A DNA stretch of 47,732 nucleotides from a virus. Below the pieces are notes generated by a model, which saw nothing but the letters and a program-made list of their open reading frames with translations, searched no databases and was not told the origin of the DNA. Both the position numbers and the translations under genes were made by a program. The number at the start of each line of letters is the position of its first letter. Position 1 is the first letter of the stretch. The stretch is from IMG/VR virus record IMGVR_UViG_3300043602_000027, positions 1 to 47,732 of that record. One strand, given 5' to 3'. This document shows positions 1-47,732 of this stretch, piece after piece.

Positions 1-24
1 ATTTCATCGAAGTATCCCGGCAGT
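1..24. repeat. terminal overlap copy 1 (circular closure signature)
   Basis: ATTTCATCGAAGTATCCCGGCAGT is identical to 47709-47732. Confidence 0.95.
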
Positions 25-599
25 TTAGCTGCCACTTTCTTTCCTGCTGTTACTAGCGACCGGCTTACTGTCACACCCTGAGTTTTGAGATTCTTTTCTT
101 CTGTTCTCACTACATGAGCCAACATGAAAAAGTTTGTGTTATGTATCTTGTGTAGTTTGAACTTTGAATGTTGCACTAATCTAGTCAGACCAGAAGATTC
201 AGCGTTGTAATCTTCGATTTCATTAACTGAAATACCGCCAACTTTCTTGTTACCACCACCCTTAACATCTGTCACTTGCACTAGTAAACTATCAACAGAT
301 GTAGTCAATGTATCCCAAACTATACCACCAGTATAGGGATGACCATCTTTAATAAAAGACTCTAGCTTTTCTACTGCTTCATTGTAAGTCTCAAAATGGT
401 CAAACTCAAGCTTATCTAAAAAGGAAGGGTTACGTTTCTTCCAAAAATTAATTACAGCTTTTATCTTCCCGTCAAAATCGAAAAAATACATCGGCCCTTT
501 TTCAAGCCAACTACTAGCAGCTATGGATTTACCACAGCCCGGTTCGGATTTCAATAAAACAAATAAAGCTTTATTGTCTCGGTATTCGTTAGCTTTCAT
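1..599 (-). CDS. Sak4-like RecA-family ATPase (AAA_24 type), N-terminal part; continues at 47525..47732 across the circular junction
   Basis: My own translation (absent from the ORF track because it runs off the edge). ATG at 599..597, MKANEYRDNKALFVLLKSEPGCGKSIAASSW... Walker A GCGKS and Walker-B-like GGIVWDTLTT. Open to base 1, and the frame joins ...KLPGYFDE|IWHAY... at the other window end. Confidence 0.75.
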   Translation of the reverse strand, partial: MKANEYRDNKALFVLLKSEPGCGKSIAASSWLEKGPMYFFDFDGKIKAVINFWKKRNPSFLDKLEFDHFETYNEAVEKLESFIKDGHPYTGGIVWDTLTTSVDSLLVQVTDVKGGGNKKVGGISVNEIEDYNAESSGLTRLVQHSKFKLHKIHNTNFFMLAHVVRTEEKNLKTQGVTVSRSLVTAGKKVAAKLPGYFDE

Positions 600-694
600 A
601 TCGTTTTCTAACCTCACTAATTAAATTATCCCCAGTTAGTTTTCTTGTGTCTGTTATTTCTAGCAGTCTGTAATCTATGTTGTCACTCAAAATT

Positions 695-1075
695 TCAAGA
701 GCCTGTGTTAGTCTTAGCCAGTAGCATATCAGCCAGTAAACTAACGTTGACTGTAGGCTTTTCTTTTTTGTTCCGCTTAAGATTACTTTCAAGTTCTTTA
801 TTGTAAGGGAGTCTGGTGCAATCTTTGCAATGTGGCTTTCTAAGGAAGTTTCCATTTTTATCCTTTCTCATTACGCAAACATCCCCACACCGCCAGCATA
901 TACTATTCTTTCCTTCTACTAATTCTTCAGCTATATAGTGGTTACAATCAGGGAGCGCACAAGCAAATACCCTATAGGCTTTATTCTTCCCTATTACCTT
1001 CCTAACATACTTATGAACGTGATTAGCTTTTCTTACTATCATCTTTATCCTCTTGGTTTTGGACTTTCGATGCAC
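695..1075 (-). CDS. Cys/His-rich zinc-ribbon-like protein
   Basis: ORF track. Motifs CALPDCNH, CWRCGDVC and HCKDC. The true start may be the internal MIVRK (~1042), which limits overlap with 1023..1289. Confidence 0.5.
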   Translation of the reverse strand: MHRKSKTKRIKMIVRKANHVHKYVRKVIGKNKAYRVFACALPDCNHYIAEELVEGKNSICWRCGDVCVMRKDKNGNFLRKPHCKDCTRLPYNKELESNLKRNKKEKPTVNVSLLADMLLAKTNTGS

Positions 1076-1289
1076 AATCTGGACACCCCGAACACTTAAT
1101 CCGCCCCACAGGGAAACATATCCAGCCTGTGCCTTTACAGGTCAATCGTGTAGTCCTAATTGGGAATATGTCAAACTTCCTACTGCATACATCACAGCGA
1201 AATAACATATACCCTTTATAGCTAGATATCTGCTCCATCAATCGCCTGTCATCATTGGTGCAGTGTGGGCATTGTATGCTATCCATCAT
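1023..1289 (-). CDS. zinc-ribbon protein
   Basis: ORF track. Motifs CPHC...CDVC and CSGCPDC. ATGA-type start/stop overlap with the upstream nuclease gene. Confidence 0.55.
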   Translation of the reverse strand: MMDSIQCPHCTNDDRRLMEQISSYKGYMLFRCDVCSRKFDIFPIRTTRLTCKGTGWICFPVGRIKCSGCPDCASKVQNQEDKDDSKKS

Positions 1290-2179
1290 GCTGCCTTTAT
1301 TATCTCATTGAGCTTTTCATCAAACTCAGTATCTCTATCCTGCGGCGACCACTTCTTACCTACGATATATTCATTCTGCATGAGCCACTCTCTACTATCT
1401 CCCGGCTCATTGATGCAGAGCTTATTAAAGATGCATCCCGAATACTTATCGCAGCTAGTGAAGTTCTGCGGCCACGTTTCCGTTTCAATATAGAATACTA
1501 ATTGTTGCGCCCACCAGATTGTATTGCTTCTCCACTCTTCTAGCACCGAAGCATCATAACTTATCGGCACCCGCCTAAACCGGTCGGCGGGTTTAAGAGT
1601 TTTTTGAAATCCAACTTTATTTATAACTACGTCTGATACATCTAAACAATATGCATAACCTTTAAACTGATTTGACAATCCAATATAAGTAGAATCTTGG
1701 TTACGCCGACTGGATTTGTGGTCAACTATTGCCTCACCATGCGAAGACTGCACTACTAAATCTACGATGCCTTCATAGATGACTCGTAAGTTCTCGTCAT
1801 CGGATTCGTAAATTATCCTAGCGAATGGCTTCTCTACATGGAGAGGGGTCCACAGTTCTCCGTCGAAAAACTTAAAATATTCAGTGGCATGAAAGATAAC
1901 TTCTTCACTATCTTCCACATCCTGTTGCAAGTTTAATACAGCATGTTCCCGCCCGAGCCGCACTGCAATATCCACACACCGATAATAATCTAAATCAGGT
2001 CGTTTAATTCTCAGTGTGTAGAATACTTTAAATATCAGATGCAATAAATCTCCCGACTCCAATGCCTCAGCTTTGAAGTTCGGTCTTAGATTCTTATTGT
2101 GGTATAGGTCAGTCTTATAGCCGCATGTCTGAAGGCTATTAAGTAACTGACTATCCAACACTACGTTTCGGTCTATCAT
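1286..2179 (-). CDS. PD-(D/E)XK exonuclease, Cas4/RecB-like
   Basis: GIVDLVV ... EAIVDHKSS (D...[DE]xK), QFKGYAY (QxxxY), N-terminal Cys (QTCGYK) plus C-terminal CDKYSGCIFNKLC cluster as in Cas4-type Fe-S nucleases. Sits beside the Sak4-like ATPase. Confidence 0.7.
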   Translation of the reverse strand: MIDRNVVLDSQLLNSLQTCGYKTDLYHNKNLRPNFKAEALESGDLLHLIFKVFYTLRIKRPDLDYYRCVDIAVRLGREHAVLNLQQDVEDSEEVIFHATEYFKFFDGELWTPLHVEKPFARIIYESDDENLRVIYEGIVDLVVQSSHGEAIVDHKSSRRNQDSTYIGLSNQFKGYAYCLDVSDVVINKVGFQKTLKPADRFRRVPISYDASVLEEWRSNTIWWAQQLVFYIETETWPQNFTSCDKYSGCIFNKLCINEPGDSREWLMQNEYIVGKKWSPQDRDTEFDEKLNEIIKAA

Positions 2180-2373
2180 GTTAGTAAATCTTCCGATTGG
2201 AGCCGCATCTTATATCCATTTGGTGTAATGACTACACAGATATATCTACGCAAAGTATTATCCCAATGAACTTCCTCTACTGTGCAGATATGGTCGGTGC
2301 CTGCTATCCTAACAGTCTCACCAACTTTAATCTTGCACTCTTTAACCTTTATATCCGGTTGCATTGATAGCAT
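2176..2373 (-). CDS. hypothetical protein (65 aa)
   Basis: ORF track. 4-nt overlap with the downstream gene. No recognisable motif. Confidence 0.45.
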   Translation of the reverse strand: MLSMQPDIKVKECKIKVGETVRIAGTDHICTVEEVHWDNTLRRYICVVITPNGYKMRLQSEDLLT

Positions 2374-2626
2374 CCTCTAAATCAATTAACACCCAATATT
2401 TTGGTCTGACATCTCTAGGGTCAGCCGTTACATGAAACTCATCTTCACTATATACGAACGCCGCTGCTTCAAATGGCCCATTATCCACTACACAAATCAG
2501 CGCGCGTCCTTCGGGAACTTCACTAAAGCTTTTAGGCTTATGTTGTAGTGCTTCCGCTCCCTCAAATCTAGACTGTATTTGTTGAAGCTTTCCCTTAGAC
2601 TCCGGTAGATTTATATAATATCCCAT
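2342..2626 (-). CDS. hypothetical protein (94 aa)
   Basis: ORF track. The motif ALICVVDNGPFEAAAF...DPRDVRPKYW feels like a recurrent small phage family that I cannot name. Confidence 0.55.
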   Translation of the reverse strand: MGYYINLPESKGKLQQIQSRFEGAEALQHKPKSFSEVPEGRALICVVDNGPFEAAAFVYSEDEFHVTADPRDVRPKYWVLIDLEDAINATGYKG

Positions 2627-2638
2627 CTTATTTACCCC

Positions 2639-2935
2639 TTAATTTACTTTTAATTGTTTGACTAACGCTTCCGCTCTCTCTAATGCCTGCATCTCTTGAT
2701 TACCTGCCATAATGCATACTCTAGCTACTAACTCTCTATCACCTTTTGTGAACGCCAGATACTTCGGCCCGTCTATGATTATAAACGAAGCGTGAACGCC
2801 TGTCAAGGTCGGGTCGGCCAAGAATATTTGACTATACTTCTCTATCAGTAAGCTTAGTCTAACTTCAATAGCCTTTAAAACTTTAGCATCTGCTTCGGCT
2901 AACTCTTTCTTAGACTTCTTTGATTTGCTAGGCAT
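2639..2935 (-). CDS. hypothetical protein (98 aa)
   Basis: ORF track. Tightly packed in the operon. Confidence 0.55.
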   Translation of the reverse strand: MPSKSKKSKKELAEADAKVLKAIEVRLSLLIEKYSQIFLADPTLTGVHASFIIIDGPKYLAFTKGDRELVARVCIMAGNQEMQALERAEALVKQLKVN

Positions 2936-2936
2936 C

Positions 2937-3140
2937 TTAGAGCCTCTTCAAAAGATTACTCAGATGTAGAAACTCAGGACTAACATACTGCTTGCTGATA
3001 AAATCCCTTAGCTCTGCCTGTTCTTTTCTATTCAATGTTAGCAATTCTGTTATTGGACTGCAATTCTTACAGAGATAAGCAAACTCTGCTGGATATCCCG
3101 ATATCATCCCAGTATCTTGACAGTCTAAACATTTGAACAT
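2937..3140 (-). CDS. small CxxC zinc-finger protein
   Basis: The ORF track gives 2937..3197. I prefer the internal ATG at 3140 (MFKCLDCQDTG...CKNC), because it abuts the stop of 3142..3402 instead of overlapping it by 56 nt. Confidence 0.5.
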   Translation of the reverse strand: MFKCLDCQDTGMISGYPAEFAYLCKNCSPITELLTLNRKEQAELRDFISKQYVSPEFLHLSNLLKRL

Positions 3141-3141
3141 T

Positions 3142-3402
3142 TTAAATTCTCTCAACTGTTCTAATCTCTGTTCCTGCGGGAAGAAAGTATGACTCACTGG
3201 CTTCGCCCGGAATCAAATACTCTACTTCCACTAACTGCCCTGATATCGTTAAAGTCGCCGGAATCTTTTTAATTACTCTGCCTTCTAGCTGTGGAAATCT
3301 ATTAGTTAACTCAGCACAAAGCCGGGAGCCGCGCATCCCTTTATGTGCTCGGACCAGATTTATAGCACACTCGTGCGCCTCTGTCATTAGGCCATTGCCC
3401 AC
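3142..3402 (-). CDS. hypothetical protein (86 aa)
   Basis: ORF track. 16-nt overlap with the upstream helicase gene. Confidence 0.5.
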   Translation of the reverse strand: MGNGLMTEAHECAINLVRAHKGMRGSRLCAELTNRFPQLEGRVIKKIPATLTISGQLVEVEYLIPGEASESYFLPAGTEIRTVERI

Positions 3403-4982
3403 TTTTTACCCCCACGCTTCTCATAGATTGCTGCCACCAAGCCGCGCACTGTATCTGTTTCATCCCACGCAATAACTTCTGAGTCTCCCATTGTTTGCTT
3501 TACTGACTGGCGTTTCTTCTCAATAAGCTCAGTAAACATTTCATCTACTGTGCCTACTGCAATAGGATACTTTGCCTGCACTATGTTGCGCTGCCCTATA
3601 CGCTGCAATCTCTTCTCAGCTTGTTCTTCATTAGCTGGATTCCATTGCCGCTCCATCATAATTAGCACGTTGCAACTATCTTGCAGTCCGTCTAATCCCT
3701 CTCCCGATGCCAGCGTGCCAAGCACTAACACCCTAAGTCTAGGGTCATTACTAAACTTACGCTTGATATTTTCTTTAGTATCGTTGCTAGTTTTCTCAGT
3801 AATCGCTGCCCAGTCACAGTCGTTAGCTTTACATACTGTGTCTAGCTGCTTGATTAAAACATCGCGCGCAATATGGTGATGGAGAAAAACAATACACTTT
3901 TCTCCGGTGTTATCTAAAGTATCCTGAATATTTTCAACTACTGCACTTATCTTAGCGAGCGCCGTTATCTGGCGCATCTTGTTTAAATACGATAAGATAT
4001 GCTGGTGCTGTGCAAAGCCGTTTAGTTCTCCTTCGTTAGTCTCTATGAAATCAACTAACTCGCCTTCGGTCCTGTCATATGCTTTGCGTAAATCTTTATC
4101 AATATCTAAGTATTGAAAATCCCTGATTAAATCAGGCAGGTCTGGCATTACATCTTTCTGCTCAAACCTAATGATGAAATCTTCAGTGTTCCGCCTAAAC
4201 TCTAGCTCATTTCTTAAGCCACCCACTTTATAGCGATAGCCATCCCAATACTTATCTACGTAACGCGCCTCATAGTATGCTTGGCTTGGAAATCTCTCCG
4301 GCTTAAGTAAATTAAGAATAGAGAAATATTCGCCGCTGTGATTCTTAATAGGAGTGCCAGATATCCCCATGACGTAGGGTTTATCACGGCAGATTCTCCT
4401 GACATTATTTGCTCGTTGGCTTGTAGGATTCTTGATATGTTGGCATTCATCAATGATAACTGTCTTAACATTATCGAAAGCAGCATACTTTTCATCGCTT
4501 AGTCTCCGCAGTAAATCATACGAGATGATATACATCTGAGCGTTTGGGAGAATGAAATCACTAGAGCTTTCGATTATCTGAATCGGTAAATCTAGGTCAA
4601 TCCAATTAACGGATTGCTTCATCCACTGGAATGCAAGATTGCTCTTGCAAATCACCATTGCCGGTAGCATCTTTGCCCTGTTAGTTCTCAGTGCAAGAGC
4701 CGCACAGATTGTTTTACCTAATCCCTGTTCGTGAAAGATTCCTACCCGACCACCAGCTTTTAAAATAAACTCCAGTGTATACTTCTGAAATTCAAATGGC
4801 GTATGGTTAGTTAGAAAGCTTTGTAATTTATCAGTTGGTTCAATTCTATCTAACTCTCTAGTAAACATTGAATGTCCGCATTGCAGCTTGACCATAAACT
4901 CCCGGCCAAACTTCAAACGCGAAACTTCAATAGCTACCTTTCCACAGTTTTTACATTTGATATGTTTTGTAACGCTAGCCAT
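3387..4982 (-). CDS. SNF2-family helicase with N-terminal zinc ribbon
   Basis: CKNCGK...CGH ribbon, then helicase motifs HEQGLGKT (I), IIDECQHIKN (II, DExH), ISGTPIKN (III), and C-terminal ERQWNPANEEQAEKRLQRIGQ (V/VI). Confidence 0.85.
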   Translation of the reverse strand: MASVTKHIKCKNCGKVAIEVSRLKFGREFMVKLQCGHSMFTRELDRIEPTDKLQSFLTNHTPFEFQKYTLEFILKAGGRVGIFHEQGLGKTICAALALRTNRAKMLPAMVICKSNLAFQWMKQSVNWIDLDLPIQIIESSSDFILPNAQMYIISYDLLRRLSDEKYAAFDNVKTVIIDECQHIKNPTSQRANNVRRICRDKPYVMGISGTPIKNHSGEYFSILNLLKPERFPSQAYYEARYVDKYWDGYRYKVGGLRNELEFRRNTEDFIIRFEQKDVMPDLPDLIRDFQYLDIDKDLRKAYDRTEGELVDFIETNEGELNGFAQHQHILSYLNKMRQITALAKISAVVENIQDTLDNTGEKCIVFLHHHIARDVLIKQLDTVCKANDCDWAAITEKTSNDTKENIKRKFSNDPRLRVLVLGTLASGEGLDGLQDSCNVLIMMERQWNPANEEQAEKRLQRIGQRNIVQAKYPIAVGTVDEMFTELIEKKRQSVKQTMGDSEVIAWDETDTVRGLVAAIYEKRGGKKWAMA

Positions 4983-5197
4983 TATTTTTTCTTTTCTATG
5001 ATTCTTAATTCACCGTAGATAACAAACTTAGTTCCTTTTTTTAGGTCTATTCTTAAACCAACTATTACTGGATATCCACACTCTGTTACTACTGGCGTAT
5101 CGGATGGAAGAAAATTAATTTCATCTAATAGCTCACCTACTGTGCTTACTTTACCAGCCACAGCTAGCTCGCTTCGCTCGCTCGTTTCGCAGCCCAC
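4982..5197 (-). CDS. hypothetical protein (71 aa)
   Basis: ORF track. Its stop overlaps the helicase start. Confidence 0.5.
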   Translation of the reverse strand: MGCETSERSELAVAGKVSTVGELLDEINFLPSDTPVVTECGYPVIVGLRIDLKKGTKFVIYGELRIIEKKK

Positions 5198-5448
5198 ATC
5201 TTTTTACCGTTTGCCGCTAACTTTTTCCTGCCTGCTGGAGTCTGTGTCCAGTGCGGGCGATGCTTACCATACTTCCCGCCACCCCTAACTTTCTTAGGAG
5301 TCTTACCTTTCGCTTGCTCACTGATAATAGTCTGCGCTAGGTCAGCGTCATATCCCAGTAGGTCAAGCAGCATGTCTCTTTCTTTGTTTATTTCTTCCAG
5401 CCTTACTCTTGCGCCTAGCTTTAGAAGTTCTTGTTTTGATATAGTCAT
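5164..5448 (-). CDS. basic protein with coiled-coil N-terminus and a Lys/Arg/Gly-rich tail (possible DNA binder)
   Basis: ORF track. The tail KTPKKVRGGGKYGKHRPHWTQTPAGRKKLAANGKK suggests nucleic-acid binding. No family assigned. Confidence 0.45.
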   Translation of the reverse strand: MTISKQELLKLGARVRLEEINKERDMLLDLLGYDADLAQTIISEQAKGKTPKKVRGGGKYGKHRPHWTQTPAGRKKLAANGKKMWAAKRASEAS

Positions 5449-5617
5449 AATATTTAATCTGCTCAGTTATTCCCAGTTGGTCTGCTAGTAATGTTGCTAT
5501 AACGAAACTGCTAGAGCAATTATACTGTGTAGCTATTGCATCTACACGTTTCTTAATTGACTCTAGAAGTGTTGCTGTCTTTGGGATACGTTTGAATCCT
5601 CTCGGTTGAATAAACAT
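5363..5617 (-). CDS. possible ribbon-helix-helix (CopG-like) DNA-binding protein
   Basis: IPKTATLLESIKKRVDAIATQYNCSSSFVIATLLADQLGI fits a beta-alpha-alpha RHH pattern. The last ~28 codons overlap 5164..5448 in another frame, so the 3' end is uncertain. Confidence 0.4.
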   Translation of the reverse strand: MFIQPRGFKRIPKTATLLESIKKRVDAIATQYNCSSSFVIATLLADQLGITEQIKYYDYIKTRTSKARRKSKAGRNKQRKRHAA

Positions 5618-5742
5618 CTTCCTGTTCTCTCATCTTTGAACTTAATTCCACTATCTCTTGGTGAATTTGTTTGGCTGCCGTTGTTAATTCAAGATATCTA
5701 CTCAGTAATTGTTTTCTTGTCATCTTTGTTTTGCCCAGTCTG

Positions 5743-6228
5743 TTAGTTTTTATATGCGTTAGTTTTCATTGCCATTAGTTTTTCTTTACTTTCCCGTTCT
5801 TCCTTCATCTCCGGGTAAATCTTCTCTATCATGCAATCGCAGAAACCCATACGCAGCATGGATAGTTGGATTCTCTTAAACAATATTGGATTATGCCGCA
5901 TCATATCTACCAGATAAGAGCCTAGCATAAGCATATCGTTCTTAGTGCTAATCTCAGCAAAGGCGCGCGCGATTTTAATCACTGTTGGCGTTTCAGCTAA
6001 CTTAGCTACTGCCTCTGTTGTCTCCAGTAAATCCTTAGCGAAGAAAGAAAAGATTTTCAGGTTCTCTTCCTCTTCATCCAACTTTACTGGAGAGGTTCCT
6101 TCCATTAGGAAATCTATTAACTCTTCCAGTGAATTAAAATCTTTAATAGTCATCTTATTGCCTATTGCCCAGTTAGTTAAAGTTGCTGCCCTGCCTAGAA
6201 GCCTTTGACACTGTATGCCTGTAGTCAT
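5743..6228 (-). CDS. hypothetical protein
   Basis: ORF track. No SD before 6228, so the real start may be the internal MTIKDFNS (~6153). Confidence 0.5.
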   Translation of the reverse strand: MTTGIQCQRLLGRAATLTNWAIGNKMTIKDFNSLEELIDFLMEGTSPVKLDEEEENLKIFSFFAKDLLETTEAVAKLAETPTVIKIARAFAEISTKNDMLMLGSYLVDMMRHNPILFKRIQLSMLRMGFCDCMIEKIYPEMKEERESKEKLMAMKTNAYKN

Positions 6229-6357
6229 AAAGTGCTGGCGGTCTTGTGGCTATGAACCTAGCTGCGGTTAGTGGATGACACCATCTTAATGAGTCGCCCC
6301 AATAAGACCCACATAACATTTTCTTTAGCTCACGCACTAGACTAGGACAGCATTAAA

Positions 6358-6693
6358 CTATTTCTTAAACTCCCAGTTCTTTGCAAACTCTTCTAAAGTT
6401 TGAAAGTTAGTAGGGGGAAGCTCGTTATCTTCCTCACCTAATTCTTCTATTAACTTCTCTTCTTCTTTCCATTGTTCTTCTTCCTGAGCACGCCACTCAC
6501 TATACTTACGTGATAGCTGGTGGTCAGTCAGACTGCGCGGGTCATTGGCTTTACCTAACCATCTAAGAAAGCATTCGATTCTTTCTTGTGCATCGTGGCC
6601 GTTCTCTTCACTAAAAACTGGCCCGAATGCCCAATCAGATGTAGAGCAATACATTGCCCCTATCTCACCGTCGTATAAGACGCGCACTCCCAT
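6358..6693 (-). CDS. hypothetical protein (111 aa, acidic C-terminus)
   Basis: ORF track. Contains STSDWAFGPVF...FLRWLGK...DPRSLTD. Confidence 0.55.
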   Translation of the reverse strand: MGVRVLYDGEIGAMYCSTSDWAFGPVFSEENGHDAQERIECFLRWLGKANDPRSLTDHQLSRKYSEWRAQEEEQWKEEEKLIEELGEEDNELPPTNFQTLEEFAKNWEFKK

Positions 6694-6694
6694 A

Positions 6695-6814
6695 TTAGTT
6701 TCCTTTCTTTAAACAAGACTTGCACATATATGCTCCATGAGTCGCATGTTTATAGGTCTTTAAATTACGGACCCTTTTTTGTTTCTTGCAAGTATCACAG
6801 ATAAATCGTTTCAT
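6695..6814 (-). CDS. 39-aa zinc-ribbon miniprotein
   Basis: My own translation: MKRFICDTCKKQKRVRNLKTYKHATHGAYMCKSCLKKGN (CxxC...CxxC). ATGA overlap with the stop of 6811..7041, and its stop lies 1 nt before the next ATG. It fills the gap exactly. Confidence 0.5.
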   Translation of the reverse strand: MKRFICDTCKKQKRVRNLKTYKHATHGAYMCKSCLKKGN

Positions 6815-7041
6815 TTCACTTCCTCTAATTCGTTTTCGTAACCTATTACTTCCCCATACTGTTGAATTTCCCCACCAACAACTATGGCGAAACTAATTTC
6901 AGTGAACGGGTTAACTATCAAATCTCCAAGGTTATCATAGTGCTCTAGTGGAGAAAGATTATATCCCCCGTTGATATTACCGTGAAGCCAATAGACTTCA
7001 CCTTTGAACTTTACTTTCTTGTGAATCATTACTAACTTCAT
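6811..7041 (-). CDS. hypothetical protein (76 aa)
   Basis: ORF track. Confidence 0.5.
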   Translation of the reverse strand: MKLVMIHKKVKFKGEVYWLHGNINGGYNLSPLEHYDNLGDLIVNPFTEISFAIVVGGEIQQYGEVIGYENELEEVK

Positions 7042-7220
7042 AAAATTATGCTTACCAAATAGCTGAATTGCCTTTCGGGTTACTTACTATAGTCGGAGAT
7101 TCTTACCATACTAGAAAGCGCGTAACAAGTATGGAGCGCCGAGCCTTAGTCGGTCTTTGAACATTCTATAGTTTTCTCCGTGTATCAGTAAGCATAAACT
7201 TAAACTAACCAGATTATCGT

Positions 7221-7388
7221 CTAGAGCGGCGAATATTCTTTTAGGATATCGTCAAGAGACACGAATAATCCAGTTAATATTACTAGTAGATAAAGGATGC
7301 TGATATGCCATCTTATAGCCGTCAACGCAATGGCTGCGGAGACTATAATAATGGTTACACTTATTTGTTTATGAACCTTGCGATGCAT
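7221..7388 (-). CDS. possible 55-aa membrane protein with two hydrophobic segments
   Basis: My own translation: MHRKVHKQISVTIIIVSAAIALTAIRWHISILYLLVILTGLFVSLDDILKEYSPL. SD is poor, and it lies in an otherwise non-coding 385-bp gap. Confidence 0.3.
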   Translation of the reverse strand: MHRKVHKQISVTIIIVSAAIALTAIRWHISILYLLVILTGLFVSLDDILKEYSPL

Positions 7389-7426
7389 AAACTTATTCGT
7401 GCCATCCTTTACCTACCAGATTCAAA

Positions 7427-7864
7427 CTACTCGATTCCTGAATGCCCGATTAAACTAAACAGTGCTAATTCTGCCGGGACGCCTTCCACTATGAATGGCT
7501 CCCATTCAGCGCGCTCTAGTATGTTAGCTATCACGTATGGTTCTTCTCTCAGCGCGGCCCTTAGATACCTATGATTCCCGTCAACTATGAGATGCGTCCC
7601 GTCTGGCATAGCCAGCACGATAATAGGATTGACTTCGCTAGCGTCTAACGCCAAGAGGCGCACTAGTCTATGCTTCTCGATTCCCCTATTACGTGCAATA
7701 AACTCTGCATGAACTAAATCAACTGGGATGCGATACTTTTGTAGCCCAGAATTTGATTTGATATACTCAGCGATGCGCTCAACTGCGAAAGTAGTCAGTT
7801 CTTTCGTGGAGTCATCTTCGTGAGTAAAAGTAATCTCGTTAAGTCTTAGCTCGCTTATGTGCAT
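7427..7864 (-). CDS. ParB-like nuclease domain (ParB/Srx fold) protein
   Basis: Motif LIVDGNHRYLRA (DGxHR) preceded by NPIIVLAMPDG, typical of ParB N-terminal domain proteins. Confidence 0.65.
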   Translation of the reverse strand: MHISELRLNEITFTHEDDSTKELTTFAVERIAEYIKSNSGLQKYRIPVDLVHAEFIARNRGIEKHRLVRLLALDASEVNPIIVLAMPDGTHLIVDGNHRYLRAALREEPYVIANILERAEWEPFIVEGVPAELALFSLIGHSGIE

Positions 7865-8207
7865 CTCTCTTACCTTTCTTAACTGGCCTATCTTGCCATT
7901 TCAGTAAAGAAGTTTTAATGCCGTTGAACTGCCCTTGAAACTTCTCAAACTCTCTGAGATTATTAAAGTTTATGTGATGTATCGAAACTACCCGCTGGAT
8001 TATCTTATCATCATTCTCGATAGTGGTAGTCTCTACAATTTGTAAATCCCAAGGATACTTTCGTTCCCCCGGTAAATTAAACAAATTCACTTCATGCTTT
8101 CTAGTTTCAACTTTCTCAGTCTTAGTCTTGGGCATCGTTCTTCTCAGTAGAGACTTCCACTGCTTTAGTGTTATCTCAGCAATTTCGTCATAGACTACCA
8201 ACTTCAA
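7839..8207 (-). CDS. hypothetical protein (122 aa)
   Basis: ORF track. Confidence 0.5.
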   Translation of the reverse strand: MKLVVYDEIAEITLKQWKSLLRRTMPKTKTEKVETRKHEVNLFNLPGERKYPWDLQIVETTTIENDDKIIQRVVSIHHINFNNLREFEKFQGQFNGIKTSLLKWQDRPVKKGKRDAHKRAKT

Positions 8208-8208
8208 C

Positions 8209-8997
8209 TTATAGGCCCAACTTTTTCATACGCTCTGCCATTTCTTCCGGTGTGAGCTTATCCCCAAACAAACTAGTTAGCTGCCCCTTTAAATCCAATT
8301 GCACTTTCTTATTCTTTTCTTTCTGGACTAGAGGCGACTTGAGTGCTTTAGGTGCGCCACCTTTGGGGACGTATGTAGAGTCTTCGATTCTTAGCTTATT
8401 CTGTTCGTCTAGGCTAAGAGTCGCAATCATCTTATTAAATTTGATTTGCGCTGCTTGCTTTGCGGTCTTCTTCCGTAGCAATTCAGCTTCTACACTAAAG
8501 ATGTCTTCCTGCGTGGCGATGATAAAGGCGCGCACGTCTTCAACCGACATATCTTTGATATGCTCGACTGTCTGATTAAAGAATTCCTGATACTTATTAG
8601 AATCAGTAGCCTTCAGCCCTACTAGATTAGATTTATTTCTAGCTGCATCTTTCAAGCAGGTAGAGCATAGCTTTAGTGGATTGTTTGGATTCTCTTCCAG
8701 CAACTGTTTAGCATGAGCGCCACATTTACTGCAAGTAGGCCATGTCTGATATTCTGGAACTTCTGGTGGGATTTCTTTACTGGCTGCTAACTCTGAGTCA
8801 TAATGGTCAGAGCAAAGCTTTAGTGTCTTGCCAGCATTAGACTTCAATTCTTTAACTTCAAACTTCGTAAGCTCTTTCTCGCAGATATCGCATCTTATCC
8901 CGAATACTGGAGTAGGCTTTACTTCTGGCGTAATTTCTGGCGCGGCTGGTAGGGGCCGCGCGTATTTTCCTAAAAGATTGGATATATCTATTGCCAT
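8209..8997 (-). CDS. hypothetical protein with two Cys4-type fingers and a basic coiled-coil C-terminus
   Basis: CDICEKEL...CSDH and CSKCGAH...CSTC, then a Lys-rich helical region. Function unknown. Confidence 0.55.
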   Translation of the reverse strand: MAIDISNLLGKYARPLPAAPEITPEVKPTPVFGIRCDICEKELTKFEVKELKSNAGKTLKLCSDHYDSELAASKEIPPEVPEYQTWPTCSKCGAHAKQLLEENPNNPLKLCSTCLKDAARNKSNLVGLKATDSNKYQEFFNQTVEHIKDMSVEDVRAFIIATQEDIFSVEAELLRKKTAKQAAQIKFNKMIATLSLDEQNKLRIEDSTYVPKGGAPKALKSPLVQKEKNKKVQLDLKGQLTSLFGDKLTPEEMAERMKKLGL

Positions 8998-9041
8998 TTG
9001 ATTCCTCTAACTTATCAGAGTTAGTTTGGTTAGTTTGTTAA

Positions 9042-9266
9042 CTAAACGAAATATGCTAATGGTTGACCGACGCCGCACTGTTGTTTGAACCATTGCTTAT
9101 CAACTTCCAGCGCCGTAGCGGTCGCCTCTATTGCGATATGCAATGCCAGCGATGTTGTGAGAGTTGCCATTCTAACTTTACCATCTTCGGTGCGTGCAGC
9201 TAGCTCCTTTCGGATACTAGCTGCAATACCAACCGCGATTTCTTGCATGATTTCTTGTTTGGTCAT
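9042..9266 (-). CDS. hypothetical protein (74 aa)
   Basis: ORF track. Confidence 0.5.
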   Translation of the reverse strand: MTKQEIMQEIAVGIAASIRKELAARTEDGKVRMATLTTSLALHIAIEATATALEVDKQWFKQQCGVGQPLAYFV

Positions 9267-9269
9267 AAA

Positions 9270-9587
9270 CTATTGCCTAGTGAGGTTGGAATGGTCGGAT
9301 AATTCTAGCAATTCTTCCGCTAGCATATCCTTGAGAACTTCGTAAACAGTTCTCGCAGTCTGGTCTTCGCTGAATCCCATCGCGTAAGAAACTGCAATGG
9401 CTTCAAACAACCAAAACTGGATAATCTTGGTGATTCTGTTGGGATTGTTGTCAACTTGCTGAACTGCCGTAACAAACTTCTGAATATCAGTCTTCAGTAA
9501 GCTAACGGTGACTACTTCAGCGTATGCTTTGAGCTTGGGACCGGTAATGTCTTCTGGCTTGCGTGGGCTTAAAAGTGCTTTTTCCAT
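9270..9587 (-). CDS. hypothetical protein (105 aa), first gene downstream of promoter 9812-9841
   Basis: ORF track. SD is GGAGAGACA before the ATG. Confidence 0.55.
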   Translation of the reverse strand: MEKALLSPRKPEDITGPKLKAYAEVVTVSLLKTDIQKFVTAVQQVDNNPNRITKIIQFWLFEAIAVSYAMGFSEDQTARTVYEVLKDMLAEELLELSDHSNLTRQ

Positions 9588-9640
9588 TGTCTCTCCTATA
9601 TCAGTAGGATTGATTAACGTGTAAACTTTCTAACTTATCG

Positions 9641-9724
9641 CCTGCGGGATTCCGGGGATTCCGAGAATATCCCGGTAATTTTCCCGGTGATTTTCCCGGT
9701 ATCCTTCCCCCCGATATTCCCAGC
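9641..9724. repeat. left iteron array (12-bp phase, TTTTCCCGG-type units)
   Basis: Units GAATATCCCGGT (9665), AATTTTCCCGGT (9677), GATTTTCCCGGT (9689), ATCCTTCCCCCC (9701) and GATATTCCCAGC (9713), preceded by two GGGATTCC units (9646-9662). Confidence 0.8.
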
Positions 9725-9775
9725 GAAAGTCTGGCCGGGAGAAGCCTGTAAGTCGTTCTCTGGTCGAGACTTGCA

Positions 9776-9790
9776 CGGCGCGAAGCGCCG
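9776..9790 (-). other. GC hairpin in the leader downstream of promoter 9812-9841
   Basis: CGGCGC-GAA-GCGCCG, a perfect 6-bp stem. Confidence 0.5.
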
Positions 9791-9811
9791 ATGCTCTCTC
9801 TGTCCTTGGGT

Positions 9812-9841
9812 AGTCTAGCATAGGTATGGGCGGGTTGTCAA
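9812..9841 (-). promoter_or_regulatory. sigma70-like promoter (TTGACA-18-TAGACT) reading leftward
   Basis: The minus strand reads TTGACA ACCCGCCCATACCTATGC TAGACT. It shares CCTATGCTAGACT with promoter 10726-10754. Confidence 0.6.
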
Positions 9842-9899
9842 TGCCCTCAAAAGTGGACAGTGTGATTGGGGTGTATATAGTATAGGATAGTTTGAATAT

Positions 9900-9913
9900 A
9901 AAAAAAAAAAAAA
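9900..9913. repeat. A14 homopolymer within an AT-rich stretch (possible DNA unwinding element)
   Basis: 14 consecutive A followed by TAAAAAGAAAGAG. Flanked by the AT-rich TATATAGTATAGGATAGTTTGAATAT. Confidence 0.7.
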
Positions 9914-10059
9914 TAAAAAGAAAGAGACTAACTCACTACTCCCAAAGGCCCGAAAGGGTGTCAGGGGGTATGCCTATAAGGTAGGGGGGAGAGAGAGGGG
10001 CGCTCTAGGAGCCGCGCCTAAGTGCTTGTCTGGCAAGGGGATAGCGACCGCCGTTAATT

Positions 10060-10129
10060 TGAAAATCGGGGGGGAAAATCGCCGGGAAATTCGCCGGGAA
10101 AACCACAGGGAAAACCACCGGGAAAATCT
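10060..10129. repeat. right iteron array, reverse complement of the left array
   Basis: GGGAAAATC (10072), GCCGGGAAATTC (10081), GCCGGGAAAACC (10093), ACAGGGAAAACC (10105) and ACCGGGAAAATC (10117). Exact 12-bp spacing. ACCGGGAAAATC is the reverse complement of GATTTTCCCGGT. Confidence 0.8.
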
Positions 10130-10192
10130 GGATTTTACCCCTATTGTTTGAAAAACTTCCAGTAAATAATTTATCCCAGGAAAGTTAGTGAG

Positions 10193-10232
10193 ATAAAAAA
10201 AATCCCCCTAGCCACTCAAGACTAGGGGGATT
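10193..10232 (-). terminator. intrinsic terminator of gene 10258..10650
   Basis: AATCCCCCTAG-10 nt loop-CTAGGGGGATT (11-bp stem), followed on the minus strand by T8-9. Confidence 0.8.
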
Positions 10233-10257
10233 GTAGTTAGTCGGGTTGGTATGTAGA

Positions 10258-10650
10258 TTAAAACCCGAACTGCGTGCGAATCGCTTTCTCAGCTTCGACC
10301 AGTGAGATGTTCTTCAGGGCTGCGAGCTTCTTCGCCATGCTGGTGATTGCCTTGTCGGGACCAGCAACTGAGGTAAGGAACTGTGCGCGAGCGGCCTGAC
10401 GCGCATTGGCTTCCATGACCTGATTAAACCGGCTGAGAATCCATGCGACCATCAAATCCTGACGGTTCTCAGCAGTGACGGGAATCTCACCCTCTTTTTC
10501 GCCAACTGCGGCAACGGTTTCGTCCGCAATCTGCATCGCGTCTTCCAGTGAAGGAGCCTGCTTTGCGGTATACGGCACTTCCTGTTCCAGTTCGTTCCCG
10601 TCCTTGGTATACTTGACCAAGGTTGTTGCACTCTTCGTTTCGATTGCCAT
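10258..10650 (-). CDS. hypothetical protein (130 aa) in its own promoter-to-terminator unit
   Basis: ORF track. GGAG SD. Near-consensus promoter 10726-10754 upstream and strong hairpin plus T-run 10193-10232 downstream. Visibly GC-richer than the core genome. Confidence 0.65.
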   Translation of the reverse strand: MAIETKSATTLVKYTKDGNELEQEVPYTAKQAPSLEDAMQIADETVAAVGEKEGEIPVTAENRQDLMVAWILSRFNQVMEANARQAARAQFLTSVAGPDKAITSMAKKLAALKNISLVEAEKAIRTQFGF

Positions 10651-10725
10651 TGTTCTACTCTCCTGTTTATCTGACGTTTCCGATTGTTTGGGCTAGCCGT
10701 TCAGCGACTAGCCACCATGAAAAGC

Positions 10726-10754
10726 AGTCTAGCATAGGTGCTCTTGAATGTCAA
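10726..10754 (-). promoter_or_regulatory. sigma70-like promoter (TTGACA-17-TAGACT)
   Basis: The minus strand reads TTGACA TTCAAGAGCACCTATGC TAGACT, about 70 nt upstream of ATG 10650. Confidence 0.65.
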
Positions 10755-10757
10755 CAC

Positions 10758-10895
10758 CTATTTTCGACCAGTGTCCAGATACTTGAAGGCCATTAGGACT
10801 GCGACCAGACCGGCCAGCAAGTAAGCAATAGAGGGAAATGCGGCAAAGAGCGAGAACGCGAGCAATGCCGCTAGACTCCAAAGGTAACTAATCAT
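10758..10895 (-). CDS. possible 45-aa hydrophobic membrane peptide
   Basis: My own translation: MISYLWSLAALLAFSLFAAFPSIAYLLAGLVAVLMAFKYLDTGRK. Promoter-like TTGACT-17-CATACT ends ~7 nt before the ATG, so the mRNA may be leaderless. Confidence 0.35.
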   Translation of the reverse strand: MISYLWSLAALLAFSLFAAFPSIAYLLAGLVAVLMAFKYLDTGRK

Positions 10896-10902
10896 GTATG
10901 CC

Positions 10903-10931
10903 AGTATGAACTAGCTGGTATAAAAAGTCAA
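10903..10931 (-). promoter_or_regulatory. promoter-like element TTGACT-17-CATACT (possible leaderless transcript)
   Basis: The minus strand reads TTGACT TTTTATACCAGCTAGTT CATACT GGCATAC ATG. Confidence 0.35.
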
Positions 10932-10941
10932 GCATAAAAAG

Positions 10942-10994
10942 AAATAAACTGGCGTTTATTTGTTTTGGGAATAAACTAAAATAAACTGGCGTTT
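10942..10994. repeat. two direct copies of AAATAAACTGGCGTTT (10942-10957, 10979-10994) plus a partial copy between
   Basis: Exact 16-mers 37 bp apart, just upstream of promoter-like element 10903-10931. Confidence 0.75.
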
Positions 10995-11083
10995 GTTTGA
11001 AATCTGGGTACATCGCGCGGAGCTACCAACTGGATTCTTTAATTTGAGAAGTTTAATTTAAGACTGGGGCTTGTGAGATAAGG

Positions 11084-11123
11084 GTACCTTGCTGGATAAA
11101 GGTACCTTGCTGAAACAAGGTAG
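11084..11123. repeat. GGTACCTTGCTG x2 direct (11084, 11102) plus inverted half-site CAAGGTA (11117)
   Basis: Read directly: AAGGGTACCTTGCTGGATAAAGGTACCTTGCTGAAACAAGGTA. Confidence 0.7.
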
Positions 11124-11136
11124 TGGGCTGCACAAA

Positions 11137-11191
11137 AGCCCTATAGAGTATCTGTTATCCTTAAATTAAAGGTTGCAGGCTCTATAGGGCT
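11137..11191 (-). terminator. long hairpin (12-bp perfect stem) followed by TTTTG on the minus strand; candidate terminator of the first early unit
   Basis: AGCCCTATAGAG (11137-11148) / CTCTATAGGGCT (11180-11191) with a 31-nt loop holding an inner CCTT/AAGG stem. The large loop makes terminator function uncertain. Confidence 0.4.
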
Positions 11192-11290
11192 AGCTTGTGC
11201 GGGATGTTTTGCGAGCTAGGATATCAGCCTTCCATACTTCCGGCCCTAGCTGTTACTTTATCCCAAGCTTGATATCAAATTCGCCTTGGA

Positions 11291-11482
11291 CTAGTCCGAG
11301 TCAGAGCCACAGCTAGTGATTTCGATGGTTAGCACGTTGCGCCACCTTACAGGCTCATTCCCGAAGCAAGTAATATCGTATGCGTTGTATCCCTTGTATG
11401 TAATCCGCTGCACGCTGATAAGTCTCGCGGTGAATTCATTACGCGGGTTTTCGCCGTCCGTATAGGTGATAAGAATGTCCAT
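11291..11482 (-). CDS. hypothetical protein (63 aa)
   Basis: ORF track. Lies in the GC-richer island. Confidence 0.45.
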   Translation of the reverse strand: MDILITYTDGENPRNEFTARLISVQRITYKGYNAYDITCFGNEPVRWRNVLTIEITSCGSDSD

Positions 11483-11508
11483 TGTTTAAAAGCCTCTCAT
11501 ATTGAATG

Positions 11509-11533
11509 CTAGACGGTTTGCAGTCCCGTCTAG
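11509..11533 (-). other. intercistronic hairpin between the AAA-partner gene and the 63-aa ORF
   Basis: CTAGACGG-9 nt-CCGTCTAG, with no U-run. Confidence 0.45.
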
Positions 11534-11557
11534 CGGTTAGTGTGCCGCGTAGCGGCG

Positions 11558-12430
11558 TTAAGCGTTATCGAGAGTAACTCCGAGTAATTCAAGCTGAGCC
11601 TTAATCCAAGCCTCAGCAGCTTCCAGCTTTTGCCATTGGACATCTAAGCCATATGCGCCCGAAATGTAGATATCCGTATCAGCGGGTTTTTTGTCGTTAT
11701 TGCGTGCGTAATCCGTAAAGCTTCCGCAATTGAATTCTGCTGATTTTTTACCGTCGATACCCATCGTCGATAAAGCTTGAAAGCAAAAACCGCGCATGAA
11801 TGATGGATGGGCTAAGGCATAGCAAATCTGGTCGTATTGCGCGTGATAATCGAGATTTTTTAGCGGTATCTCAATATGGTGAATCAGCCGTGAATTGAAG
11901 TTAGAACCAATGCGATAGATGGCCTTCAATTCAACACGTTTTCCCGCAGTCTCCAGTGCATCTATCAGCGCCATGATTGCGGAACCTTTTGCGATAAGCA
12001 AGGGAACCTCTACCATCGCGGAAGCTACAACGTTCACGACAATTTTAACAATCGGCCCGTTAGAAGACTCGCGCATGTCTTCAGTCTCGAAATAGCTCAT
12101 AACGGATTCAGGCTCACCAGACATAACACGCGCCATGTCGTATCCATAATCGCCCGTCGTATCGAAATACAATTCAGGCTGTAGAACGTGCGATGTAATG
12201 TCCAGCTTGTCAGCTAGTGCCTTGAATTTTTCACGTCCTTCCGGCCATCCCTTAGTCGCCAGCTTTTGAGCCTCAGCCAAGCTGCTAACGTGCGAAAAGC
12301 TACGATTTTTAAGGCTAGCCATTGCGTTATAGTTTGGCTTGCTCACAAAAGACTCTGATATTTTCTCGATAAATTCTGAGAAATTTTCAAAGTAAAGCTG
12401 GCTCAGATTTTCCGTTGTTTCGTATCGCAT
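11558..12430 (-). CDS. partner of the AAA+ ATPase; possibly a degenerate vWA-like (CobT-like) protein
   Basis: Its start overlaps the ATPase stop by 1 nt (position 12430). The segment PIVKIVVNVVASAMV sits where a vWA beta1-MIDAS (hhhhDxSGSM) would be, but the metal ligands are replaced, and IYISGAYG stands in place of hhhTDG. The fold assignment is inference only. Confidence 0.35.
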   Translation of the reverse strand: MRYETTENLSQLYFENFSEFIEKISESFVSKPNYNAMASLKNRSFSHVSSLAEAQKLATKGWPEGREKFKALADKLDITSHVLQPELYFDTTGDYGYDMARVMSGEPESVMSYFETEDMRESSNGPIVKIVVNVVASAMVEVPLLIAKGSAIMALIDALETAGKRVELKAIYRIGSNFNSRLIHHIEIPLKNLDYHAQYDQICYALAHPSFMRGFCFQALSTMGIDGKKSAEFNCGSFTDYARNNDKKPADTDIYISGAYGLDVQWQKLEAAEAWIKAQLELLGVTLDNA

Positions 12431-13650
12431 TATCGAATCCCTGCTTCAAGCTTGCGCCTATCGTCTGGTGAGACTCCGAAAAACAGAACGTCGGAGTAAA
12501 CGTCTTCCAAGCTACAGCCATCGTCCAAGAGTGCTACGCCGTTTTCGATGTTACGTGTTCCGAAACAGGCGCGAATACCTAATTCATTTTGCTTTGCGCG
12601 AAGCTTCCATACAAGCTTTACGAAATCTGGCTGAGTAGCACCTAACTTTTGCTCAAGGTCTGTATCGTAAAGCCACTCGATGCCGACGAAACGATTCAGT
12701 GTCGCCATGTCCAATTGTTTTCTATCGGGATGCATACGATTACCGCCATGTCCGAACGTGTTAGCAGCAGCGATAATTCTGAAATTCTCATGCTTTTTGC
12801 ATGTAACCGTTTTGTTTTCGTCGCCATGGTCAGCAGGGAACGAAACGTAATCGTTAGCGATAAGAGAATTCAGATACGTCAGCGCGCCAGCACTTGCAGA
12901 ATCCATTTCATCTACAAGTAACAATCCGCCGTTCACAAATGCATCGCGTATGACCGTCCAGACTGCTTTCCCGCTTGCGTCAGTGAATCCGAAAAAATCA
13001 GATTTCGATGTTTGCGGGCCTACTGAGATAGGGCAGAATTTCAGACCGAGAATTTCAGCAGCTTTGAATCCAGCAGTAGTCTTACCCGTTCCAGCAGGGC
13101 CGACCAGCAGAACGTTACGCTTGAGCCTGAGATAACGCATAAGCTTTGGCATTTGAACGTGACATGAATCGAAACGCTGTAATTCAGTCCCGTTGCTGTC
13201 GTGAATGACAAGCGTATGCTCAACACGTTGAATGCCGGAAAGCTGCTGTTTCAGCTTGGCAATTTCGGCCAGCATTTCAGCTTTCAAAGCTGTTTCAGTC
13301 TGGCTGATTTCAGCTTGCACGTTTGGCCGGATAATGCTGTAGAGCGATGTCGATTCGCTAGTGATTGGCTGAGGCTGAGTCTTCTCAGGCTGAGGCTTGA
13401 ATTCAGGCTCTGGCAATTGCTGAGTCTGGCTAGGTTTTTCAGTCTCAGACTTTGGCAGTTCTACTCCGCCGAAATTCCGTTCTGATTCAGGGATAAAATC
13501 TGTCTTCGGGCCGGTAGTTCTCAGCCCATTTTTGCAGTAATGCACGCTGCCATCATCGACGTTGTGTTGACGGATGCTGCCCGTCGTGTTTTCCCAAGTG
13601 AAAGACGTTTTGCAGTGAAAGCAAGTATGCACGCGTTTCGTTCTAGCCAT
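12430..13650 (-). CDS. CobS/MoxR-like AAA+ ATPase (AAA_5 type) with N-terminal zinc ribbon and P/Q/E-rich linker
   Basis: Walker A VLLVGPAGTGKTT, Walker B GGLLLVDEMDSA, sensor-1 RIIAAANTFGHGGN, LDMATLNRF. N-terminal CFHC...HYC. First gene of the minus arm. Confidence 0.75.
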   Translation of the reverse strand: MARTKRVHTCFHCKTSFTWENTTGSIRQHNVDDGSVHYCKNGLRTTGPKTDFIPESERNFGGVELPKSETEKPSQTQQLPEPEFKPQPEKTQPQPITSESTSLYSIIRPNVQAEISQTETALKAEMLAEIAKLKQQLSGIQRVEHTLVIHDSNGTELQRFDSCHVQMPKLMRYLRLKRNVLLVGPAGTGKTTAGFKAAEILGLKFCPISVGPQTSKSDFFGFTDASGKAVWTVIRDAFVNGGLLLVDEMDSASAGALTYLNSLIANDYVSFPADHGDENKTVTCKKHENFRIIAAANTFGHGGNRMHPDRKQLDMATLNRFVGIEWLYDTDLEQKLGATQPDFVKLVWKLRAKQNELGIRACFGTRNIENGVALLDDGCSLEDVYSDVLFFGVSPDDRRKLEAGIR

Positions 13651-13705
13651 CTAAAATCTCTCCGTTGTCAGCTTCTAATCCCTAGCTGTTGGGTTGCGCT
13701 GAATG

Positions 13706-13735
13706 CGCTTACAGCTAGCATAAACCCAATGTCAA
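13706..13735 (-). promoter_or_regulatory. weak promoter candidate (TTGACA-18-TAAGCG) for the minus arm
   Basis: The -35 is perfect and the -10 poor. It also contains TATGCTAG, as in the two better promoters. Confidence 0.3.
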
Positions 13736-13787
13736 GCGTTTCACGTTTTTGTTAGCATTTCGTTAATGTTAGTTTAATAACATATAG

Positions 13788-13801
13788 CTTTACCGGTAAA
13801 G
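13788..13801. promoter_or_regulatory. perfect 14-bp palindrome CTTTACCGGTAAAG (operator candidate 1)
   Basis: Read directly. An identical copy lies at 13901-13914. Confidence 0.7.
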
Positions 13802-13810
13802 TACTGGGGT

Positions 13811-13839
13811 ATTCTGTGCAATTGTGATTTATTTCACAA
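13811..13839 (-). promoter_or_regulatory. alternative minus-arm promoter candidate (TTGTGA-17-CAGAAT)
   Basis: The predicted start would fall on palindrome 13788-13801, giving operator-over-TSS geometry. Confidence 0.3.
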
Positions 13840-13900
13840 GCGAGCGCGCCTATAAATAATGTTAAATTAAAATCATATGGTGCTGGGAAAATATCCAATA

Positions 13901-13914
13901 CTTTACCGGTAAAG
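13901..13914. promoter_or_regulatory. perfect 14-bp palindrome CTTTACCGGTAAAG (operator candidate 2)
   Basis: Read directly, 113 bp centre to centre from copy 1. Confidence 0.7.
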
Positions 13915-14340
13915 CTGACGGTAATTTAAACTACCCCATATGCCCAGAATTGTCGGAACCCCCGCGCCTTGGTCGGACCAAAAGCTTAGAGACACTCGCT
14001 ATATCATACTTAGCAATTTAATTCATCGAATATATACAATCAAATAACAATCCTTTTTTCCTATAAAATTTTTATAAATTTCACACTCATACACAGCCAT
14101 AGCGGGCTTCGCCCGCCTATCCCACCAGAGCCGCTAGGAGCCTCTATATAAGGATGCAACCAAGCCGGAATAGTGGACTGGCCTGTTGCCCTCAATCCCC
14201 TTTTAAATCAACGATTAGACCCCTTCTCGCACCTATCAGACGACCAGACCCGTCCCGTTCAGGAGCCGCACAGGGGCAATCCCGACCAGCCACATTCAGC
14301 CTAAAAGTTGCTGAGTATAACTCCCCGCCAATTAACATTA

Positions 14341-14369
14341 ATTGACAAAAAATCCATCTTCGGCTATAA
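14341..14369 (+). promoter_or_regulatory. perfect consensus sigma70 promoter TTGACA-17-TATAAT for the plus arm
   Basis: TTGACA (14341-14346), a 17-nt spacer, then TATAAT (14364-14369). The first ATGs lie ~50 nt downstream. Confidence 0.75.
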
Positions 14370-14422
14370 TCCTCTCGCAAGACGCTCCCCCACTCACAAA
14401 CTATAAAATTTATATATTAGGA

Positions 14423-15055
14423 ATGGATATGTTAATATCTGTAGCGGAAGCTTTAGAAAGACTAGAGTCACCGAATAATCTAGCGAATCGGCGTTCAATC
14501 AATGACGCTGATACTCGTAAAACTATTAGGATGAGACTCCCAGAGCATCCAGCGGATACGACTGCAATAGTTCCACTTCACAACGGCGGGCGTAGACCTG
14601 GGGATAAAAATGTTAGTGAGGAAGATAGAGCAAATATCGGCGCAGAGGCTCAAATTAAGACTCTCGCTGAAGTAGCAGCAGATAACAATGTTAGTCTCCA
14701 TCATGTGCATGAGCTTTCCAATGGAATGCACTCTACTGCACAAGGCCAAGACCCAAACTTGGTCAATAACATAAATGAAAAGCTAGATGAACCCCATCAA
14801 CTAGCTCTCAAGAAACTCACCTCTACACTACTTTCAATAGACGAATCAAAGTTAGCTAAAGAGAAGCCTAAAGATTTGGCTAATATGGCGCGCGCCCTCG
14901 CCGGGGTTGCAGAGCATACCGCACCGATTAAACATAAGGGGGCGGAAGAAGATGCCCTAGCTGGTTGTCGTTTAGTGGTATACGCTCCTACTTTGAAGAC
15001 AGAGAACCACTATGAAACAGTTCAGGTTGCTGCACCAGTTAAAATTTTAGATTAA
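14423..15055 (+). CDS. hypothetical DNA-binding-like protein (possible small terminase candidate)
   Basis: The ORF track starts at TTG 14342, which lies inside the consensus promoter. The first ATGs downstream of the predicted TSS are 14423 and 14429, after AGGA. The HTH-like stretch TLAEVAADNNVSLHHVHELSNG is the only clue to function. Confidence 0.5.
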   Translation: MDMLISVAEALERLESPNNLANRRSINDADTRKTIRMRLPEHPADTTAIVPLHNGGRRPGDKNVSEEDRANIGAEAQIKTLAEVAADNNVSLHHVHELSNGMHSTAQGQDPNLVNNINEKLDEPHQLALKKLTSTLLSIDESKLAKEKPKDLANMARALAGVAEHTAPIKHKGAEEDALAGCRLVVYAPTLKTENHYETVQVAAPVKILD

Positions 15056-15067
15056 GGAGACTAATGC

Positions 15068-15547
15068 ATGAGGATTACTATCAAGACAGACCACGGCTAT
15101 CTTAGTATTCAACCTAACGGAACGATAGAGTTTCGTGAAGTAGCAGGGGGATGGGAGACATTTAATGTTGAGTCTCTTGACCCTCTTAATATTCAAGTTC
15201 CCCCCACAACTCCACCTGACAGCGGCGGCATGGCACCTCAGCCCACTTCGGACTATGTAGCTTACGTGAAAGATAAATTACTAAAGCAGGGTAAGAATCT
15301 CAGTGGCGCATGTGGTGCATTTGAAGTCACCAAGAATGTCGCATGGGATTTGCGTAATTATGGCTATGGTCTACTGGATAAGCCGTCTGGGAATATGTGC
15401 AGTGGCTATGCTGTAGATATCGTCATGTTGCCAGATGGTAGGGGATGGGATATTCTTGGGGATGGCGGCGGTGCTAACCAACCTCAGTGGAATCAAACTG
15501 AGATAGAGGATGGCGTTGCGAGATATCGCCCGGCGGTGACTCCATGA
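15068..15547 (+). CDS. hypothetical protein (159 aa)
   Basis: ORF track. GGAG SD. No catalytic motif recognised. Confidence 0.55.
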   Translation: MRITIKTDHGYLSIQPNGTIEFREVAGGWETFNVESLDPLNIQVPPTTPPDSGGMAPQPTSDYVAYVKDKLLKQGKNLSGACGAFEVTKNVAWDLRNYGYGLLDKPSGNMCSGYAVDIVMLPDGRGWDILGDGGGANQPQWNQTEIEDGVARYRPAVTP

Positions 15548-15765
15548 ATAATATTGGATGGGCATTAGAACAATTGATTCATGGTAATAAAGTAAGGCGA
15601 GCAGGCTGGAACGGACCTAATCAGTGGCTTGGATTGCAGGTGCCAGATAAGAATAGTAAGATGACTTTGCCGTATATCTATATCTACACAGTGCAGGGAG
15701 ATTTAGTTCCTTGGCTGGCATCCCAGACAGATATTCTTGCAACAGATTGGGAAGCGATTCAGTAA
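15544..15765 (+). CDS. DUF2829-family protein (Tad2-like candidate nucleotide-signal sponge)
   Basis: ALEQLIHGNKVRRAGWNG ... LPYIYIYT ... PWLASQTDILATDWEAI matches the DUF2829 pattern (G-K-h-R-R-x-GWNG, PyI, PW, s-D-hLA-DWE). ATGA coupling to the upstream gene. Confidence 0.7.
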   Translation: MNNIGWALEQLIHGNKVRRAGWNGPNQWLGLQVPDKNSKMTLPYIYIYTVQGDLVPWLASQTDILATDWEAIQ

Positions 15766-16014
15766 ATGCCACTAACATCTATCTCTCCCGGACCAGTATG
15801 GAATATACTTCAGGGAGTAGAATATGCATTAATTAATGCACCATGCAGAATTACTGCTGGTGTGTTAGTTCAGCGCAGCAATACTCTAGGGGGAGCCTAC
15901 TCAGATTGGGTAGGCTCTACTGGAGCTATACTGAATCCTAAAGGTGGATTCATTAAATGCGTTACGGGTAATACGACCATTAAGGCAGTAAAGCTGAAGA
16001 TGAAGGAACTTTAG
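15766..16014 (+). CDS. hypothetical protein (82 aa)
   Basis: ORF track. Its ATG directly abuts the upstream TAA stop (15763-15765) with no overlap. Confidence 0.5.
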   Translation: MPLTSISPGPVWNILQGVEYALINAPCRITAGVLVQRSNTLGGAYSDWVGSTGAILNPKGGFIKCVTGNTTIKAVKLKMKEL

Positions 16015-16024
16015 GGAGTAAGCC

Positions 16025-16228
16025 ATGCCATTAGATAGGGAGTCACCAATCAAGCGAACTAAGATAGCCAAGATGGGTATAGCCAAACTTCGTGAGGAAG
16101 GTAAGGCTTATAAATTAACTCCTGAAACTGCAAGAGCAGCAGTAGAAACAAGATGGCGTAACGCGCGCCTCCGAAAGCAGAAAGAACTAGAAGATGCGAT
16201 GATTGCAGCAAACGCGCGCAAACCATAG
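16025..16228 (+). CDS. small basic helical protein directly upstream of terL (small terminase candidate)
   Basis: ORF track. The call rests on position and on Lys/Arg-rich helices only. Confidence 0.4.
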   Translation: MPLDRESPIKRTKIAKMGIAKLREEGKAYKLTPETARAAVETRWRNARLRKQKELEDAMIAANARKP

Positions 16229-16237
16229 CAATAAGTG

Positions 16238-17866
16238 ATGGAAGAAATCAAGGGTAATTCGGGTAAGATATGGCGTCCACACTCGAAGCAGGAAGAATTT
16301 CTTCAGTTACCCTTCTCTATCTTTGAAGGCTTCTTCGGTGGAGCCGCAGGCCCAGGCAAGACGGAAACACTAATGATGTTTCCTATTGTGCATGGGTTCT
16401 ATAAGCATCCCGGCTTTAAAGGAATTCTACTGCGCCGCACGTTTCCAGACTTAGAGAAAGAGATAATACTAAGAAGTCAAGAGTATTTCCCACTAACAGG
16501 CGGGAAGTATAATGAACAAAAGAAACGATGGTCATGGCCGTGGGGCGCATACTTTATCTTTGGACATGCTGAACATGAGAAAGATATACGTAGTTACGAT
16601 TCTGCTGAATATAACTATGTTGCTTTCGACGAACTTACTCACTTCACAGAGTTTCAATATCTTTATCTCGTTCTTACTAGGTGTCGTAGCAGCGACCCTA
16701 GTTTACCTGCTATCGTCCGCAGTGCTAGCAACCCTGGGAATATTGGTCACTCGTGGGTTAGAAAAAGATTCATCGAACCATATAAAGAAGGTGGGCGGAT
16801 ATTAGAAGAGAAAGTCAGAGATATTACTGGTAAGGAAGTAACTAATAAGAGAATCTTTATACCAGCATATGCTACTGATAATCCTACTCTACTAAAGAAT
16901 GACCCCGGCTATCTCGCAAGAATGGAGATGCTGCCGGAAGCTGAGAAGCGCGCAAAGATTCATGGAGATTGGTGGACATTTAGCGGGCAAGTCTTTAGGG
17001 AATTTCGTAGTGAGAAATTTCCAGATGAGCCAGCGAATGCAATCCATGTTGGGGAGCCAGTAAGAATACCCGATTGGTGGCCGCGATTCGCTCATTTTGA
17101 TTGGGGGACTACCGCAGCGACTGTTGGTTACTGGGGCGCACTATCTCCAAATAGTAAGCTATATGTTTATCGGGAATACTCAGAAAAAGGTAAGAAAGTA
17201 TTTGATTGGGGAACTGACTTCAAACAACTTTCTTTTGGGGAAAACGTTAGGCGAGTAGGTCTGTGTCATTCAGCATTTGCACAACGTGGTGAAGAATTTA
17301 CACTAGCGCAGCAGTTCCAAAAGTATGCTGGGATGGAACCGGCTAGTTCGGGAAGAGATAGAATCGGTGGGAAGATGTTACTCCATGATTTCCTGAGATG
17401 GAAACCATTGGAGACAATTAGATTAGATAAGTCGGAATTCGACCAGACACTAGCAGATAAGATATATAGATTCTATGGGGAAGCGAAGCTAAATGAATAC
17501 TTAGCTCACTTCAAAGACCCTGAGCCAGAAACGAATATTCCCCGGCTCTATATATTTGATTCATGCACTGAGCTTATCAATACCATACCGCTCTGCGTGT
17601 ACGATGAAACAAATAAGGAAGATGTCGCTGAGTTTGATGGAGATGACCCCTACGATTCAGTGCGCGGCTTACTCAAGATATGTGATAACTATTTACGTGA
17701 AGCGCGCGCAGATAGAAGCAGGGACGAAGCCGTAGAGAAAGTAATGAATAAGTTAGAAGTAACTAATGACCAGACTCAGTTTTATCGCCAAATGGAATTC
17801 CTTGACGCAAAGAATAAGAAACCTGTTTTTGGCGTTAGGCGGCCTAGTCGCTTTGGTCGGAGATAA
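16238..17866 (+). CDS. terL: terminase large subunit
   Basis: Walker A GGAAGPGKTE, Walker B YVAFDELTHF, and a C-terminal nuclease-like region. The ORF track starts at GTG 16235, but the ATG at 16238 is preferred. Confidence 0.85.
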   Translation: MEEIKGNSGKIWRPHSKQEEFLQLPFSIFEGFFGGAAGPGKTETLMMFPIVHGFYKHPGFKGILLRRTFPDLEKEIILRSQEYFPLTGGKYNEQKKRWSWPWGAYFIFGHAEHEKDIRSYDSAEYNYVAFDELTHFTEFQYLYLVLTRCRSSDPSLPAIVRSASNPGNIGHSWVRKRFIEPYKEGGRILEEKVRDITGKEVTNKRIFIPAYATDNPTLLKNDPGYLARMEMLPEAEKRAKIHGDWWTFSGQVFREFRSEKFPDEPANAIHVGEPVRIPDWWPRFAHFDWGTTAATVGYWGALSPNSKLYVYREYSEKGKKVFDWGTDFKQLSFGENVRRVGLCHSAFAQRGEEFTLAQQFQKYAGMEPASSGRDRIGGKMLLHDFLRWKPLETIRLDKSEFDQTLADKIYRFYGEAKLNEYLAHFKDPEPETNIPRLYIFDSCTELINTIPLCVYDETNKEDVAEFDGDDPYDSVRGLLKICDNYLREARADRSRDEAVEKVMNKLEVTNDQTQFYRQMEFLDAKNKKPVFGVRRPSRFGRR

Positions 17867-17867
17867 A

Positions 17868-18200
17868 TTGAGAAATCTATTTGCCTGTCGGGAATGTAAT
17901 AGATTAGAGGCATTAGTTTTATCGGAGCGTAACAGAGGCAATGATTTACTAGGCTTGCTGAATCAAGCGAACTTCCAATTAGAAGTTGAACGCGAGCACT
18001 CTAAACTTCTAGAAGATAGATTTTTGAATTCTATCGGGGCAGCTCCCCGTAGTGAAGTGCGGGTATCGGTCCACACTGACATGAAGCCTTTTGGTGGCGT
18101 TGAGCGGCTAGGCACTAAGATTACTAGATTACAGGAAGCTAGTAAGGAAAAGCTCAAGAAGAGATTAGCCGAAGAAGAAAAGAAAATAAATAATGGCTGA
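17868..18200 (+). CDS. hypothetical coiled-coil protein (110 aa from a TTG start)
   Basis: The ORF track gives 17766..18200, overlapping terL by 100 nt. An in-frame TTG at 17868 follows GGAG (17858-17861) and sits 1 nt after the terL stop. The 3' end overlaps the portal ATG. Confidence 0.4.
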   Translation: MRNLFACRECNRLEALVLSERNRGNDLLGLLNQANFQLEVEREHSKLLEDRFLNSIGAAPRSEVRVSVHTDMKPFGGVERLGTKITRLQEASKEKLKKRLAEEEKKINNG

Positions 18201-20649
18201 CCTATTCGAGCAAGATTTAATGCAAGACCCCATGCAGGAAGAAGCTGACGCCGAAAGTCAGCCCCTCCCCGATATGGAACTCACTGAGTCAGTAGGGACT
18301 GAGGAACAATCTCAACCCGAAACTCAGGAGCGTGGGCCATCAGGTTATCCGCCCGAAGTAGAGGCGGCACTAATTGCATTGGATGATTTCTTTGCTAAAG
18401 AAGATGAAGGCATGAGGAATAACATGCTTTCATTCTGGAAGAAGTTAGAGAATTATTTTGGGGGAATTCAAAGAATCTTTTGGGATTTCGATGCTGAAGA
18501 GTGGAGAGGAATTGATTTAGATAATCTTGACCCGTCGATGTATGATAAGATTATCAATATCTATCGCGCGCACGGAGAAGCCATTATCGCTGCACTTTCC
18601 ATTAAATTACCCAATGTAAACTTTCTTCCCGATGATGCAGATGAAGTAGATGATATTAATACTGCAAATGCATACAGCAAGATAAGCGAACTAATCTCAA
18701 GACATAATAATGGTATTTTGATTTTCATCAAAGCATTGTTTATTCTATTTAATCAAGGAGTCTGCGCCGCATATATCTACAATAGAAAGAAGAATGATTA
18801 TGGCACAGTGGATGTCCCTGAGTATGGCGATGATGTTAGTGTTGTTACTCACACTCTCACTTGCCCTGTCTGTCAGGGGTATATACGTGAATTTCAGGAT
18901 AAGAAACCAGCGAGCGCGACTCAGGGAGCGCAGCCACCGCAGCCGGGAATTAATCCGGAAGCACCACCTAATACACCAGCGGGGGCACCACCCCAGTCGA
19001 TGAATACACCGGGGACATTTCAGCAGCCACCTAATGCACCACCTCCCCCTATGCCAGAAATGGGTGGAATGCAGCCACCTTTACCGGGAATGGAAGAAAT
19101 GCCCCAGTTAGAGCCTTGCCCTAATTGCGGTGCTGAAGTAGAACCGGAAGATAATACAGTAGATGAAACATTCCCACAAATTGTAGGCTACACCAAAGAA
19201 GCAAAGTCGCGCACAATAATAGATGTCTTCGGTCCCATGTATGCTCATATGCCATTCTACGCGCGGCACCAAGAGCATATGCCATACATTAGACTTCGAT
19301 TTGAGCAGCACTTTTCGCTCATCAAGGCAATGTATGAGAACCTGCGGGATAAAGTTGTGGGCGGGACAGACAGCCAGAATTTTGATAGGGAAGTGCGCGC
19401 GTGGAATAATTTAGATGACGCCTATTCTACTAATCTAGTAACGACCACATGCGCGTGGTATCGCCCGTGGGCTTACGAAGTGTTAGACTTGGAATCCGTT
19501 AAGAAGCTCAAAGAATATTTTCCTGATGGAGTATACTTTGTAAAGTTTAAGAATAACATCGCAGAGGCGCGCAATGAGAAGTTGGATGAACACTGGGAAG
19601 TTACTTATAATCCATTCTCTAATTTCATCCACGCCGACCCGATGGGGAAACCACTTGCTCCGTTGCAGGAAATAAGAAATGAAATAACTGACTTAGCATT
19701 AGATACGTTTGAGCATTCAATCCCTGAAACATTTGTAGATACTGGCGTTTTAGATTTCGATGCATACCAGAAATCACAAGCACGCCCCGGAATGAAATAT
19801 CCCGTCAAGATGCCAATGGGACGCGGACTAGCAGATGCATTTTATACTGACAAGCCAGCAATGATGTCAGATGAAATGAAAGAATTTCGTAAAGCAGTTG
19901 ACCTAGACGCGCAATTTGTAACGGGTAGCTTCCCATCAATATATGGCGGTCCTGCTACGGGGGGAAGTAAGACTGCGAAAGAATACTCTGAGAGCCGCGC
20001 GATGGCTCTACAAAGATTAAATACTACATGGTCAATGTTGAAACATTGGTGGGCCAATATAATGTCTAAGGCCATACCACTATACATTGATGCATTAGTG
20101 GATGATGAAAAGTTCGTGAAGAAAGAGGGATATACTGGATTCACGAATGTTTGGATTAGGCAAGCTGAGCTTTCTGGTAAAGTGGGAAGAGTTGAACCAG
20201 AAGCTAATGAAGAGTTGCCTAGCAGCTTTGCACAATATAAAGGTATCTTGATGGAGCTAATCACTCTAAACAATGATGCCATTAATCAGGCAGTCTTTAA
20301 CCCACAGAACACGCAGAATGTCGCGCGCGTCTTAGGGTGGCCTGAATTCTATATACCGGGACAGGACGACCGCGATAAACAGTATGGGGAAATTTCTGAA
20401 ATCTTACAGGGGATGGAAGTTACTCCTGAGATTGGTGTGGATGATGACATGGTTCATCTCCAAACGACTAGAAGTTGGGCTGTATCGCCTACTGGAATCG
20501 CTACTAAGAAATCTAATCCCGAAGGGTATATGAAAGTTGTGGCGCACGGAAAAGCGCACATGGATAACATGATTAAGATGAGAGAGGGTAATGCTTTCTC
20601 CCAGCCGGGAGAGCCTAGCCCAAGTAATGCTGATACGGCTGTCGAATAG
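18193..20649 (+). CDS. portal protein (818 aa) with P/Q-rich insertion inside a split zinc ribbon
   Basis: Position immediately after terL and before the scaffold and capsid genes, plus size. CPVCQGY ... ~85 aa Pro/Gln-rich ... CPNCGAEV. Confidence 0.6.
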   Translation: MADLFEQDLMQDPMQEEADAESQPLPDMELTESVGTEEQSQPETQERGPSGYPPEVEAALIALDDFFAKEDEGMRNNMLSFWKKLENYFGGIQRIFWDFDAEEWRGIDLDNLDPSMYDKIINIYRAHGEAIIAALSIKLPNVNFLPDDADEVDDINTANAYSKISELISRHNNGILIFIKALFILFNQGVCAAYIYNRKKNDYGTVDVPEYGDDVSVVTHTLTCPVCQGYIREFQDKKPASATQGAQPPQPGINPEAPPNTPAGAPPQSMNTPGTFQQPPNAPPPPMPEMGGMQPPLPGMEEMPQLEPCPNCGAEVEPEDNTVDETFPQIVGYTKEAKSRTIIDVFGPMYAHMPFYARHQEHMPYIRLRFEQHFSLIKAMYENLRDKVVGGTDSQNFDREVRAWNNLDDAYSTNLVTTTCAWYRPWAYEVLDLESVKKLKEYFPDGVYFVKFKNNIAEARNEKLDEHWEVTYNPFSNFIHADPMGKPLAPLQEIRNEITDLALDTFEHSIPETFVDTGVLDFDAYQKSQARPGMKYPVKMPMGRGLADAFYTDKPAMMSDEMKEFRKAVDLDAQFVTGSFPSIYGGPATGGSKTAKEYSESRAMALQRLNTTWSMLKHWWANIMSKAIPLYIDALVDDEKFVKKEGYTGFTNVWIRQAELSGKVGRVEPEANEELPSSFAQYKGILMELITLNNDAINQAVFNPQNTQNVARVLGWPEFYIPGQDDRDKQYGEISEILQGMEVTPEIGVDDDMVHLQTTRSWAVSPTGIATKKSNPEGYMKVVAHGKAHMDNMIKMREGNAFSQPGEPSPSNADTAVE

Positions 20650-20658
20650 GATAAATTA

Positions 20659-21984
20659 ATGAGAATCTTCTTTGAAACACCCGGAGATAAACCAGCATTG
20701 GGAGTTACTGTTCCCGGTGAAGGTGCAGATGACTTTAAGAATGACCTAGACCTACTGGGTGTAGAGGAATATAAAGAAACTAAACCTGCTGCTGGGGAGT
20801 CAGAGGAAACAGATGGTGACTTGCCAAAGAAGACCAAGAAGGCTGACGAAGAATCAGATGCTGTCCCTGATGAAGACGGCGAAGCAGAGCCTGATGAAGA
20901 AGTCGAAGAGGAAAGCGAAGAAGACGCTGATAAGAAATTAAAAGCTAAAGAAGATGAAGAACCTGAAGAGGATTTAGTCAGGCATTCTTACTCTGCGATA
21001 AAGAAAGAATATCCAGAGTTATTCAAAAAGTTTCCGGGTTTAAAGCAAGCATTCTTTAGGGAGCAGGAGTTTACTAAACTCTTCCCAACAATAGAGGATG
21101 CTAAAGCTGCCGTAGGTGCATCTGAAGTTTATCAAGAGATGCGAATGGCAGTTATCACTGGGAACGCTGAAGAGTTTTTGGGACAACTGAAGACATCTAA
21201 CGCTGAAGCTCTGGAGAATTTTGCTGGTAATTTTCTGCCAGACTTACGTAAAGTAGATAAGCAGCTTTTCATAGATGTTACCAGCCCAATAATTAAAAAC
21301 TTATTGAGGTCAGTATTAGTTGACGGAGCAGATGCTAAAGATGAGAATATCGTCGCTGCTGCTAAAGTAGTGCATCATGCTATCTTCGGTGGGAAGTATG
21401 ATGATATTGGCGATGAAGTTAAGCCAATGGGCAGGCAACGCGCGCCTGCCGATGACCCTGATAGAATGCAGCTTAGTAAAGAAAAGCAGGAATTCTATCA
21501 GACGAAGTTTAATACTTTAAGAACTGAAATCTGGAATGATATCGAAGCATCAATAAATAAAGATATCGAGAAGGGATTGGACCCGACTAATTCCATTAGG
21601 CCGGGACTAAGAAAACTCATCACCGAAAAGATATTTAGTGAAGTCACCAAGAAAATAGCTGGTGACGAACAACACATGCAACGGATGAATGAGTTGTGGC
21701 GGCGTGAGGCAGCTAATGGGTATAGTGGTAAGCTTAAAGAGAGTATAAGAACAACGTATCTCTCGCGTGCAAAAGCGATTATACCACCTATCCGTCAGAA
21801 GGTTCGCGCGGATATTACGGCACAACAGAAGAAGGAAGATACGACTAAGCGGGATAAGTTAGGGAAGAATGCTGGAGCTGACCGTAGTGTTCCCGGTCCT
21901 ACTGGAAGTAACAGAAAGTCAGCAATTACAGCAAAAGAGGCAAATTCTAAAAGAATGTCAGACATGGACATTCTAAATTCTTAG
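20659..21984 (+). CDS. scaffolding protein
   Basis: Lies between the portal and capsid genes. Very acidic N-terminal third (EESDAVPDEDGEAEPDEEVEEESEEDADKK) followed by long helical, charged sequence. Confidence 0.55.
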   Translation: MRIFFETPGDKPALGVTVPGEGADDFKNDLDLLGVEEYKETKPAAGESEETDGDLPKKTKKADEESDAVPDEDGEAEPDEEVEEESEEDADKKLKAKEDEEPEEDLVRHSYSAIKKEYPELFKKFPGLKQAFFREQEFTKLFPTIEDAKAAVGASEVYQEMRMAVITGNAEEFLGQLKTSNAEALENFAGNFLPDLRKVDKQLFIDVTSPIIKNLLRSVLVDGADAKDENIVAAAKVVHHAIFGGKYDDIGDEVKPMGRQRAPADDPDRMQLSKEKQEFYQTKFNTLRTEIWNDIEASINKDIEKGLDPTNSIRPGLRKLITEKIFSEVTKKIAGDEQHMQRMNELWRREAANGYSGKLKESIRTTYLSRAKAIIPPIRQKVRADITAQQKKEDTTKRDKLGKNAGADRSVPGPTGSNRKSAITAKEANSKRMSDMDILNS

Positions 21985-21993
21985 GAGTTAGAA

Positions 21994-23241
21994 ATGCAAA
22001 CAGAATCAATGGTAGTTGCGACGGAACTTGAAAGAGTTCTGCCGAAAGTGCCAACCCTATTTGATAGGGATGACGTTTTCTATAGCTCAGTCGAGAAGAC
22101 ACCAGTTGAAGTTGTCTCAGCGAGGGATATGAGAATCCCTCTGGAATTGCGTCCCGGTGGATACTTTGGTTACTTTGACGCTGAGAACGGAGACTTGGGA
22201 GTTGGCGATGGCCCAACATATGACAAGGCTGTTATCAGCACTGTCAATATGAAGCATGGCATTCAGTGGACTACGAAATCCGAGTGGGCGACTGATGACA
22301 AGCGGAAGGCCGTATTGCAGAATCTTCGTGAACTGCTTGCCAAGTCGATGAAAGAGTTTCGGCGTCAAGTCGATTCACAGTGCATGACGGCGGGCACTGG
22401 CGTATTGGCGACGGTTACGTCATTCGTGACGGCTGGCGGCAACGATACCATTACCTGCACGACTGATGGTTATGGTGTGCGCCTCATGCGGTTTGGTCAG
22501 CGCGTGAGCGTCTATAACGCAGCGCGGACGGTGAACAAGACTCCCGGCGGTCCAGTAAAGATTAGCGCACTGGACTTGGCTAACAAGACATTCACGATTC
22601 CAGCTACTGCGGGTATCGCAGCGGGCGACGTGATTCTGCCGGAAGGTCTTACCGGAACAACGCCTGTCGGTCTTTATGGCGTTCCCTATCATGTTAGTGC
22701 TTCTACTTCAGGAAGCTGGCTGGGATTGCCCCGGTCTACCACACCGGAAGTTGTGGCTAACAGGGTGAACGCTGCGGGCGCGCTCGCACTGCCACACGGA
22801 AGACTTGCCATCAATAAGATTGGTGACAGGGTTGGTATGGATAACAATTTCAAGCCTATTGCTTGGATGCATCCCTGCCAGAAGCAAGCCTATGAGGAAC
22901 TGGGTCAGATGGTCAGCATCATACAGAAACAGCCTAAGCAAGAGGGGCTGGATTTGTATTTCAATGACAACATGCAGCTTGCTGGCGCTCCGATTCGCAC
23001 TTCCTATTCGTGGGATAAAACACGAATTGACTTCCTCATCAACGAGCTTTGGGGCCGCGCTGAGATGAAGTCAGCAGGATTCTATGAAGTAGATGGACGC
23101 CGTATCTTTGAGATGCGCGGTCCTTCAGGTGGAGTTGCTACTAGCCAGGTTTTCTATCTGGTAGTCAGCTTCAATCTCTTCGTGAAGAATCCCGCAGCGT
23201 GCAGCTATATCGACGGGCTTGCGGTTCCAGCAGGTTACTAA
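21994..23241 (+). CDS. major capsid protein (HK97-fold expected)
   Basis: Position after the scaffold gene, size 415 aa, GC-richer codon usage, and followed by a small gene and a strong terminator. No motif-level proof. Confidence 0.65.
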   Translation: MQTESMVVATELERVLPKVPTLFDRDDVFYSSVEKTPVEVVSARDMRIPLELRPGGYFGYFDAENGDLGVGDGPTYDKAVISTVNMKHGIQWTTKSEWATDDKRKAVLQNLRELLAKSMKEFRRQVDSQCMTAGTGVLATVTSFVTAGGNDTITCTTDGYGVRLMRFGQRVSVYNAARTVNKTPGGPVKISALDLANKTFTIPATAGIAAGDVILPEGLTGTTPVGLYGVPYHVSASTSGSWLGLPRSTTPEVVANRVNAAGALALPHGRLAINKIGDRVGMDNNFKPIAWMHPCQKQAYEELGQMVSIIQKQPKQEGLDLYFNDNMQLAGAPIRTSYSWDKTRIDFLINELWGRAEMKSAGFYEVDGRRIFEMRGPSGGVATSQVFYLVVSFNLFVKNPAACSYIDGLAVPAGY

Positions 23242-23422
23242 TTGGTAAGTTAACATGAGAAAGCTGCTGTTTATTGCGCGGCTCATCAGGTTAATTATCA
23301 AAATCAAAAAGGGTTGACGGGCTAGGTTAGTGAAGTCAGGCTAACTGCTTGAACCGGGGATAGTGGGCTTAAGTAGGAATAGACACGCTGGCCTAGCCGT
23401 CATATAGCATAGGAGAATTGAA

Positions 23423-23755
23423 ATGCCGAACGTAGATTTTGGACAAATTGGTGCAAATATTGGAAGTGCTACTGGGCCAATCGTGGGACCAGTGTTGGCG
23501 TCAGCCGCTGGATTAATGCCAGCACCCACGCATCGAATTCACCACGTATCGGGCGCACTGGCAATCACTCTCATTCCGTTGCCCTATCCGGGCTTTCAGG
23601 GTGATTTGATTTTCATCCCCGATGGTGCATTCACTGGTGCGACTGGTGGAGTAGCCACGGATGTTAACAAGCCTGTTGGGTTGGCATTCACCGCTGTTGT
23701 GGGAAGACCGCTTCGGTTGACCTACGATGGCAATATGTGGTATCCCGGTTACTAA
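23423..23755 (+). CDS. Gly/Pro-rich small structural protein (possible capsid decoration)
   Basis: ORF track. Strong SD (TAGCATAGGAGAA-N6-ATG). Intrinsic terminator immediately downstream. Confidence 0.55.
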   Translation: MPNVDFGQIGANIGSATGPIVGPVLASAAGLMPAPTHRIHHVSGALAITLIPLPYPGFQGDLIFIPDGAFTGATGGVATDVNKPVGLAFTAVVGRPLRLTYDGNMWYPGY

Positions 23756-23763
23756 GATAGGAG

Positions 23764-23791
23764 ATGGGGAGCTAATAACTCCCCATTTTTT
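23764..23791 (+). terminator. intrinsic terminator after the capsid gene pair
   Basis: ATGGGGAG-CTAATAA-CTCCCCAT followed by TTTTT. Confidence 0.8.
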
Positions 23792-23796
23792 AAAAC

Positions 23797-24552
23797 ATGG
23801 TTGACAAAAATCAATTCGTCACCGGGGAAAAGTTACCAAGTCAGACTATTCCCGGTGAAAATCCGGGGGCTACTCAGCTTCCTGCTGGACAGAAGCCTAT
23901 TGGTGGATTGCCTAATCCAATCAAGCCATCAGTGCCAGCAACAAAGCCAGTGGAACCATCGAAGCCTAAAGAGCCAGAAGCTCCTAAGTTTCCAGTGGAA
24001 GCTGAACTAAAGCGCATGAAGAGTGAGCAAAAAGATTTGCAGTTTCAGATTGTTAAGAGTGCAGATGAAGTAAAAGCTGCATTAGCTGGGCGCGCGATAG
24101 GCGAAATCCCAGTAACAGGTGGCGACCCCTATTGGGTGGCTGTGGCGCACCATCAGGATGTATATCGTTTACTCAAGAATCTGGAAGATAAGATTCTCAC
24201 TTACCAAGAATGGGGTAAGATACCTCCTGAGCCTCCAGTCGCATCGGCACCGCCAGTAGTTAACTCACTCAATCCTTCCTCTGCTGCATTAGGGAGTCCA
24301 TCTTTTGTTCTGCATGTTATGGGAACTGGATTTGACCCCGCTAGTGTAATCGTGTGGAATGGAAGTAATGAGCCTACTACTTTCGTGAGTCCCACGGAAG
24401 TGACTACTAGTGTGAATATGTCTACTGCTGAAGTAGCAATGCCTATTCCAGTAGCAGTTCGGAATCCAGATGGTGTAACATCAGCAGCTAAAACTTTCAC
24501 ACTTACTGCTGCACCGGGAACGCTGTCAACGAAGTTGCCAGATAAGAAGTAA
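23797..24552 (+). CDS. head or neck-associated protein with C-terminal IPT/TIG-like Ig domain
   Basis: Pro-rich N-terminus. The C-terminal ~85 aa (NSLNPSSAALGSPSFVLHVMGTGFDPASVIVWNG...VAVRNPDGVTSAAKTFTL) fits the IPT/TIG Ig-like pattern. Confidence 0.55.
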   Translation: MVDKNQFVTGEKLPSQTIPGENPGATQLPAGQKPIGGLPNPIKPSVPATKPVEPSKPKEPEAPKFPVEAELKRMKSEQKDLQFQIVKSADEVKAALAGRAIGEIPVTGGDPYWVAVAHHQDVYRLLKNLEDKILTYQEWGKIPPEPPVASAPPVVNSLNPSSAALGSPSFVLHVMGTGFDPASVIVWNGSNEPTTFVSPTEVTTSVNMSTAEVAMPIPVAVRNPDGVTSAAKTFTLTAAPGTLSTKLPDKK

Positions 24553-24555
24553 GTT

Positions 24556-25056
24556 ATGTCTGAGGACATTACAATCAATCGGTGGCTGAAAGATAGCTAT
24601 GGTAATGTTCCTTGGGCAGATTTACCACGATATCGGGTAGTGTGGACTACGGGCCTGACAGAAAAAAGGTTTATCAAAGATAGACAAGTTTTCTCAGGCC
24701 CAATTTATCTTCGGACTGAAACTGGTGTGTTTACAGTGCCGAAGTATCCTTTTGCTAAAGATAGGTGGGCATTAGAGTGTTGTATGCATCTTCCGCCTGA
24801 ATACGGAATAGTTGATGCGAATCACACTTATGAACCTATCTTTGTAATGCAAGATAACAAGGGTAATTTTCTCCCGTTAGAGAGGCGCGCAATAGCTATT
24901 ATAGTTTTCTTCCATCAGCATCCAGATTTGACGAGACTCTCGCCTACTGACGTTGCTGAGATGGAAAAAAGAATTGACGCGCAAGAAGTGGCAGAGTTTG
25001 AAGCAAAGTTAGAGAATGAAATGTCTGACCCATATCAGATAGATTTGATTGAATAG
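24556..25056 (+). CDS. hypothetical structural-module protein (head-tail adaptor candidate)
   Basis: ORF track. Called from position only. Confidence 0.5.
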   Translation: MSEDITINRWLKDSYGNVPWADLPRYRVVWTTGLTEKRFIKDRQVFSGPIYLRTETGVFTVPKYPFAKDRWALECCMHLPPEYGIVDANHTYEPIFVMQDNKGNFLPLERRAIAIIVFFHQHPDLTRLSPTDVAEMEKRIDAQEVAEFEAKLENEMSDPYQIDLIE

Positions 25057-25066
25057 GAGCTAGAAA

Positions 25067-25774
25067 ATGCCAAGCCCGTTGACGGTCAGTGAGATAATTA
25101 ATAAGAAGACAGAGATGCAGAAGAATGTGGATAAGTCTGTCTGCACTGTGATTAGTGGAGTGCCATTCAGATTCAGTGAATCCAAACCGGGATTGTTTCC
25201 CATTGGATTGTTTACTATTCCACCAGTGAAAGAAATAGGTCAAATTAACTCACTGATTATCAACGAAGGATTCTACTTCAGATATGTTGGTGAAGGGAAA
25301 TCTATCGAGCAATATGAGAAGGCACCAGTTATCGCTAACTCAGTAGTAATGGATTACGTTAATGCTCAGATTGGCGTAAACATTACTGATTTTGAGGAAG
25401 ATAAACACGCGCGCCCCGCGATATTTTGGGTGTTTGGGTCGCACACTAACGAAGAAGCGCGGGCATACTTTAAGACCGAAATCGAGCTAGCTTTACTCCA
25501 ACAGCGTCAATGGTTTAATGCGTTGGTTCAAATAGCTGACGATGATTGGGCTAAGAATCACATGCATCGTGGCATTAGTGATTTGCAGCGATATGCTGCT
25601 CATGCACTAAATCTTCGCAAAGAGTGGATGAATCCCGCTGCGATGAACGCACAGCCTGATGTATGCCCCGCGTGCAAGTCGATGATTCCCGGTGGCGCAC
25701 TGATTTGCCAGATTTGCCGAACGATTATCAATCGTGAAGCATACGAAAAACTTAATTTGAAACAGGCGGTCTAA
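25067..25774 (+). CDS. hypothetical structural-module protein with C-terminal zinc ribbon
   Basis: ORF track. Contains CPACKSMIPGGALICQICRTII. Confidence 0.5.
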   Translation: MPSPLTVSEIINKKTEMQKNVDKSVCTVISGVPFRFSESKPGLFPIGLFTIPPVKEIGQINSLIINEGFYFRYVGEGKSIEQYEKAPVIANSVVMDYVNAQIGVNITDFEEDKHARPAIFWVFGSHTNEEARAYFKTEIELALLQQRQWFNALVQIADDDWAKNHMHRGISDLQRYAAHALNLRKEWMNPAAMNAQPDVCPACKSMIPGGALICQICRTIINREAYEKLNLKQAV

Positions 25775-25775
25775 C

Positions 25776-26432
25776 ATGCCGGACACTGCACAAGACATAA
25801 TAAATGATGTAGGGGCTAAGTTAAATGACCCCTCATTGTCTATTTATACCAGCATCGTGCAGTTACCCTTCACTGCAATTGCTGGTAGAAAATTAGAATC
25901 GTTACTGGAACTAAATGGTATTCCCGTCCTTAAACAACGTAGCACAGTTATACCGTTACCAGTCGGGGACACAGTTCTACCCACCTATCCGACTGACTTC
26001 GTGCAACCCATTAACTTATGGGAGAGGCCAGCAGGTTCTACTGACGGGTTTAGTGAAATGGAGCAAAGGGATTGGGAGCCGGATGTTTTGCCAGATTTAT
26101 ATCTGCGAGTCTGGGCGTGGAGAGATAATAAAGTCCAATTTATCGGCTCAACGCAGGACAAGGATATCAGGTTAGATTACTATCGCACACTCAATCCGTT
26201 AGTGGATGTAACTGCTAACGTAGAGGTTGCTGGCTCAAGGAACTATCTATCTGCTCTCACTGCTCAGATGGTAGCTAGGGATGTAATGAATAGTCCATCC
26301 AAAGCGGCAGAGCTTTACATGGAAGTTAAAGAAGAAGAGGAGAAATTAATCACTAAGTTAACGAAGAGGTTACAAGGGCTAGGAGTTCGACGACGAGCCT
26401 ATCGGGGGTATGGGAGAAGAGTTATCAAGTAA
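25776..26432 (+). CDS. hypothetical structural-module protein
   Basis: ORF track. Its ATG lies 1 nt after the upstream stop. Confidence 0.5.
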   Translation: MPDTAQDIINDVGAKLNDPSLSIYTSIVQLPFTAIAGRKLESLLELNGIPVLKQRSTVIPLPVGDTVLPTYPTDFVQPINLWERPAGSTDGFSEMEQRDWEPDVLPDLYLRVWAWRDNKVQFIGSTQDKDIRLDYYRTLNPLVDVTANVEVAGSRNYLSALTAQMVARDVMNSPSKAAELYMEVKEEEEKLITKLTKRLQGLGVRRRAYRGYGRRVIK

Positions 26433-26486
26433 CAACTAACAACTACAATTCGCTTCGGATTGTCGCCTCAAAAGGAGAGGCTAAAC

Positions 26487-26972
26487 ATGGCAGTTTTGAC
26501 AACCAGAAGTATTTGGGCCGCACTATCGAATCAGCTAGTCAATGTGGGAACTTTACTGGCCCCAGACTGGCAGATTGTCACAAAAGCTACTTCGCGGACT
26601 TTGAGTTCTAAAGTATCAGCCGCTCAAATTAACGCGGGCTATACACTCCTGCCAGCAGTGCCGGGATATAAGTATCGTTTGATTGATGCTTACCTGGTAG
26701 CTATTGGTGGTGCAGTTACCGGTCCTACCACAATAGACATCAACGGCACACAAGCTGCGGCTTTAGTTAAGCTGTTGTCGGTGGCAATTGCTGCACTGAC
26801 ACAGAATGCCGTAGTGCGCGCGGGCGCTGCTAACGCTACTGTATTAGCAGGTGGCGCGTCATTCGACGAGTGCGATGTCAACACGCCAATCACAGTGACT
26901 AGGGCTGGCACCGATATCAGTGTGGCAACTCACGTTGATGTCAACGTAACTTACGAAATGATAAAGGCTTAA
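26487..26972 (+). CDS. Ala/Thr/Val-rich structural protein
   Basis: The ORF track starts at TTG 26460. The ATG at 26487 follows AAGGAGAGG. GC-richer, as for abundant virion proteins. Confidence 0.55.
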   Translation: MAVLTTRSIWAALSNQLVNVGTLLAPDWQIVTKATSRTLSSKVSAAQINAGYTLLPAVPGYKYRLIDAYLVAIGGAVTGPTTIDINGTQAAALVKLLSVAIAALTQNAVVRAGAANATVLAGGASFDECDVNTPITVTRAGTDISVATHVDVNVTYEMIKA

Positions 26973-26974
26973 CC

Positions 26975-27160
26975 ATGTCAATCATCACCATACTAGTAGG
27001 ACTGTTAATTTTCGCAGTTGTCTATTGGGCCGCGGTGAAGATTATGGCAGCGTTTGGAATTGGAGAACCAATATCAACAGTCATCATTGTAGTATTGGTG
27101 ATTGTGTTTTTAGTTTGGGTATTGGGTGCGTTGGGTGTGGGTCCGACACTAATTAAGTAG
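26975..27160 (+). CDS. 61-aa membrane protein with two TM helices
   Basis: MSIITILVGLLIFAVVYWAAVKIMAAF...STVIIVVLVIVFLVWVLGALGV. Holin-like topology but located in the structural module. Confidence 0.55.
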   Translation: MSIITILVGLLIFAVVYWAAVKIMAAFGIGEPISTVIIVVLVIVFLVWVLGALGVGPTLIK

Positions 27161-27328
27161 TTAGATGGTCCCTGAGCTATTTGGGGCGCAAGTTGTTAGG
27201 GAGTGTGTTACTCTTAAAAACTACAATCTATAAAAAATATGGATGGGAATGCTTAGGAGAAATTCGCGCTTTTCCCAAGAAAGCCGATTGTAGATTGCTA
27301 ACAAGCCATAACTTTTCGAGCAAATAAA

Positions 27329-29185
27329 ATGCAGCTACTTGACCATAACCCAATTGAAGTAGAAAACGTTAAGGGATTATTTGGTCGGGGGGAGTATGAA
27401 GATACTGTTCCCCCTGACCATCTAATCGAATCCATGAATGCTATTACTCTGGGTAGAGAAATTAAAACCAGAGATGGCTTTCTACAGGATATTACTATTC
27501 CTAACGTTAGACGTATTTGGGAATATAAAAGAACAGGGGAAGCCTCACGGCTTCTGGTATTAAATAATATTGGTCAGCTTTACGATACTACACTAAGTCT
27601 AGCTACACCAATTTTGACTATTGCGGCAATGACAGACTTCTCAGCAATTAGTCAATTTAATCGGGCGTATATCACTCCCCATAATGGTAATGCTGGCTTA
27701 CCCGGTGAGTTTGTTTACGTCTATAACGGGAGTGTTGTTCGCAAAGCTGGTGGTGATGCACCGTCTACTGGATTTAGTGTTGATAACTCAATCAATGCTG
27801 GAAACGTGGAAGCAGGCACTCATATCTTAGGAGTTTGTTACGAATACGATTCGGGCTATACTTCACCACCCGGACAGCTAAGAACTATTCTAGCAGATGG
27901 CACCAAGAAACTTACTTGCACTTCTATTCCTATTGGACCGGTTGGCGTCAGTGCTCGTCGGATTGTAATGTCTCATGCTATCCAAGCATTCAATGGTGAC
28001 TTGGAAGGATATGAATTATTCTTTGTTCCAGAGGGTAGAATAGCTGATAACTCTACCACTACTCTAGAGATTAATCCATACGACGGAGACTTGCAGCTAA
28101 GTTGTGATTATCTCTTTGACCAGATGACCAGCATTCCATCGGTGCTGAACTTAGCAACGTTTGGAAGTAAGATGGTATATATTGCTACTGACACTGATAA
28201 GTCGATGGCATATGTATCTAAGAATGGCGAGCCTGAATCTATTAATGCTGCTGCGGGATTTATCGTTGCTGACCCATCTGAAACCGAAGGTTTAAAAAGT
28301 GGTGTAGAGTATAGAGATAGTCTTTACCTCACTAAGGGGAGTAAGATTTACTCTACCCGAGATAACGGTTACGATGCATCAACTTGGACACTAGTTACAT
28401 TAGATAAAGGAATAGGCGCAGATGTCTTCAGCCTCTCAACAATCCAAGATAGAAAAGGTGCGAATCAAGATTACTTTATTGTGGGCGACCATTCGGGATT
28501 GTATATCTTCAATGGAACAATAGTTCGTCCCGAGTTGTCTTATAAGATTCTAAATTGGTGGGAGAGAATAAACAAAGCTGCATTTAATAAAGTACAGATA
28601 ATCCTGGATACTAAAAAATTCCTAATATATTGCCTAGTGCCATTGGACTCGGCCACGAGTCCCAGTCATATTATTATTGGGGACTTTACTAATGGTTTAG
28701 ATTATGAGAATATTCGTTGGCATCTCTGGTCTTTTAATGCTCTTGCTTTCAGCCCGGCAGCTATTGCCGTAGGTATTAACAATACTACGCAAAGAACTTA
28801 CTTGCGGGTAGGTGGCTATGAGGGCAATATTTACAATCAAGGTGTCGGTGTTCTTACCGACAACTTAGTAGCGATAGATTGTTATATTAGATTAGGTTTA
28901 TTGTTTGAAGAAGTGGGATTCGTGCATCATTATGCTGGCTTAGAGCTTAGAATTAATGGCTCTGGCAGTTTGCAACTCAATGTCAGAGGCGAAGATAATG
29001 CAGTGAGCAGCAACTTAAACAATATGCCTTTAGTGGCATCATCGGGGAAAGAATACTTTAGACACGCAAATTTAGTAAATGAAAAGTGTTCAGTAAAACT
29101 TAGAGTATCGAATCCTAACGAACACTTTAATTTGAAACATCTTAGACTATTCGTTAGACCTTTAGCTAGAACTAGACCAAGCTAA
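27329..29185 (+). CDS. large tail structural protein (618 aa)
   Basis: ORF track. Called from position and size. Preceded by a 168-bp gap and has a weak SD. Confidence 0.5.
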   Translation: MQLLDHNPIEVENVKGLFGRGEYEDTVPPDHLIESMNAITLGREIKTRDGFLQDITIPNVRRIWEYKRTGEASRLLVLNNIGQLYDTTLSLATPILTIAAMTDFSAISQFNRAYITPHNGNAGLPGEFVYVYNGSVVRKAGGDAPSTGFSVDNSINAGNVEAGTHILGVCYEYDSGYTSPPGQLRTILADGTKKLTCTSIPIGPVGVSARRIVMSHAIQAFNGDLEGYELFFVPEGRIADNSTTTLEINPYDGDLQLSCDYLFDQMTSIPSVLNLATFGSKMVYIATDTDKSMAYVSKNGEPESINAAAGFIVADPSETEGLKSGVEYRDSLYLTKGSKIYSTRDNGYDASTWTLVTLDKGIGADVFSLSTIQDRKGANQDYFIVGDHSGLYIFNGTIVRPELSYKILNWWERINKAAFNKVQIILDTKKFLIYCLVPLDSATSPSHIIIGDFTNGLDYENIRWHLWSFNALAFSPAAIAVGINNTTQRTYLRVGGYEGNIYNQGVGVLTDNLVAIDCYIRLGLLFEEVGFVHHYAGLELRINGSGSLQLNVRGEDNAVSSNLNNMPLVASSGKEYFRHANLVNEKCSVKLRVSNPNEHFNLKHLRLFVRPLARTRPS

Positions 29186-30594
29186 TGCCTTCTGCTTTCG
29201 ATATAGCTTGCACTACATTAGTCCAGAGACTTCGCACCGTCGAAGACCCTGCGACTGCTGATGTATTGCAGTATATAATTGATGAACTAAAGCGAATTGG
29301 GTATATTGTTGACCCTCCGCCGACGACGCAAAGTAAAGGTGGATTGGCTGAAGTTATTGTTCCGCCGCCTGAGATTCTTTACTTTACTTATCGTGTTACT
29401 CCTAGAAACGTAGTTCTAGAATGGTTGCCCCCCAGTGTCGAAACGCTATTCTATGAGATTAGGCGTGGAGCAACATGGGAAATCGCAGAACGAGTTAGTA
29501 TTACGTCTAGTTTGGTGGCTATTCTTAATCCTATTCCTGTTGGGATTACACGATTTTTAATCAAAGCAATAAATCAACATAACGTATATTCTTTAAATGC
29601 ATCTAGTGTAGACATTATCATTCCAGAAATTGGGGAAACTCATATCTCTCCAACAATTCTGGGTAATAACGTTCTACTTTATTGGACTATTCCAACTAGT
29701 ATATTTGAGATTTCCTATTATATTATTCTGAGAAACAACGCAGAGATTGCGCGCCTCAACTCGACCTTTTTGTCATACGTGGAGTTGGCGGCAGCGACAC
29801 TCCAATTCTCAGTAATCCCTGTTGACGTAGGCGGGAATCAGGGGCCGCGCGCCGATGTGGTTGTCGTAGTTACTGCGCCGCCAGATTATATTCAGCAGGC
29901 GACGTTAGTATCGACTTTTACTGGGACTAAAGTTAATGCACTCGTAGAGTTTAACAAGCTTTTAGTTTGCGTGAACACGACGGAGACTTGGAATGACCAT
30001 TTTGTTAATCATGGTTGGGACCAAATCATTGACCAGATTGCTGCGGGATTTTCTATCTATATTCAGCCAGCATTAACTAATGCATCATATAAAGAAACAT
30101 TTGACTTTGGTGTAATCTATGAGAATGTTATTCTCAATATCAATTATGATTTCCAGCAAATCATTGGTATAAATAATATTGGAATTCACACCGAAGTTAG
30201 TGACAATGGAACTACTTGGGGACCACCAACGGACAGTTTACAGTTCTTGGTAACTTCAGTAAGATATGTTAGAGTCACGGTAGACTTTACTGGCACTGAC
30301 GATGATTTACTTTACTTTTTTAATTTTAGGGTTAGTGCTAGCATTCACTTAGAAAACGATGGTGGCAATGATGTCGCTGTGGCAACTGATGTGGGTGGAA
30401 CAGTAATAAACTTTAACAAGCCATTCAAAGCTGTTGATTCTATTACTGTGACTCCTATATCTGTTACATCTTGTTATGCTGTAGTAATCTTTACATCTGT
30501 TCCTAATCCAACTAACTTTAAGATTATGGTCTTCGATAATGCTGGCTTGCGGATTACCAAGCCTATCCAGTGGGATGCTAGGGGTGTTATATGA
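29185..30594 (+). CDS. tail structural or receptor-binding-module protein (469 aa)
   Basis: ORF track. TAATG coupling to the upstream gene. Contains beta-rich FN3-like stretches (weak impression). Confidence 0.5.
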   Translation: MPSAFDIACTTLVQRLRTVEDPATADVLQYIIDELKRIGYIVDPPPTTQSKGGLAEVIVPPPEILYFTYRVTPRNVVLEWLPPSVETLFYEIRRGATWEIAERVSITSSLVAILNPIPVGITRFLIKAINQHNVYSLNASSVDIIIPEIGETHISPTILGNNVLLYWTIPTSIFEISYYIILRNNAEIARLNSTFLSYVELAAATLQFSVIPVDVGGNQGPRADVVVVVTAPPDYIQQATLVSTFTGTKVNALVEFNKLLVCVNTTETWNDHFVNHGWDQIIDQIAAGFSIYIQPALTNASYKETFDFGVIYENVILNINYDFQQIIGINNIGIHTEVSDNGTTWGPPTDSLQFLVTSVRYVRVTVDFTGTDDDLLYFFNFRVSASIHLENDGGNDVAVATDVGGTVINFNKPFKAVDSITVTPISVTSCYAVVIFTSVPNPTNFKIMVFDNAGLRITKPIQWDARGVI

Positions 30595-31823
30595 GCGTAG
30601 TTAAATATAACTACGTTTATAAAGATGGGGCAGTTGAAAATGCTCCATTACCTAGCTTCTATATTGCTACCACTTTCGCAGAGTTGCCTGTGGGCACTGA
30701 GGGTGACACTGCGTATGCTAAAGATAACGATAAGTTCTATAAGTATGTAACCTCTTGGGTTGAGATAGGTGGTGGCGCTGCTCTACCCGGTAATATTGCC
30801 TATACTGATGTTGCTAATATTTTTACTCAAGACCAAACTATCACGAAAACTCGACCAACTTTAGTGCTAGCGCCGGGTTCTGTTGGTAAGGGACGCGTAT
30901 TTGGAGCTACTACTAATCACATCGCAGTCACTAATAACTTAGTTTATGATGGAGCTTGGAAAGCTGACGATGTAGCTCTGGCTGGAATTGCTCTTGAGTT
31001 AAGTGCTGGTTACGCTTTTAATTTTTTCCACTCTCCTGTTAGTGCGAATCCGCGAACACTGAATAACATAGCCATCATCAATTCGGGTGGTTTGACGTTG
31101 AATCAGCGTGAGCTAAATCTGAGTGGCACGGGCACCGCTTATACAGGGGCTCCACTTGAAATCCAGACGGTCAATACTCCACGAGTCGCTTTTCATTGGC
31201 CGGGTGTCATCGCATCACAAATTGGGATGGGTAGCGATGGCATCATTAGAACATTCAATAATCCAGGCACCGCTTATGAGAAATTTGCAGCACTTGATAT
31301 AGATGCAAAGGGCGCAATGTGGTCTAGGGCAGCATTTAGACAAGGACTAGACCCTGCAAATGGCACCGGAATAGCTACGTGGTTTGTCGAGTCATCTAAT
31401 CATCTTAGAGCAGCAAGTGGACTCTATGATTATGCTCGTGGTAATCCTATTGGTAACTGGATAGCTTGGACTCCAGTAGTAGTGAATGATGCTGGAACCG
31501 GATTAACTTATGGCACGTTAAGTTGCAAATACATGCTAGTTGGGAAGACATTATTTTGGCAGATTTATTGTGATAACATTACAAATTCAGCAGATTCAAC
31601 TTATATCCGATTTACTGTTCCTGTTGCGATACAAGATGGTTGGACAATGCATTCAATGACTCGTGTTTATTGGTCATTTCAAGGTCATCAAGTTGGTTAT
31701 GCATATCCTACATCAGCTAATGGAACTATCAATGTTGGTCGAACTACTGATGGTTTTAATTATTGGCTTGGTGGAACTGTTACTCATGTTTACCAATGTG
31801 GTGGATTTTACTCAGTTGCTTGA
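30591..31823 (+). CDS. tail fibre or spike-like protein (410 aa)
   Basis: ORF track. ATGA coupling. Gly/Asn/Thr-rich beta-type composition. Confidence 0.5.
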   Translation: MSVVKYNYVYKDGAVENAPLPSFYIATTFAELPVGTEGDTAYAKDNDKFYKYVTSWVEIGGGAALPGNIAYTDVANIFTQDQTITKTRPTLVLAPGSVGKGRVFGATTNHIAVTNNLVYDGAWKADDVALAGIALELSAGYAFNFFHSPVSANPRTLNNIAIINSGGLTLNQRELNLSGTGTAYTGAPLEIQTVNTPRVAFHWPGVIASQIGMGSDGIIRTFNNPGTAYEKFAALDIDAKGAMWSRAAFRQGLDPANGTGIATWFVESSNHLRAASGLYDYARGNPIGNWIAWTPVVVNDAGTGLTYGTLSCKYMLVGKTLFWQIYCDNITNSADSTYIRFTVPVAIQDGWTMHSMTRVYWSFQGHQVGYAYPTSANGTINVGRTTDGFNYWLGGTVTHVYQCGGFYSVA

Positions 31824-31829
31824 GGCATT

Positions 31830-32168
31830 ATGCTAACAAAAGATATTATTATAGGAGTAGTAACTGTTCATGCTGACAATAGATTAGAAGTCCGTGAAGA
31901 TGTTATTATATATGAAGAGGGTAAAGAAATATCAAGAACTGTATCTTGGTATGCTTTACTTCCTGGTGATGAAATTGATAACAAACCACCACGAGTAAAA
32001 GATATTGCTGGAGCAATCTGGACTCCTGAAATGATTAAGGCTAGATTTGATAAGTTAAAAGAACCAATTGAAGTTCCAGCTCCAATTTCACTATCAAATA
32101 TGCCTCCATTTGGTTTGGCTATTCCTACTCAACCTGAGCAGGAAAAAGATAATGGGCCGATTAAATGA
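31830..32168 (+). CDS. hypothetical protein (112 aa)
   Basis: ORF track. Confidence 0.5.
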   Translation: MLTKDIIIGVVTVHADNRLEVREDVIIYEEGKEISRTVSWYALLPGDEIDNKPPRVKDIAGAIWTPEMIKARFDKLKEPIEVPAPISLSNMPPFGLAIPTQPEQEKDNGPIK

Positions 32169-32437
32169 TTATCACACTATTGAATTCTGCTAAGCTAGCA
32201 GTGGATTTCACTCAGGAAGAAGGAGAGGTCATCGACTATCTTCTTGAGAATTCCGATGGCATTGCGGCAGTGCGCCAATTTCTCAATCTGATGATAGAGA
32301 ATAAGCGCGCCCAAATGCAGGAGCATATTCGCATAGTCTCCTACAAAACTATAGTGGAAAATGCTGACATAAACGAAGCGATGGCACTAGCTAATCCCGA
32401 ACTGGCTAATGCAATACGAGCGGTAAAAGAGGTCTAA
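32165..32437 (+). CDS. hypothetical protein (90 aa)
   Basis: ORF track. ATGA coupling. Confidence 0.5.
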   Translation: MIITLLNSAKLAVDFTQEEGEVIDYLLENSDGIAAVRQFLNLMIENKRAQMQEHIRIVSYKTIVENADINEAMALANPELANAIRAVKEV

Positions 32438-32438
32438 G

Positions 32439-33644
32439 ATGGCCGATTGGACACAGCCAGTAAACACTACTCTCTATAACTTAGTATTATCAATACTGAG
32501 AGATAGAGACTTTGATGCTGGTTCTTTGTTTGTTGCTCCACCTACTAATCCCATCGCAGGGATGATTAGATTTGACCGCACTGGTAATAAATTTCAGGAA
32601 TATGATGGCACTCAGTGGCAGGATAAAATCTTATCGGTAGCTGGCGGTGGCACTGGAGCATCTACAATAAACGATATTAGAAATAGTTTAGGGTTGGGCA
32701 CGATGTCCACCCAGAATTCTAATAACGTAAATATTACTGGCGGCACAATCACTGGTGTCCCCATACAGGCTCCTAGTTTAGTTGGTCAAGTTCCACCAGC
32801 AAGCTTAGGCACTGGGCCAGCAAACTCTGGCACTTGGCTTCGTGGTGACATGACATGGCAGACTATACCAGCAGGTGTTCCTACGGGGTGTATCTTTGGA
32901 TATGCAGGGGCTACGCCCCCTGCTAGTTATGTTTTATGCGATGGAGCCGCCCATAGTAGAACCACCCAAGCTGCGTTGTTTGCTGTTTGTGGAACAGCAT
33001 TTGGTGCTGGCGACTTATCTACTACTTTTAACGTTCCTGATTTACGTCAGCGTTTTCCTATGGGAAAAGCTGCTAGCGGGACTGGTTTAGTTTTAGGTAG
33101 TGTCGGCGGTGCGATAGACCACGTTCATGCTGAAGGCGCGCACACGCACACAATAGCCGCACACGCGCACACGGTCGCTTCTCACGTTCACTCTGGTGCA
33201 TCACACACCCACGGTTATAGTGGTGGGACAAGTGCTGATGGAAATCACGACCACGGTGGAACGCAACAAACCGGTCTAAACGCTGACCACAGCCATTCAT
33301 TTAGTGGTGGTGGGACAACTGGTGGTGAAAACGCTGGCACCATGAACGTCGATGCGGGCAATTCTGGTCTAATGGCCCGCGCTGGTCATGGTCACGATTT
33401 TGGATATAGTGGTAATACTAGCCATGTTAATATTGGATTGACACATGGACATAATATTAACTTTAGTGGTAATCACGGTCATACTTTTAGTGGAACTACT
33501 GATGCTGGTAGCTCCGGTGGTAATACTGGCGCTGCTGCACCGGCAACAGATGCGGTAGCTTTGACTACTGCGGTTAATGCTGCGGCTAACACTGGTGCAA
33601 ACAATCCCCCATTCCAAGTAATAAACTTTATTATTCACGTATGA
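32439..33644 (+). CDS. tail fibre with phage tail-collar domain and HxH-repeat distal region
   Basis: VAGGGTGASTINDIRNSLGLG fibre N-terminal motif. Tail-collar pattern FGYAGATPPASYVLCDGAAHSRTTQAALFAVCGTAFGAGDLSTTFNVPDLRQRFPMG. Then HVH, HTH, HAH, HVH, HTH, HDH, HSH, HGH repeats (about 33120-33480). Confidence 0.8.
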   Translation: MADWTQPVNTTLYNLVLSILRDRDFDAGSLFVAPPTNPIAGMIRFDRTGNKFQEYDGTQWQDKILSVAGGGTGASTINDIRNSLGLGTMSTQNSNNVNITGGTITGVPIQAPSLVGQVPPASLGTGPANSGTWLRGDMTWQTIPAGVPTGCIFGYAGATPPASYVLCDGAAHSRTTQAALFAVCGTAFGAGDLSTTFNVPDLRQRFPMGKAASGTGLVLGSVGGAIDHVHAEGAHTHTIAAHAHTVASHVHSGASHTHGYSGGTSADGNHDHGGTQQTGLNADHSHSFSGGGTTGGENAGTMNVDAGNSGLMARAGHGHDFGYSGNTSHVNIGLTHGHNINFSGNHGHTFSGTTDAGSSGGNTGAAAPATDAVALTTAVNAAANTGANNPPFQVINFIIHV

Positions 33645-34012
33645 TGTATAGAGTTACGCAACGCAAAGACTTTCCAGTGATAGAAAAGATGAATGCTGGA
33701 GAGTTTTACTTTAGAGTAGGCGACTTATCCATTGTTGATGGTGTAATAGAGGATGACACTGGGAAAGTTGTAGCTTTTGGAATAGTGAAACCTTTTGCAG
33801 AAGCCGTGTTTATTTGTGACCAAGATGAGCCTAGAGTAACTAGGGGTAAAGCATTGAACATGCTTATGGATACCGCCATAGCCGGTACCAGAGCAAGAAA
33901 TCTCAGACAGCTTCATGTGTTTGTAAGTGACCCTAAGCTGGCTGAAGCACTAAAGAAACATCATGGTTTTGAGCTATGTCCTGAGCTAGTGTTAGTCAAG
34001 ACTTTAACTTAA
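33641..34012 (+). CDS. small GNAT-like acetyltransferase (123 aa)
   Basis: VAFGIVKPFAEAVFICD...RVTRGKALNMLMDTAIAGTRARNLRQLHVFV..PKLAEALKKHHGFE resembles GNAT motifs A and B. ATGA-coupled to the fibre gene. Confidence 0.5.
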   Translation: MMYRVTQRKDFPVIEKMNAGEFYFRVGDLSIVDGVIEDDTGKVVAFGIVKPFAEAVFICDQDEPRVTRGKALNMLMDTAIAGTRARNLRQLHVFVSDPKLAEALKKHHGFELCPELVLVKTLT

Positions 34013-34023
34013 AGGACATAGTT

Positions 34024-35340
34024 ATGGCAAAGAAACAAGAGAAGGCAGCATTAGGGGCTACTGAAGATGCCCAGAAAAACGCAAACCAGAATTATGATAG
34101 TTTGCGTGGTGAGAATACCCAAGTTGGCACCAACAGAGATGATGAAATCTATGCTGGCTATAAGGGATTCTCTGAGACTGGGGGAGTTGACCCTAATGCT
34201 AAGTCTAGATTACTAGGTGGTTATGGTGGCACTAGTCCTGCTGGTGGGGGCGGCTCTAGCTCAGGCGGCGGGGGTGGTGGTGGCGGCGGGAGTATACAGG
34301 ATTACTATTCTGATATTAAAGGTCTAGATAGGTCAACGTATGACGCTGCTGAGAATGCGTTTAAAAATCTAGATACTTCCTACGCTAAGAACTTCGCTGA
34401 TACTGGTGGGCTTGATGAAGCTGCGATGGCAAGAATGCGCGGCATGGGTGGCTATGAGGAATTTGCCAAAACTGGTGGCTACTCTGACGTTGATAAAGCT
34501 AACATCCGTGAGAGAGGATTGTCAGCAGCTAGTGCAATGGGCAAGGGAATGCAAGATGAGATGTCTGCCCGTCGTGCAACCCAAGGCGGATACTCACCCG
34601 GATTTGATGCGAGCAGTCGCGCACTGAAGCGAGACACTGCTAGAAACATCACTGACAATGCACTAAACACTGAGCTAGGCATTAAAGAGAAAACTAACGA
34701 AGGCCGTAAGTGGGGCATTAGTGGAGTTGCTGGAAGTGAGCAAGCGACTCAGCAGCTTAGAACACAGAATCAGCTAGAAGGTTCTAAGTTAAAAGCTCAG
34801 ATAGAGCAGGCGGTTGCTAGTGGTCAAATGTCCGCTGCCGATGGTAGGGCTAGAATAGACCAAGTGCAACAGCAAACTGACTTGGCTATTGCCACGGGGC
34901 GCACTCAACGTGATATCGCTGCTATGCAATTAGCCGCCGCCAATGGCAACGCATCAGCCAGTAGAGCATTAGCTGAAGCGCAGATGGCCGCGCAGAATGA
35001 AAGATTCGTGATGGAATTGGAGCAGTCTGGTAAGCTCGCTGGTTTGGGTGGGATGAGCAATCTCTATCAAACTAATATGGATAGGGATTTGAATATCACT
35101 AACTCACAAGTTGGTGCTAACGTTAGTCTAGGTGGGCTGCGTAGTCAGCAAGCTGATATGATAGGCGGTCCGTGGGATGCGGTCCAGCAAGGTATTGGTG
35201 GCGTTGCTGGATTAGCTGGAGCATTCTCAGGACTTGGTGGATTTACTGGTGGAAACACTGGCATATCTGGGCCTAAGATTGGTGCGCCTCCGAGCTATAA
35301 CGATTTCATGGCTGGTAAAACGAATCAGGGGTGGTTCTAA
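34024..35340 (+). CDS. Gly-rich virion or internal protein with a (F)x[EDK]TGG repeat
   Basis: A GGGGSSSGGGGGGGGGS run. Three repeats: FSETGGVDPNAK, FADTGGLDEAAM, FAKTGGYSDVDK. Gly-rich C-terminus. Confidence 0.55.
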   Translation: MAKKQEKAALGATEDAQKNANQNYDSLRGENTQVGTNRDDEIYAGYKGFSETGGVDPNAKSRLLGGYGGTSPAGGGGSSSGGGGGGGGGSIQDYYSDIKGLDRSTYDAAENAFKNLDTSYAKNFADTGGLDEAAMARMRGMGGYEEFAKTGGYSDVDKANIRERGLSAASAMGKGMQDEMSARRATQGGYSPGFDASSRALKRDTARNITDNALNTELGIKEKTNEGRKWGISGVAGSEQATQQLRTQNQLEGSKLKAQIEQAVASGQMSAADGRARIDQVQQQTDLAIATGRTQRDIAAMQLAAANGNASASRALAEAQMAAQNERFVMELEQSGKLAGLGGMSNLYQTNMDRDLNITNSQVGANVSLGGLRSQQADMIGGPWDAVQQGIGGVAGLAGAFSGLGGFTGGNTGISGPKIGAPPSYNDFMAGKTNQGWF

Positions 35341-36842
35341 TGGCTAACGAATATCGCTTCCCCAGTATGATGTTTGGTGCTAATCCACAAAAAGTTAGGC
35401 AACCATCTTTCGGTAGTTTTAATATGGGTGGTCAGGACTTTGGTGCGCGCCCTCTACCTATGCCAGCGATGCCGCCGATGGCGCAACAGCCGCAAGAAGA
35501 CCAATATGCATCAATGATGGAGAGAATATTTAATCAGCCTAATCCATCTATTACTGCATATAAACAGCATCTTAACACTATGCCCAATCGTGAGGATTAT
35601 AAGCCTAACATTGGCAATAGAGTCCTTACTGGATTAGTTGGTGCTGCTGAAGGGATTCAGCGTGGTGCGGGCGCTGGTGTGGCTGCTGGTCAAGCTTTTA
35701 TGGATAGACCATACAATGAAGCTTTGATGGATTATCAGAATAAAGGTAATAGACTGGGCCAGCTAGCAGAGCTTGAGGATAAAGATGTAAGAAGTAAGAT
35801 GACCTTTGCTGCAAGCATGATGGAAGAGAAGAGAAAGAATCGTGACCTTGATATTAAAGTAGAGAGATATGCCGCGCAGAATGGTTTGAATAAAGCTCAA
35901 ACCGATAAGATTATGCAAGAGCTAAAGACTGGTCGTATCGAACTGAAGCAGAACGATAAGACTGGTGAGATGATGAGAATAAATTTGGATACTGGGGAGC
36001 AAACCAGTATGGGCCAGTATGCTCAGACTCCTGAAGAGAAAGCTAGAACTGAAGTTGATAAACATCGTCAAACTTCTGGGATAGATTTGGGTAATAAAAA
36101 GAATCTATTTGACTTTGAATTGCCTAAGACTGAAGCTTCACAGATTAAAGTGCATGAAGCTAATCGCATGTCTGATGCAGCTAACCCAATTAGTAATACT
36201 ACTGGATTCAATTCGCTTGCTCCATCGCAGGGAGACATAGCACATAATAGTGCTATTGGTAAAGTGATTATGAAGAATCCAAATTGGTATAAGTTTGCTG
36301 ACCCCAATCCTGCAAATGCAAAAGAAGTAGCTGCGGCTGCTGCTGCGGACAGAAAAGGATATGAGGAATTTTTAGCTGCTGTAGACCAAGTAGAAGCTGA
36401 GATTATTAGCAAAAACCAAAAAACTCCAGTGACTGCTACAGCTAGACCTAGACCTAACGTGGGAACTATTGCACCAATCACTGCGCCTGCTGCGCCACAA
36501 GTTAACTTTGGTAGCAATAAGTTTACTATGGGCGCGCCTCCGGTAAATTCGTTCTCTTTACCCGGAACCAATAGGCCAGTGCCTCCACCGGCACAAATGC
36601 CTATGCCTATGCCACCACCGGCTACAACGCCCGCACCTATAGCTAGAACTGCACCGCCAGTGGCACCAGTTAGACCTATTGCACCGCCAAAGCCACCGGC
36701 ATCAAGTGGGACTACGCCACTAGGTTCCCCAGTGAATGACCCAAGGACCGCGCGCGCGATTGAGGAACTACGTAAAGATGGACAGCCTATTACTCCACAG
36801 ATGATTGAATGGATGTTGAAGCAGCCTGATTTTCAGGAGTAG
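35340..36842 (+). CDS. Pro-rich internal-virion-like protein
   Basis: The ORF track starts at GTG 35331. ATG at 35340 (TAATG overlap) is preferred. Pro/Ala-rich C-terminal third. Confidence 0.55.
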   Translation: MANEYRFPSMMFGANPQKVRQPSFGSFNMGGQDFGARPLPMPAMPPMAQQPQEDQYASMMERIFNQPNPSITAYKQHLNTMPNREDYKPNIGNRVLTGLVGAAEGIQRGAGAGVAAGQAFMDRPYNEALMDYQNKGNRLGQLAELEDKDVRSKMTFAASMMEEKRKNRDLDIKVERYAAQNGLNKAQTDKIMQELKTGRIELKQNDKTGEMMRINLDTGEQTSMGQYAQTPEEKARTEVDKHRQTSGIDLGNKKNLFDFELPKTEASQIKVHEANRMSDAANPISNTTGFNSLAPSQGDIAHNSAIGKVIMKNPNWYKFADPNPANAKEVAAAAAADRKGYEEFLAAVDQVEAEIISKNQKTPVTATARPRPNVGTIAPITAPAAPQVNFGSNKFTMGAPPVNSFSLPGTNRPVPPPAQMPMPMPPPATTPAPIARTAPPVAPVRPIAPPKPPASSGTTPLGSPVNDPRTARAIEELRKDGQPITPQMIEWMLKQPDFQE

Positions 36843-36844
36843 TT

Positions 36845-39226
36845 ATGCCTAGAGATTACACTTCAGCACCATTGCCGCCTAACCCTACTGCTGGTGTTAG
36901 CAGTATGAATAGCAGCATGGGTAATAGCATGGGCAGTGATTGGTCTGCGAATATTCCAGCAGTTAATCCACTCATTAAACGTAACTATAGCTCTGCCCCA
37001 ATTCCAGAAACTTTACTGCCTAAAATAAGTTCACAAGTAGAAACTCCTGATATCTGGAAGATGCCAGAGACTAGTGAAGTAAAGATTCCAGAACAAGTAA
37101 ATGACTATTCTGACAGAGCTATGTTTAGTTCAGCTCCTAAGTTTAAGCCATCTTCTATTGGTCCGCAGGTTGGAAAGCCTAATGTAATAATGCCCAAGGC
37201 TCCCATGTCTGCTAGAGAGATGGTAGATACTGGAATAGAATCTGCCGCAATGACTGGTATTGGTGCATTAGATGTAGCTACTAAAGCTTTGTTTGAAGCG
37301 CCTACCCAAGAACTGCGTGATGCTGAAGAGGCTACCATTCAGGATATGAAAAAAGCAGGTGGAGAAGTAGGTGGGGGAATTGGTGAGGATTTAGCTCAAT
37401 TAGGTGGTGAGTTAACAGTAAGAGGCGCACTAAGTCCAGCGGGAATGGCATCCCTTATTCCTTATGTTGGAGCTATTCCTAAGACTGCCCAACTTACTAG
37501 TAGAGCAGCTAAAGCTGGATTGGGTAAAGCATTTCCTAGATTAGCAGCTAAGTATGCTAATAAAATGCATGGCCCAATCACAATGGAGCAGGCTTTTATA
37601 AAAGAGCTTGCTGATGCTAAGAAATTAAGAGTTATTACTGATAAATCTAGAAGTCCAGAAATTGCTAGACGTTTAGATAATTTCGATGCTGAGCTAAAAG
37701 CTGGTGGTGGTGGAGAGGGCGCTTTCCATATGGCATTAAAGCATATGAAGGGAGCACTGCCTCTTCCAAGCGAATATGAATTCAAATCTATCAGAAATAA
37801 ATTTACTGATGAAAATATAAGTGACCTCTATAAGAAAGTAACTGATTCCAATTTGCTTACTAAGGGTGATAGACTCACTGCTATGCATGGAATGGAAAAA
37901 ATTCTAGCTGGTGAGTATGGTGGTGTTCCACAGTCTGCTGAAATTGGACACTTGAATAAAGTATTTGGCTCTGAACTAGGAGAAGCTCTAGGGAAAAATA
38001 AAAGTCTGATACGCTCAATAGCTAACTCTACAAGTGCCGTAAGAACTATCAATTCTTCTAATGATATTTCATTTAACTTAAGACAGAATATTGGAAATAT
38101 TAGTCGTCCAACTTTCTGGAAGAATCTAGTATCTGACCAACGGAGAGCAATTACTGAGAAGGGTGCTAAAGAAGTAGCTGAAGAATTTACTAAATATCCA
38201 CATTATGAACTAGGAGTCAGGTCAGGTTTGGATATGGGAGATTTCCACGAAGAAAACTTTGCTAATGAATGGGCTAGGAAGTATTATCCCGGTGTAGATT
38301 TTAGTGAACGATTGTTTAATGCTGGTGCTAAAGGCCAAAGAATTAGACTATTTAATGAGCTAGTAGATAAAATTCAAGCTGGTGGGGGAATGTTTAAGAA
38401 TACCCAAATTCCTTTCACTGGAGATTGGTTTAAACATGAACCAATTAATTTCTACGAAAAGGGAAATAGTAAAATTGCTAGAGAACTAGCTAAGTTTGTA
38501 AACATTAGCACTGGTAGAGGCACACTAAATACTGGTGTTGTAGATTTCACCCGTTCTGCTAAGATTATAAACAATATACTTTTCTCTCCCAGATTAGCAA
38601 CATCTCGTATACAGATGTTTACTAAGATGCTTGACCCTAATGTTCCGGGGTATATTAAGAAAGAATATGCTAGAAACATTGCTGGCTTCTTAGGAACACA
38701 AGCTTTAGTTCTTGGAGTTGCTAAAGGATTTGGTGCTGAAGTAGAGGATGAAGTTACTAATCCAGACTTTGGTAAAGTAAAATTTGGGAAAACTAGATTA
38801 GACTTTAGTGGCGGCGTAAACTCTTACGTGCGCCTCTTGGGGCAGTTGAAGGAAGGAAAGAAGACTAGCTCAGTTTCTGGAAAGGAAACTGTATTTGGTG
38901 AGGGATTTAGACCAGCATCTGCAATAGGTCAGATTGGTTCGTTTGGTCGCCAAAAGCTAGCACCTATTCCTGCTACGATATTTGATTATTTAGATAATAG
39001 AACTGATGCTGTGGGTAAAAAGATTACACCTTTAAGCACTGCTGTGAAGCTTGGGACTCCCATTCCTTGGCAGGATGCATATGAGAGCTACACTAAAGAC
39101 CCTGAACATATGTGGGGATTGATTCCCTCAACATTTGGTGCTAGCATTCAGACCTATGGTGCTGGTGATATCAATATGAATCCTTCATCCTCTAGACGCC
39201 GTAGAACACCAAAATACGGAAGATAA
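36845..39226 (+). CDS. large internal-virion or ejection-like protein (793 aa)
   Basis: ORF track. Called from size and position. No lytic transglycosylase or peptidase motif recognised. Confidence 0.55.
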   Translation: MPRDYTSAPLPPNPTAGVSSMNSSMGNSMGSDWSANIPAVNPLIKRNYSSAPIPETLLPKISSQVETPDIWKMPETSEVKIPEQVNDYSDRAMFSSAPKFKPSSIGPQVGKPNVIMPKAPMSAREMVDTGIESAAMTGIGALDVATKALFEAPTQELRDAEEATIQDMKKAGGEVGGGIGEDLAQLGGELTVRGALSPAGMASLIPYVGAIPKTAQLTSRAAKAGLGKAFPRLAAKYANKMHGPITMEQAFIKELADAKKLRVITDKSRSPEIARRLDNFDAELKAGGGGEGAFHMALKHMKGALPLPSEYEFKSIRNKFTDENISDLYKKVTDSNLLTKGDRLTAMHGMEKILAGEYGGVPQSAEIGHLNKVFGSELGEALGKNKSLIRSIANSTSAVRTINSSNDISFNLRQNIGNISRPTFWKNLVSDQRRAITEKGAKEVAEEFTKYPHYELGVRSGLDMGDFHEENFANEWARKYYPGVDFSERLFNAGAKGQRIRLFNELVDKIQAGGGMFKNTQIPFTGDWFKHEPINFYEKGNSKIARELAKFVNISTGRGTLNTGVVDFTRSAKIINNILFSPRLATSRIQMFTKMLDPNVPGYIKKEYARNIAGFLGTQALVLGVAKGFGAEVEDEVTNPDFGKVKFGKTRLDFSGGVNSYVRLLGQLKEGKKTSSVSGKETVFGEGFRPASAIGQIGSFGRQKLAPIPATIFDYLDNRTDAVGKKITPLSTAVKLGTPIPWQDAYESYTKDPEHMWGLIPSTFGASIQTYGAGDINMNPSSSRRRRTPKYGR

Positions 39227-39229
39227 GTT

Positions 39230-40852
39230 ATGGGACAAAATTGGTTTGGGAATACTAACGTAGAGATTCCCGAGCAGTGGAAATTAAAGGAAGTGAAAAT
39301 CCCTGAGCAAATCAGGGACTATACGGGCGCGCCTATTCCTGCAAAGATTCCTCCCCCACCAGCAGCAGTTAAGCCAACGATGCCTAACGCTGAGGAAACG
39401 CTGAAAACTGGATTGGGGAAAGCATTCAATTGGGCAACCACTCCAATAGCCCCAGAATTTGAGGAAGCTGAGAATGCTACTGTAGAAGATGTAAAGAAGA
39501 AGTTTGGTGGATTTGCTGGAAAGCTAGCAGACTGGGAAGTAAAGGGAATATCTAGCCCTGCTGGTATTGCTACTCTAGGTGCTGGCGTTCCCTTTATTAA
39601 GATGGCTAAAAAGCTTGGGATAAACAAGCTTTATCACGGCACCCCTCACAACATAAATATGTTTGATATAGCAAAAAATGACCCAACTGATACATTGGGT
39701 TATATGATTCATGCTGCTGAAGAACCAGAGTATGCAGCTACCTATGCATTTAAAAAAGGTGACCCAGCTAATAAAGCTAAAGCTTCTTGGCTACCGGGCT
39801 ATAAGGTTCCTGAGCCTAATGTTATTCCTATTGTTCCTAAAGCAAAAAATGTTTTGGATATAACTGACTTCCCAGAAGGAGAAGATTTAGATAAGGTAGC
39901 TGAAGCACTTAGGATGTGGAATCCTGAGCAAAGTGCTCTTGGTTCTAGAGAAAGATTAACATCTAGTAGAGCTAAACAATTACTAGATGAGATTGAACAT
40001 GTTAAAAAATTAAAAGGAAGAAAAGATTTAACAGCAGACCAATTGATGGGACTAGAAGCATATAAAACTAGTTGGTTAAATGATGCTAGAATTCCATTTA
40101 ATAATCCAGAAATAACAGAGAAGATGGGCTTCGATGCTATTAGATATAATGATGTACATAAAAAAGCTTGGGCATTTCCTAATCCAGAAATTCTAGAAAC
40201 TCCTTGGGGCACTAAGCTTGGACAGAAACAAGACACAAAGAAAATCTGGGATATGAATGTTTCTAATCTTAGAAAAGAACAAGAAAAAGAAATGGCAGGT
40301 TTAGTTGGCTCTGGTGGATGGACTAAGGTAGGTACTAGTAATTCTTTATTTACTCCAATGTCAGCAGGTCAAAAAAATATTAGTCCACCAAAACCAAAGA
40401 ATGAGCCTTTTGAATATGAGATATTTAATCCTAAAACTGGAGTTTCTGTAAAGAAAGTTAAAACTTTAGATGAAGTTATAGATGAGATGCAGAGTAGCAG
40501 TAATTCAGCTTACCTTGACTTCCAAGCATTAGATGATAAAGGCTTCGGAATGGACGTTGAATTTTATCCAGAAACAATAGCAGCAAATATAAATAAGAAA
40601 TTAGCAAAAGGAGAAAACTTTACTACCGATGTTTTGACCCATGCTGGTAATCCTAAAATTAAACATTTGGATATGCCAGAGCTAGAGGGATACTATGAAG
40701 TATATGACCCTAAGAATGGCAAGATAGCTAAAATTGTTCCATCTAAGTATGATGCAGATGAATTGGTTTATAATAACAAATGGTTAGCTTATAAACCAAT
40801 TGGTGGAAATTCTCCTAAGACACTTAAGACTGTTAATAAAATTAATCCTTAA
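39230..40852 (+). CDS. internal-virion-like protein with a possible polyvalent-protein ART-like domain
   Basis: KLYHGTPHNINMFD...LGYMIHAAEEPEYAATYA ... MGFDAIRYND..KKAWAFPNPEILE resembles the LYHGT / G-x-YF..A..YA / G[FY]DGI...vvF.P.qI pattern I associate with ART-PolyVal-type domains. From memory only. Confidence 0.4.
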   Translation: MGQNWFGNTNVEIPEQWKLKEVKIPEQIRDYTGAPIPAKIPPPPAAVKPTMPNAEETLKTGLGKAFNWATTPIAPEFEEAENATVEDVKKKFGGFAGKLADWEVKGISSPAGIATLGAGVPFIKMAKKLGINKLYHGTPHNINMFDIAKNDPTDTLGYMIHAAEEPEYAATYAFKKGDPANKAKASWLPGYKVPEPNVIPIVPKAKNVLDITDFPEGEDLDKVAEALRMWNPEQSALGSRERLTSSRAKQLLDEIEHVKKLKGRKDLTADQLMGLEAYKTSWLNDARIPFNNPEITEKMGFDAIRYNDVHKKAWAFPNPEILETPWGTKLGQKQDTKKIWDMNVSNLRKEQEKEMAGLVGSGGWTKVGTSNSLFTPMSAGQKNISPPKPKNEPFEYEIFNPKTGVSVKKVKTLDEVIDEMQSSSNSAYLDFQALDDKGFGMDVEFYPETIAANINKKLAKGENFTTDVLTHAGNPKIKHLDMPELEGYYEVYDPKNGKIAKIVPSKYDADELVYNNKWLAYKPIGGNSPKTLKTVNKINP

Positions 40853-40857
40853 ATAAA

Positions 40858-40886
40858 TTAGGGGGAAGCTAGCAGCCGCCCCCTAA
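40858..40886. terminator. hairpin between the convergent arms (bidirectional terminator candidate)
   Basis: TTAGGGGG-13 nt-CCCCCTAA, between stop 40852 (+) and stop 40890 (-). Flanking sequence is A/T-rich. Confidence 0.65.
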
Positions 40887-40889
40887 TAC

Positions 40890-41642
40890 TTACCTAGCTA
40901 CGAACTTCCTACGATACTTCGCTCCGAAAATTAGACCAGTTCCCAACAGCAGCATTGTTGCTGGCTCAGGAACCGGGTCTGGCTCTACGTCGAATGGCGT
41001 AGGTCCGCATGTCGGACAGCCGGGAACACTAATAAGGAAAATCTTATCTGCCCCGTCATTGTATCCAGTCAATCCAAATGTAAACGTGATTGACCTAGTT
41101 CCAAGTGGCGCACTGAATGCATTGTAATCAGTGCATGTAGCTTCAACACCAGTGCCAGCCACAGTTCCATCACACCCATTTGACAAGATGTAATCTGCCC
41201 AACCTACTCCATTGCTGACATTTGGAGTAACTGTAGCTGGAGCGAACGTATAGCTTCCGATATTCGTTCCACCAATGTTGAAGAAGTTGATAGTGAAGTT
41301 GCTGAGTGTTTGTGGGTCGCTGGTATCGTTGACATCATAACCAATTAGGAAGTCACGACCAACATACGTAGCAAACAACAGCAATTCACCCGGAGCATCC
41401 CCATACGTATTAACAAGTGGATTGGGAACAAACGGTGTCCCACCACCCGTATCACCAACTACAGGCCACAATGGAGGGTCTTGATTACATCCACTACCAC
41501 CCGGTCCATAAAACACGCATGGATTGTTGATGGTATTTCCATACGTGTTATCAGGTGCAGTGTAGATTGAGATGGGAGCCGCACTTGCTACTGATGCCAG
41601 CAGAATAAAGCTTACTGCTAGGGAGCCTACGATTTTTTTCAT
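40890..41642 (-). CDS. secreted PEP-CTERM sorting-domain protein
   Basis: N-terminal signal peptide MKKIVGSLAVSFILLASVASAAP. C-terminal VPEPATMLLLGTGLIFGAKYRRKFVAR, i.e. PEP motif plus TM helix plus Arg/Lys cluster. Last gene of the minus arm and GC-richer. Confidence 0.75.
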   Translation of the reverse strand: MKKIVGSLAVSFILLASVASAAPISIYTAPDNTYGNTINNPCVFYGPGGSGCNQDPPLWPVVGDTGGGTPFVPNPLVNTYGDAPGELLLFATYVGRDFLIGYDVNDTSDPQTLSNFTINFFNIGGTNIGSYTFAPATVTPNVSNGVGWADYILSNGCDGTVAGTGVEATCTDYNAFSAPLGTRSITFTFGLTGYNDGADKIFLISVPGCPTCGPTPFDVEPDPVPEPATMLLLGTGLIFGAKYRRKFVAR

Positions 41643-41732
41643 ACTCTCTCCTGTTACCGTCGCTTAAGTTACTAACCACCCGTGAAAGACGCGCGCCCTT
41701 ATTTACCCATCGTCACTCCCCTTTCTAGTAAC

Positions 41733-42983
41733 TTAGTCTCCACCCTGTTGGAACTTGAGATAGATATCCAGTGAACTTTTCGTGAGCTTGTAAGTTACTA
41801 CGGACTTACTGCCATGTCCATTGCGATTGACATCTATGGCTTTATTCTGGATAAGCGTTTCAACTATCCTATCCAAATCGAAAGCATCTAATTCTCCCCA
41901 GTGCTTTTGTAAAATTTTATGTCTCGCTACTTCATGGCTAGGAACACTCAGTAATTCCTGTAAGAATACCGCAGTCTTCTCAGCAAACTCACCTTTCCCT
42001 ACTGGCATCATTGTTCGATTAACGTTGCCAGCTAAGTCCATACTTTCTTCTATTGCTTCATTAATATCCTCTGCCTCTAAAATTAAAGTTTGGCGCTTTG
42101 CTAAACTTAACAGCATTGCTACTTTAAGTATCTGGTCGTGGATGCGTCCCATCGTGCCAGTTTTATCGTATGTCTTTTGACCACTAAAGTCGGTATACCA
42201 TTTGTCATAGACATCTTTTGCTTCAGGATGAAATCTAAACCTACCCTTTATCTTACTGATTTCCTCTAACCACTTTGCTAGCTTTGGATAGTCTAGCATT
42301 TCCTCTTCTTCATCAGTTTCTACATCAGTAGTATCGTCAGTAAGAGGCTCGATATTAGCACGCTCGTTAGCGTAAACCAAAAAACTACGCCCAATAATGC
42401 CCCCTTCCACGTCAGCGCCAGTAATAGATTGCTTGAGATAAGAAGGATTGCTGCCACCCAACATCGTAACGTAGACTTCTTTAAGTTCTTCGACGCCAGT
42501 GCCTTTGAGCGTTGTTTTCCAATCATCTGTGAAGTCTCCGTCGTATAGGTCAGTGAGAATACTGATAGCTTGCGGGTCTGCCACTAAGCTAGCTCGAAAC
42601 TCAGAGGCGCAAATAAAGCAAGAGCTAGTATCTCTTATCTTCCCAGATTTAGTTGTATACGCTGTTGATAGTTCTTTGAGTATGCCCTGTATACTGGAAC
42701 GTCCTGTGATTATTCTAGTGTTATCTACTATCTTCACTAGTTTCTTTGCCATCTTTATAGGCACACCTTTACGAACTGCCGCAGAATCTCCAATCAAGAA
42801 TGTATAGATGTTGGGATAAAGAATATATGCAGTTGCTTTATCCTTACGCTTTCTTAGGTATACATTTCTTTTCATCACCGCGCTAAGTGCAGATAATGCT
42901 GACCAGTAAAAGAACTTCTTAGGAGGTTCAAGACCACTGGTTGCGTCTAATATCTCATTGACCCAATTATGCTTGTTTGGCAT
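41733..42983 (-). CDS. DUF3987-like replicative helicase-type protein (non-canonical P-loop)
   Basis: FFYWSALSALSAVM...YPNIYTFLIGDSAAVRKGVPI...CFICASEF resembles DUF3987 / D5-type helicase cores. However, the Walker A position reads GDSAAVRKG rather than GxxxxGK[ST]. Confidence 0.5.
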   Translation of the reverse strand: MPNKHNWVNEILDATSGLEPPKKFFYWSALSALSAVMKRNVYLRKRKDKATAYILYPNIYTFLIGDSAAVRKGVPIKMAKKLVKIVDNTRIITGRSSIQGILKELSTAYTTKSGKIRDTSSCFICASEFRASLVADPQAISILTDLYDGDFTDDWKTTLKGTGVEELKEVYVTMLGGSNPSYLKQSITGADVEGGIIGRSFLVYANERANIEPLTDDTTDVETDEEEEMLDYPKLAKWLEEISKIKGRFRFHPEAKDVYDKWYTDFSGQKTYDKTGTMGRIHDQILKVAMLLSLAKRQTLILEAEDINEAIEESMDLAGNVNRTMMPVGKGEFAEKTAVFLQELLSVPSHEVARHKILQKHWGELDAFDLDRIVETLIQNKAIDVNRNGHGSKSVVTYKLTKSSLDIYLKFQQGGD

Positions 42984-42998
42984 CGTCTTGCTTTGGCA

Positions 42999-45515
42999 TT
43001 AAGCTACCTTTTTAAACTTTTCCAAGTCTTTGTAGTTCTCTCTGCCTATTGTGAAATCAGCAGGAATTATTAATTTATAATCCCGCTGGAAAGTCCCAAA
43101 ACTAAAATCAATCGGACGCTCAAGTTCTTCTCTAGCAGTGCCGATATACTCGGCAATTTGATTCTCGTTATTTGGGATTAGTGCCAGCAAAGCGTCGTGC
43201 CCTTCCAAGACATACTTGACCCACTTCAGTCTTCGCTGAACTCTCATCCCTGCGTGCTTAGTCTGATTACTAACCACTGACTGCGGCAAATAACTATAAG
43301 CTTCTTTGAGAAGGTCATTCGACCACCTATCAAAAAACATACGTCGGGTGCCGCGCGACATTACATTGCCATATGGGTCATACAGTAATGGCCCGTCTAA
43401 TATCCTATCTTTGTTTAACTTCTCTTCTATTGTAGCATGAAACACGCCACGAACTTTAGGGCAATTCTTGTGAAATTCTTCTAGGATTTTACCAGCGCGC
43501 CACTCACTTATCTTTAGGTCAAAGCCATATTTCTTGGCATCCGTGTTCACGTTCATCATAAACGTGTGCTTTTGGATACCCAAATTTCCCGCGTGCCTGC
43601 CAGTTTTACCTATAAACCGGCGCATATCTTCTTTGTCTAGCTTTGCTTTACACTCGAAAACATTGGGCAGTTCTTTGAATACCCACGTTGCGACTTGCCA
43701 GTGTAAATCAAATCGCGGGTCATCCAATAAAGCTAGCGACTCCCAATCTTCTGCTAAAACAAAAACAACTCTAGCTTCTGCTTGTGATAAGTCAGCGTTG
43801 ATAAATACATATCCTTCGTCGGGAATATACATCTCACATATATCAGCACCGACATCTCCATGTTTGGTGAGAGTCTGGAATGCAACTCCCATAGACTTCT
43901 CAGGACGAATAGGCGCAGCAATATTGCTAGTGCTTGTTCTGTCAGTTTCAGTTCCGCATATGTTATAGCACGTTCGCATTCTACCGTCGTAATCTGGTTT
44001 AGCGAGGATATATGTAGAAACAGTTTTACGTATCTTCCGTTCCTCAAGAATATCTGACAGGATATTTTTCGTTCGCTCTGATTTAGCATTGTTCGCCATT
44101 AACGCAGTGAGCGTTTCTTCATCTGCTGACGGAGTTTTAATCTTTGAACCATCCTTCTTCTTTCTAACTTTAAAACGCATAGGTAACTTAAGGTCTGTAT
44201 AAACACACCTAATGACTTGAGGCGTCGAACCAACGTTGAGGTCATAACCTAAGTTCCCTGTTGTCCTAGCGTGAACTGTCTCGTAGAGTAGAAGATACTT
44301 ATCTAGTAGCTGTTGCCTCTTTACTTCATCAACTCTAAATCCCACTCGCTCCATGTCTAGATAGAAGCGATGCCTTGGCATATAGCAGGTATGATAAAGC
44401 TCGATAAGTCCAAGCTCTGTCATCTCTTCATACTGGCAATCATGCACTTCTTCGGTTACTGGTGCATCTTTGGCATTGTAAAGAAGTCTACGCTCGTAGC
44501 TATCTTTCTTAATGTCAAACTCTTTACGCTCATCTTTATAGTATGGCTCTCTCGTATATATACTGGAAAGGAAGCCTAAGAATTTTGGCATCTCTGGATT
44601 CAATACATGGGATGCAATACTCGTATCCCCCCATAGCATATCTAATACAAATCCTAGCCTTAGTATCTTGTCTTCATCATACTTAAAGTTCTGTCCTATC
44701 TTTTTAATCTTTGGGTCGTTTAAAACTTCTGCTGCTGCTTTCCAGATATGAGCTAGCTCAGTTGCTGGTATGCCTCTCACGTTGACGCAGGACATTGCAT
44801 CAAACAATGGGATTGACATACCCTGTGCGCGCCCTGCACTAAAACTCATACAGTCGGGGACGCACTTTAGAGCTTCGATATCTACGGCAGTTTTACCATT
44901 CTTATAAATCTCTTCAACAAACCGATAGAAGTGCAGGCTACCGTGGCAAATCTCCAGCGTGCGTTCGGGTAAATCTAGAGTCTCTGTCAGCGATTCTTCC
45001 AACGCCCGCGCTATATCATGTCTTATGACTTGCTTGTAAAGAAATTTAAAAACTCCACGGCCCGATTCAATGTCGTCATTCTGGTAAAGTAAATTCGCCG
45101 GGTGCCACGTTGCTACGACTTTCGGAATTCCCTGAATAGAGGGAAGTATAGAGCCGCGCCAGTTGCCAATCCCTTTCTTACCAGTAAGAGCCGTCAACGC
45201 GCGCTCGCCTAATGCCAGTATGCAATTAGGTTTTACACTTTCTATCTCATCCCACAGTAATTTAACTTGTGTATCTAGGTCTGGCTCGCCGGGATTCCAA
45301 ATTGTGAAATCGTTATTAGGTGGTCGATATTTTCTGACGTTAGTAACATAAACTTGATTGCGACTTGAGCCAGCTTCTTCTAAAAACTTATCTAGTAACT
45401 CACCAGATGGCCCAACAAAGGGCCGCCCTTGCTCATCTTCATTTTTACCGGGCGCTTCTCCAACTATCATCAGTCTGCTGGAGAATGGCCCCATACCCGG
45501 AACGAACTTCGCCAT
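42999..45515 (-). CDS. family-A DNA polymerase fused to an N-terminal UDG-family-4-like domain
   Basis: UDG4 motifs IVGEAPGKNEDEQGRPFVGPSG and WHPANLL. Exo-like AVDIEA. Pol motif A INADLSQAEARV, motif B RRFIGKTGRHAGNLG, motif C LEGHDALL. Confidence 0.85.
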   Translation of the reverse strand: MAKFVPGMGPFSSRLMIVGEAPGKNEDEQGRPFVGPSGELLDKFLEEAGSSRNQVYVTNVRKYRPPNNDFTIWNPGEPDLDTQVKLLWDEIESVKPNCILALGERALTALTGKKGIGNWRGSILPSIQGIPKVVATWHPANLLYQNDDIESGRGVFKFLYKQVIRHDIARALEESLTETLDLPERTLEICHGSLHFYRFVEEIYKNGKTAVDIEALKCVPDCMSFSAGRAQGMSIPLFDAMSCVNVRGIPATELAHIWKAAAEVLNDPKIKKIGQNFKYDEDKILRLGFVLDMLWGDTSIASHVLNPEMPKFLGFLSSIYTREPYYKDERKEFDIKKDSYERRLLYNAKDAPVTEEVHDCQYEEMTELGLIELYHTCYMPRHRFYLDMERVGFRVDEVKRQQLLDKYLLLYETVHARTTGNLGYDLNVGSTPQVIRCVYTDLKLPMRFKVRKKKDGSKIKTPSADEETLTALMANNAKSERTKNILSDILEERKIRKTVSTYILAKPDYDGRMRTCYNICGTETDRTSTSNIAAPIRPEKSMGVAFQTLTKHGDVGADICEMYIPDEGYVFINADLSQAEARVVFVLAEDWESLALLDDPRFDLHWQVATWVFKELPNVFECKAKLDKEDMRRFIGKTGRHAGNLGIQKHTFMMNVNTDAKKYGFDLKISEWRAGKILEEFHKNCPKVRGVFHATIEEKLNKDRILDGPLLYDPYGNVMSRGTRRMFFDRWSNDLLKEAYSYLPQSVVSNQTKHAGMRVQRRLKWVKYVLEGHDALLALIPNNENQIAEYIGTAREELERPIDFSFGTFQRDYKLIIPADFTIGRENYKDLEKFKKVA

Positions 45516-45754
45516 TAGGCTATGACCTGCATCTTTGGTTTAATTGATACTGGACCGTAGTTTACTTTATCTATGTTTTGAATTGGATAGTTGTATCTAA
45601 TCTGAGCGTGGACATGCTCGATGAAATGAACTTTATCTATGATGGTAAAGTTTTTCATTTGTGGATGTTTGCTTGAATCAAATATAACTTTGTCTATCTC
45701 GCCGTTCTTATATTCAATCCATGCCGTGACGATAAAGTCGTTCATCTTAATCAT
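45515..45754 (-). CDS. hypothetical protein (79 aa)
   Basis: ORF track. Its stop overlaps the polymerase start. Confidence 0.5.
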   Translation of the reverse strand: MIKMNDFIVTAWIEYKNGEIDKVIFDSSKHPQMKNFTIIDKVHFIEHVHAQIRYNYPIQNIDKVNYGPVSIKPKMQVIA

Positions 45755-45762
45755 GGCTATCT

Positions 45763-45960
45763 TTATCTATACGGATTCACTAGTCTTTGCATCAGATGTG
45801 CGAGTAATACTATGTCTCTCTGCGTTTGCTTCACTCTTCCTAATATTATTCTCTTATCAGCATCAGAGTCTAGGTCTTCTTTATACTGCTTGATATTTCT
45901 GGTTCGCATTTCTTCTAGTTCTTCCCACACTTTATCCATGTAGTCACTCCAGAAACTCAT
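45763..45960 (-). CDS. hypothetical protein (65 aa)
   Basis: ORF track. Starts just after terminator 45961-45995. Confidence 0.5.
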   Translation of the reverse strand: MSFWSDYMDKVWEELEEMRTRNIKQYKEDLDSDADKRIILGRVKQTQRDIVLLAHLMQRLVNPYR

Positions 45961-45995
45961 AAAGTAAAACTAGGGGGCGGTTTAATTCCCCCTAG
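45961..45995 (-). terminator. intrinsic terminator after the acidic-protein gene
   Basis: CTAGGGGG-10 nt-CCCCCTAG (45970-45995), followed on the minus strand by TTTTACTTT. Confidence 0.7.
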
Positions 45996-45998
45996 CAC

Positions 45999-46175
45999 CT
46001 AGTCCTTATCGTCTTCGTCTTCGTCTTCCGTTAGCTCGACGATATCAGATTCATCGTCGTCATCGAAGTCATCATCGTCAGAGTTATCAACGATGTTGGT
46101 GCTGTCTTCGTTGGTGTCTTCAGCGTCGTCGTCTTTCTCTACTGGCTCTGGCACTGGTGTTTTCTTTAGTGGCAT
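45999..46175 (-). CDS. 58-aa hyper-acidic protein (29 of 58 residues Asp/Glu), DNA-mimic candidate
   Basis: My own translation: MPLKKTPVPEPVEKDDDAEDTNEDSTNIVDNSDDDDFDDDDESDIVELTEDEDEDDKD. GGAG SD 7-8 nt upstream. Its stop lies 3 nt before the terminator hairpin. Confidence 0.55.
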   Translation of the reverse strand: MPLKKTPVPEPVEKDDDAEDTNEDSTNIVDNSDDDDFDDDDESDIVELTEDEDEDDKD

Positions 46176-46188
46176 CTCTCTTCTCCTA

Positions 46189-46410
46189 TTAAACTAAACC
46201 ATTCAGCACGATTGCTGCATTGCAGTCCATCCGAACTTCCCGAAGCTTTCGGAGCGCGGCACTTCTATCCGCACAGTCTGGCACTAACCGAAGAATTTCT
46301 TTTGCCAGTGCTATTTGCAGTTCCCTGAGAACTTCCATCTTCTCAGTTTGTTCTGCACTGGGACCGTGGTAGGTGAACACTTCCTTTACGTTGTCAAGTG
46401 TGACTGGCAT
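46189..46410 (-). CDS. small helical protein (73 aa) with FTYHxP...NAAI motif
   Basis: ORF track. Strong SD (CTAGCATAGGAGAACAAG-ATG). The pattern VFTYHGPSAEQ...ALRKLREVRMDCNAAI recalls a widespread small phage family whose name I cannot give with certainty. Confidence 0.6.
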   Translation of the reverse strand: MPVTLDNVKEVFTYHGPSAEQTEKMEVLRELQIALAKEILRLVPDCADRSAALRKLREVRMDCNAAIVLNGLV

Positions 46411-46684
46411 CTTGTTCTCCTATGCTAGTAAATTAAGCAGCCAGTTTTTTGGATATGGTAAAACTGGCAAAACCATCCATGCTAACTAGAGGGTGCCACC
46501 GCGCAGCATGGCCTACTGCGTCTGGTCTAATGACCAGCCCCTGAGTTAGCGCGGCTCTTAAATTGTTAGTGAGTTAGTGTGAGCAGGTAGGATTTTTTAA
46601 ATGGAAACCCTACCATAAAACCATATCAGCCTACTAGTAAGAGTTAAACGGCTAGGAAAAACCCCTACTCTTATAGGCTAATTC

Positions 46685-47062
46685 TTACACCGTGCGAAAG
46701 CCATCCACTTCGTTAGTCGGACGACCGTTGTATTCCCCACGCTTAACGTGAACCTTGATGTTCTTCCCAACGGAATCCTCAAGGTCATACGTCTTGCCTT
46801 CCGTGAATTCCCCACCGACCGCAGTGACGAACTGGTTGAGCAAGGGAGCAAACACTTCGTTAAAGGTAGTACGAAGTCTGACTCCTTCGTCATCTCCCGC
46901 TGCAACACGAAATCCCAAATTCCGATTCAAAGAACCGGGATTCTTCGATGTTTGAGAAGCGGGTGACTCTTCATACTTGTCCACTACACAGTCAAACCAG
47001 CCGGGTTTGAGTAACTTACTGGAATTTACGTCATCCTTGGTAATTGTTAATTTTGTACCCAT
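46685..47062 (-). CDS. DUF669-like protein (putative ssDNA-binding, OB-fold)
   Basis: The ORF track gives 46685..47218. The ATG at 47062 (MGTKLTITKDD) follows AAGGAGAG and avoids overlap with the HNH gene. The pattern LKPGWFDCVVDKYEESPASQTSKNPG..LGFRV plus its place in the Sak4 neighbourhood suggests DUF669/SSB-like (weak). Confidence 0.45.
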   Translation of the reverse strand: MGTKLTITKDDVNSSKLLKPGWFDCVVDKYEESPASQTSKNPGSLNRNLGFRVAAGDDEGVRLRTTFNEVFAPLLNQFVTAVGGEFTEGKTYDLEDSVGKNIKVHVKRGEYNGRPTNEVDGFRTV

Positions 47063-47099
47063 GATACTCAGTCTCTCCTTGTTTTCACAGTTGGTTGTC

Positions 47100-47528
47100 T
47101 TACAGTGATTGAAACTTCTTTGTTTGTTTTCTATTCCATAGTTTAGTCCTTTCGTTTTTGCACTCCCTACATTGACGACCCTTTGAACTATATACAGTGT
47201 TGTCAACAGTAAGTTCATGGCCTCTTTTACAGTGTGTTATTACTCTGTCTGCCATGTTTTGTGCGTTAGTTCCTATATAGAGATGTTCAGGATTCCAGCA
47301 ATCTACAAACTTGCATGTTCCATCTTTAGTTTTATGTAAAACATGAAGCTTGGATTTAAAATCAAAATCCTGAGTAATCCACATTATCAATCTACTAACT
47401 AAAATATACTTTCCTTTGTAACCAATTCGTGGTCTACCTAAAGATAGATATCCTAGCCAGCGCCAGCATTCTCCATCCATTGACTTATACTTGTTAAGTC
47501 GGGCCAGCACTTTCTCTTTCTCGGTCAT
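47100..47528 (-). CDS. HNH homing endonuclease
   Basis: CWRWLGY...CWNPEHLYIGTNAQNMADR plus C-terminal HCKRGH...CRECK zinc motif. AT-rich relative to flanking genes. ATGA overlap with the Sak4-like gene stop. Confidence 0.75.
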   Translation of the reverse strand: MTEKEKVLARLNKYKSMDGECWRWLGYLSLGRPRIGYKGKYILVSRLIMWITQDFDFKSKLHVLHKTKDGTCKFVDCWNPEHLYIGTNAQNMADRVITHCKRGHELTVDNTVYSSKGRQCRECKNERTKLWNRKQTKKFQSL

Positions 47529-47732
47529 TTGAGTGGAGTAACATTTAGCTCGCCATTGATAATCTGATAAAGTGTTTTAGGATATGTAACATCCATCAAC
47601 TTTGGGAGGTCGCAACTGGTGCGAGCGAAATCATCACCAACATTTTGTGTGGTAATCATGTATCTTACGTTACCACTATTCATATCTTTATCACAATATG
47701 CGTGCCAGATTTCATCGAAGTATCCCGGCAGT
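47525..47732 (-). CDS. Sak4-like ATPase, C-terminal part (continuation of 1..599)
   Basis: My own translation: ...LPGYFDEIWHAYCDKDMNSGNVRYMITTQNVGDDFARTSCDLPKLMDVTYPKTLYQIINGELNVTPLK*. TGA at 47527..47525. The last 24 nt duplicate bases 1-24. Confidence 0.75.
   Translation of the reverse strand, partial: LPGYFDEIWHAYCDKDMNSGNVRYMITTQNVGDDFARTSCDLPKLMDVTYPKTLYQIINGELNVTPLK
47709..47732. repeat. terminal overlap copy 2
   Basis: Exact 24-nt repeat of bases 1-24. Confidence 0.95.

Follow-up and report, generated by a model that had tools for sequence, protein, structure and literature searches.

The palindrome GCGCGC is strongly over-represented in the 47.7-kb genome of a soil/sediment phage (GC content 43.3%), analysed here as a single window of 47,732 nucleotides, and its enrichment, sharing, conservation and on/off state among relatives point to a genome-wide DNA signal. 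An exact count gave 38 overlapping occurrences at 34 loci, an excess of approximately 7x over chance; 4.9 are expected from base composition (iid), in line with the figure of about 5 in the first-pass annotation. All of the 34 loci listed there exist, thirty of them at the right coordinate, while four required correction (24100 to 24090, 24886 to 24885, 29750 to 29749 and 32315 to 32305). Independent assemblies of the same phage from at least five other samples have the GCGCGC sites intact. The sites, together with the copies of CGCGCG that do not overlap one, are as follows (no strand assigned; L012 and L013 are relatives):

2500–2506, GCGCGCG run (GCGCGC within)
3863–3869, CGCGCGC run (GCGCGC within)
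5963–5971, GCGCGCGCG run, two overlapping GCGCGC
7509–7514, isolated GCGCGC
8528–8533, isolated GCGCGC
12882–12887, isolated GCGCGC
13844–13849, isolated GCGCGC, intergenic, between the divergent arms
14888–14895, GCGCGCGC run, two overlapping GCGCGC
16162–16168, CGCGCGC run
16213–16219, CGCGCGC run
16948–16953, isolated GCGCGC, large terminase gene, common to L012
17702–17709, GCGCGCGC run, large terminase gene, encodes E-A-R-A-D
18565–18571, CGCGCGC run, portal gene (Y-R-A-H), common to L012
19395–19401, GCGCGCG run, portal gene (V-R-A-W)
19567–19572, isolated GCGCGC, portal gene; synonymous GCT AGA in L012, GCGCAC in L013
20322–20329, CGCGCGCG run, portal gene, common to L013
21439–21445, CGCGCGC run
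22778–22783, isolated GCGCGC, ORF 21994–23241 (86–87% identity to its homologue in L012 and L013)
24090–24096, GCGCGCG run
24885–24890, isolated GCGCGC
25408–25414, CGCGCGC run
26816–26822, GCGCGCG run
29749–29754, isolated GCGCGC
29846–29852, CGCGCGC run
32305–32310, isolated GCGCGC
33136–33141, isolated GCGCGC
35445–35450, isolated GCGCGC
36532–36537, isolated GCGCGC
36749–36758, CGCGCGCGCG run, the longest, two overlapping GCGCGC
39327–39332, isolated GCGCGC
41690–41696, CGCGCGC run, intergenic
43495–43500, isolated GCGCGC, UDG-PolA gene
44827–44832, isolated GCGCGC, UDG-PolA gene
45198–45204, CGCGCGC run, UDG-PolA gene
8957–8962, CGCGCG without GCGCGC overlap
11014–11019, CGCGCG without GCGCGC overlap
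19260–19265, CGCGCG without GCGCGC overlap
19996–20001, CGCGCG without GCGCGC overlap
21805–21810, CGCGCG without GCGCGC overlap
43352–43357, CGCGCG without GCGCGC overlap

Runs in the window are, if anything, spaced more evenly than random (CV 0.70, P about 0.01) and the largest gap between them is 2.9 kb, versus 4.9 kb expected. Gaps of this size do not exceed what chance would give, so the earlier suggestion that site-poor segments have a different history was not upheld. Across relatives, even spacing was not significant (combined z -1.45).

The excess is large under nearly every null model applied (4.9–19 expected). Markov models of order 0, 1, 2 and 3 predict 4.9, 6.3, 9.4 and 17.1 copies of GCGCGC, respectively, and 100 dinucleotide-preserving shuffles gave 6.5±2.4 (maximum 12). 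Order 4 predicts 41.2 and on its face favours an artefact of statistics or coding (with codon usage, Ala/Arg content, local G+C patches or avoidance of other palindromes as its source); this fit, however, is conditioned on the word's own overlapping pentamers GCGCG and CGCGC, also in excess (151 observed versus 97 under order 3), and is thus a product of self-overlap. An artefact would also be in keeping with the enrichment of G/C runs of 7 or more (about 1.8x) and with the rise in expectation to 12–19 when codons are shuffled with dinucleotides preserved (third positions; 19.4±3.6 within genes, 11.7±3.3 pooled). Simple synonymous codon shuffles gave 6.9±2.6 within genes and 5.4±2.4 pooled. 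The 36 occurrences inside coding sequences nevertheless lie beyond every scheme, with 0 of 1000 replicates reaching this number in any of them, and an artefact is considered hardly credible.

Selection on the DNA word itself, as had been proposed, exerted by the choice among synonymous codons, agrees with the coding context of the sites, which fall in all three codon phases (12/8/16) in genes on both strands. The dipeptides concerned are not enriched (AR 65 observed versus 58 expected; RA 60 versus 58), and GCG and CGC make up 17% of Ala and 16% of Arg codons, respectively. The sites encode Ala-Arg and x-Arg-Ala, as had been described for those checked previously, but also (Arg/Gly)-Ala-x. Flanks of 372 pooled sites show only weak preferences (G/C at -1/+1, G at -2), consistent with the reported lack of an extended consensus.

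The genome otherwise shows extreme palindrome avoidance, with GATC absent, GTAC present in 11 copies and about 38 hexamer palindromes at 0–2 copies. Over-representation is therefore in the unexpected direction, as had been remarked. A general effect on G+C words was rightly discounted, as GGCGCC, GCCGGC, CGGCCG, GGGCCC and CCCGGG have 0 copies each and CCGCGG has 1. Among 485 all-G/C hexamer windows, alternating words exceed expectation (66 versus 15), while the other six palindromes fall below it (1 versus 45), which also argues against an artefact. The possibility that the GCGCGC excess is a by-product of this avoidance was rejected, as a synonymous-swap simulation excluding 40 avoided words gave only about 10 copies.

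It is the word GCGCGC that is enriched, rather than alternating G/C in general. CGCGCG, overlooked previously, occurs 28 times in the window, with 22 copies overlapping a GCGCGC; the other six are mildly in excess (2.2 expected). When 32 related loci (470 kb) were pooled, isolated GCGCGC was observed 167 times against 46.5 expected (3.6x), whereas isolated CGCGCG was observed 43 times against 46.5 (0.93x), so that the original emphasis on GCGCGC itself survives the removal of overlaps. In the same loci, isolated GCGC and CGCG stand at 0.83x and 0.67x, 7-mer runs at 4.2–5.6x and GCGCGCGC at 10.9x. The progressive growth of enrichment with the length of alternating runs would suit an origin in the physics of alternating G/C (a tendency to form Z-DNA, or maximal duplex stability) or in dinucleotide-repeat slippage. 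However, CGCGCG has near-identical stability and Z-DNA potential, and its ratio of 0.93x counts these explanations out to the extent that they are thought extremely improbable. Moreover, the alternating purine-pyrimidine words ACACAC (3 versus 10) and TGTGTG (1 versus 12) are depleted, six base pairs would not suffice for a flip to Z-DNA at physiological supercoiling, and slippage would shift reading frames. The previously raised Z-DNA idea is accordingly not favoured.

Comparisons with relatives show that GCGCGC is either kept or purged completely. Run density (runs of at least 6) has a bimodal distribution in the 72 related phage loci compared: seventeen loci have below 0.1 per kb and the remainder 0.2–1.4 per kb (nearly all at least 0.4, mode 0.8–1.0). 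This holds over a GC content of 0.36–0.57, although iid expectation climbs from 0.05 to 0.72 per kb over this range; density is thus kept near a set level whatever the G+C content. GCGCGC is also the sole hexamer palindrome recurrently over-represented family-wide (12 loci at P<1e-4). Individual sites, as judged from alignments of 19 independent locus pairs (75–92% nucleotide identity), are more conserved than their surroundings, at 0.55 where the ±40-nt flanks predict 0.34 (ratio 1.63, n=196). Control words showed no such excess, the corresponding ratios being 0.94 for 3G+3C hexamers, 1.03 for one-off variants and 0.49 for isolated CGCGCG. At approximately 70% identity, site sharing is at the neutral level (2/18 and 1/13). 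Repair protecting existing sites would also conserve them, so conservation alone is no proof of function.

The unrelated phage L094 has no GCGCGC versus 24 expected but 20 copies of CGCGCG (24 expected), and GCGCGC is likewise scarce in L103 (1 versus 15.5) and L102 (0 versus 6.3). In L079, which is 95.7% identical to L083, GCGCGC was lost by C-to-T changes with CGCGCG retained. Restriction against GCGCGC thus exists in related milieus (L094, L103, L102 and L079). Relatives lacking GCGCGC have other dispersed words, among them TAACCGGG and GGCGCGG.

The chances that GCGCGC is a dispersed recognition word maintained by selection are put at about even. Selection would hold it at roughly one copy per kilobase, in genes on both strands, by way of synonymous codons. 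As the word is a contiguous 6-bp palindrome without flanking consensus, it is likely read by a protein that recognises double-stranded DNA symmetrically and sequence-specifically. A methyltransferase-linked version is suggested tentatively: the preferred reader would be a GCGCGC-specific DNA methyltransferase (BssHII-type specificity), provided either by the host or by a phage gene not recognised as such, whose mark would be used in a process operating at the kilobase scale, for instance replication or the choice of strand in repair. Lineages meeting hosts with a matching restriction enzyme would lose GCGCGC, mostly by C-to-T changes, and some may then adopt a different dispersed word. These replacement words are non-palindromic and one is confined to one strand, so a non-Type-II reader fits at least equally well. 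In its behaviour, GCGCGC would be a phage counterpart of cyanobacterial HIP1 and the alternate HIPs, the highly iterated palindromes. HIP words, present at 1000–2000 per Mb, are found together with their cognate methyltransferases (PMC4390886), selection conserves HIP1 sites in every reading frame (PMC5861425), and prokaryotes otherwise suppress alternating G/C runs of 6 or more (PMC4060949). A word for a methyltransferase, recombination or packaging factor had been among the first proposals and fits the data best of those offered, although no such factor was found. Searches of the 65 phage ORFs (Pfam, PHROGs, NCBIfam) detected no gene for a methyltransferase, a restriction enzyme or a Vsr-like protein, and in a PADLOC scan, among the matches listed (25 of 43 families), all were SNF2-helicase models.

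The lack of a detected enzyme of the phage's own would also suit a host-imposed signature with no function in the phage, in which a host methyltransferase and biased short-patch or mismatch repair ratchet near-misses into GCGCGC and shield the sites already present, the phage merely replicating in that setting. Such a ratchet was proposed for the HIP words and predicts saturating density (PMC4390886), as seen in the plateau near 1 per kb irrespective of GC; the differing on/off state of close relatives resembles host-strain factors, and site differences are mostly C/T transitions at CpG. However, the C-to-T neighbours expected to be depleted are not (GTGC+GCAC, 305 versus 310), and GTGCGC+GCGCAC is even enriched (32 versus 13 expected). 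GCGCGC is also found again in lineages whose restriction-avoidance profiles differ greatly, which implies different hosts, and it is avoided by unrelated phages sharing a host-type gene. Vicinamibacterales, the sole candidate host clade reached (through a PEP-CTERM gene in common), has no GCGCGC-specific excess: both alternating hexamers are at approximately 2x, fully explained by lower-order composition, and its oligonucleotide signature is otherwise opposite to that of the phage. The host-signature idea put forward in the first-pass annotation was therefore not confirmed, and is considered rather unlikely.

A word read by the replication proteins of the phage itself, as in lagging-strand priming or the loading of a helicase or primosome, would be needed about every kilobase on both strands, and one palindrome serves both. 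The GC-independent kilobase-scale density, the even spacing in the window and the presence of GCGCGC throughout a divergent phage family with a common replication module accord with this role, as does the presence of other dispersed words, one limited to one strand, in relatives without it. Furthermore, a second dispersed word in the window, TCCCGGY (33 versus 4.6), is the core of iteron arrays at a putative origin, indicating that dispersed copies of replication-type sites occur in this genome. On the other hand, known primases (T7, T4, DnaG) read 3–5 nt on single-stranded DNA and do not require palindromes. No primase catalytic domain was found, a 416-aa protein matching only the helicase part of primase-helicase families, and the putative origin region contains no GCGCGC. 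Complete loss in close relatives would in addition demand a simultaneous change of specificity, and a replication word is regarded as unlikely.

Still less probable is a Chi-like protective or recombination signal taming a host exonuclease of the RecBCD/AddAB type, for which a palindrome would be active from both DNA ends. The known Chi words are short, G/C-rich sequences, some containing GCGCG (that of Lactococcus is GCGCGTG), and phages can come under selection to carry the host Chi; lineage-specific replacement words, including the G-rich, strand-biased GGCGCGG, would fit host-specific Chi. Chi is, however, read on one strand in one direction, and all the examples known to us are asymmetric. 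GCGCGC, at 0.8 per kb, is considerably denser than Chi in the best-known case, E. coli (about 0.2 per kb), and what look like E. coli-type Chi words in the window are Gly-rich repeats within the coding sequences of tail genes.

The hexamer GCGCGC is present in 38 copies in the window when overlaps are counted, forming 34 loci (0.71 per kb), and this is six to eight times the expectation. All 34 loci reported in the first-pass annotation were found to be real, with four of their coordinates being 1-10 bases off. At the G+C content of the window (43.3%), 4.9 copies are expected from base composition, while dinucleotide-preserving shuffles gave 6.5±2.4 (largest 12). Thirty-six copies occur within coding sequences, compared to 6.9±2.6 and 5.4±2.4 following synonymous-codon shuffling within genes and pooled, respectively, and to 19.4±3.6 (within genes) and 11.7±3.3 (pooled) following dinucleotide-preserving shuffles of third positions. 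Codon shuffling had been suggested in the annotation as a check on the excess, and the observed count was reached in 0 of 1000 replicates under every scheme. The same phage was assembled from several independent metagenomes (98.8-100% identity), and the sequence features of the window are therefore not assembly artefacts.

Ala-Arg and Arg-Ala dipeptides occur at expectation in the proteins of the window. GCG (17% of Ala codons) and CGC (16% of Arg codons) are both little used overall, yet they are preferred exactly where the word results, with CGC used in 28 of 60 Arg-Ala pairs; the earlier proposal that selection acts on the DNA word is upheld by this. As with words of the HIP class (the iterated palindromes of cyanobacteria), GCGCGC is found in all frames and in non-coding DNA with no amino-acid motif behind it, and its use of all three codon phases (12/8/16) was as previously described. 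Thirty-seven of forty runs (maximal alternating G/C stretches) lie inside coding sequences, the coding fraction being 0.91. The flanks of 372 pooled GCGCGC sites possess no extended motif, in agreement with the annotation. Its suggestion that site-poor segments have a different history was not supported, and their being foreign DNA was rejected, as the gaps are within chance.

It had also been proposed that the excess be judged with a maximal-order Markov model. At order 4 such a model formally reproduces the count (41.2), but it is circular for a word that overlaps itself and was judged uninformative for this reason, and maximal alternating runs were counted in its place. CGCGCG has 28 copies in the window. 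Isolated GCGCGC (a run of exactly that hexamer) numbers 16 in the window, compared to 4.3±2.2 in shuffles, and isolated CGCGCG numbers 6, compared to 2.2±1.5. A pool of 32 related loci (470 kb) contained 167 copies of isolated GCGCGC against 46.5 expected (3.6x), whereas isolated CGCGCG was observed 43 times against 46.5 (0.93x). In the same pool, 7-mer runs are at 4.2-5.6x, CGCGCGCG runs at 6.8x and GCGCGCGC runs at 10.9x, while among shorter runs isolated GCGC is at 0.83x and isolated CGCG at 0.67x. Dinucleotide biases, calculated from odds ratios, explain only an approximately 1.5-fold difference between GCGCGC and CGCGCG. This is too small for the contrast between the two hexamers, and the palindrome GCGCGC is therefore the enriched unit; the surplus of CGCGCG and of the pentamers stems mainly from overlap with GCGCGC or from their being its one-off neighbours.

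Selection for Z-DNA, one of the meanings originally offered for the excess, should favour the two phases of the alternating tract equally, along with other purine-pyrimidine alternations, and fails on the contrast between isolated GCGCGC and CGCGCG. Together with the depletion of ACACAC and TGTGTG in the window, this contrast excludes Z-DNA, duplex stability and dinucleotide-repeat slippage. The features of a Chi-type hotspot were likewise not found, GCGCGC being its own reverse complement and the sense strand carrying 68 GCGCG and 69 CGCGC. The heptamer GGCGCAC, one transition from GGCGCGC, was identified at 15 sites in the window (e.g. 7657, 17135, 23552, 25694, 34898 and 41107) and is enriched in both orientations (9 and 6 compared to 1.8 and 1.5 in codon shuffles). 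Such heptamers may be sites that have decayed or variants that are tolerated.

Under restriction pressure, phage genomes should shed short palindromes, and in the window this loss is extreme. GATC is absent (180 expected), GTAC is found 11 times (180 expected) and CCWGG 9 times (about 60 expected). No more than two copies are found of about 38 of the 64 hexamer palindromes, among them every other NGCGCN and NCGCGN palindrome, while non-palindromic all-G/C hexamers and CTAG are not depleted. This avoidance implies that the phage is exposed to a very large Type II restriction repertoire. Among the 485 all-G/C hexamer windows of the sequence, the two alternating words account for 66 (15 expected) and the other six all-G/C palindromes for one (45 expected), confirming the earlier statement that a general GC-word effect is not responsible. 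In a synonymous-codon swap simulation in which 40 avoided words were forbidden, GCGCGC fell to about 10, so the excess does not arise as a by-product of palindrome avoidance.

The family of the phage is large, with metagenomic homologues of the putative portal protein numbering in the hundreds. Across 72 family loci the density of runs (>=6) is bimodal. Seventeen of these (about a quarter) are below 0.1 run per kb, a purged state. The remainder span 0.2-1.4 runs per kb; almost all of them reach at least 0.4, and densities of 0.8-1.0 per kb are the commonest. Run density is independent of G+C content over the range 0.36-0.57, across which the chance expectation climbs about fourteen-fold. Loci that keep the word (‘on’) and those at near-zero density (‘off’) are interspersed on the putative-portal protein tree, and both states occur against GATC, GTAC and CCWGG avoidance profiles so unlike one another that different host populations are implied. 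The surroundings of the portal gene were searched for a gene whose presence follows the on/off state, and only clade-level correlations were seen. GCGCGC is the only recurrently over-represented hexamer palindrome across the family. In L013, a relative at approximately 70% nucleotide identity, GTTAAC is also over-represented (18 compared to 4-6 expected) besides GCGCGC.

At that identity, the window shares 2 of 18 sites with relative L012 and 1 of 13 with L013, which is about the neutral level. Conservation was assessed among 19 independent pairs of 75-92% identity, with the expectation drawn from ±40-nt flanks. GCGCGC was conserved at 0.55 compared to 0.34 expected (n=196), a ratio of 1.63, while the ratios were 0.94 for matched 3G+3C hexamers, 1.03 for one-off variants and 0.49 for isolated CGCGCG. 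The difference between GCGCGC and the controls corresponds to a z of about 3-4, a rough estimate allowing for double-counted shared sites. Strain-level polymorphism gave 0 substitutions in site columns against 1.5 expected, a comparison with no power. Site differences are mostly C/T transitions at CpG; between two loci that are 95.7% identical (L079 and L083), GCGCGC is gone from L079 via C/T changes and CGCGCG is kept. A neutral repair ratchet may lie behind GCGCGC, but this explanation is weakened as the C-to-T neighbours of the word are not depleted, and a very-short-patch-repair signature was rejected on the same ground. Together, these counts and comparisons show that a specific 6-bp palindrome has accumulated via codon choice to near a set density, is conserved above background and is either kept or purged among relatives.

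Light is shed on the purged state by a gene that the window shares with unrelated phages:

40890-41642, minus strand: gene for a 250-amino-acid PEP-CTERM protein with the C-terminal exosortase sorting signal …VPEPATMLLLGTGLIFGAKYRRKFVAR

Most homologues of this protein belong to other phages; copies 58-69% identical are encoded by unrelated ones with 57-67% G+C, on contigs of 12.6 to 130 kb. In one of these, the 122-kb phage contig L094, GCGCGC is absent (24 expected) and CGCGCG is found 20 times (24 expected), which is a clean BssHII-type restriction signature. GCGCGC is also purged in two others, L103 (1 compared to 15.5 expected) and L102 (0 compared to 6.3 expected), and is neutral in a fourth, L097. 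These losses point to restriction pressure of the BssHII type in the communities concerned, and judged from sequence, ordinary site avoidance under such restriction would explain the ‘off’ state of some relatives. Among other palindromes of L103, GCCGGC (42) and CGGCCG (33) exceed the 15.5 expected, while GCGCGC, GGCGCC, CCGCGG and GGGCCC are each found 0-1 times.

A homologue of the PEP-CTERM protein (50% identical) adjoins an exosortase EpsH/EpsI locus on a Vicinamibacterales-like bacterial contig, which also carries a peptidase gene 77-86% identical to those of Vicinamibacterales (Acidobacteriota) MAGs. Candidate-host MAGs of this order (1.38 Mb, 66% G+C) were scanned. GCGCGC and CGCGCG are at 2.09x and 2.19x by composition and both at about 1.0 under an order-3 model, and no GCGCGC-specific signature was found in this 1.38 Mb. 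In these MAGs GATC is at 2.9x and CTAG at 0.07x, the opposite of the phage (GATC 0, CTAG 1.3x). Vicinamibacterales are doubtful as the host given this opposition and their 66% G+C, compared to an AGA-rich phage of 43% G+C; the AGA-heavy codon usage and G+C content of the phage speak against a host of this type. The hypothesis that GCGCGC is a host signature thus finds no support in these candidate-host MAGs.

Several known systems resemble what is seen here. The closest likeness is to cyanobacterial HIP1 (GCGATCGC) and its alternates (GGCGCC, GCSGC, GGGATCCC and RCCGGY), which are G+C-rich palindromes at approximately 1 per kb. Like GCGCGC, they are enriched in all reading frames via codon choice, are better conserved than control words, have common one-off variants and are lost or replaced by lineage. 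HIP words reach 1000-2000 sites per Mb and co-occur with cognate methyltransferases (PMC4390886), and their conservation has been attributed to selection (PMC5861425). GCGCGC differs in being a different 6-mer, in occupying a lytic-type phage genome instead of a cellular chromosome, in its enrichment (4-11x, compared to 15-300x for HIP) and in being found on an element without a cognate methyltransferase gene, alongside near-total avoidance of other palindromes. The window is a circularly assembled phage, with no GATC and no HIP1, and not a cyanobacterial chromosome.

GCGCGC is also the site of BssHII/PauI, a classical Type II site, and its purging in some relatives and in unrelated phages resembles the avoidance of restriction sites described in phage surveys (PMC6286503), whereas the window and most relatives show the opposite direction, enrichment and conservation. 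Neisseria DUS, Haemophilus USS and Chi are likewise short lineage-specific words in coding DNA, at up to approximately 1 per kb, maintained against codon preference. However, those words are asymmetric, 8-12 nt long, found in cellular genomes and served by known machineries (competence, RecBCD), and Chi has a strand bias that is impossible for a palindrome. The nick sites of phages T5 (R/GCGCRGG), tf (TACTRTGMC) and phiKMV-like phages are group-specific short consensus sequences scattered over the genome, and that of T5 contains GCGC (PMC3517423); the strand-confined GGCGCGG of two relatives, L025 and L074, is similar in pattern. Nick words differ in being asymmetric, restricted to one strand and limited to 4-14 per genome, and with a palindrome, nicks on the two strands would sever the genome.

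A symmetric sequence-specific protein would be expected to read GCGCGC. By analogy with HIP words, the reader that we favour would be a GCGCGC-specific methyltransferase-type activity provided in trans, perhaps by a host enzyme, a preference based on the co-occurrence of HIP words with cognate methyltransferases and their maintenance by selection. Against a methyltransferase reader are the fact that no such gene was detected among the 65 ORFs of the phage (Pfam, PHROGs and NCBIfam) and the replacement words of relatives, which are not palindromes. Among the PADLOC matches listed (25 of 43 families), all were to SNF2-helicase models. Alternatively, the word may be recognized in a replication-linked manner or may play a Chi-like role.

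No prior report of GCGCGC, or of a HIP-like word, enriched in phages was found in the open-access literature. What is new here is that the iterated palindrome belongs to a phage, that the phage has no detected methyltransferase of its own and that the word switches on and off among relatives. Its accumulation is evidence of a positive, sequence-specific requirement that outweighs the risk of restriction, supported by the fixed density, the site-by-site conservation and the complete switch-off in some relatives. The role of iterated palindromes in cyanobacteria has been unsolved for approximately 30 years, and a 48-kb phage with approximately 34 sites is far more tractable, since the whole genome could be recoded and maps of methylation, nicking and priming obtained. 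The on/off states would, in addition, form a readable record of phage lineages meeting BssHII-type restriction.

Other dispersed words were identified in the family. TAACCGGG occurs 11 times in locus L017 (0.33 expected) on both strands (e.g. 7722, 9372, 9817 and 11052); L018 and L020 carry it too. GGCGCGG occurs seven times (0.5 expected) in each of L025, on one strand only, and L074, with strands at 6:1, and TTCCGCG is over-represented in L081 and L093 (approximately 10 compared to 1.5). The window itself possesses a second dispersed word, TCCCGGY, with 33 copies on both strands (4.6±2.3 in shuffles), its orientations numbering 15 and 13 compared to 3-4 in codon shuffles. Its copies cluster in the structural genes (16-27 kb). 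Among relatives the word is enriched in L015, L017 and L083 and absent from L066 and L002. Sites of this word and a pair of repeat arrays in the window are as follows:

1400, 4900, 16408, 20712, 21891, 22152, 23743, 25687 and 38287: example TCCCGGY sites
9664-9721 and 10072-10129: two arrays, inverted to each other, of repeats spaced at 12 bp; the repeat core, TTTCCCGG(Y), is that of TCCCGGY

The two arrays lie in an intergenic region (about 9.6-10.26 kb) with an A-rich tract between them (about 9890-9925). This layout is that of a replication origin, and the region resembles an origin of the iteron type or, alternatively, a regulatory region of a major kind. As ‘off’ relatives and the window carry other dispersed words, GCGCGC may exemplify a broader habit of the family. 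A tentative extension, which we consider rather improbable, is that this soil-phage family uses an undescribed class of signal, in which lineage-specific words at approximately 0.4-1 per kb in coding DNA are recognized by a fast-evolving sequence-specific reader. The words would be GCGCGC (the window and most relatives), TAACCGGG (the L017 clade), strand-specific GGCGCGG (the clade of L025 and L074) and TCCCGGY, the last doubling as the origin iteron of the window. If this were true, GCGCGC would be merely the most visible word of a phage analogue of HIP, uptake and Chi words with its own machinery.

The E. coli-type Chi octamer GCTGGTGG is found five times in the window and its complement three times (8 together, 0.8 expected), and TGCTGG, TGGTGG and CTGGTG are strongly over-represented as well, in the tail genes at 27-40 kb (e.g. 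27746, 34240, 37700 and 38378). Enrichment of Chi as such was rejected, since these words sit for the most part on the coding strand, in tail genes rich in Gly, and look like protein-repeat effects.

The window is a complete phage genome of 47,732 bases. Its first 24 bases recur at 47709-47732, and the assembly is therefore circular and complete at about 47,708 bp. No close relative among cultured phages was detected at the DNA level by megablast, the best protein identities being approximately 30%, and no prophage or MAG-binned relative was found among 185,579 species genomes. Neither a tRNA nor an integrase gene was identified in the window. Its genes include those of the large terminase, tail proteins, an SNF2 helicase, a PD-(D/E)XK nuclease and a CobS-like ATPase, and an 818-amino-acid protein without a Pfam match is taken to be the portal from its position and size. 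Two further genes are:

42999-45515, minus strand: family-4 uracil-DNA glycosylase fused to a family-A DNA polymerase with 3'-5' exonuclease
15544-15765, plus strand: Tad2-like gene (Thoeris anti-defence)

The glycosylase-polymerase fusion weakly matches the model of the aminoadenine-incorporating polymerase DpoZ (E 3e-12), and no PurZ-type gene was seen in the window. A second ORF matches the Acb2/Tad1 hairpin domain; with the Tad2-like gene, this indicates that the phage carries sponge-type anti-defence genes.

Follow-up and report, generated by a model that had tools for sequence, protein, structure and literature searches.

The 670-bp gene-free stretch described here, in the 47.7-kb circular genome of an uncultured phage, is tentatively read as a bidirectional replication origin of SaPI-like layout, which would double as the control region of an early/DNA-metabolism operon and whose promoters would activate or prime initiation; this is the likeliest of the readings considered. 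A replication origin fits the layout best, short of proof. Judged from comparison with its relatives, the region is a real, selected cis-acting element. Leftward genes lie on both sides of the gap (a 130-aa gene upstream and a 105-aa gene downstream), which is not a point of divergence. The window is the whole stretch of DNA that was analysed (47,732 nt), and the features of the gap are listed below in its coordinates, with lineage labels (L129 and so on) for relatives.

9646..9663, plus strand: 9-bp GGGATTCCG repeat, present twice, bordering the left array on its outer side (TRF: period 9, 2 copies, 100% match)
9662..9724, minus strand: left array of iterons, with five units of 12 bp whose minus strand is GGGAAAATYACC-like (repeat finder, TRF)
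9776..9790, no strand: GC hairpin CGGCGCGAAGCGCCG, close to where the leftward transcript would begin; matched in L145 by a GC hairpin in the equivalent relative position
9793..9807, minus strand: CT-rich tract, GGACAGAGAGAG on the minus strand, mirroring the right-hand G/GA tract
9812..9841, minus strand: P_left, a predicted extended -10 promoter (TTGACA-18-(TG)TAGACT), conserved in four spanning loci
9843..9864, no strand: conserved block GCCCTCAAAAGTGGACAGTGTG (alignment), an imperfect palindrome between and overlapping both -35 hexamers
9854..9881, plus strand: P_right, promoter-like (TGGACA-16-TATAGT), with a predicted start near 9888 that would read into the A-tract
9900..9925, plus strand: A14 followed by TAAAAAGAAAGA, a homopolymeric dA:dT block and candidate DNA unwinding element at the centre of the dyad
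9927..9943, plus strand: A/C-rich motif ACTAACTCACTACTCCC; relatives have comparable CA-rich motifs after the A-run
9947..9960, plus strand: small hairpin GGCCC-GAAA-GGGTG, with a GTCCnCAAAAGnGGAC-type palindrome at this place in relatives
9964..10001, plus strand: G-rich/GA tract that includes G5, with G-quadruplex and R-loop potential
9999..10018, plus strand: GC hairpin GGCGC-N10-GCGCC; L134 has GCGCC-N6-GGCGC in the equivalent relative place
10060..10131, plus strand: right iteron array, five 12-bp GGGAAAAYCRCC units and one 13-bp-spaced unit (TRF score 72)
10120..10141, no strand: GGGAAAATCT and GGATTTTACCCC placed head-to-head on the outer side of the right array (from sequence)
10201..10232, minus strand: intrinsic terminator of the leftward 130-aa gene, a 13-bp stem followed by T8

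The two arrays carry the argument. An earlier note on this DNA had described five left units and five to six right units in 12-bp phase, the arrays being mutually inverted, and this description holds. In the frame of that note the left units lie at 9665-9676, 9677-9688, 9689-9700 (GATTTTCCCGGT), 9701-9712 and 9713-9724, while the right units at 10072-10131 are GGGAAAATCGCC, GGGAAATTCGCC, GGGAAAACCACA, GGGAAAACCACC and GGGAAAATCTGG, with a sixth, at 13-bp spacing, at 10060-10071. The best left unit recurs in exact reverse complement as ACCGGGAAAATC (10117-10128), and TRF recovers the two GGGATTCCG units that were reported ahead of the left array. The other elements named in the note, namely the leftward promoter (9841..9812), the GC hairpin at 9776-9790, the A14 run at 9900-9913 and the G/GA tract, were found as well, and P_right and the terminator at 10201-10232 are additions to them. 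The note had also set aside the ORF at 9630..9821 as an artefact made of translated repeats. A plus-strand ORF at 10026..10151 reads ENRREIRRENHRENHREN, and because the two ORFs translate the repeats in mirror image, both are considered artefacts. As paired by the repeat finder, the arrays form inverted 58-nt arms (9664-9721 and 10072-10129) that are 76% complementary with 350 nt between them, and their inner edges are separated by 335-350 bp. A two-unit pattern has five matches in the window, all within the arrays, against 0.00 expected from 100 shuffles, and no further cluster of 12-mers occurs anywhere else in the genome.

Relatives were collected through homologues (49-69% identical) of the neighbouring 130-aa gene. 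Across 11 diverged lineages the order of elements is constant: terminator, array, GC hairpin, G tract, hairpin, poly-A, promoters and inverted array. The repeats have a period of 11 or 12 bp (24 in L131 and L133) with four to six units per array, and the poly-A measures 9-42 nt. The repeat unit itself, of 11-12 bp, is lineage-specific (GGGAAAAYC, GGGTAAYC, TAGAATCT, CTGATWTGAT, AGGCAGGA, GACGTAGATA, GGTTCGAnATGGGCGCGA, GAGAACGGGGA and others). Four spanning loci with inverted arms are available (the window, L134, L144 and L145), in which the gap from arm to arm is 350, 350, 356 and 364 nt even though the interior is no longer alignable, the arms are 72-83% complementary, and the centre of the homopolymer block lies 5-13.5 bp off the arm midpoint in all four. 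Over eight lineages, the interval from the A-run to the right array has a column identity of 49%, which is compositional only and yields no meaningful alignment.

The contigs of most relatives stop at the homopolymer, and spanning contigs exist for four lineages. At the contigs that stop, the length of the run varies and error-like mismatches appear just beyond it, and for these reasons the contig ends are regarded as homopolymer artefacts: the long homopolymer breaks most short-read assemblies of these phages, so that relatives are recovered as fragments ending at the A-run. Samples that contain this phage include ERZ27267694, ERZ27267964, SRR7007031 and JGI 3300018083. A physical genome end at the A-tract was rejected on the same run-length variation and post-run mismatches, together with the spanning contigs. 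A search for DNA similarity to the region among GenBank phages and PLSDB plasmids returned zero matches, and neither relatives of the flanking proteins nor the core-promoter/A-run pattern were found in IMG/VR and GTDB genomes. A scan of IMG/VR for iteron pairs gave mainly single matches, which were taken as chance, and the Microcystis phage Mel-JY34, a distant isolate, lacks such an architecture. There is no sign of a plasmid or prophage lifestyle, and since neither GTDB genomes nor PLSDB hold prophage or plasmid relatives, the phage looks lytic. An attP site was considered and rejected, as the ORFs scanned yielded no integrase and neither a tRNA nor prophage copies turned up.

Within the gap, the best-conserved block in the alignment of the four loci comprises both promoter elements. 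P_left has a predicted start near 9805 and serves the operon that begins with the 105-aa gene, and the left array lies inside the 5' leader of this operon. P_right stands back-to-back with it; its -35 element GGACAGTG and a TTATAG-like -10 are kept in the four loci, its -7 T is missing in two of the four lineages, and in L147 a TATAAT abuts the A-run. A possible alternative role for the -35 block of P_right is that of an activator or UP site, positioned at -50 to -60 relative to P_left. The palindrome at 9843..9864 could, from its sequence, be an operator or activator site, and relatives have a similar palindrome downstream of the A-run. A near copy of P_left occurs at 10754..10726. The terminator, read 10232..10201, marks the right boundary of the element and has equivalents in all relatives. 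For the rightward RNA, neither a terminator nor a processing site was detected. Both predicted RNAs exceed shuffled sequences in folding stability (z = -2.5 and -3.5), and the only Rfam match, NsiR1 on the terminator hairpin, reaches 20.7 bits where the gathering score is 39.

At the centre of the dyad, the dA:dT block sits 150-180 bp from each array, and the 30-bp and 50-bp windows in which the duplex is less stable than anywhere else in the genome start at 9887 and 9874, respectively. The composition of the strands is also arranged around the promoters: the plus strand is purine-rich to their right and the minus strand to their left. Every relative has a G tract at the position of 9964..10001 (G6AG6 in L129), with a canonical G4 motif there in L133, L134, L144, L145 and L147, and in L144 and L145 the tract equivalent to 9793..9807 contains G7. 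Three of the five G4 motifs in the genome are inside the region.

No Rep-like or initiator gene adjoins the region, where the neighbours are orphan proteins in which no DNA-binding domain was detected. The 130-aa upstream protein is modelled as a beta-hairpin and long-helix fold (pLDDT 89) for which no fold match was found in the PDB or BFVD. The 105-aa first gene has no homologue and no PDB match, nor does it show detectable similarity to the gene at the equivalent position in L134. Scans of the neighbouring and most other ORFs against Pfam, PHROGs and NCBIfam gave no HTH, RHH, ParA/ParM, integrase, recombinase, repressor or primase, and no TubZ-like gene or transposase was seen in the ORFs scanned. 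The ParB-like, RHH-like (84 aa, 5363-5617) and zinc-ribbon proteins that had been suggested as binders could not be linked to the arrays. The phage does encode a family A polymerase (PolA) and, about 14 kb from the region, a DUF3987 helicase, the predicted structure of which matches MCM subunits (E 3e-7, probability 1.0). The C-terminal winged-helix region of this helicase (residues 366-416) is its fastest-evolving part, with a mean pairwise identity of 48% against 78% for the remainder. DUF3987 has been described as a predicted mobile-element helicase analogous to DUF927, the family of the active staphylococcal genomic-island helicase (PMC5862659).

How such an origin might work can be outlined as follows. 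A lineage-specific DNA-binding protein would coat both arrays, each offering five to six asymmetric sites of 11-12 bp at about one per helical turn, and two oriented assemblies would face each other some 150-180 bp on either side of the centre; the geometry is read directly from the arrays and the binding is presumed. Melting is proposed at the central dA:dT block, where the duplex is weaker than anywhere else in the genome. From the two back-to-back sigma-70-type promoters, transcription would run outward and drive negative supercoiling into the A-tract. Because the non-template strand is purine- and G-rich on both sides, persistent RNA-DNA hybrids would be favoured, and these could serve as leading-strand primers for the family A polymerase; no primase gene was recognised in the genome. 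The MCM-like DUF3987 helicase would load on both sides of the centre and may itself read the arrays through its fast-evolving C-terminal winged helix, as SaPI Rep does. The left array is part of the transcribed leader, and protein bound to it would in addition reduce expression of the leftward operon. A bolder form of the proposal, which we regard as doubtful, is that of a bacterial-virus origin with archaeal, eukaryotic and mitochondrial logic, in which the lineage-specific inverted arrays would load two MCM-like DUF3987 hexamers head-to-head around the dA:dT block. Host RNA polymerase, acting at the promoters within the origin, would produce G-rich transcripts, and their lasting R-loops or G-quadruplex hybrids, like those of mitochondrial LSP-CSBII, would prime the family A polymerase. 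In that form, since the hybrids would prime the polymerase, a primase would be unnecessary for leading-strand initiation.

Several observations count against an origin. Cumulative GC skew, a check that the earlier note had proposed, shows no clear switch at the gap: its slope changes near 9 kb, it is flat over 9-15 kb, and its global minimum, at 14835, falls outside the region and adjoins a second AT-rich gap (13651-14341) with palindromes of its own. The helicase gene is distant, no DnaA box occurs within the region, P_right is without its -7 T in two of the four lineages, and neither a terminator nor a processing site was detected for the predicted rightward RNA. Moreover, the distance from array to melting site exceeds that in the SaPI and lambda origins. 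The GC3 skew is +0.20 on the left side of the gap and -0.04 on the right, a heterogeneity that cannot be attributed to fork direction because a block at 40.9-47.2 kb is also low (+0.03).

The region may instead be purely regulatory, which is the main alternative to an origin although we consider it on the unlikely side. A lineage-specific phage repressor would coat the arrays, perhaps closing a loop of about 470 bp, and would turn off the strong early promoter P_left, and P_right with it, at the early-to-middle switch, with the left array acting as a roadblock in the leader and with no role in replication. The best-conserved promoter pair is indeed bracketed by the arrays, and the left array separates P_left from the first gene, ending only 18-23 nt ahead of the start codon in L144 and L145. 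In addition, each lineage has its own first one or two genes past the left array, the pattern that a specificity partner should show, and lineage-specific pairs of operator and repressor are normal in phage immunity regions. The ParR/parC arrays of plasmid R1 act as operators as well (PMC2241845). However, the geometric centre is the A-tract, from which the promoters lie 50-90 bp off to one side, and the arrays are remote from the core promoters, beginning 85 and 170 nt away from the predicted starts of transcription. A stiff homopolymer would be unfavourable at the apex of a loop, and repression gives no obvious role to the long, conserved run of dA:dT, to the G tracts or to the hairpins. Moreover, no HTH or RHH domain was detected in the neighbouring proteins.

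A centromere-like partition site of the R1 parC or TubR-tubC type, in which a small protein coats the arrays and a filament or ATPase segregates or positions the phage DNA, is improbable. The earlier note had left open whether the layout was that of an origin or of a parC-like site. Of these, the origin has gained indirect support from the central A-tract, the least stable duplex, the SaPI-like layout and the DUF3987 helicase, while parC fails on orientation, on spacing and on the lack of a ParM/ParA partner. R1 parC has two sets of five 11-bp iterons around the par promoter, which serve as operators (PMC2241845), and the 5-6 and 5 units of 11-12 bp around a promoter resemble it. Lineage-specific repeats are typical of incompatibility determinants, and there is a weak match to a ParB-like nuclease domain at 7427-7864 (E 0.0045). 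In R1, however, all repeats are direct, the spacer is 39 bp and parM-parR follows directly, whereas the phage arrays are inverted, with a spacer of 350-364 bp, and come without a recognisable ParR. ParM, ParA, TubZ-like and RHH-adaptor genes are absent from the ORFs scanned, and the lack of an integrase, a repressor and prophage or plasmid relatives in GTDB genomes or PLSDB likewise speaks against partition.

We give equally little credence to a packaging site of pac or cos type, where oligomers of the small terminase would bind the repeats and the cut would fall in the central A-tract or G-rich region, as in P1 pac or SPP1 pacL-pacC-pacR. This reading would account for a central site flanked by two sets of repeats, for a lineage-variable specificity element and for the contigs that stop at the homopolymer. 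The homopolymer itself explains those ends, however, and in four lineages the run is crossed by contigs. Known pac and cos sites are located in or beside terS, whereas 4-6 kb separate the site considered here from TerL (16235-17866) and from the point where the late operon starts. It is very improbable that the repeats act at the RNA level, with the rightward non-coding RNA serving as a decoy that titrates an RNA-binding protein away from its other target, the leader of the leftward mRNA. With inverted arrays and divergent promoters, the two predicted transcripts do carry repeats of the same sense (GGGAAAAUC...), and both are more stable than shuffled sequences, as noted above. Nevertheless, a period of 11-12 nt is that of the DNA helix and unlike any known RNA-binding periodicity, neither conserved RNA structure nor alignable sequence was found across lineages, the Rfam match is below threshold, and no terminator was detected for the rightward RNA. 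Finally, an invertible promoter switch or MITE-like insertion, suggested by a promoter-bearing segment of about 350 bp between inverted arms that would be the terminal inverted repeats of a 470-bp segment, was rejected as scarcely credible, given that orientation is constant in all near-identical spanning contigs and in the four spanning lineages, that the arms are only 72-83% complementary and internally repetitive, that synteny of the position holds throughout the lineages although each has arms of its own, and that recombinase and transposase are absent from the ORFs scanned.

Whatever its role, the region is a composite cis element of precise geometry that is conserved across a clade of soil and sediment phages and is easily recognised by its inverted 11-12-bp arrays, central poly-A of up to 42 nt, G tracts and back-to-back promoters. 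To our knowledge, replication origins are known for very few phages and for almost no uncultured lineages. If the region is an origin, it would provide a sequence signature for locating origins in the DUF3987/PolA group of phages, a natural set of orthogonal pairs of iteron and reader, and a tractable bacterial model of helicase double loading and R-loop priming.

Among known systems, the SaPI/PICI origins come closest. SaPI origins have 6-12 iterons in total that point in opposite directions on either side of an AT-rich centre and are read by the winged helix of a self-loading helicase (Rep, DUF927) (PMC9371898). Their iteron sets differ between SaPIs, and binding of Rep has been tested on the origins of other SaPIs as a control for specificity (PMC9371898). 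The phage element shares the opposed iterons around an AT-rich centre (in the window, L134, L144 and L145) and their element-specific sequence, and the phage encodes a related type of helicase (DUF3987) with an MCM-like predicted fold and a variable winged helix. It differs in that SaPI iterons are penta- or hexanucleotides (5-6 bp) and the origin lies directly 3' of rep, whereas the phage units are 11-12 bp long and the helicase gene is about 14 kb away. In addition, the phage arrays stand 150-180 bp from a centre that contains two promoters, 9-42 bp of dA:dT and G-rich tracts. With the iteron-type origins of ori-lambda, P1 oriR, RK2 and R6K, the region has in common direct repeats at whole helical turns beside an easily melted, AT-rich unwinding element, as well as lineage-variable specificity. 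Those origins have one-sided arrays, a cognate initiator gene either next to the origin or enclosing it and, in many cases, DnaA boxes, whereas the phage has two inverted arrays and neither of the latter.

The transcribed centre has parallels of a different kind. ColE1 and lambda are established cases of priming from persistent hybrids and of origin activation by transcription (PMC5043065). The phage region resembles these, as well as the T7, T4 and mitochondrial origins, in the promoter directly upstream of a meltable AT block, the G-rich non-template strand and the family A polymerase. The T7 primary origin, T4 ori(uvsY) and ori(34), and mitochondrial LSP-CSBII are all transcription-primed or transcription-activated. 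The T7, T4, ColE1 and mitochondrial origins have neither flanking iteron arrays nor dyad symmetry and the lambda iterons are one-sided; R-loop priming in the phage is putative. Inverted initiator sites around an A/T tract are found in archaeal oriC (inverted ORB elements around the DUE), HSV oriS and the SV40 core origin, and the HSV and SV40 origins lie between divergent promoters. These origins belong to other domains of life and have unrelated initiators, and the likeness is one of architecture only: as in the phage element, inverted sites around an A/T tract would suit the head-to-head loading of two helicase hexamers.

The gene-free gap at 9590-10257 is confirmed as a real, conserved and composite feature, and every element listed in the earlier note is present in the window sequence. 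Features of the gap and its right-hand neighbour, and two genes elsewhere in the genome, are:

9662-9724: left array, five 12-bp units with two GGGATTCCG units before it
9841..9812, minus strand: leftward promoter P_left, back-to-back with P_right
9854-9881, plus strand: promoter-like site P_right, TGGACA-16-TATAGT
10232..10201, minus strand: terminator of the upstream 130-aa gene, hairpin and T8
10754..10726, minus strand: the 130-aa gene's own promoter, TTGACA-17-TATGCTAGACT, a near copy of P_left
41733-42983, minus strand: DUF3987 protein (family match), 416 aa, adjoining the polymerase gene
42999-45515, minus strand: DNA polymerase, a fused UDG-like domain, 3'-5' exonuclease and PolA, adjoining the DUF3987 gene

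The right array (10060-10131) had been read as five to six units in exact 12-bp phase; five keep it, but the sixth is spaced by 13 bp and falls out of phase. The two arrays are indeed mutually inverted, forming reverse-complement 58-nt arms that are 76% complementary, with 350 nt between them. A two-unit pattern has five matches in the window, all within the arrays, versus 0.00 expected, and no further clusters of the 12-bp unit were found elsewhere in the genome. ORF 9630..9821, previously set aside as an artefact, merely translates the repeats, as does a mirror-image plus-strand ORF (10026..10151). Both genes flanking the gap are leftward, and the 130-aa gene, with its own promoter and terminator, looks like a single-gene transcription unit.

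The -35 hexamers of P_left and P_right lie 12 bp apart. The predicted rightward transcript starts near 9888 and runs through the A14 run, a CA-rich motif, a small GAAA hairpin, the G/GA tract, a GC hairpin and the right array, while the predicted leftward transcript starts near 9805 and runs through a GA-rich tract, a GC hairpin and the left array, which lies within the leader of a DNA-metabolism operon. The matching order of parts makes the region pseudo-symmetric; on both sides the outward-reading strand is purine-rich, and the iterons have the same sense on each. Other repeats occur in the genome: a gene-poor gap at 10880-11290 holds AATAAACTGGCGTTT(A/G)TTTG twice, two tandem copies of the 18-bp GATAAAGGTACCTTGCTG (11077-11112) and a long hairpin (~11131-11200), and short tandem repeats with a common GTTAGTTT core lie in two short spaces between genes of the leftward operon (5742-5783 and 9020-9037).

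The 130-aa gene has 13 homologues (49-69% identity), whereas no homologue was found for the 105-aa gene downstream. The arrays persist in close relatives, both being unchanged in near-identical contigs (97.8-100%), among which the A-run (9900-9913 in the window; L001-L008) is the sole variation, at 13-17 nt. Diverged lineages were compared via the DNA downstream of the 130-aa homologue. Conservation there is of layout, not of sequence: ten lineages keep the order terminator, direct-repeat array, GC hairpin, G-rich tract (G6AG6 in L129), small palindrome or hairpin, CA-rich motif and A-run (leftward from the gene, window orientation), but the unit sequence differs in every one. Their arrays have 4-6 units with a period of 11 or 12 bp, except for one lineage at 24 bp, and the A-run ranges from 9 to 42 nt. 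Three diverged lineages span the whole region (L134, L144 and L145); each carries P_left, a block resembling P_right and, in opposite orientation to the first array, a second one. The region is absent from the loci of two more distant homologues, L142 and L143 (51% identity). Most short-read contigs of this phage group end at the homopolymer. Two near-identical contigs ending at the A-run carry error-like mismatches just beyond it, which, together with the variable run length, identifies the stops as assembly breaks and rules out genome ends. In the related contig L147, a second homopolymer leftward of the promoters (T12 in window orientation, A12 in the leftward RNA) makes the region even more symmetric; once the contig is reverse-complemented to match the window, this run falls within its first 30 nt, where the contig ends. 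Among IMG/VR contigs, two adjacent GGGAAA..C.C.GGGAAA..C matches occur solely in L014 (3300031379_000001; 6042-6086), where they may be an unrelated array.

Geometry is also maintained. The four loci that span the region have 350, 350, 356 and 364 nt between the arms, and the interior, promoter block excepted, has diverged beyond alignment. The centre of the homopolymer block is 5-13.5 bp from the arm midpoint in all four, always displaced toward the 130-aa gene, and relative to that midpoint the promoters are offset by 50-90 bp on one side. Nearest-neighbour free energies place the weakest duplex of the entire genome here, with the least stable 30-bp segment beginning at 9887 and the least stable 50-bp segment at 9874. 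Two of the three G-quadruplex motifs in the genome (loops ≤12 nt) are the two arrays; loops ≤15 nt add the central G tract, placing three of five within the region, and the equivalent tract in five relatives is a canonical G4 motif.

The window, assembled as a complete circle with a 24-nt terminal overlap, comes from an uncultured tailed phage and has leftward genes at 1-13650 and 40890-47732 and rightward genes at 14342-40852. It encodes a UDG-exonuclease-PolA fusion, an SNF2 helicase, a PD-(D/E)XK nuclease, a DUF3987 helicase and a T4-type large terminase; no tRNA was found in it, and no integrase, repressor or primase was recognised among the ORFs scanned. Just upstream of the terminase gene, a 73-aa protein (15544-15765, plus strand) gave a Pfam match (E 9e-24) to the Tad2-like domain of Thoeris anti-defence, and a protein at 40890-41642 (minus strand) terminates in a PEP-CTERM sorting motif (E 3e-7), a hint that the host may possess an exosortase system. 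GenBank phages gave no DNA match to the window, and its polymerase shares 28% identity with the Microcystis phage Mel-JY34 enzyme. The Mel-JY34 genome (L148) has a ~35-bp inverted repeat around an AT-rich centre with a T9 run (44120-44290). This repeat lies immediately upstream of a promoter-like hexamer (TTGACA), close to the right end of the record, and may be a simpler analogue of the window element.

A candidate reader of the iterons is the DUF3987 protein. Its family is predicted to comprise helicases of mobile elements and is likened to DUF927, to which a helicase of a staphylococcal genomic island with demonstrated activity belongs (PMC5862659). The AlphaFold model of the phage protein (pLDDT 76) matches MCM subunits (E 3e-7, probability 1.0) over the AAA+ core and C-terminal winged helix. 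In a set of eight sequences sharing 70-81% identity, mean pairwise identity is 48% over residues 381-416 (wing and last helix), versus 78% over residues 1-365; such a variable wing is consistent with lineage-specific DNA recognition. The 130-aa neighbour gave a confident model with no fold match.

Several points stand against an origin. The element is not singled out by cumulative GC skew, which forms a plateau from ~9 to 15 kb and has its minimum at 14835. GC3 skew is +0.20 left of the gap and -0.04 right of it, but the 40.9-47.2 kb block is low as well (+0.03), and fork direction therefore cannot be read cleanly from this difference. No initiator gene adjoins the element, no DnaA box was found in the region, and P_right is imperfect in two of the four spanning lineages. 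A perfect 14-bp palindrome, CTTTACCGGTAAAG, occurs twice (13788-13801 and 13901-13914, 113 bp apart; 0.14 expected by chance) in the AT-rich divergent early/late intergenic region beside the skew minimum, and the pair looks like operators. In duplex stability that gap ranks second lowest in the genome, and this, with its nearness to the minimum, makes it a rival origin location.

The main rival explanation, a purely regulatory complex, would account for the promoters and the variable first genes but leaves the centred homopolymer and G tracts unexplained, and we consider it unlikely. A centromere like R1 parC (PMC2241845) agrees in unit number and period, yet its orientation, spacing and partner genes do not match, making it improbable; equally so is a pac/cos packaging site, given how far the element lies from the terminase genes. 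An RNA-level decoy is very improbable, since the repeat period is DNA-like and no conserved RNA structure was found. An inverton or MITE is scarcely credible because the orientation is constant in all contigs, contradicting a flip.

The best supported of the readings considered is a SaPI-like replication origin with transcription-activated or R-loop-primed logic, a putative function that we hold tentatively, at somewhat less than an even chance. Inverted, lineage-specific, asymmetric iterons would here combine with an equidistant dA:dT block and a self-loading MCM/Rep-type helicase, and the embedded promoters with G-rich non-template strands would allow transcription-activated or R-loop-primed initiation. 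Such initiation is attractive because no recognisable primase turned up among the ORFs scanned. An additional operator role is likely, since the left array lies in an operon leader, and is compatible with an origin. Transcription-activated or R-loop-primed origins are known from T7, T4 and mitochondrial LSP-CSBII. ColE1 and lambda supply further examples of such origins (PMC5043065). Within the collections and literature searched, no described origin has the same layout, and the element appears to be a variant of the iteron-plus-unwinding-element arrangement. Its combination of inverted iterons, weakest-duplex dA:dT block and MCM/Rep-type helicase is closest to the SaPI origin, where oppositely pointing iterons likewise flank an AT-rich centre, the presumed loading site of two Rep hexamers (PMC9371898).

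Follow-up and report, generated by a model that had tools for sequence, protein, structure and literature searches.

A PEP-CTERM protein encoded by an uncultivated tailed phage: a predicted substrate of the host exosortase

INTRODUCTION

Why would a tailed phage carry a gene for a protein that bears the sorting signal of a bacterial exosortase? PEP-CTERM proteins are exosortase substrates of EPS-producing Gram-negative bacteria; they start with a signal peptide, continue in a Gly/Thr/Asn-rich body of low homology and end in a tag made of a PEP motif, a helix and a basic cluster (PMC1569441). Bacteria of soil, sediment and wastewater widely sort proteins in this way, by a mechanism that is poorly understood. 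The original prediction, made from the letters of IMG/VR record IMGVR_UViG_3300043602_000027 (47,732 nt, hereafter the window), had placed such a protein at the end of a phage gene arm. Our literature searches on PEP-CTERM proteins and exosortases in phages, prophages and viruses turned up no report for tailed phages. The only mention found on virus-like mobile elements was the PEP-CTERM domain protein HOG10 of Dehalococcoides IME1 elements (bioRxiv 10.64898/2026.09.15.751708), which differ in being integrative elements with filamentous or budding virus features in another host phylum.

RESULTS

The window is a complete tailed phage genome

The window is the complete ~47.7-kb genome of an uncultivated tailed phage with a GC content of 0.433. 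It encodes TerL, a capsid protein, a tail protein, a UDG-PolA fusion and a primase-like gene, and a 24-bp terminal repeat closes it on itself, all of which agrees with the phage origin first proposed. None of the ORFs scanned matched an integrase, and for this reason the carrier looks lytic rather than temperate. Nor was an exosortase gene found among the window proteins scanned; sorting of the PEP-CTERM protein would therefore be wholly host-dependent, and it is reasonable to limit the host to an exosortase-bearing lineage. The window has no tRNAs. Its PolA is closest among deposited sequences to that of Microcystis phage Mel-JY34 (28.6% identity), its capsid protein matched no deposited relatives, and a pattern scan of IMG/VR returned no relatives for the primase-like, PolA or 540-aa proteins.

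The PEP-CTERM gene ends the replication arm

The gene is the last of the replication arm, at the convergent junction with the structural arm. The features of the locus are as follows.

40858..40886, either strand: G/C-rich hairpin with an 8-bp stem between the convergent genes (folding)
40890..41642, minus strand: coding sequence of the 250-aa PEP-CTERM protein, with an ATG start and the stop codon at 40890..40892 (ORF list and sequence)
41643..41732: 90-nt gap between the PEP-CTERM gene and its upstream neighbour
41646..41652, minus strand: Shine-Dalgarno-like AGGAGAG, 4 nt 5' of the ATG (read from the sequence)
41665..41735, minus strand: imperfect hairpin in the 90-nt gap, with an 11-bp outer stem, overlapping the stop codon of the primase-like gene
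41733..42983, minus strand: upstream neighbour, a primase/helicase-like replication gene of 416 aa (PHROG match)

The span first described, 40858..41732, is this ORF plus its flanks. Both the ~90-bp upstream gap and the placement of the gene as last of its arm, before a convergent hairpin, were read correctly at the outset. The hairpin common to both arms folds with dG -20.2 and z -2.1 on the minus strand, where UUUAUUU (40851..40857) comes after it, and with dG -18.0 and z -2.85 on the plus strand. A scan for consensus terminators did not pick it up. It is probably a bidirectional terminator, common to the PEP-CTERM gene and the convergent structural arm. The hairpin within the gap (dG -21.9, z -1.39) was not significant and is of uncertain meaning; we set it aside as an element.

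A scan limited to consensus sigma-70 promoters predicted none in the 90-nt gap, and the best sigma-54 match 5' of the window copy (5/11) is at chance level. Because no promoter is predicted for it, the gene is probably co-transcribed with its 416-aa neighbour, which matches phrog_14296 'DNA primase' (E = 3.7e-21) and has no Pfam match.

The product has the architecture of an exosortase substrate

By sequence, the product is a genuine PEP-CTERM protein that starts with a signal peptide, and it divides into four parts.

41580..41642, minus strand: signal peptide, residues 1-21 (MKKIVGSLAVSFILLASVASA), with predicted cleavage ASA↓AP (by inspection)
41028..41579, minus strand: mature beta-sandwich body, residues 22-205 (AF2 model and alignment)
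40977..41027, minus strand: Pro/Asp-rich linker, residues 206-222, with a CPTC pair (C209, C212)
40893..40976, minus strand: PEP-CTERM sorting tag, residues 223-250 (PVPEPATMLLLGTGLIFGAKYRRKFVAR) (HMM matches)

The tag lies at the extreme C-terminus and runs from the PEP motif through a hydrophobic helix to a basic cluster. PF07589 matches residues 223-246 with 30.8 bits (GA 20.7), and TIGR02595, the model proposed as a check in the original prediction, scores 21.8 bits against a cut-off of 16. The AF2 model places a C-terminal helix at residues 227-249 on an all-beta body; by inspection and in this model, the protein has no transmembrane segment other than the tag helix besides its signal peptide.

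Inspection of the N-terminus likewise bore out a Sec signal peptide, with n, h and c regions formed by MKK, a 16-residue hydrophobic core and A-S-A↓AP. The AxA↓[AS]P pattern is kept across 29 homologs in the family alignment, and residues 1-20 have low pLDDT in the AF2 model. Proline at +1 disfavours signal peptidase I. As a cut after A22 would leave proline in that position, cleavage likely falls after A21, rather than after P23 as had been suggested.

The body was described beforehand as beta-type, rich in Gly, Asn, Thr and Pro and furnished with Cys pairs, a description that its composition, cysteines and modelled fold all match. It contains 13.9% Gly, 11.9% Thr, 10% Pro and 8.5% Asn and is acidic (18 D/E versus 3 K/R). 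The AF2 model (pLDDT 81.5, pTM 0.75) has strands between residues 25 and 205 that form a beta-sandwich. There are six cysteines in the protein, at positions 42, 52, 157, 170, 209 and 212; the family alignment shows no variation at C42 and C52 and at least 90% conservation at C157 and C170, and its columns also hold the conserved body motifs NNPCxFxGxGxxxC, DxND and NGxGxADY. The linker is of low confidence in the AF2 model and variable in the alignment, where a Cys pair is often present; the CPTC pair is lineage-specific.

No named body family in NCBIfam or Pfam reached its cut-off, and the tag models alone passed. We rejected the 'Cistern' family NF033947 (26.2 bits, cut-off 60) and the THxN family NF038125 (27.5 bits, cut-off 85, with the match confined to the tag). 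The sole match in a PDB-sequence profile search, an iota-carbonic anhydrase (E 7.8e-7), was rejected as a motif-level resemblance: three repeats that each match the short hairpin motif TFGxxxNDGxxxxFL, with individual E-values of 0.32-21, add up to its score. Fold searching with the AF2 model returned sugar-binding beta-sandwiches, tailspike CBMs and lectins (E ~1e-2 to 3e-4); these matches are weak, with TM at most 0.3, and we therefore did not accept carbohydrate or EPS binding from the fold. The model of the flocculation protein PepA (NF033554, cut-off 80 bits) did not match the window protein at E <= 10. It matched 19/29 family members (best E 3.6e-8), all under the cut-off, and distant relatives of ~215 aa reached 30-38 bits, also below the cut-off, in matches that extend past the tag.

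The family is shared by soil bacteria and diverse phages

The protein had 30 full-length homologs, with E-values from 1e-44 to 1e-164, and by this homology it belongs to an unnamed family of ~250 aa, which at E <= 1e-10 takes in ~150 clusters. Cellular members come from Acidobacteriota MAGs, including Vicinamibacterales, and their cellular status was confirmed from neighbouring genes. The only named cellular homologs are those of Vicinamibacterales, at 63-66% GC versus 43% for the phage. One cellular gene (P0023) lies ~4 kb from EpsH, EpsI, TPR proteins, a GT2 and another PEP-CTERM gene. All six cellular copies tested (6/6; expected 0.02) have a sigma-54 -24/-12 element 66-98 nt upstream, unlike the window copy, in agreement with the sigma-54 promoters described for PEP-CTERM genes (Haft 2006, PMC1569441). 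Cellular members thus share with known PEP-CTERM substrates both the exosortase/EPS neighbourhood and the sigma-54 promoters. The window gene differs from those substrates, PepA of Zoogloea and Aquincola included (PMC9850573), in being encoded by a tailed phage, in having no sigma-54 promoter and in its unnamed body.

Phage carriage extends over six hallmark-bearing and three probable backbones of 42-67% GC, with the gene at differing genome positions.

Hallmark-bearing: the window
Hallmark-bearing: L021
Hallmark-bearing: L001 (122 kb, terminase)
Hallmark-bearing: L004 (130 kb, capsid)
Hallmark-bearing: L007 (59 kb, portal)
Hallmark-bearing: L026 (TerS/TerL/P22 portal)
Probable: L008, L023 and L022

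The protein was unmatched in PHROGs and in 50,697 deposited phage genomes. The early suggestion that such proteins are not standard phage cargo is accordingly right for deposited phages and PHROGs and does not carry over to metagenomic phages, where the family occurs on six to nine backbones.

The tag varies on a constant body. Whereas the tag of the window copy is classical PEP-CTERM, the same body ends in a VPDSG-type tag (PF18205) in phage copies P0005, P0009, P0013 and P0017 and in that of L021. An exosortase of its own, XrtC, is said to process VPDSG-CTERM (TIGR03778 / PF18205). L007 and L023 each have a second, unrelated PEP-CTERM gene that bears an almost identical tag. These swaps and twin tags suggest that tags track hosts.

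In the family tree the main bipartition was recovered in 291/300 bootstraps. We do not read it as a clean split between phage and cellular copies, as it is broken by a cellular member in the phage-rich half (P0012) and a phage-like one in the cellular half (L022). The phage-rich clade has a mean identity of 66%, and its 23 invariant columns are spread across the body. The occurrence of the family in at least six to nine uncultivated phages unrelated to one another, and in soil Acidobacteria, suggests repeated uptake by phages as a means of altering the surface of the infected cell.

The gene is mobile, accessory and under purifying selection

IMG/VR yielded 70 relatives by capsid. Of the 18 that are near-complete, at 44 kb or more, one was returned by the family scan, which is pattern-based and which divergent copies could escape. 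In the related phage L021 the gene lies upstream of the terminase, versus after the primase in the window. Compared with L028, the phage contig that carries the closest homolog, nucleotide identity of 83% sets in at the start codon and breaks off 36 nt short of the stop, and the flanks are unrelated. The gene is accessory within its own phage group and moves as an ORF-sized block, as seen from the L028 homology stopping at the ORF borders. Over the whole gene, comparison with L028 gave a dN/dS of 0.13 (dS 0.71), and the gene is under purifying selection. A contig with its own ENA record encodes an identical protein, and a copy with 85% identity lies on another contig of 43% GC.

The gene had been noted as GC-richer than its neighbours. 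Numerically this is so (0.47 versus 0.373 and 0.41), but as a sign of foreign origin it fails: GC3 is 0.394, typical of a genome whose genes span 0.15-0.61, and the raised GC is therefore no evidence of recent import. On the same value we rejected recent transfer from a high-GC donor. The term moron, also applied early on, fits in part. The gene is accessory and mobile and ends at a terminator-like hairpin; its base composition is that of the genome and, with no promoter of its own found by the consensus sigma-70 scan, only half of the promoter-gene-terminator anatomy was recovered.

DISCUSSION

We consider it probable that the gene is functional accessory phage cargo, a host-exosortase substrate that alters the surface of the infected cell, with reduced adsorption of further phages as the most likely pay-off. 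To judge from the absent promoter motifs, it would be expressed, without a sigma-54 promoter, on transcripts of the phage that run to the end of the replication arm. The product would then be exported by Sec and its signal peptide cut after ASA (residue 21). Its acidic, disulfide-stabilised beta-sandwich would fold in the periplasm with the PEP-CTERM helix anchored in the inner membrane, and the host EpsH/Xrt exosortase would cut at the PEP motif and hand the body to the cell surface or exopolysaccharide matrix. This predicted route, Sec export followed by the host exosortase, is well supported, its steps following from the sequence features and the published PEP-CTERM model. Once delivered, the body may act like its host homologs, PepA-like matrix proteins encoded beside exosortase/EPS loci, and could alter the surface or bound-EPS layer outside the host's PrsK/PrsR-sigma-54 control. 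Fewer further phages might then adsorb to infected cells or debris, through superinfection exclusion or receptor masking, or, as a close alternative, infected cells may be retained in aggregates.

Phage genes with envelope functions offer precedents for such cargo. Moron or accessory genes of this kind include lambda Bor/Lom, T5 Llp, TP-J34 Ltp and phi80 Cor, whose products, lipoproteins or outer-membrane barrels, do without a dedicated sorting enzyme. Like these, the window gene is a single, accessory gene for an exported protein, located where two modules meet and next to a terminator-like hairpin, and would be expected to act on the surface of the infected cell. Unlike them, its product would rely on an exosortase of the host and has matrix proteins of host bacteria in its family, and a promoter of its own was not found. 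In Gram-positives, prophages encode LPXTG sortase substrates such as SasX of Staphylococcus aureus. There too the protein is phage-borne and ends in a tripartite sorting signal for a transpeptidase-type enzyme of the host. The window protein differs in its enzyme (an exosortase rather than a sortase), in the envelope type and in a carrier that looks lytic rather than temperate.

With the same sorting, aggregation itself could be the gain: a PepA-like protein would tie EPS to the cell, and progeny would be released beside susceptible neighbours in the floc or biofilm. When a PEP-CTERM protein, PepA, is overexpressed, soluble EPS falls, bound EPS rises and flocs form again (PMC9850573), one cellular homolog sits within an exosortase/EPS locus, and the similarity of the wider family to PepA, though weak, extends beyond the tag. 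That similarity stays under the 80-bit cut-off, however, the window protein itself has no match to the model, and a lytic cycle may be too short to build a matrix. We regard aggregation as an unlikely main benefit.

It is improbable, we think, that the protein acts as a decoy, made in bulk to occupy the host exosortase and block maturation of host PEP-CTERM proteins and EPS, thereby easing progeny release or removing a trap for virions. The tags of the phage copies are near consensus, and the nearly identical tags on two unrelated PEP-CTERM genes in one phage argue for selection on recognition by one exosortase. The tag alone would suffice for a pure decoy, yet the body is as strongly conserved as the tag, as its mean identity, invariant columns and dN/dS attest.

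Very improbable is a functionless passenger, recently and neutrally captured, or an assembly chimera of bacterial DNA with a phage contig. Foreign DNA and misassemblies can accumulate at sites such as this arm end by a convergent junction. Against this stand the phage-like GC3, compared with cellular homolog loci at 63-66% GC, the low dN/dS, the identical and 85% identical copies on other contigs, the spread of the family over many independent phage contigs, and the closure of the window through its terminal repeat. We place scarcely any weight on a spanin-like accessory of lysis or envelope disruption with a coincidental PEP-CTERM match: a signal peptide with a single C-terminal transmembrane helix does resemble unimolecular spanins, which have an N-terminal signal and a C-terminal membrane helix, but the first Cys is residue 42, so that the lipobox Cys is absent after the signal peptide, the gene lies in the replication arm with no endolysin beside it, homologs occupy cellular exosortase loci under sigma-54 promoters, and the PEP motif is conserved or replaced by another exosortase-type tag.

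Returning to the favoured reading, an exosortase substrate that alters the surface of the infected cell, what is new is one conserved family of predicted exosortase substrates across many unrelated phages, a class of cargo for the host envelope or EPS layer. Tentatively, phages of exosortase bearers may have repeatedly captured, and may trade among themselves, a PepA-like matrix protein stripped of its sigma-54/PrsR control and refitted with a PEP-CTERM or VPDSG-CTERM tag for the exosortase of each host. If so, the phage would dictate how tightly the infected cell binds EPS, whether as a matrix shield against superinfection or as forced aggregation, and host envelope biology could be read from the type of tag on a phage genome. 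With one body joined to either a PEP or a VPDSG tag, and different bodies within a phage sharing a tag, the family offers a natural experiment on tag-exosortase specificity. For uncultivated phages of Acidobacteriota and of other phyla that bear exosortases, it might also serve as a marker in host prediction. Phage infection could in this way connect to flocculation and soil aggregation, and phages would, if the tentative reading holds, be direct players in the formation of flocs and soil aggregates.

The PEP-CTERM gene closes the replication arm of the window phage

The PEP-CTERM gene is the final gene of the window's replication arm, and its borders carry the following features.

40890–41642, minus strand: PEP-CTERM ORF, ATG start, 250 aa
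4 nt upstream of the ORF start, minus strand: AGGAGAG ribosome-binding site, read from sequence
41733–42983, minus strand: upstream neighbour gene (primase-like), separated from the PEP-CTERM gene by a 90-nt gap
Ending at 40852, plus strand: convergent 540-aa gene, with a 37-nt spacer to the PEP-CTERM gene
40858–40886, both strands: G/C-rich hairpin in the spacer of the convergent genes, found by folding, with a U-rich tract after it on the minus strand

The original prediction had placed the gene after a gap of about 90 bp, at the end of the minus arm and before a convergent terminator. Both points held: the gap measures 90 nt, and the spacer hairpin folds with dG −20.2 kcal/mol on the minus strand (z −2.1) and −18.0 kcal/mol on the plus strand (z −2.85), though a consensus terminator scan missed it. 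A second hairpin (41665–41735, minus strand), with an 11-bp perfect outer stem (AAGUUACUAG.../...UUAGUAACUU), overlaps the primase-like gene's stop codon and fills most of the 90-nt gap; at z −1.4 its folding energy falls short of significance, and it could be an attenuator or RNA processing site. Because the promoter scan predicted no sigma-70 promoter for the gene, no sigma-54 element lies upstream of it and a terminator follows it, we infer that it would be expressed together with the replication genes. The gene had also been called GC-richer than its neighbours, which stood numerically (0.47 vs 0.373 and 0.41) but not as a mark of recent import, since its GC3 of 0.394 is ordinary for the genome. 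Two other ORFs, at 10258–10650 (minus strand; GC 0.537, GC3 0.61) and 31830–32168 (plus strand; GC 0.351, GC3 0.15), are the true outliers in composition.

The 47.7 kb window genome (43.3% GC) has an exact 24-bp direct terminal repeat (1–24 and 47709–47732) and is therefore probably a complete, circularly assembled phage genome; if circular, the minus-strand blocks 1–13650 and 40890–47732 would form one continuous replication arm. The window encodes a large terminase, capsid protein and tail protein, and its minus arm a UDG-exonuclease-PolA fusion, a primase/helicase-like protein, a SNF2 helicase, a PD-(D/E)XK nuclease and an AAA ATPase. No integrase or exosortase was found among the window ORFs scanned, and no tRNA in the window. 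In the DNA polymerase (42999–45515, minus strand), a family-4-type uracil-DNA glycosylase domain (residues 6–148) is joined to a 3'-5' exonuclease and a family A polymerase. The closest deposited proteins, from Microcystis phage Mel-JY34 and a Desulfofustis phage, are only about 28% identical to it (top 28.6%), and the capsid (21994–23241, plus strand) has no match among 50,697 deposited phage genomes; deposited phages are thus only remotely related. IMG/VR holds 70 capsid relatives (L029–L098; 49–67% identity), 18 of them on contigs of 44–49 kb, with a median GC of 0.42 for the ~3-kb loci around the capsid gene. The window phage belongs to a large, widespread uncultivated phage group. A 251-aa protein of the structural arm (23797–24552, plus strand) shares a domain, at 45–56% identity, with L021 (11278–11820), where it lies near the PEP-family gene, and with the 122-kb phage L001 (~18822–19250); it looks like an Ig-like (IPT/TIG-type) decoration domain shuffled among these phages.

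The product has a signal peptide, a beta-sandwich body and a sorting tag

The three parts originally described for the product were borne out. The C-terminus, PVPEPATMLLLGTGLIFGAKYRRKFVAR, exceeds both curated PEP-CTERM cut-offs (PF07589, 30.8 bits against 20.7; TIGR02595, 21.8 against 16). A Sec signal peptide can be recognised at the N-terminus by its n, h and c regions, and its A-x-A|[AS]-P pattern is kept in 29/29 aligned homologs. Proline at +1 disfavours signal peptidase I; cleavage is predicted after A21, because a cut after A22 would leave Pro at +1. The body is acidic (18 D/E vs 3 K/R), rich in Gly, Thr, Pro and Asn, and four of the protein's six cysteines (42, 52, 157, 170, 209 and 212) are invariant or nearly so in the family alignment (42, 52, 157 and 170). 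AlphaFold2 with the family alignment gave a confident model (pLDDT 81.5, pTM 0.75) in which a beta-sandwich (about residues 25–205) is followed by a disordered Pro/Asp linker and, at 227–249, by a C-terminal helix. Foldseek found no close match to this model; its weak matches (TM ≤0.3) were mostly sugar-binding beta-sandwiches, among them the Fbs1 sugar-binding domain, tailspike CBMs, lectins and F5/8 type C domains, which is a hint of sugar binding and no more. A PDB sequence match to iota-carbonic anhydrase was discarded, as it arises from a repeated short motif.

The family is shared by phages and cells

Searched against 5.8 billion proteins, the product gave 30 homologs over its full length (44–100% identity), nearly all with PF07589 and a few with PF18205 (VPDSG-CTERM) instead. 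When 1.84 billion cluster representatives were searched exhaustively with a profile, 26 clusters matched at E ≤ 1e-30. At E ≤ 1e-10 there were 156, a broader set of ~215-aa PEP-CTERM proteins with NNPC, DxN, NGxGxADY and NDGxDxxFLI motifs in common. For the body of the family, all NCBIfam and Pfam models stay below their cut-offs; among named proteins the flocculation protein PepA comes closest (30–38 bits against a cut-off of 80), and the window protein itself does not match the PepA model. Homologs lie on phage backbones of 42–67% GC.

Phage and probable phage contigs carrying the family gene
Window: own phage hallmarks
L021, 47.8 kb: window-phage relative (TerL 43%, portal 35%, capsid 52% identity)
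L001, 122-kb contig: terminase in the locus
L004, 130-kb contig: family gene adjoins the capsid gene
L007, 59-kb contig: family gene after a portal-topoisomerase gene
L026: family gene between TerL and a P22-type portal
L008, 55 kb, probable phage: RecA, RuvC, Dam, many small orphan ORFs
L023, probable phage: D5-type primase
L022, IMG/VR contig, probable phage: two methylases, PD-(D/E)XK nuclease, M15 peptidase protein

The L007 portal gene (2640–5126, 828 aa) has precomputed Pfam hits to a Phage_portal_3 portal domain and to topoisomerase IB domains, apparently an unusual fusion.

Cellular homologs occur on two Vicinamibacterales MAG contigs, confirmed as cellular from neighbouring genes, and on one other Acidobacteriota MAG. 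The cellular protein P0023 is encoded ~4 kb from exosortase EpsH, EpsI, TPR proteins, GT2 and another PEP-CTERM gene, and the P0029 locus is syntenic with it; P0024 neighbours formate-dehydrogenase-type genes, and P0012 adjoins an ABC-F ATPase, a response regulator, a sigma-54 activator and VanZ. A sigma-54 −24/−12 element lies 66–98 nt upstream of the start in each of the six cellular copies examined (L010, L012, L013, L024, L025 and L027), for example TGGTACGACTCTGGCT (TGGYAC-N5-xxGCT, at least 8 of 11 positions; chance ~0.02 per gene in this interval). In L027 a sigma-54 activator and response regulator lie 1–2 kb upstream. Haft et al. 2006 likewise reported a sigma-54 motif upstream of PEP-CTERM genes (PMC1569441).

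The family has been exchanged between phages and cells

In a neighbour-joining tree built on the body region, the family falls into two halves (291/300 bootstraps), one with the window, seven other phage copies and cellular P0012, the other with five cellular copies and phage-like L022. Because each half mixes contexts, the gene must have passed between cells and phages, in one direction or the other, at least twice. Within the window's own group the gene is accessory: the family scan, which is pattern-based and could miss divergent copies, returned only one of the 18 near-complete capsid relatives. In that relative, L021, the gene lies upstream of the terminase, and in the window after the primase. 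The closest homolog, P0002 on contig L028 (43% GC), is 85% identical in amino acids; nucleotide identity (83%) runs from the start codon to 36 nt before the stop, with unrelated flanks. The genes downstream of the L028 and L021 copies are 58% identical to each other. This likeness, with the ORF-limited identity, shows that the gene moves as an ORF-sized block among low-GC phages. The protein that these immediately downstream genes encode (L021 10805–11206, L028 960–1382) is rich in Pro and Gly, repeats a PDNSLP motif and has a conserved KKYxVKWLAC segment; the window has no counterpart of it. For the family gene itself, comparing the window copy with that of L028 gives a dN/dS of 0.13 at dS 0.71, indicating clear purifying selection.

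Sorting tags may be fitted to the host

Most family copies carry a classical PEP-CTERM tag on the body, and P0005, P0009, P0013, P0017 and L021 a VPDGG/VPDSG-type tag. In L007 (9201–9938) and L023 (8202–8879) a second PEP-CTERM gene with an unrelated body adjoins the family member, and within each contig the two tags are almost identical (VPEPASMMLLGTGLLAALRARRKLVR and VPEPASMLLLGTGLLAATRYRRKLKQ in L007). Tag swaps and paired tags would be expected if a tag must fit one host's exosortase, and the tags look functional. It is reasonable to expect that the window phage's host would carry an exosortase. The named cellular homologs, from Vicinamibacterales and other Acidobacteriota, have 63–67% GC, which fits those carrier phages that are GC-rich but has no obvious fit to the window phage at 43% GC.

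Remodelling of the infected cell surface is the favoured role

From its sequence and the model of Haft et al. 2006 (PMC1569441), the protein would be exported by Sec and lose its signal peptide, be retained by its C-terminal helix, and be recognised and cleaved at PEP by the host exosortase before outward transfer. Probably expressed with the replication genes and lacking a sigma-54 element, the phage copy would escape PrsK/PrsR-sigma-54 control. That control governs cellular PEP-CTERM genes. As the benefit to the phage we favour a remodelled surface or EPS layer on the infected cell, because overexpression of PepA leaves less soluble and more bound EPS and restores flocs (PMC9850573), and because a cellular homolog lies in an exosortase/EPS locus. 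The pay-off of such remodelling would likely be reduced secondary adsorption, with aggregation a close alternative. That the protein acts as an exosortase decoy is less likely, its body being conserved as strongly as its tag, and there is little support for a neutral passenger, for an assembly chimera or for a spanin-like role.

In line with the original view that PEP-CTERM proteins are not known as standard phage cargo, the protein has no match in the 50,697 deposited phage genomes or PHROGs, and the literature searched holds no paper that describes such proteins on tailed phages; what comes nearest is a PEP-CTERM domain in Dehalococcoides IME1 elements (bioRxiv 10.64898/2026.09.15.751708). 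In concept the case unites two things already known: envelope-protein genes as phage accessories, and sorting by exosortase. The interest lies mainly in a family that recurs across many phages with tags matched to hosts, and the second genes of L007 and L023 suggest that phage carriage of exosortase substrates may reach beyond one family.
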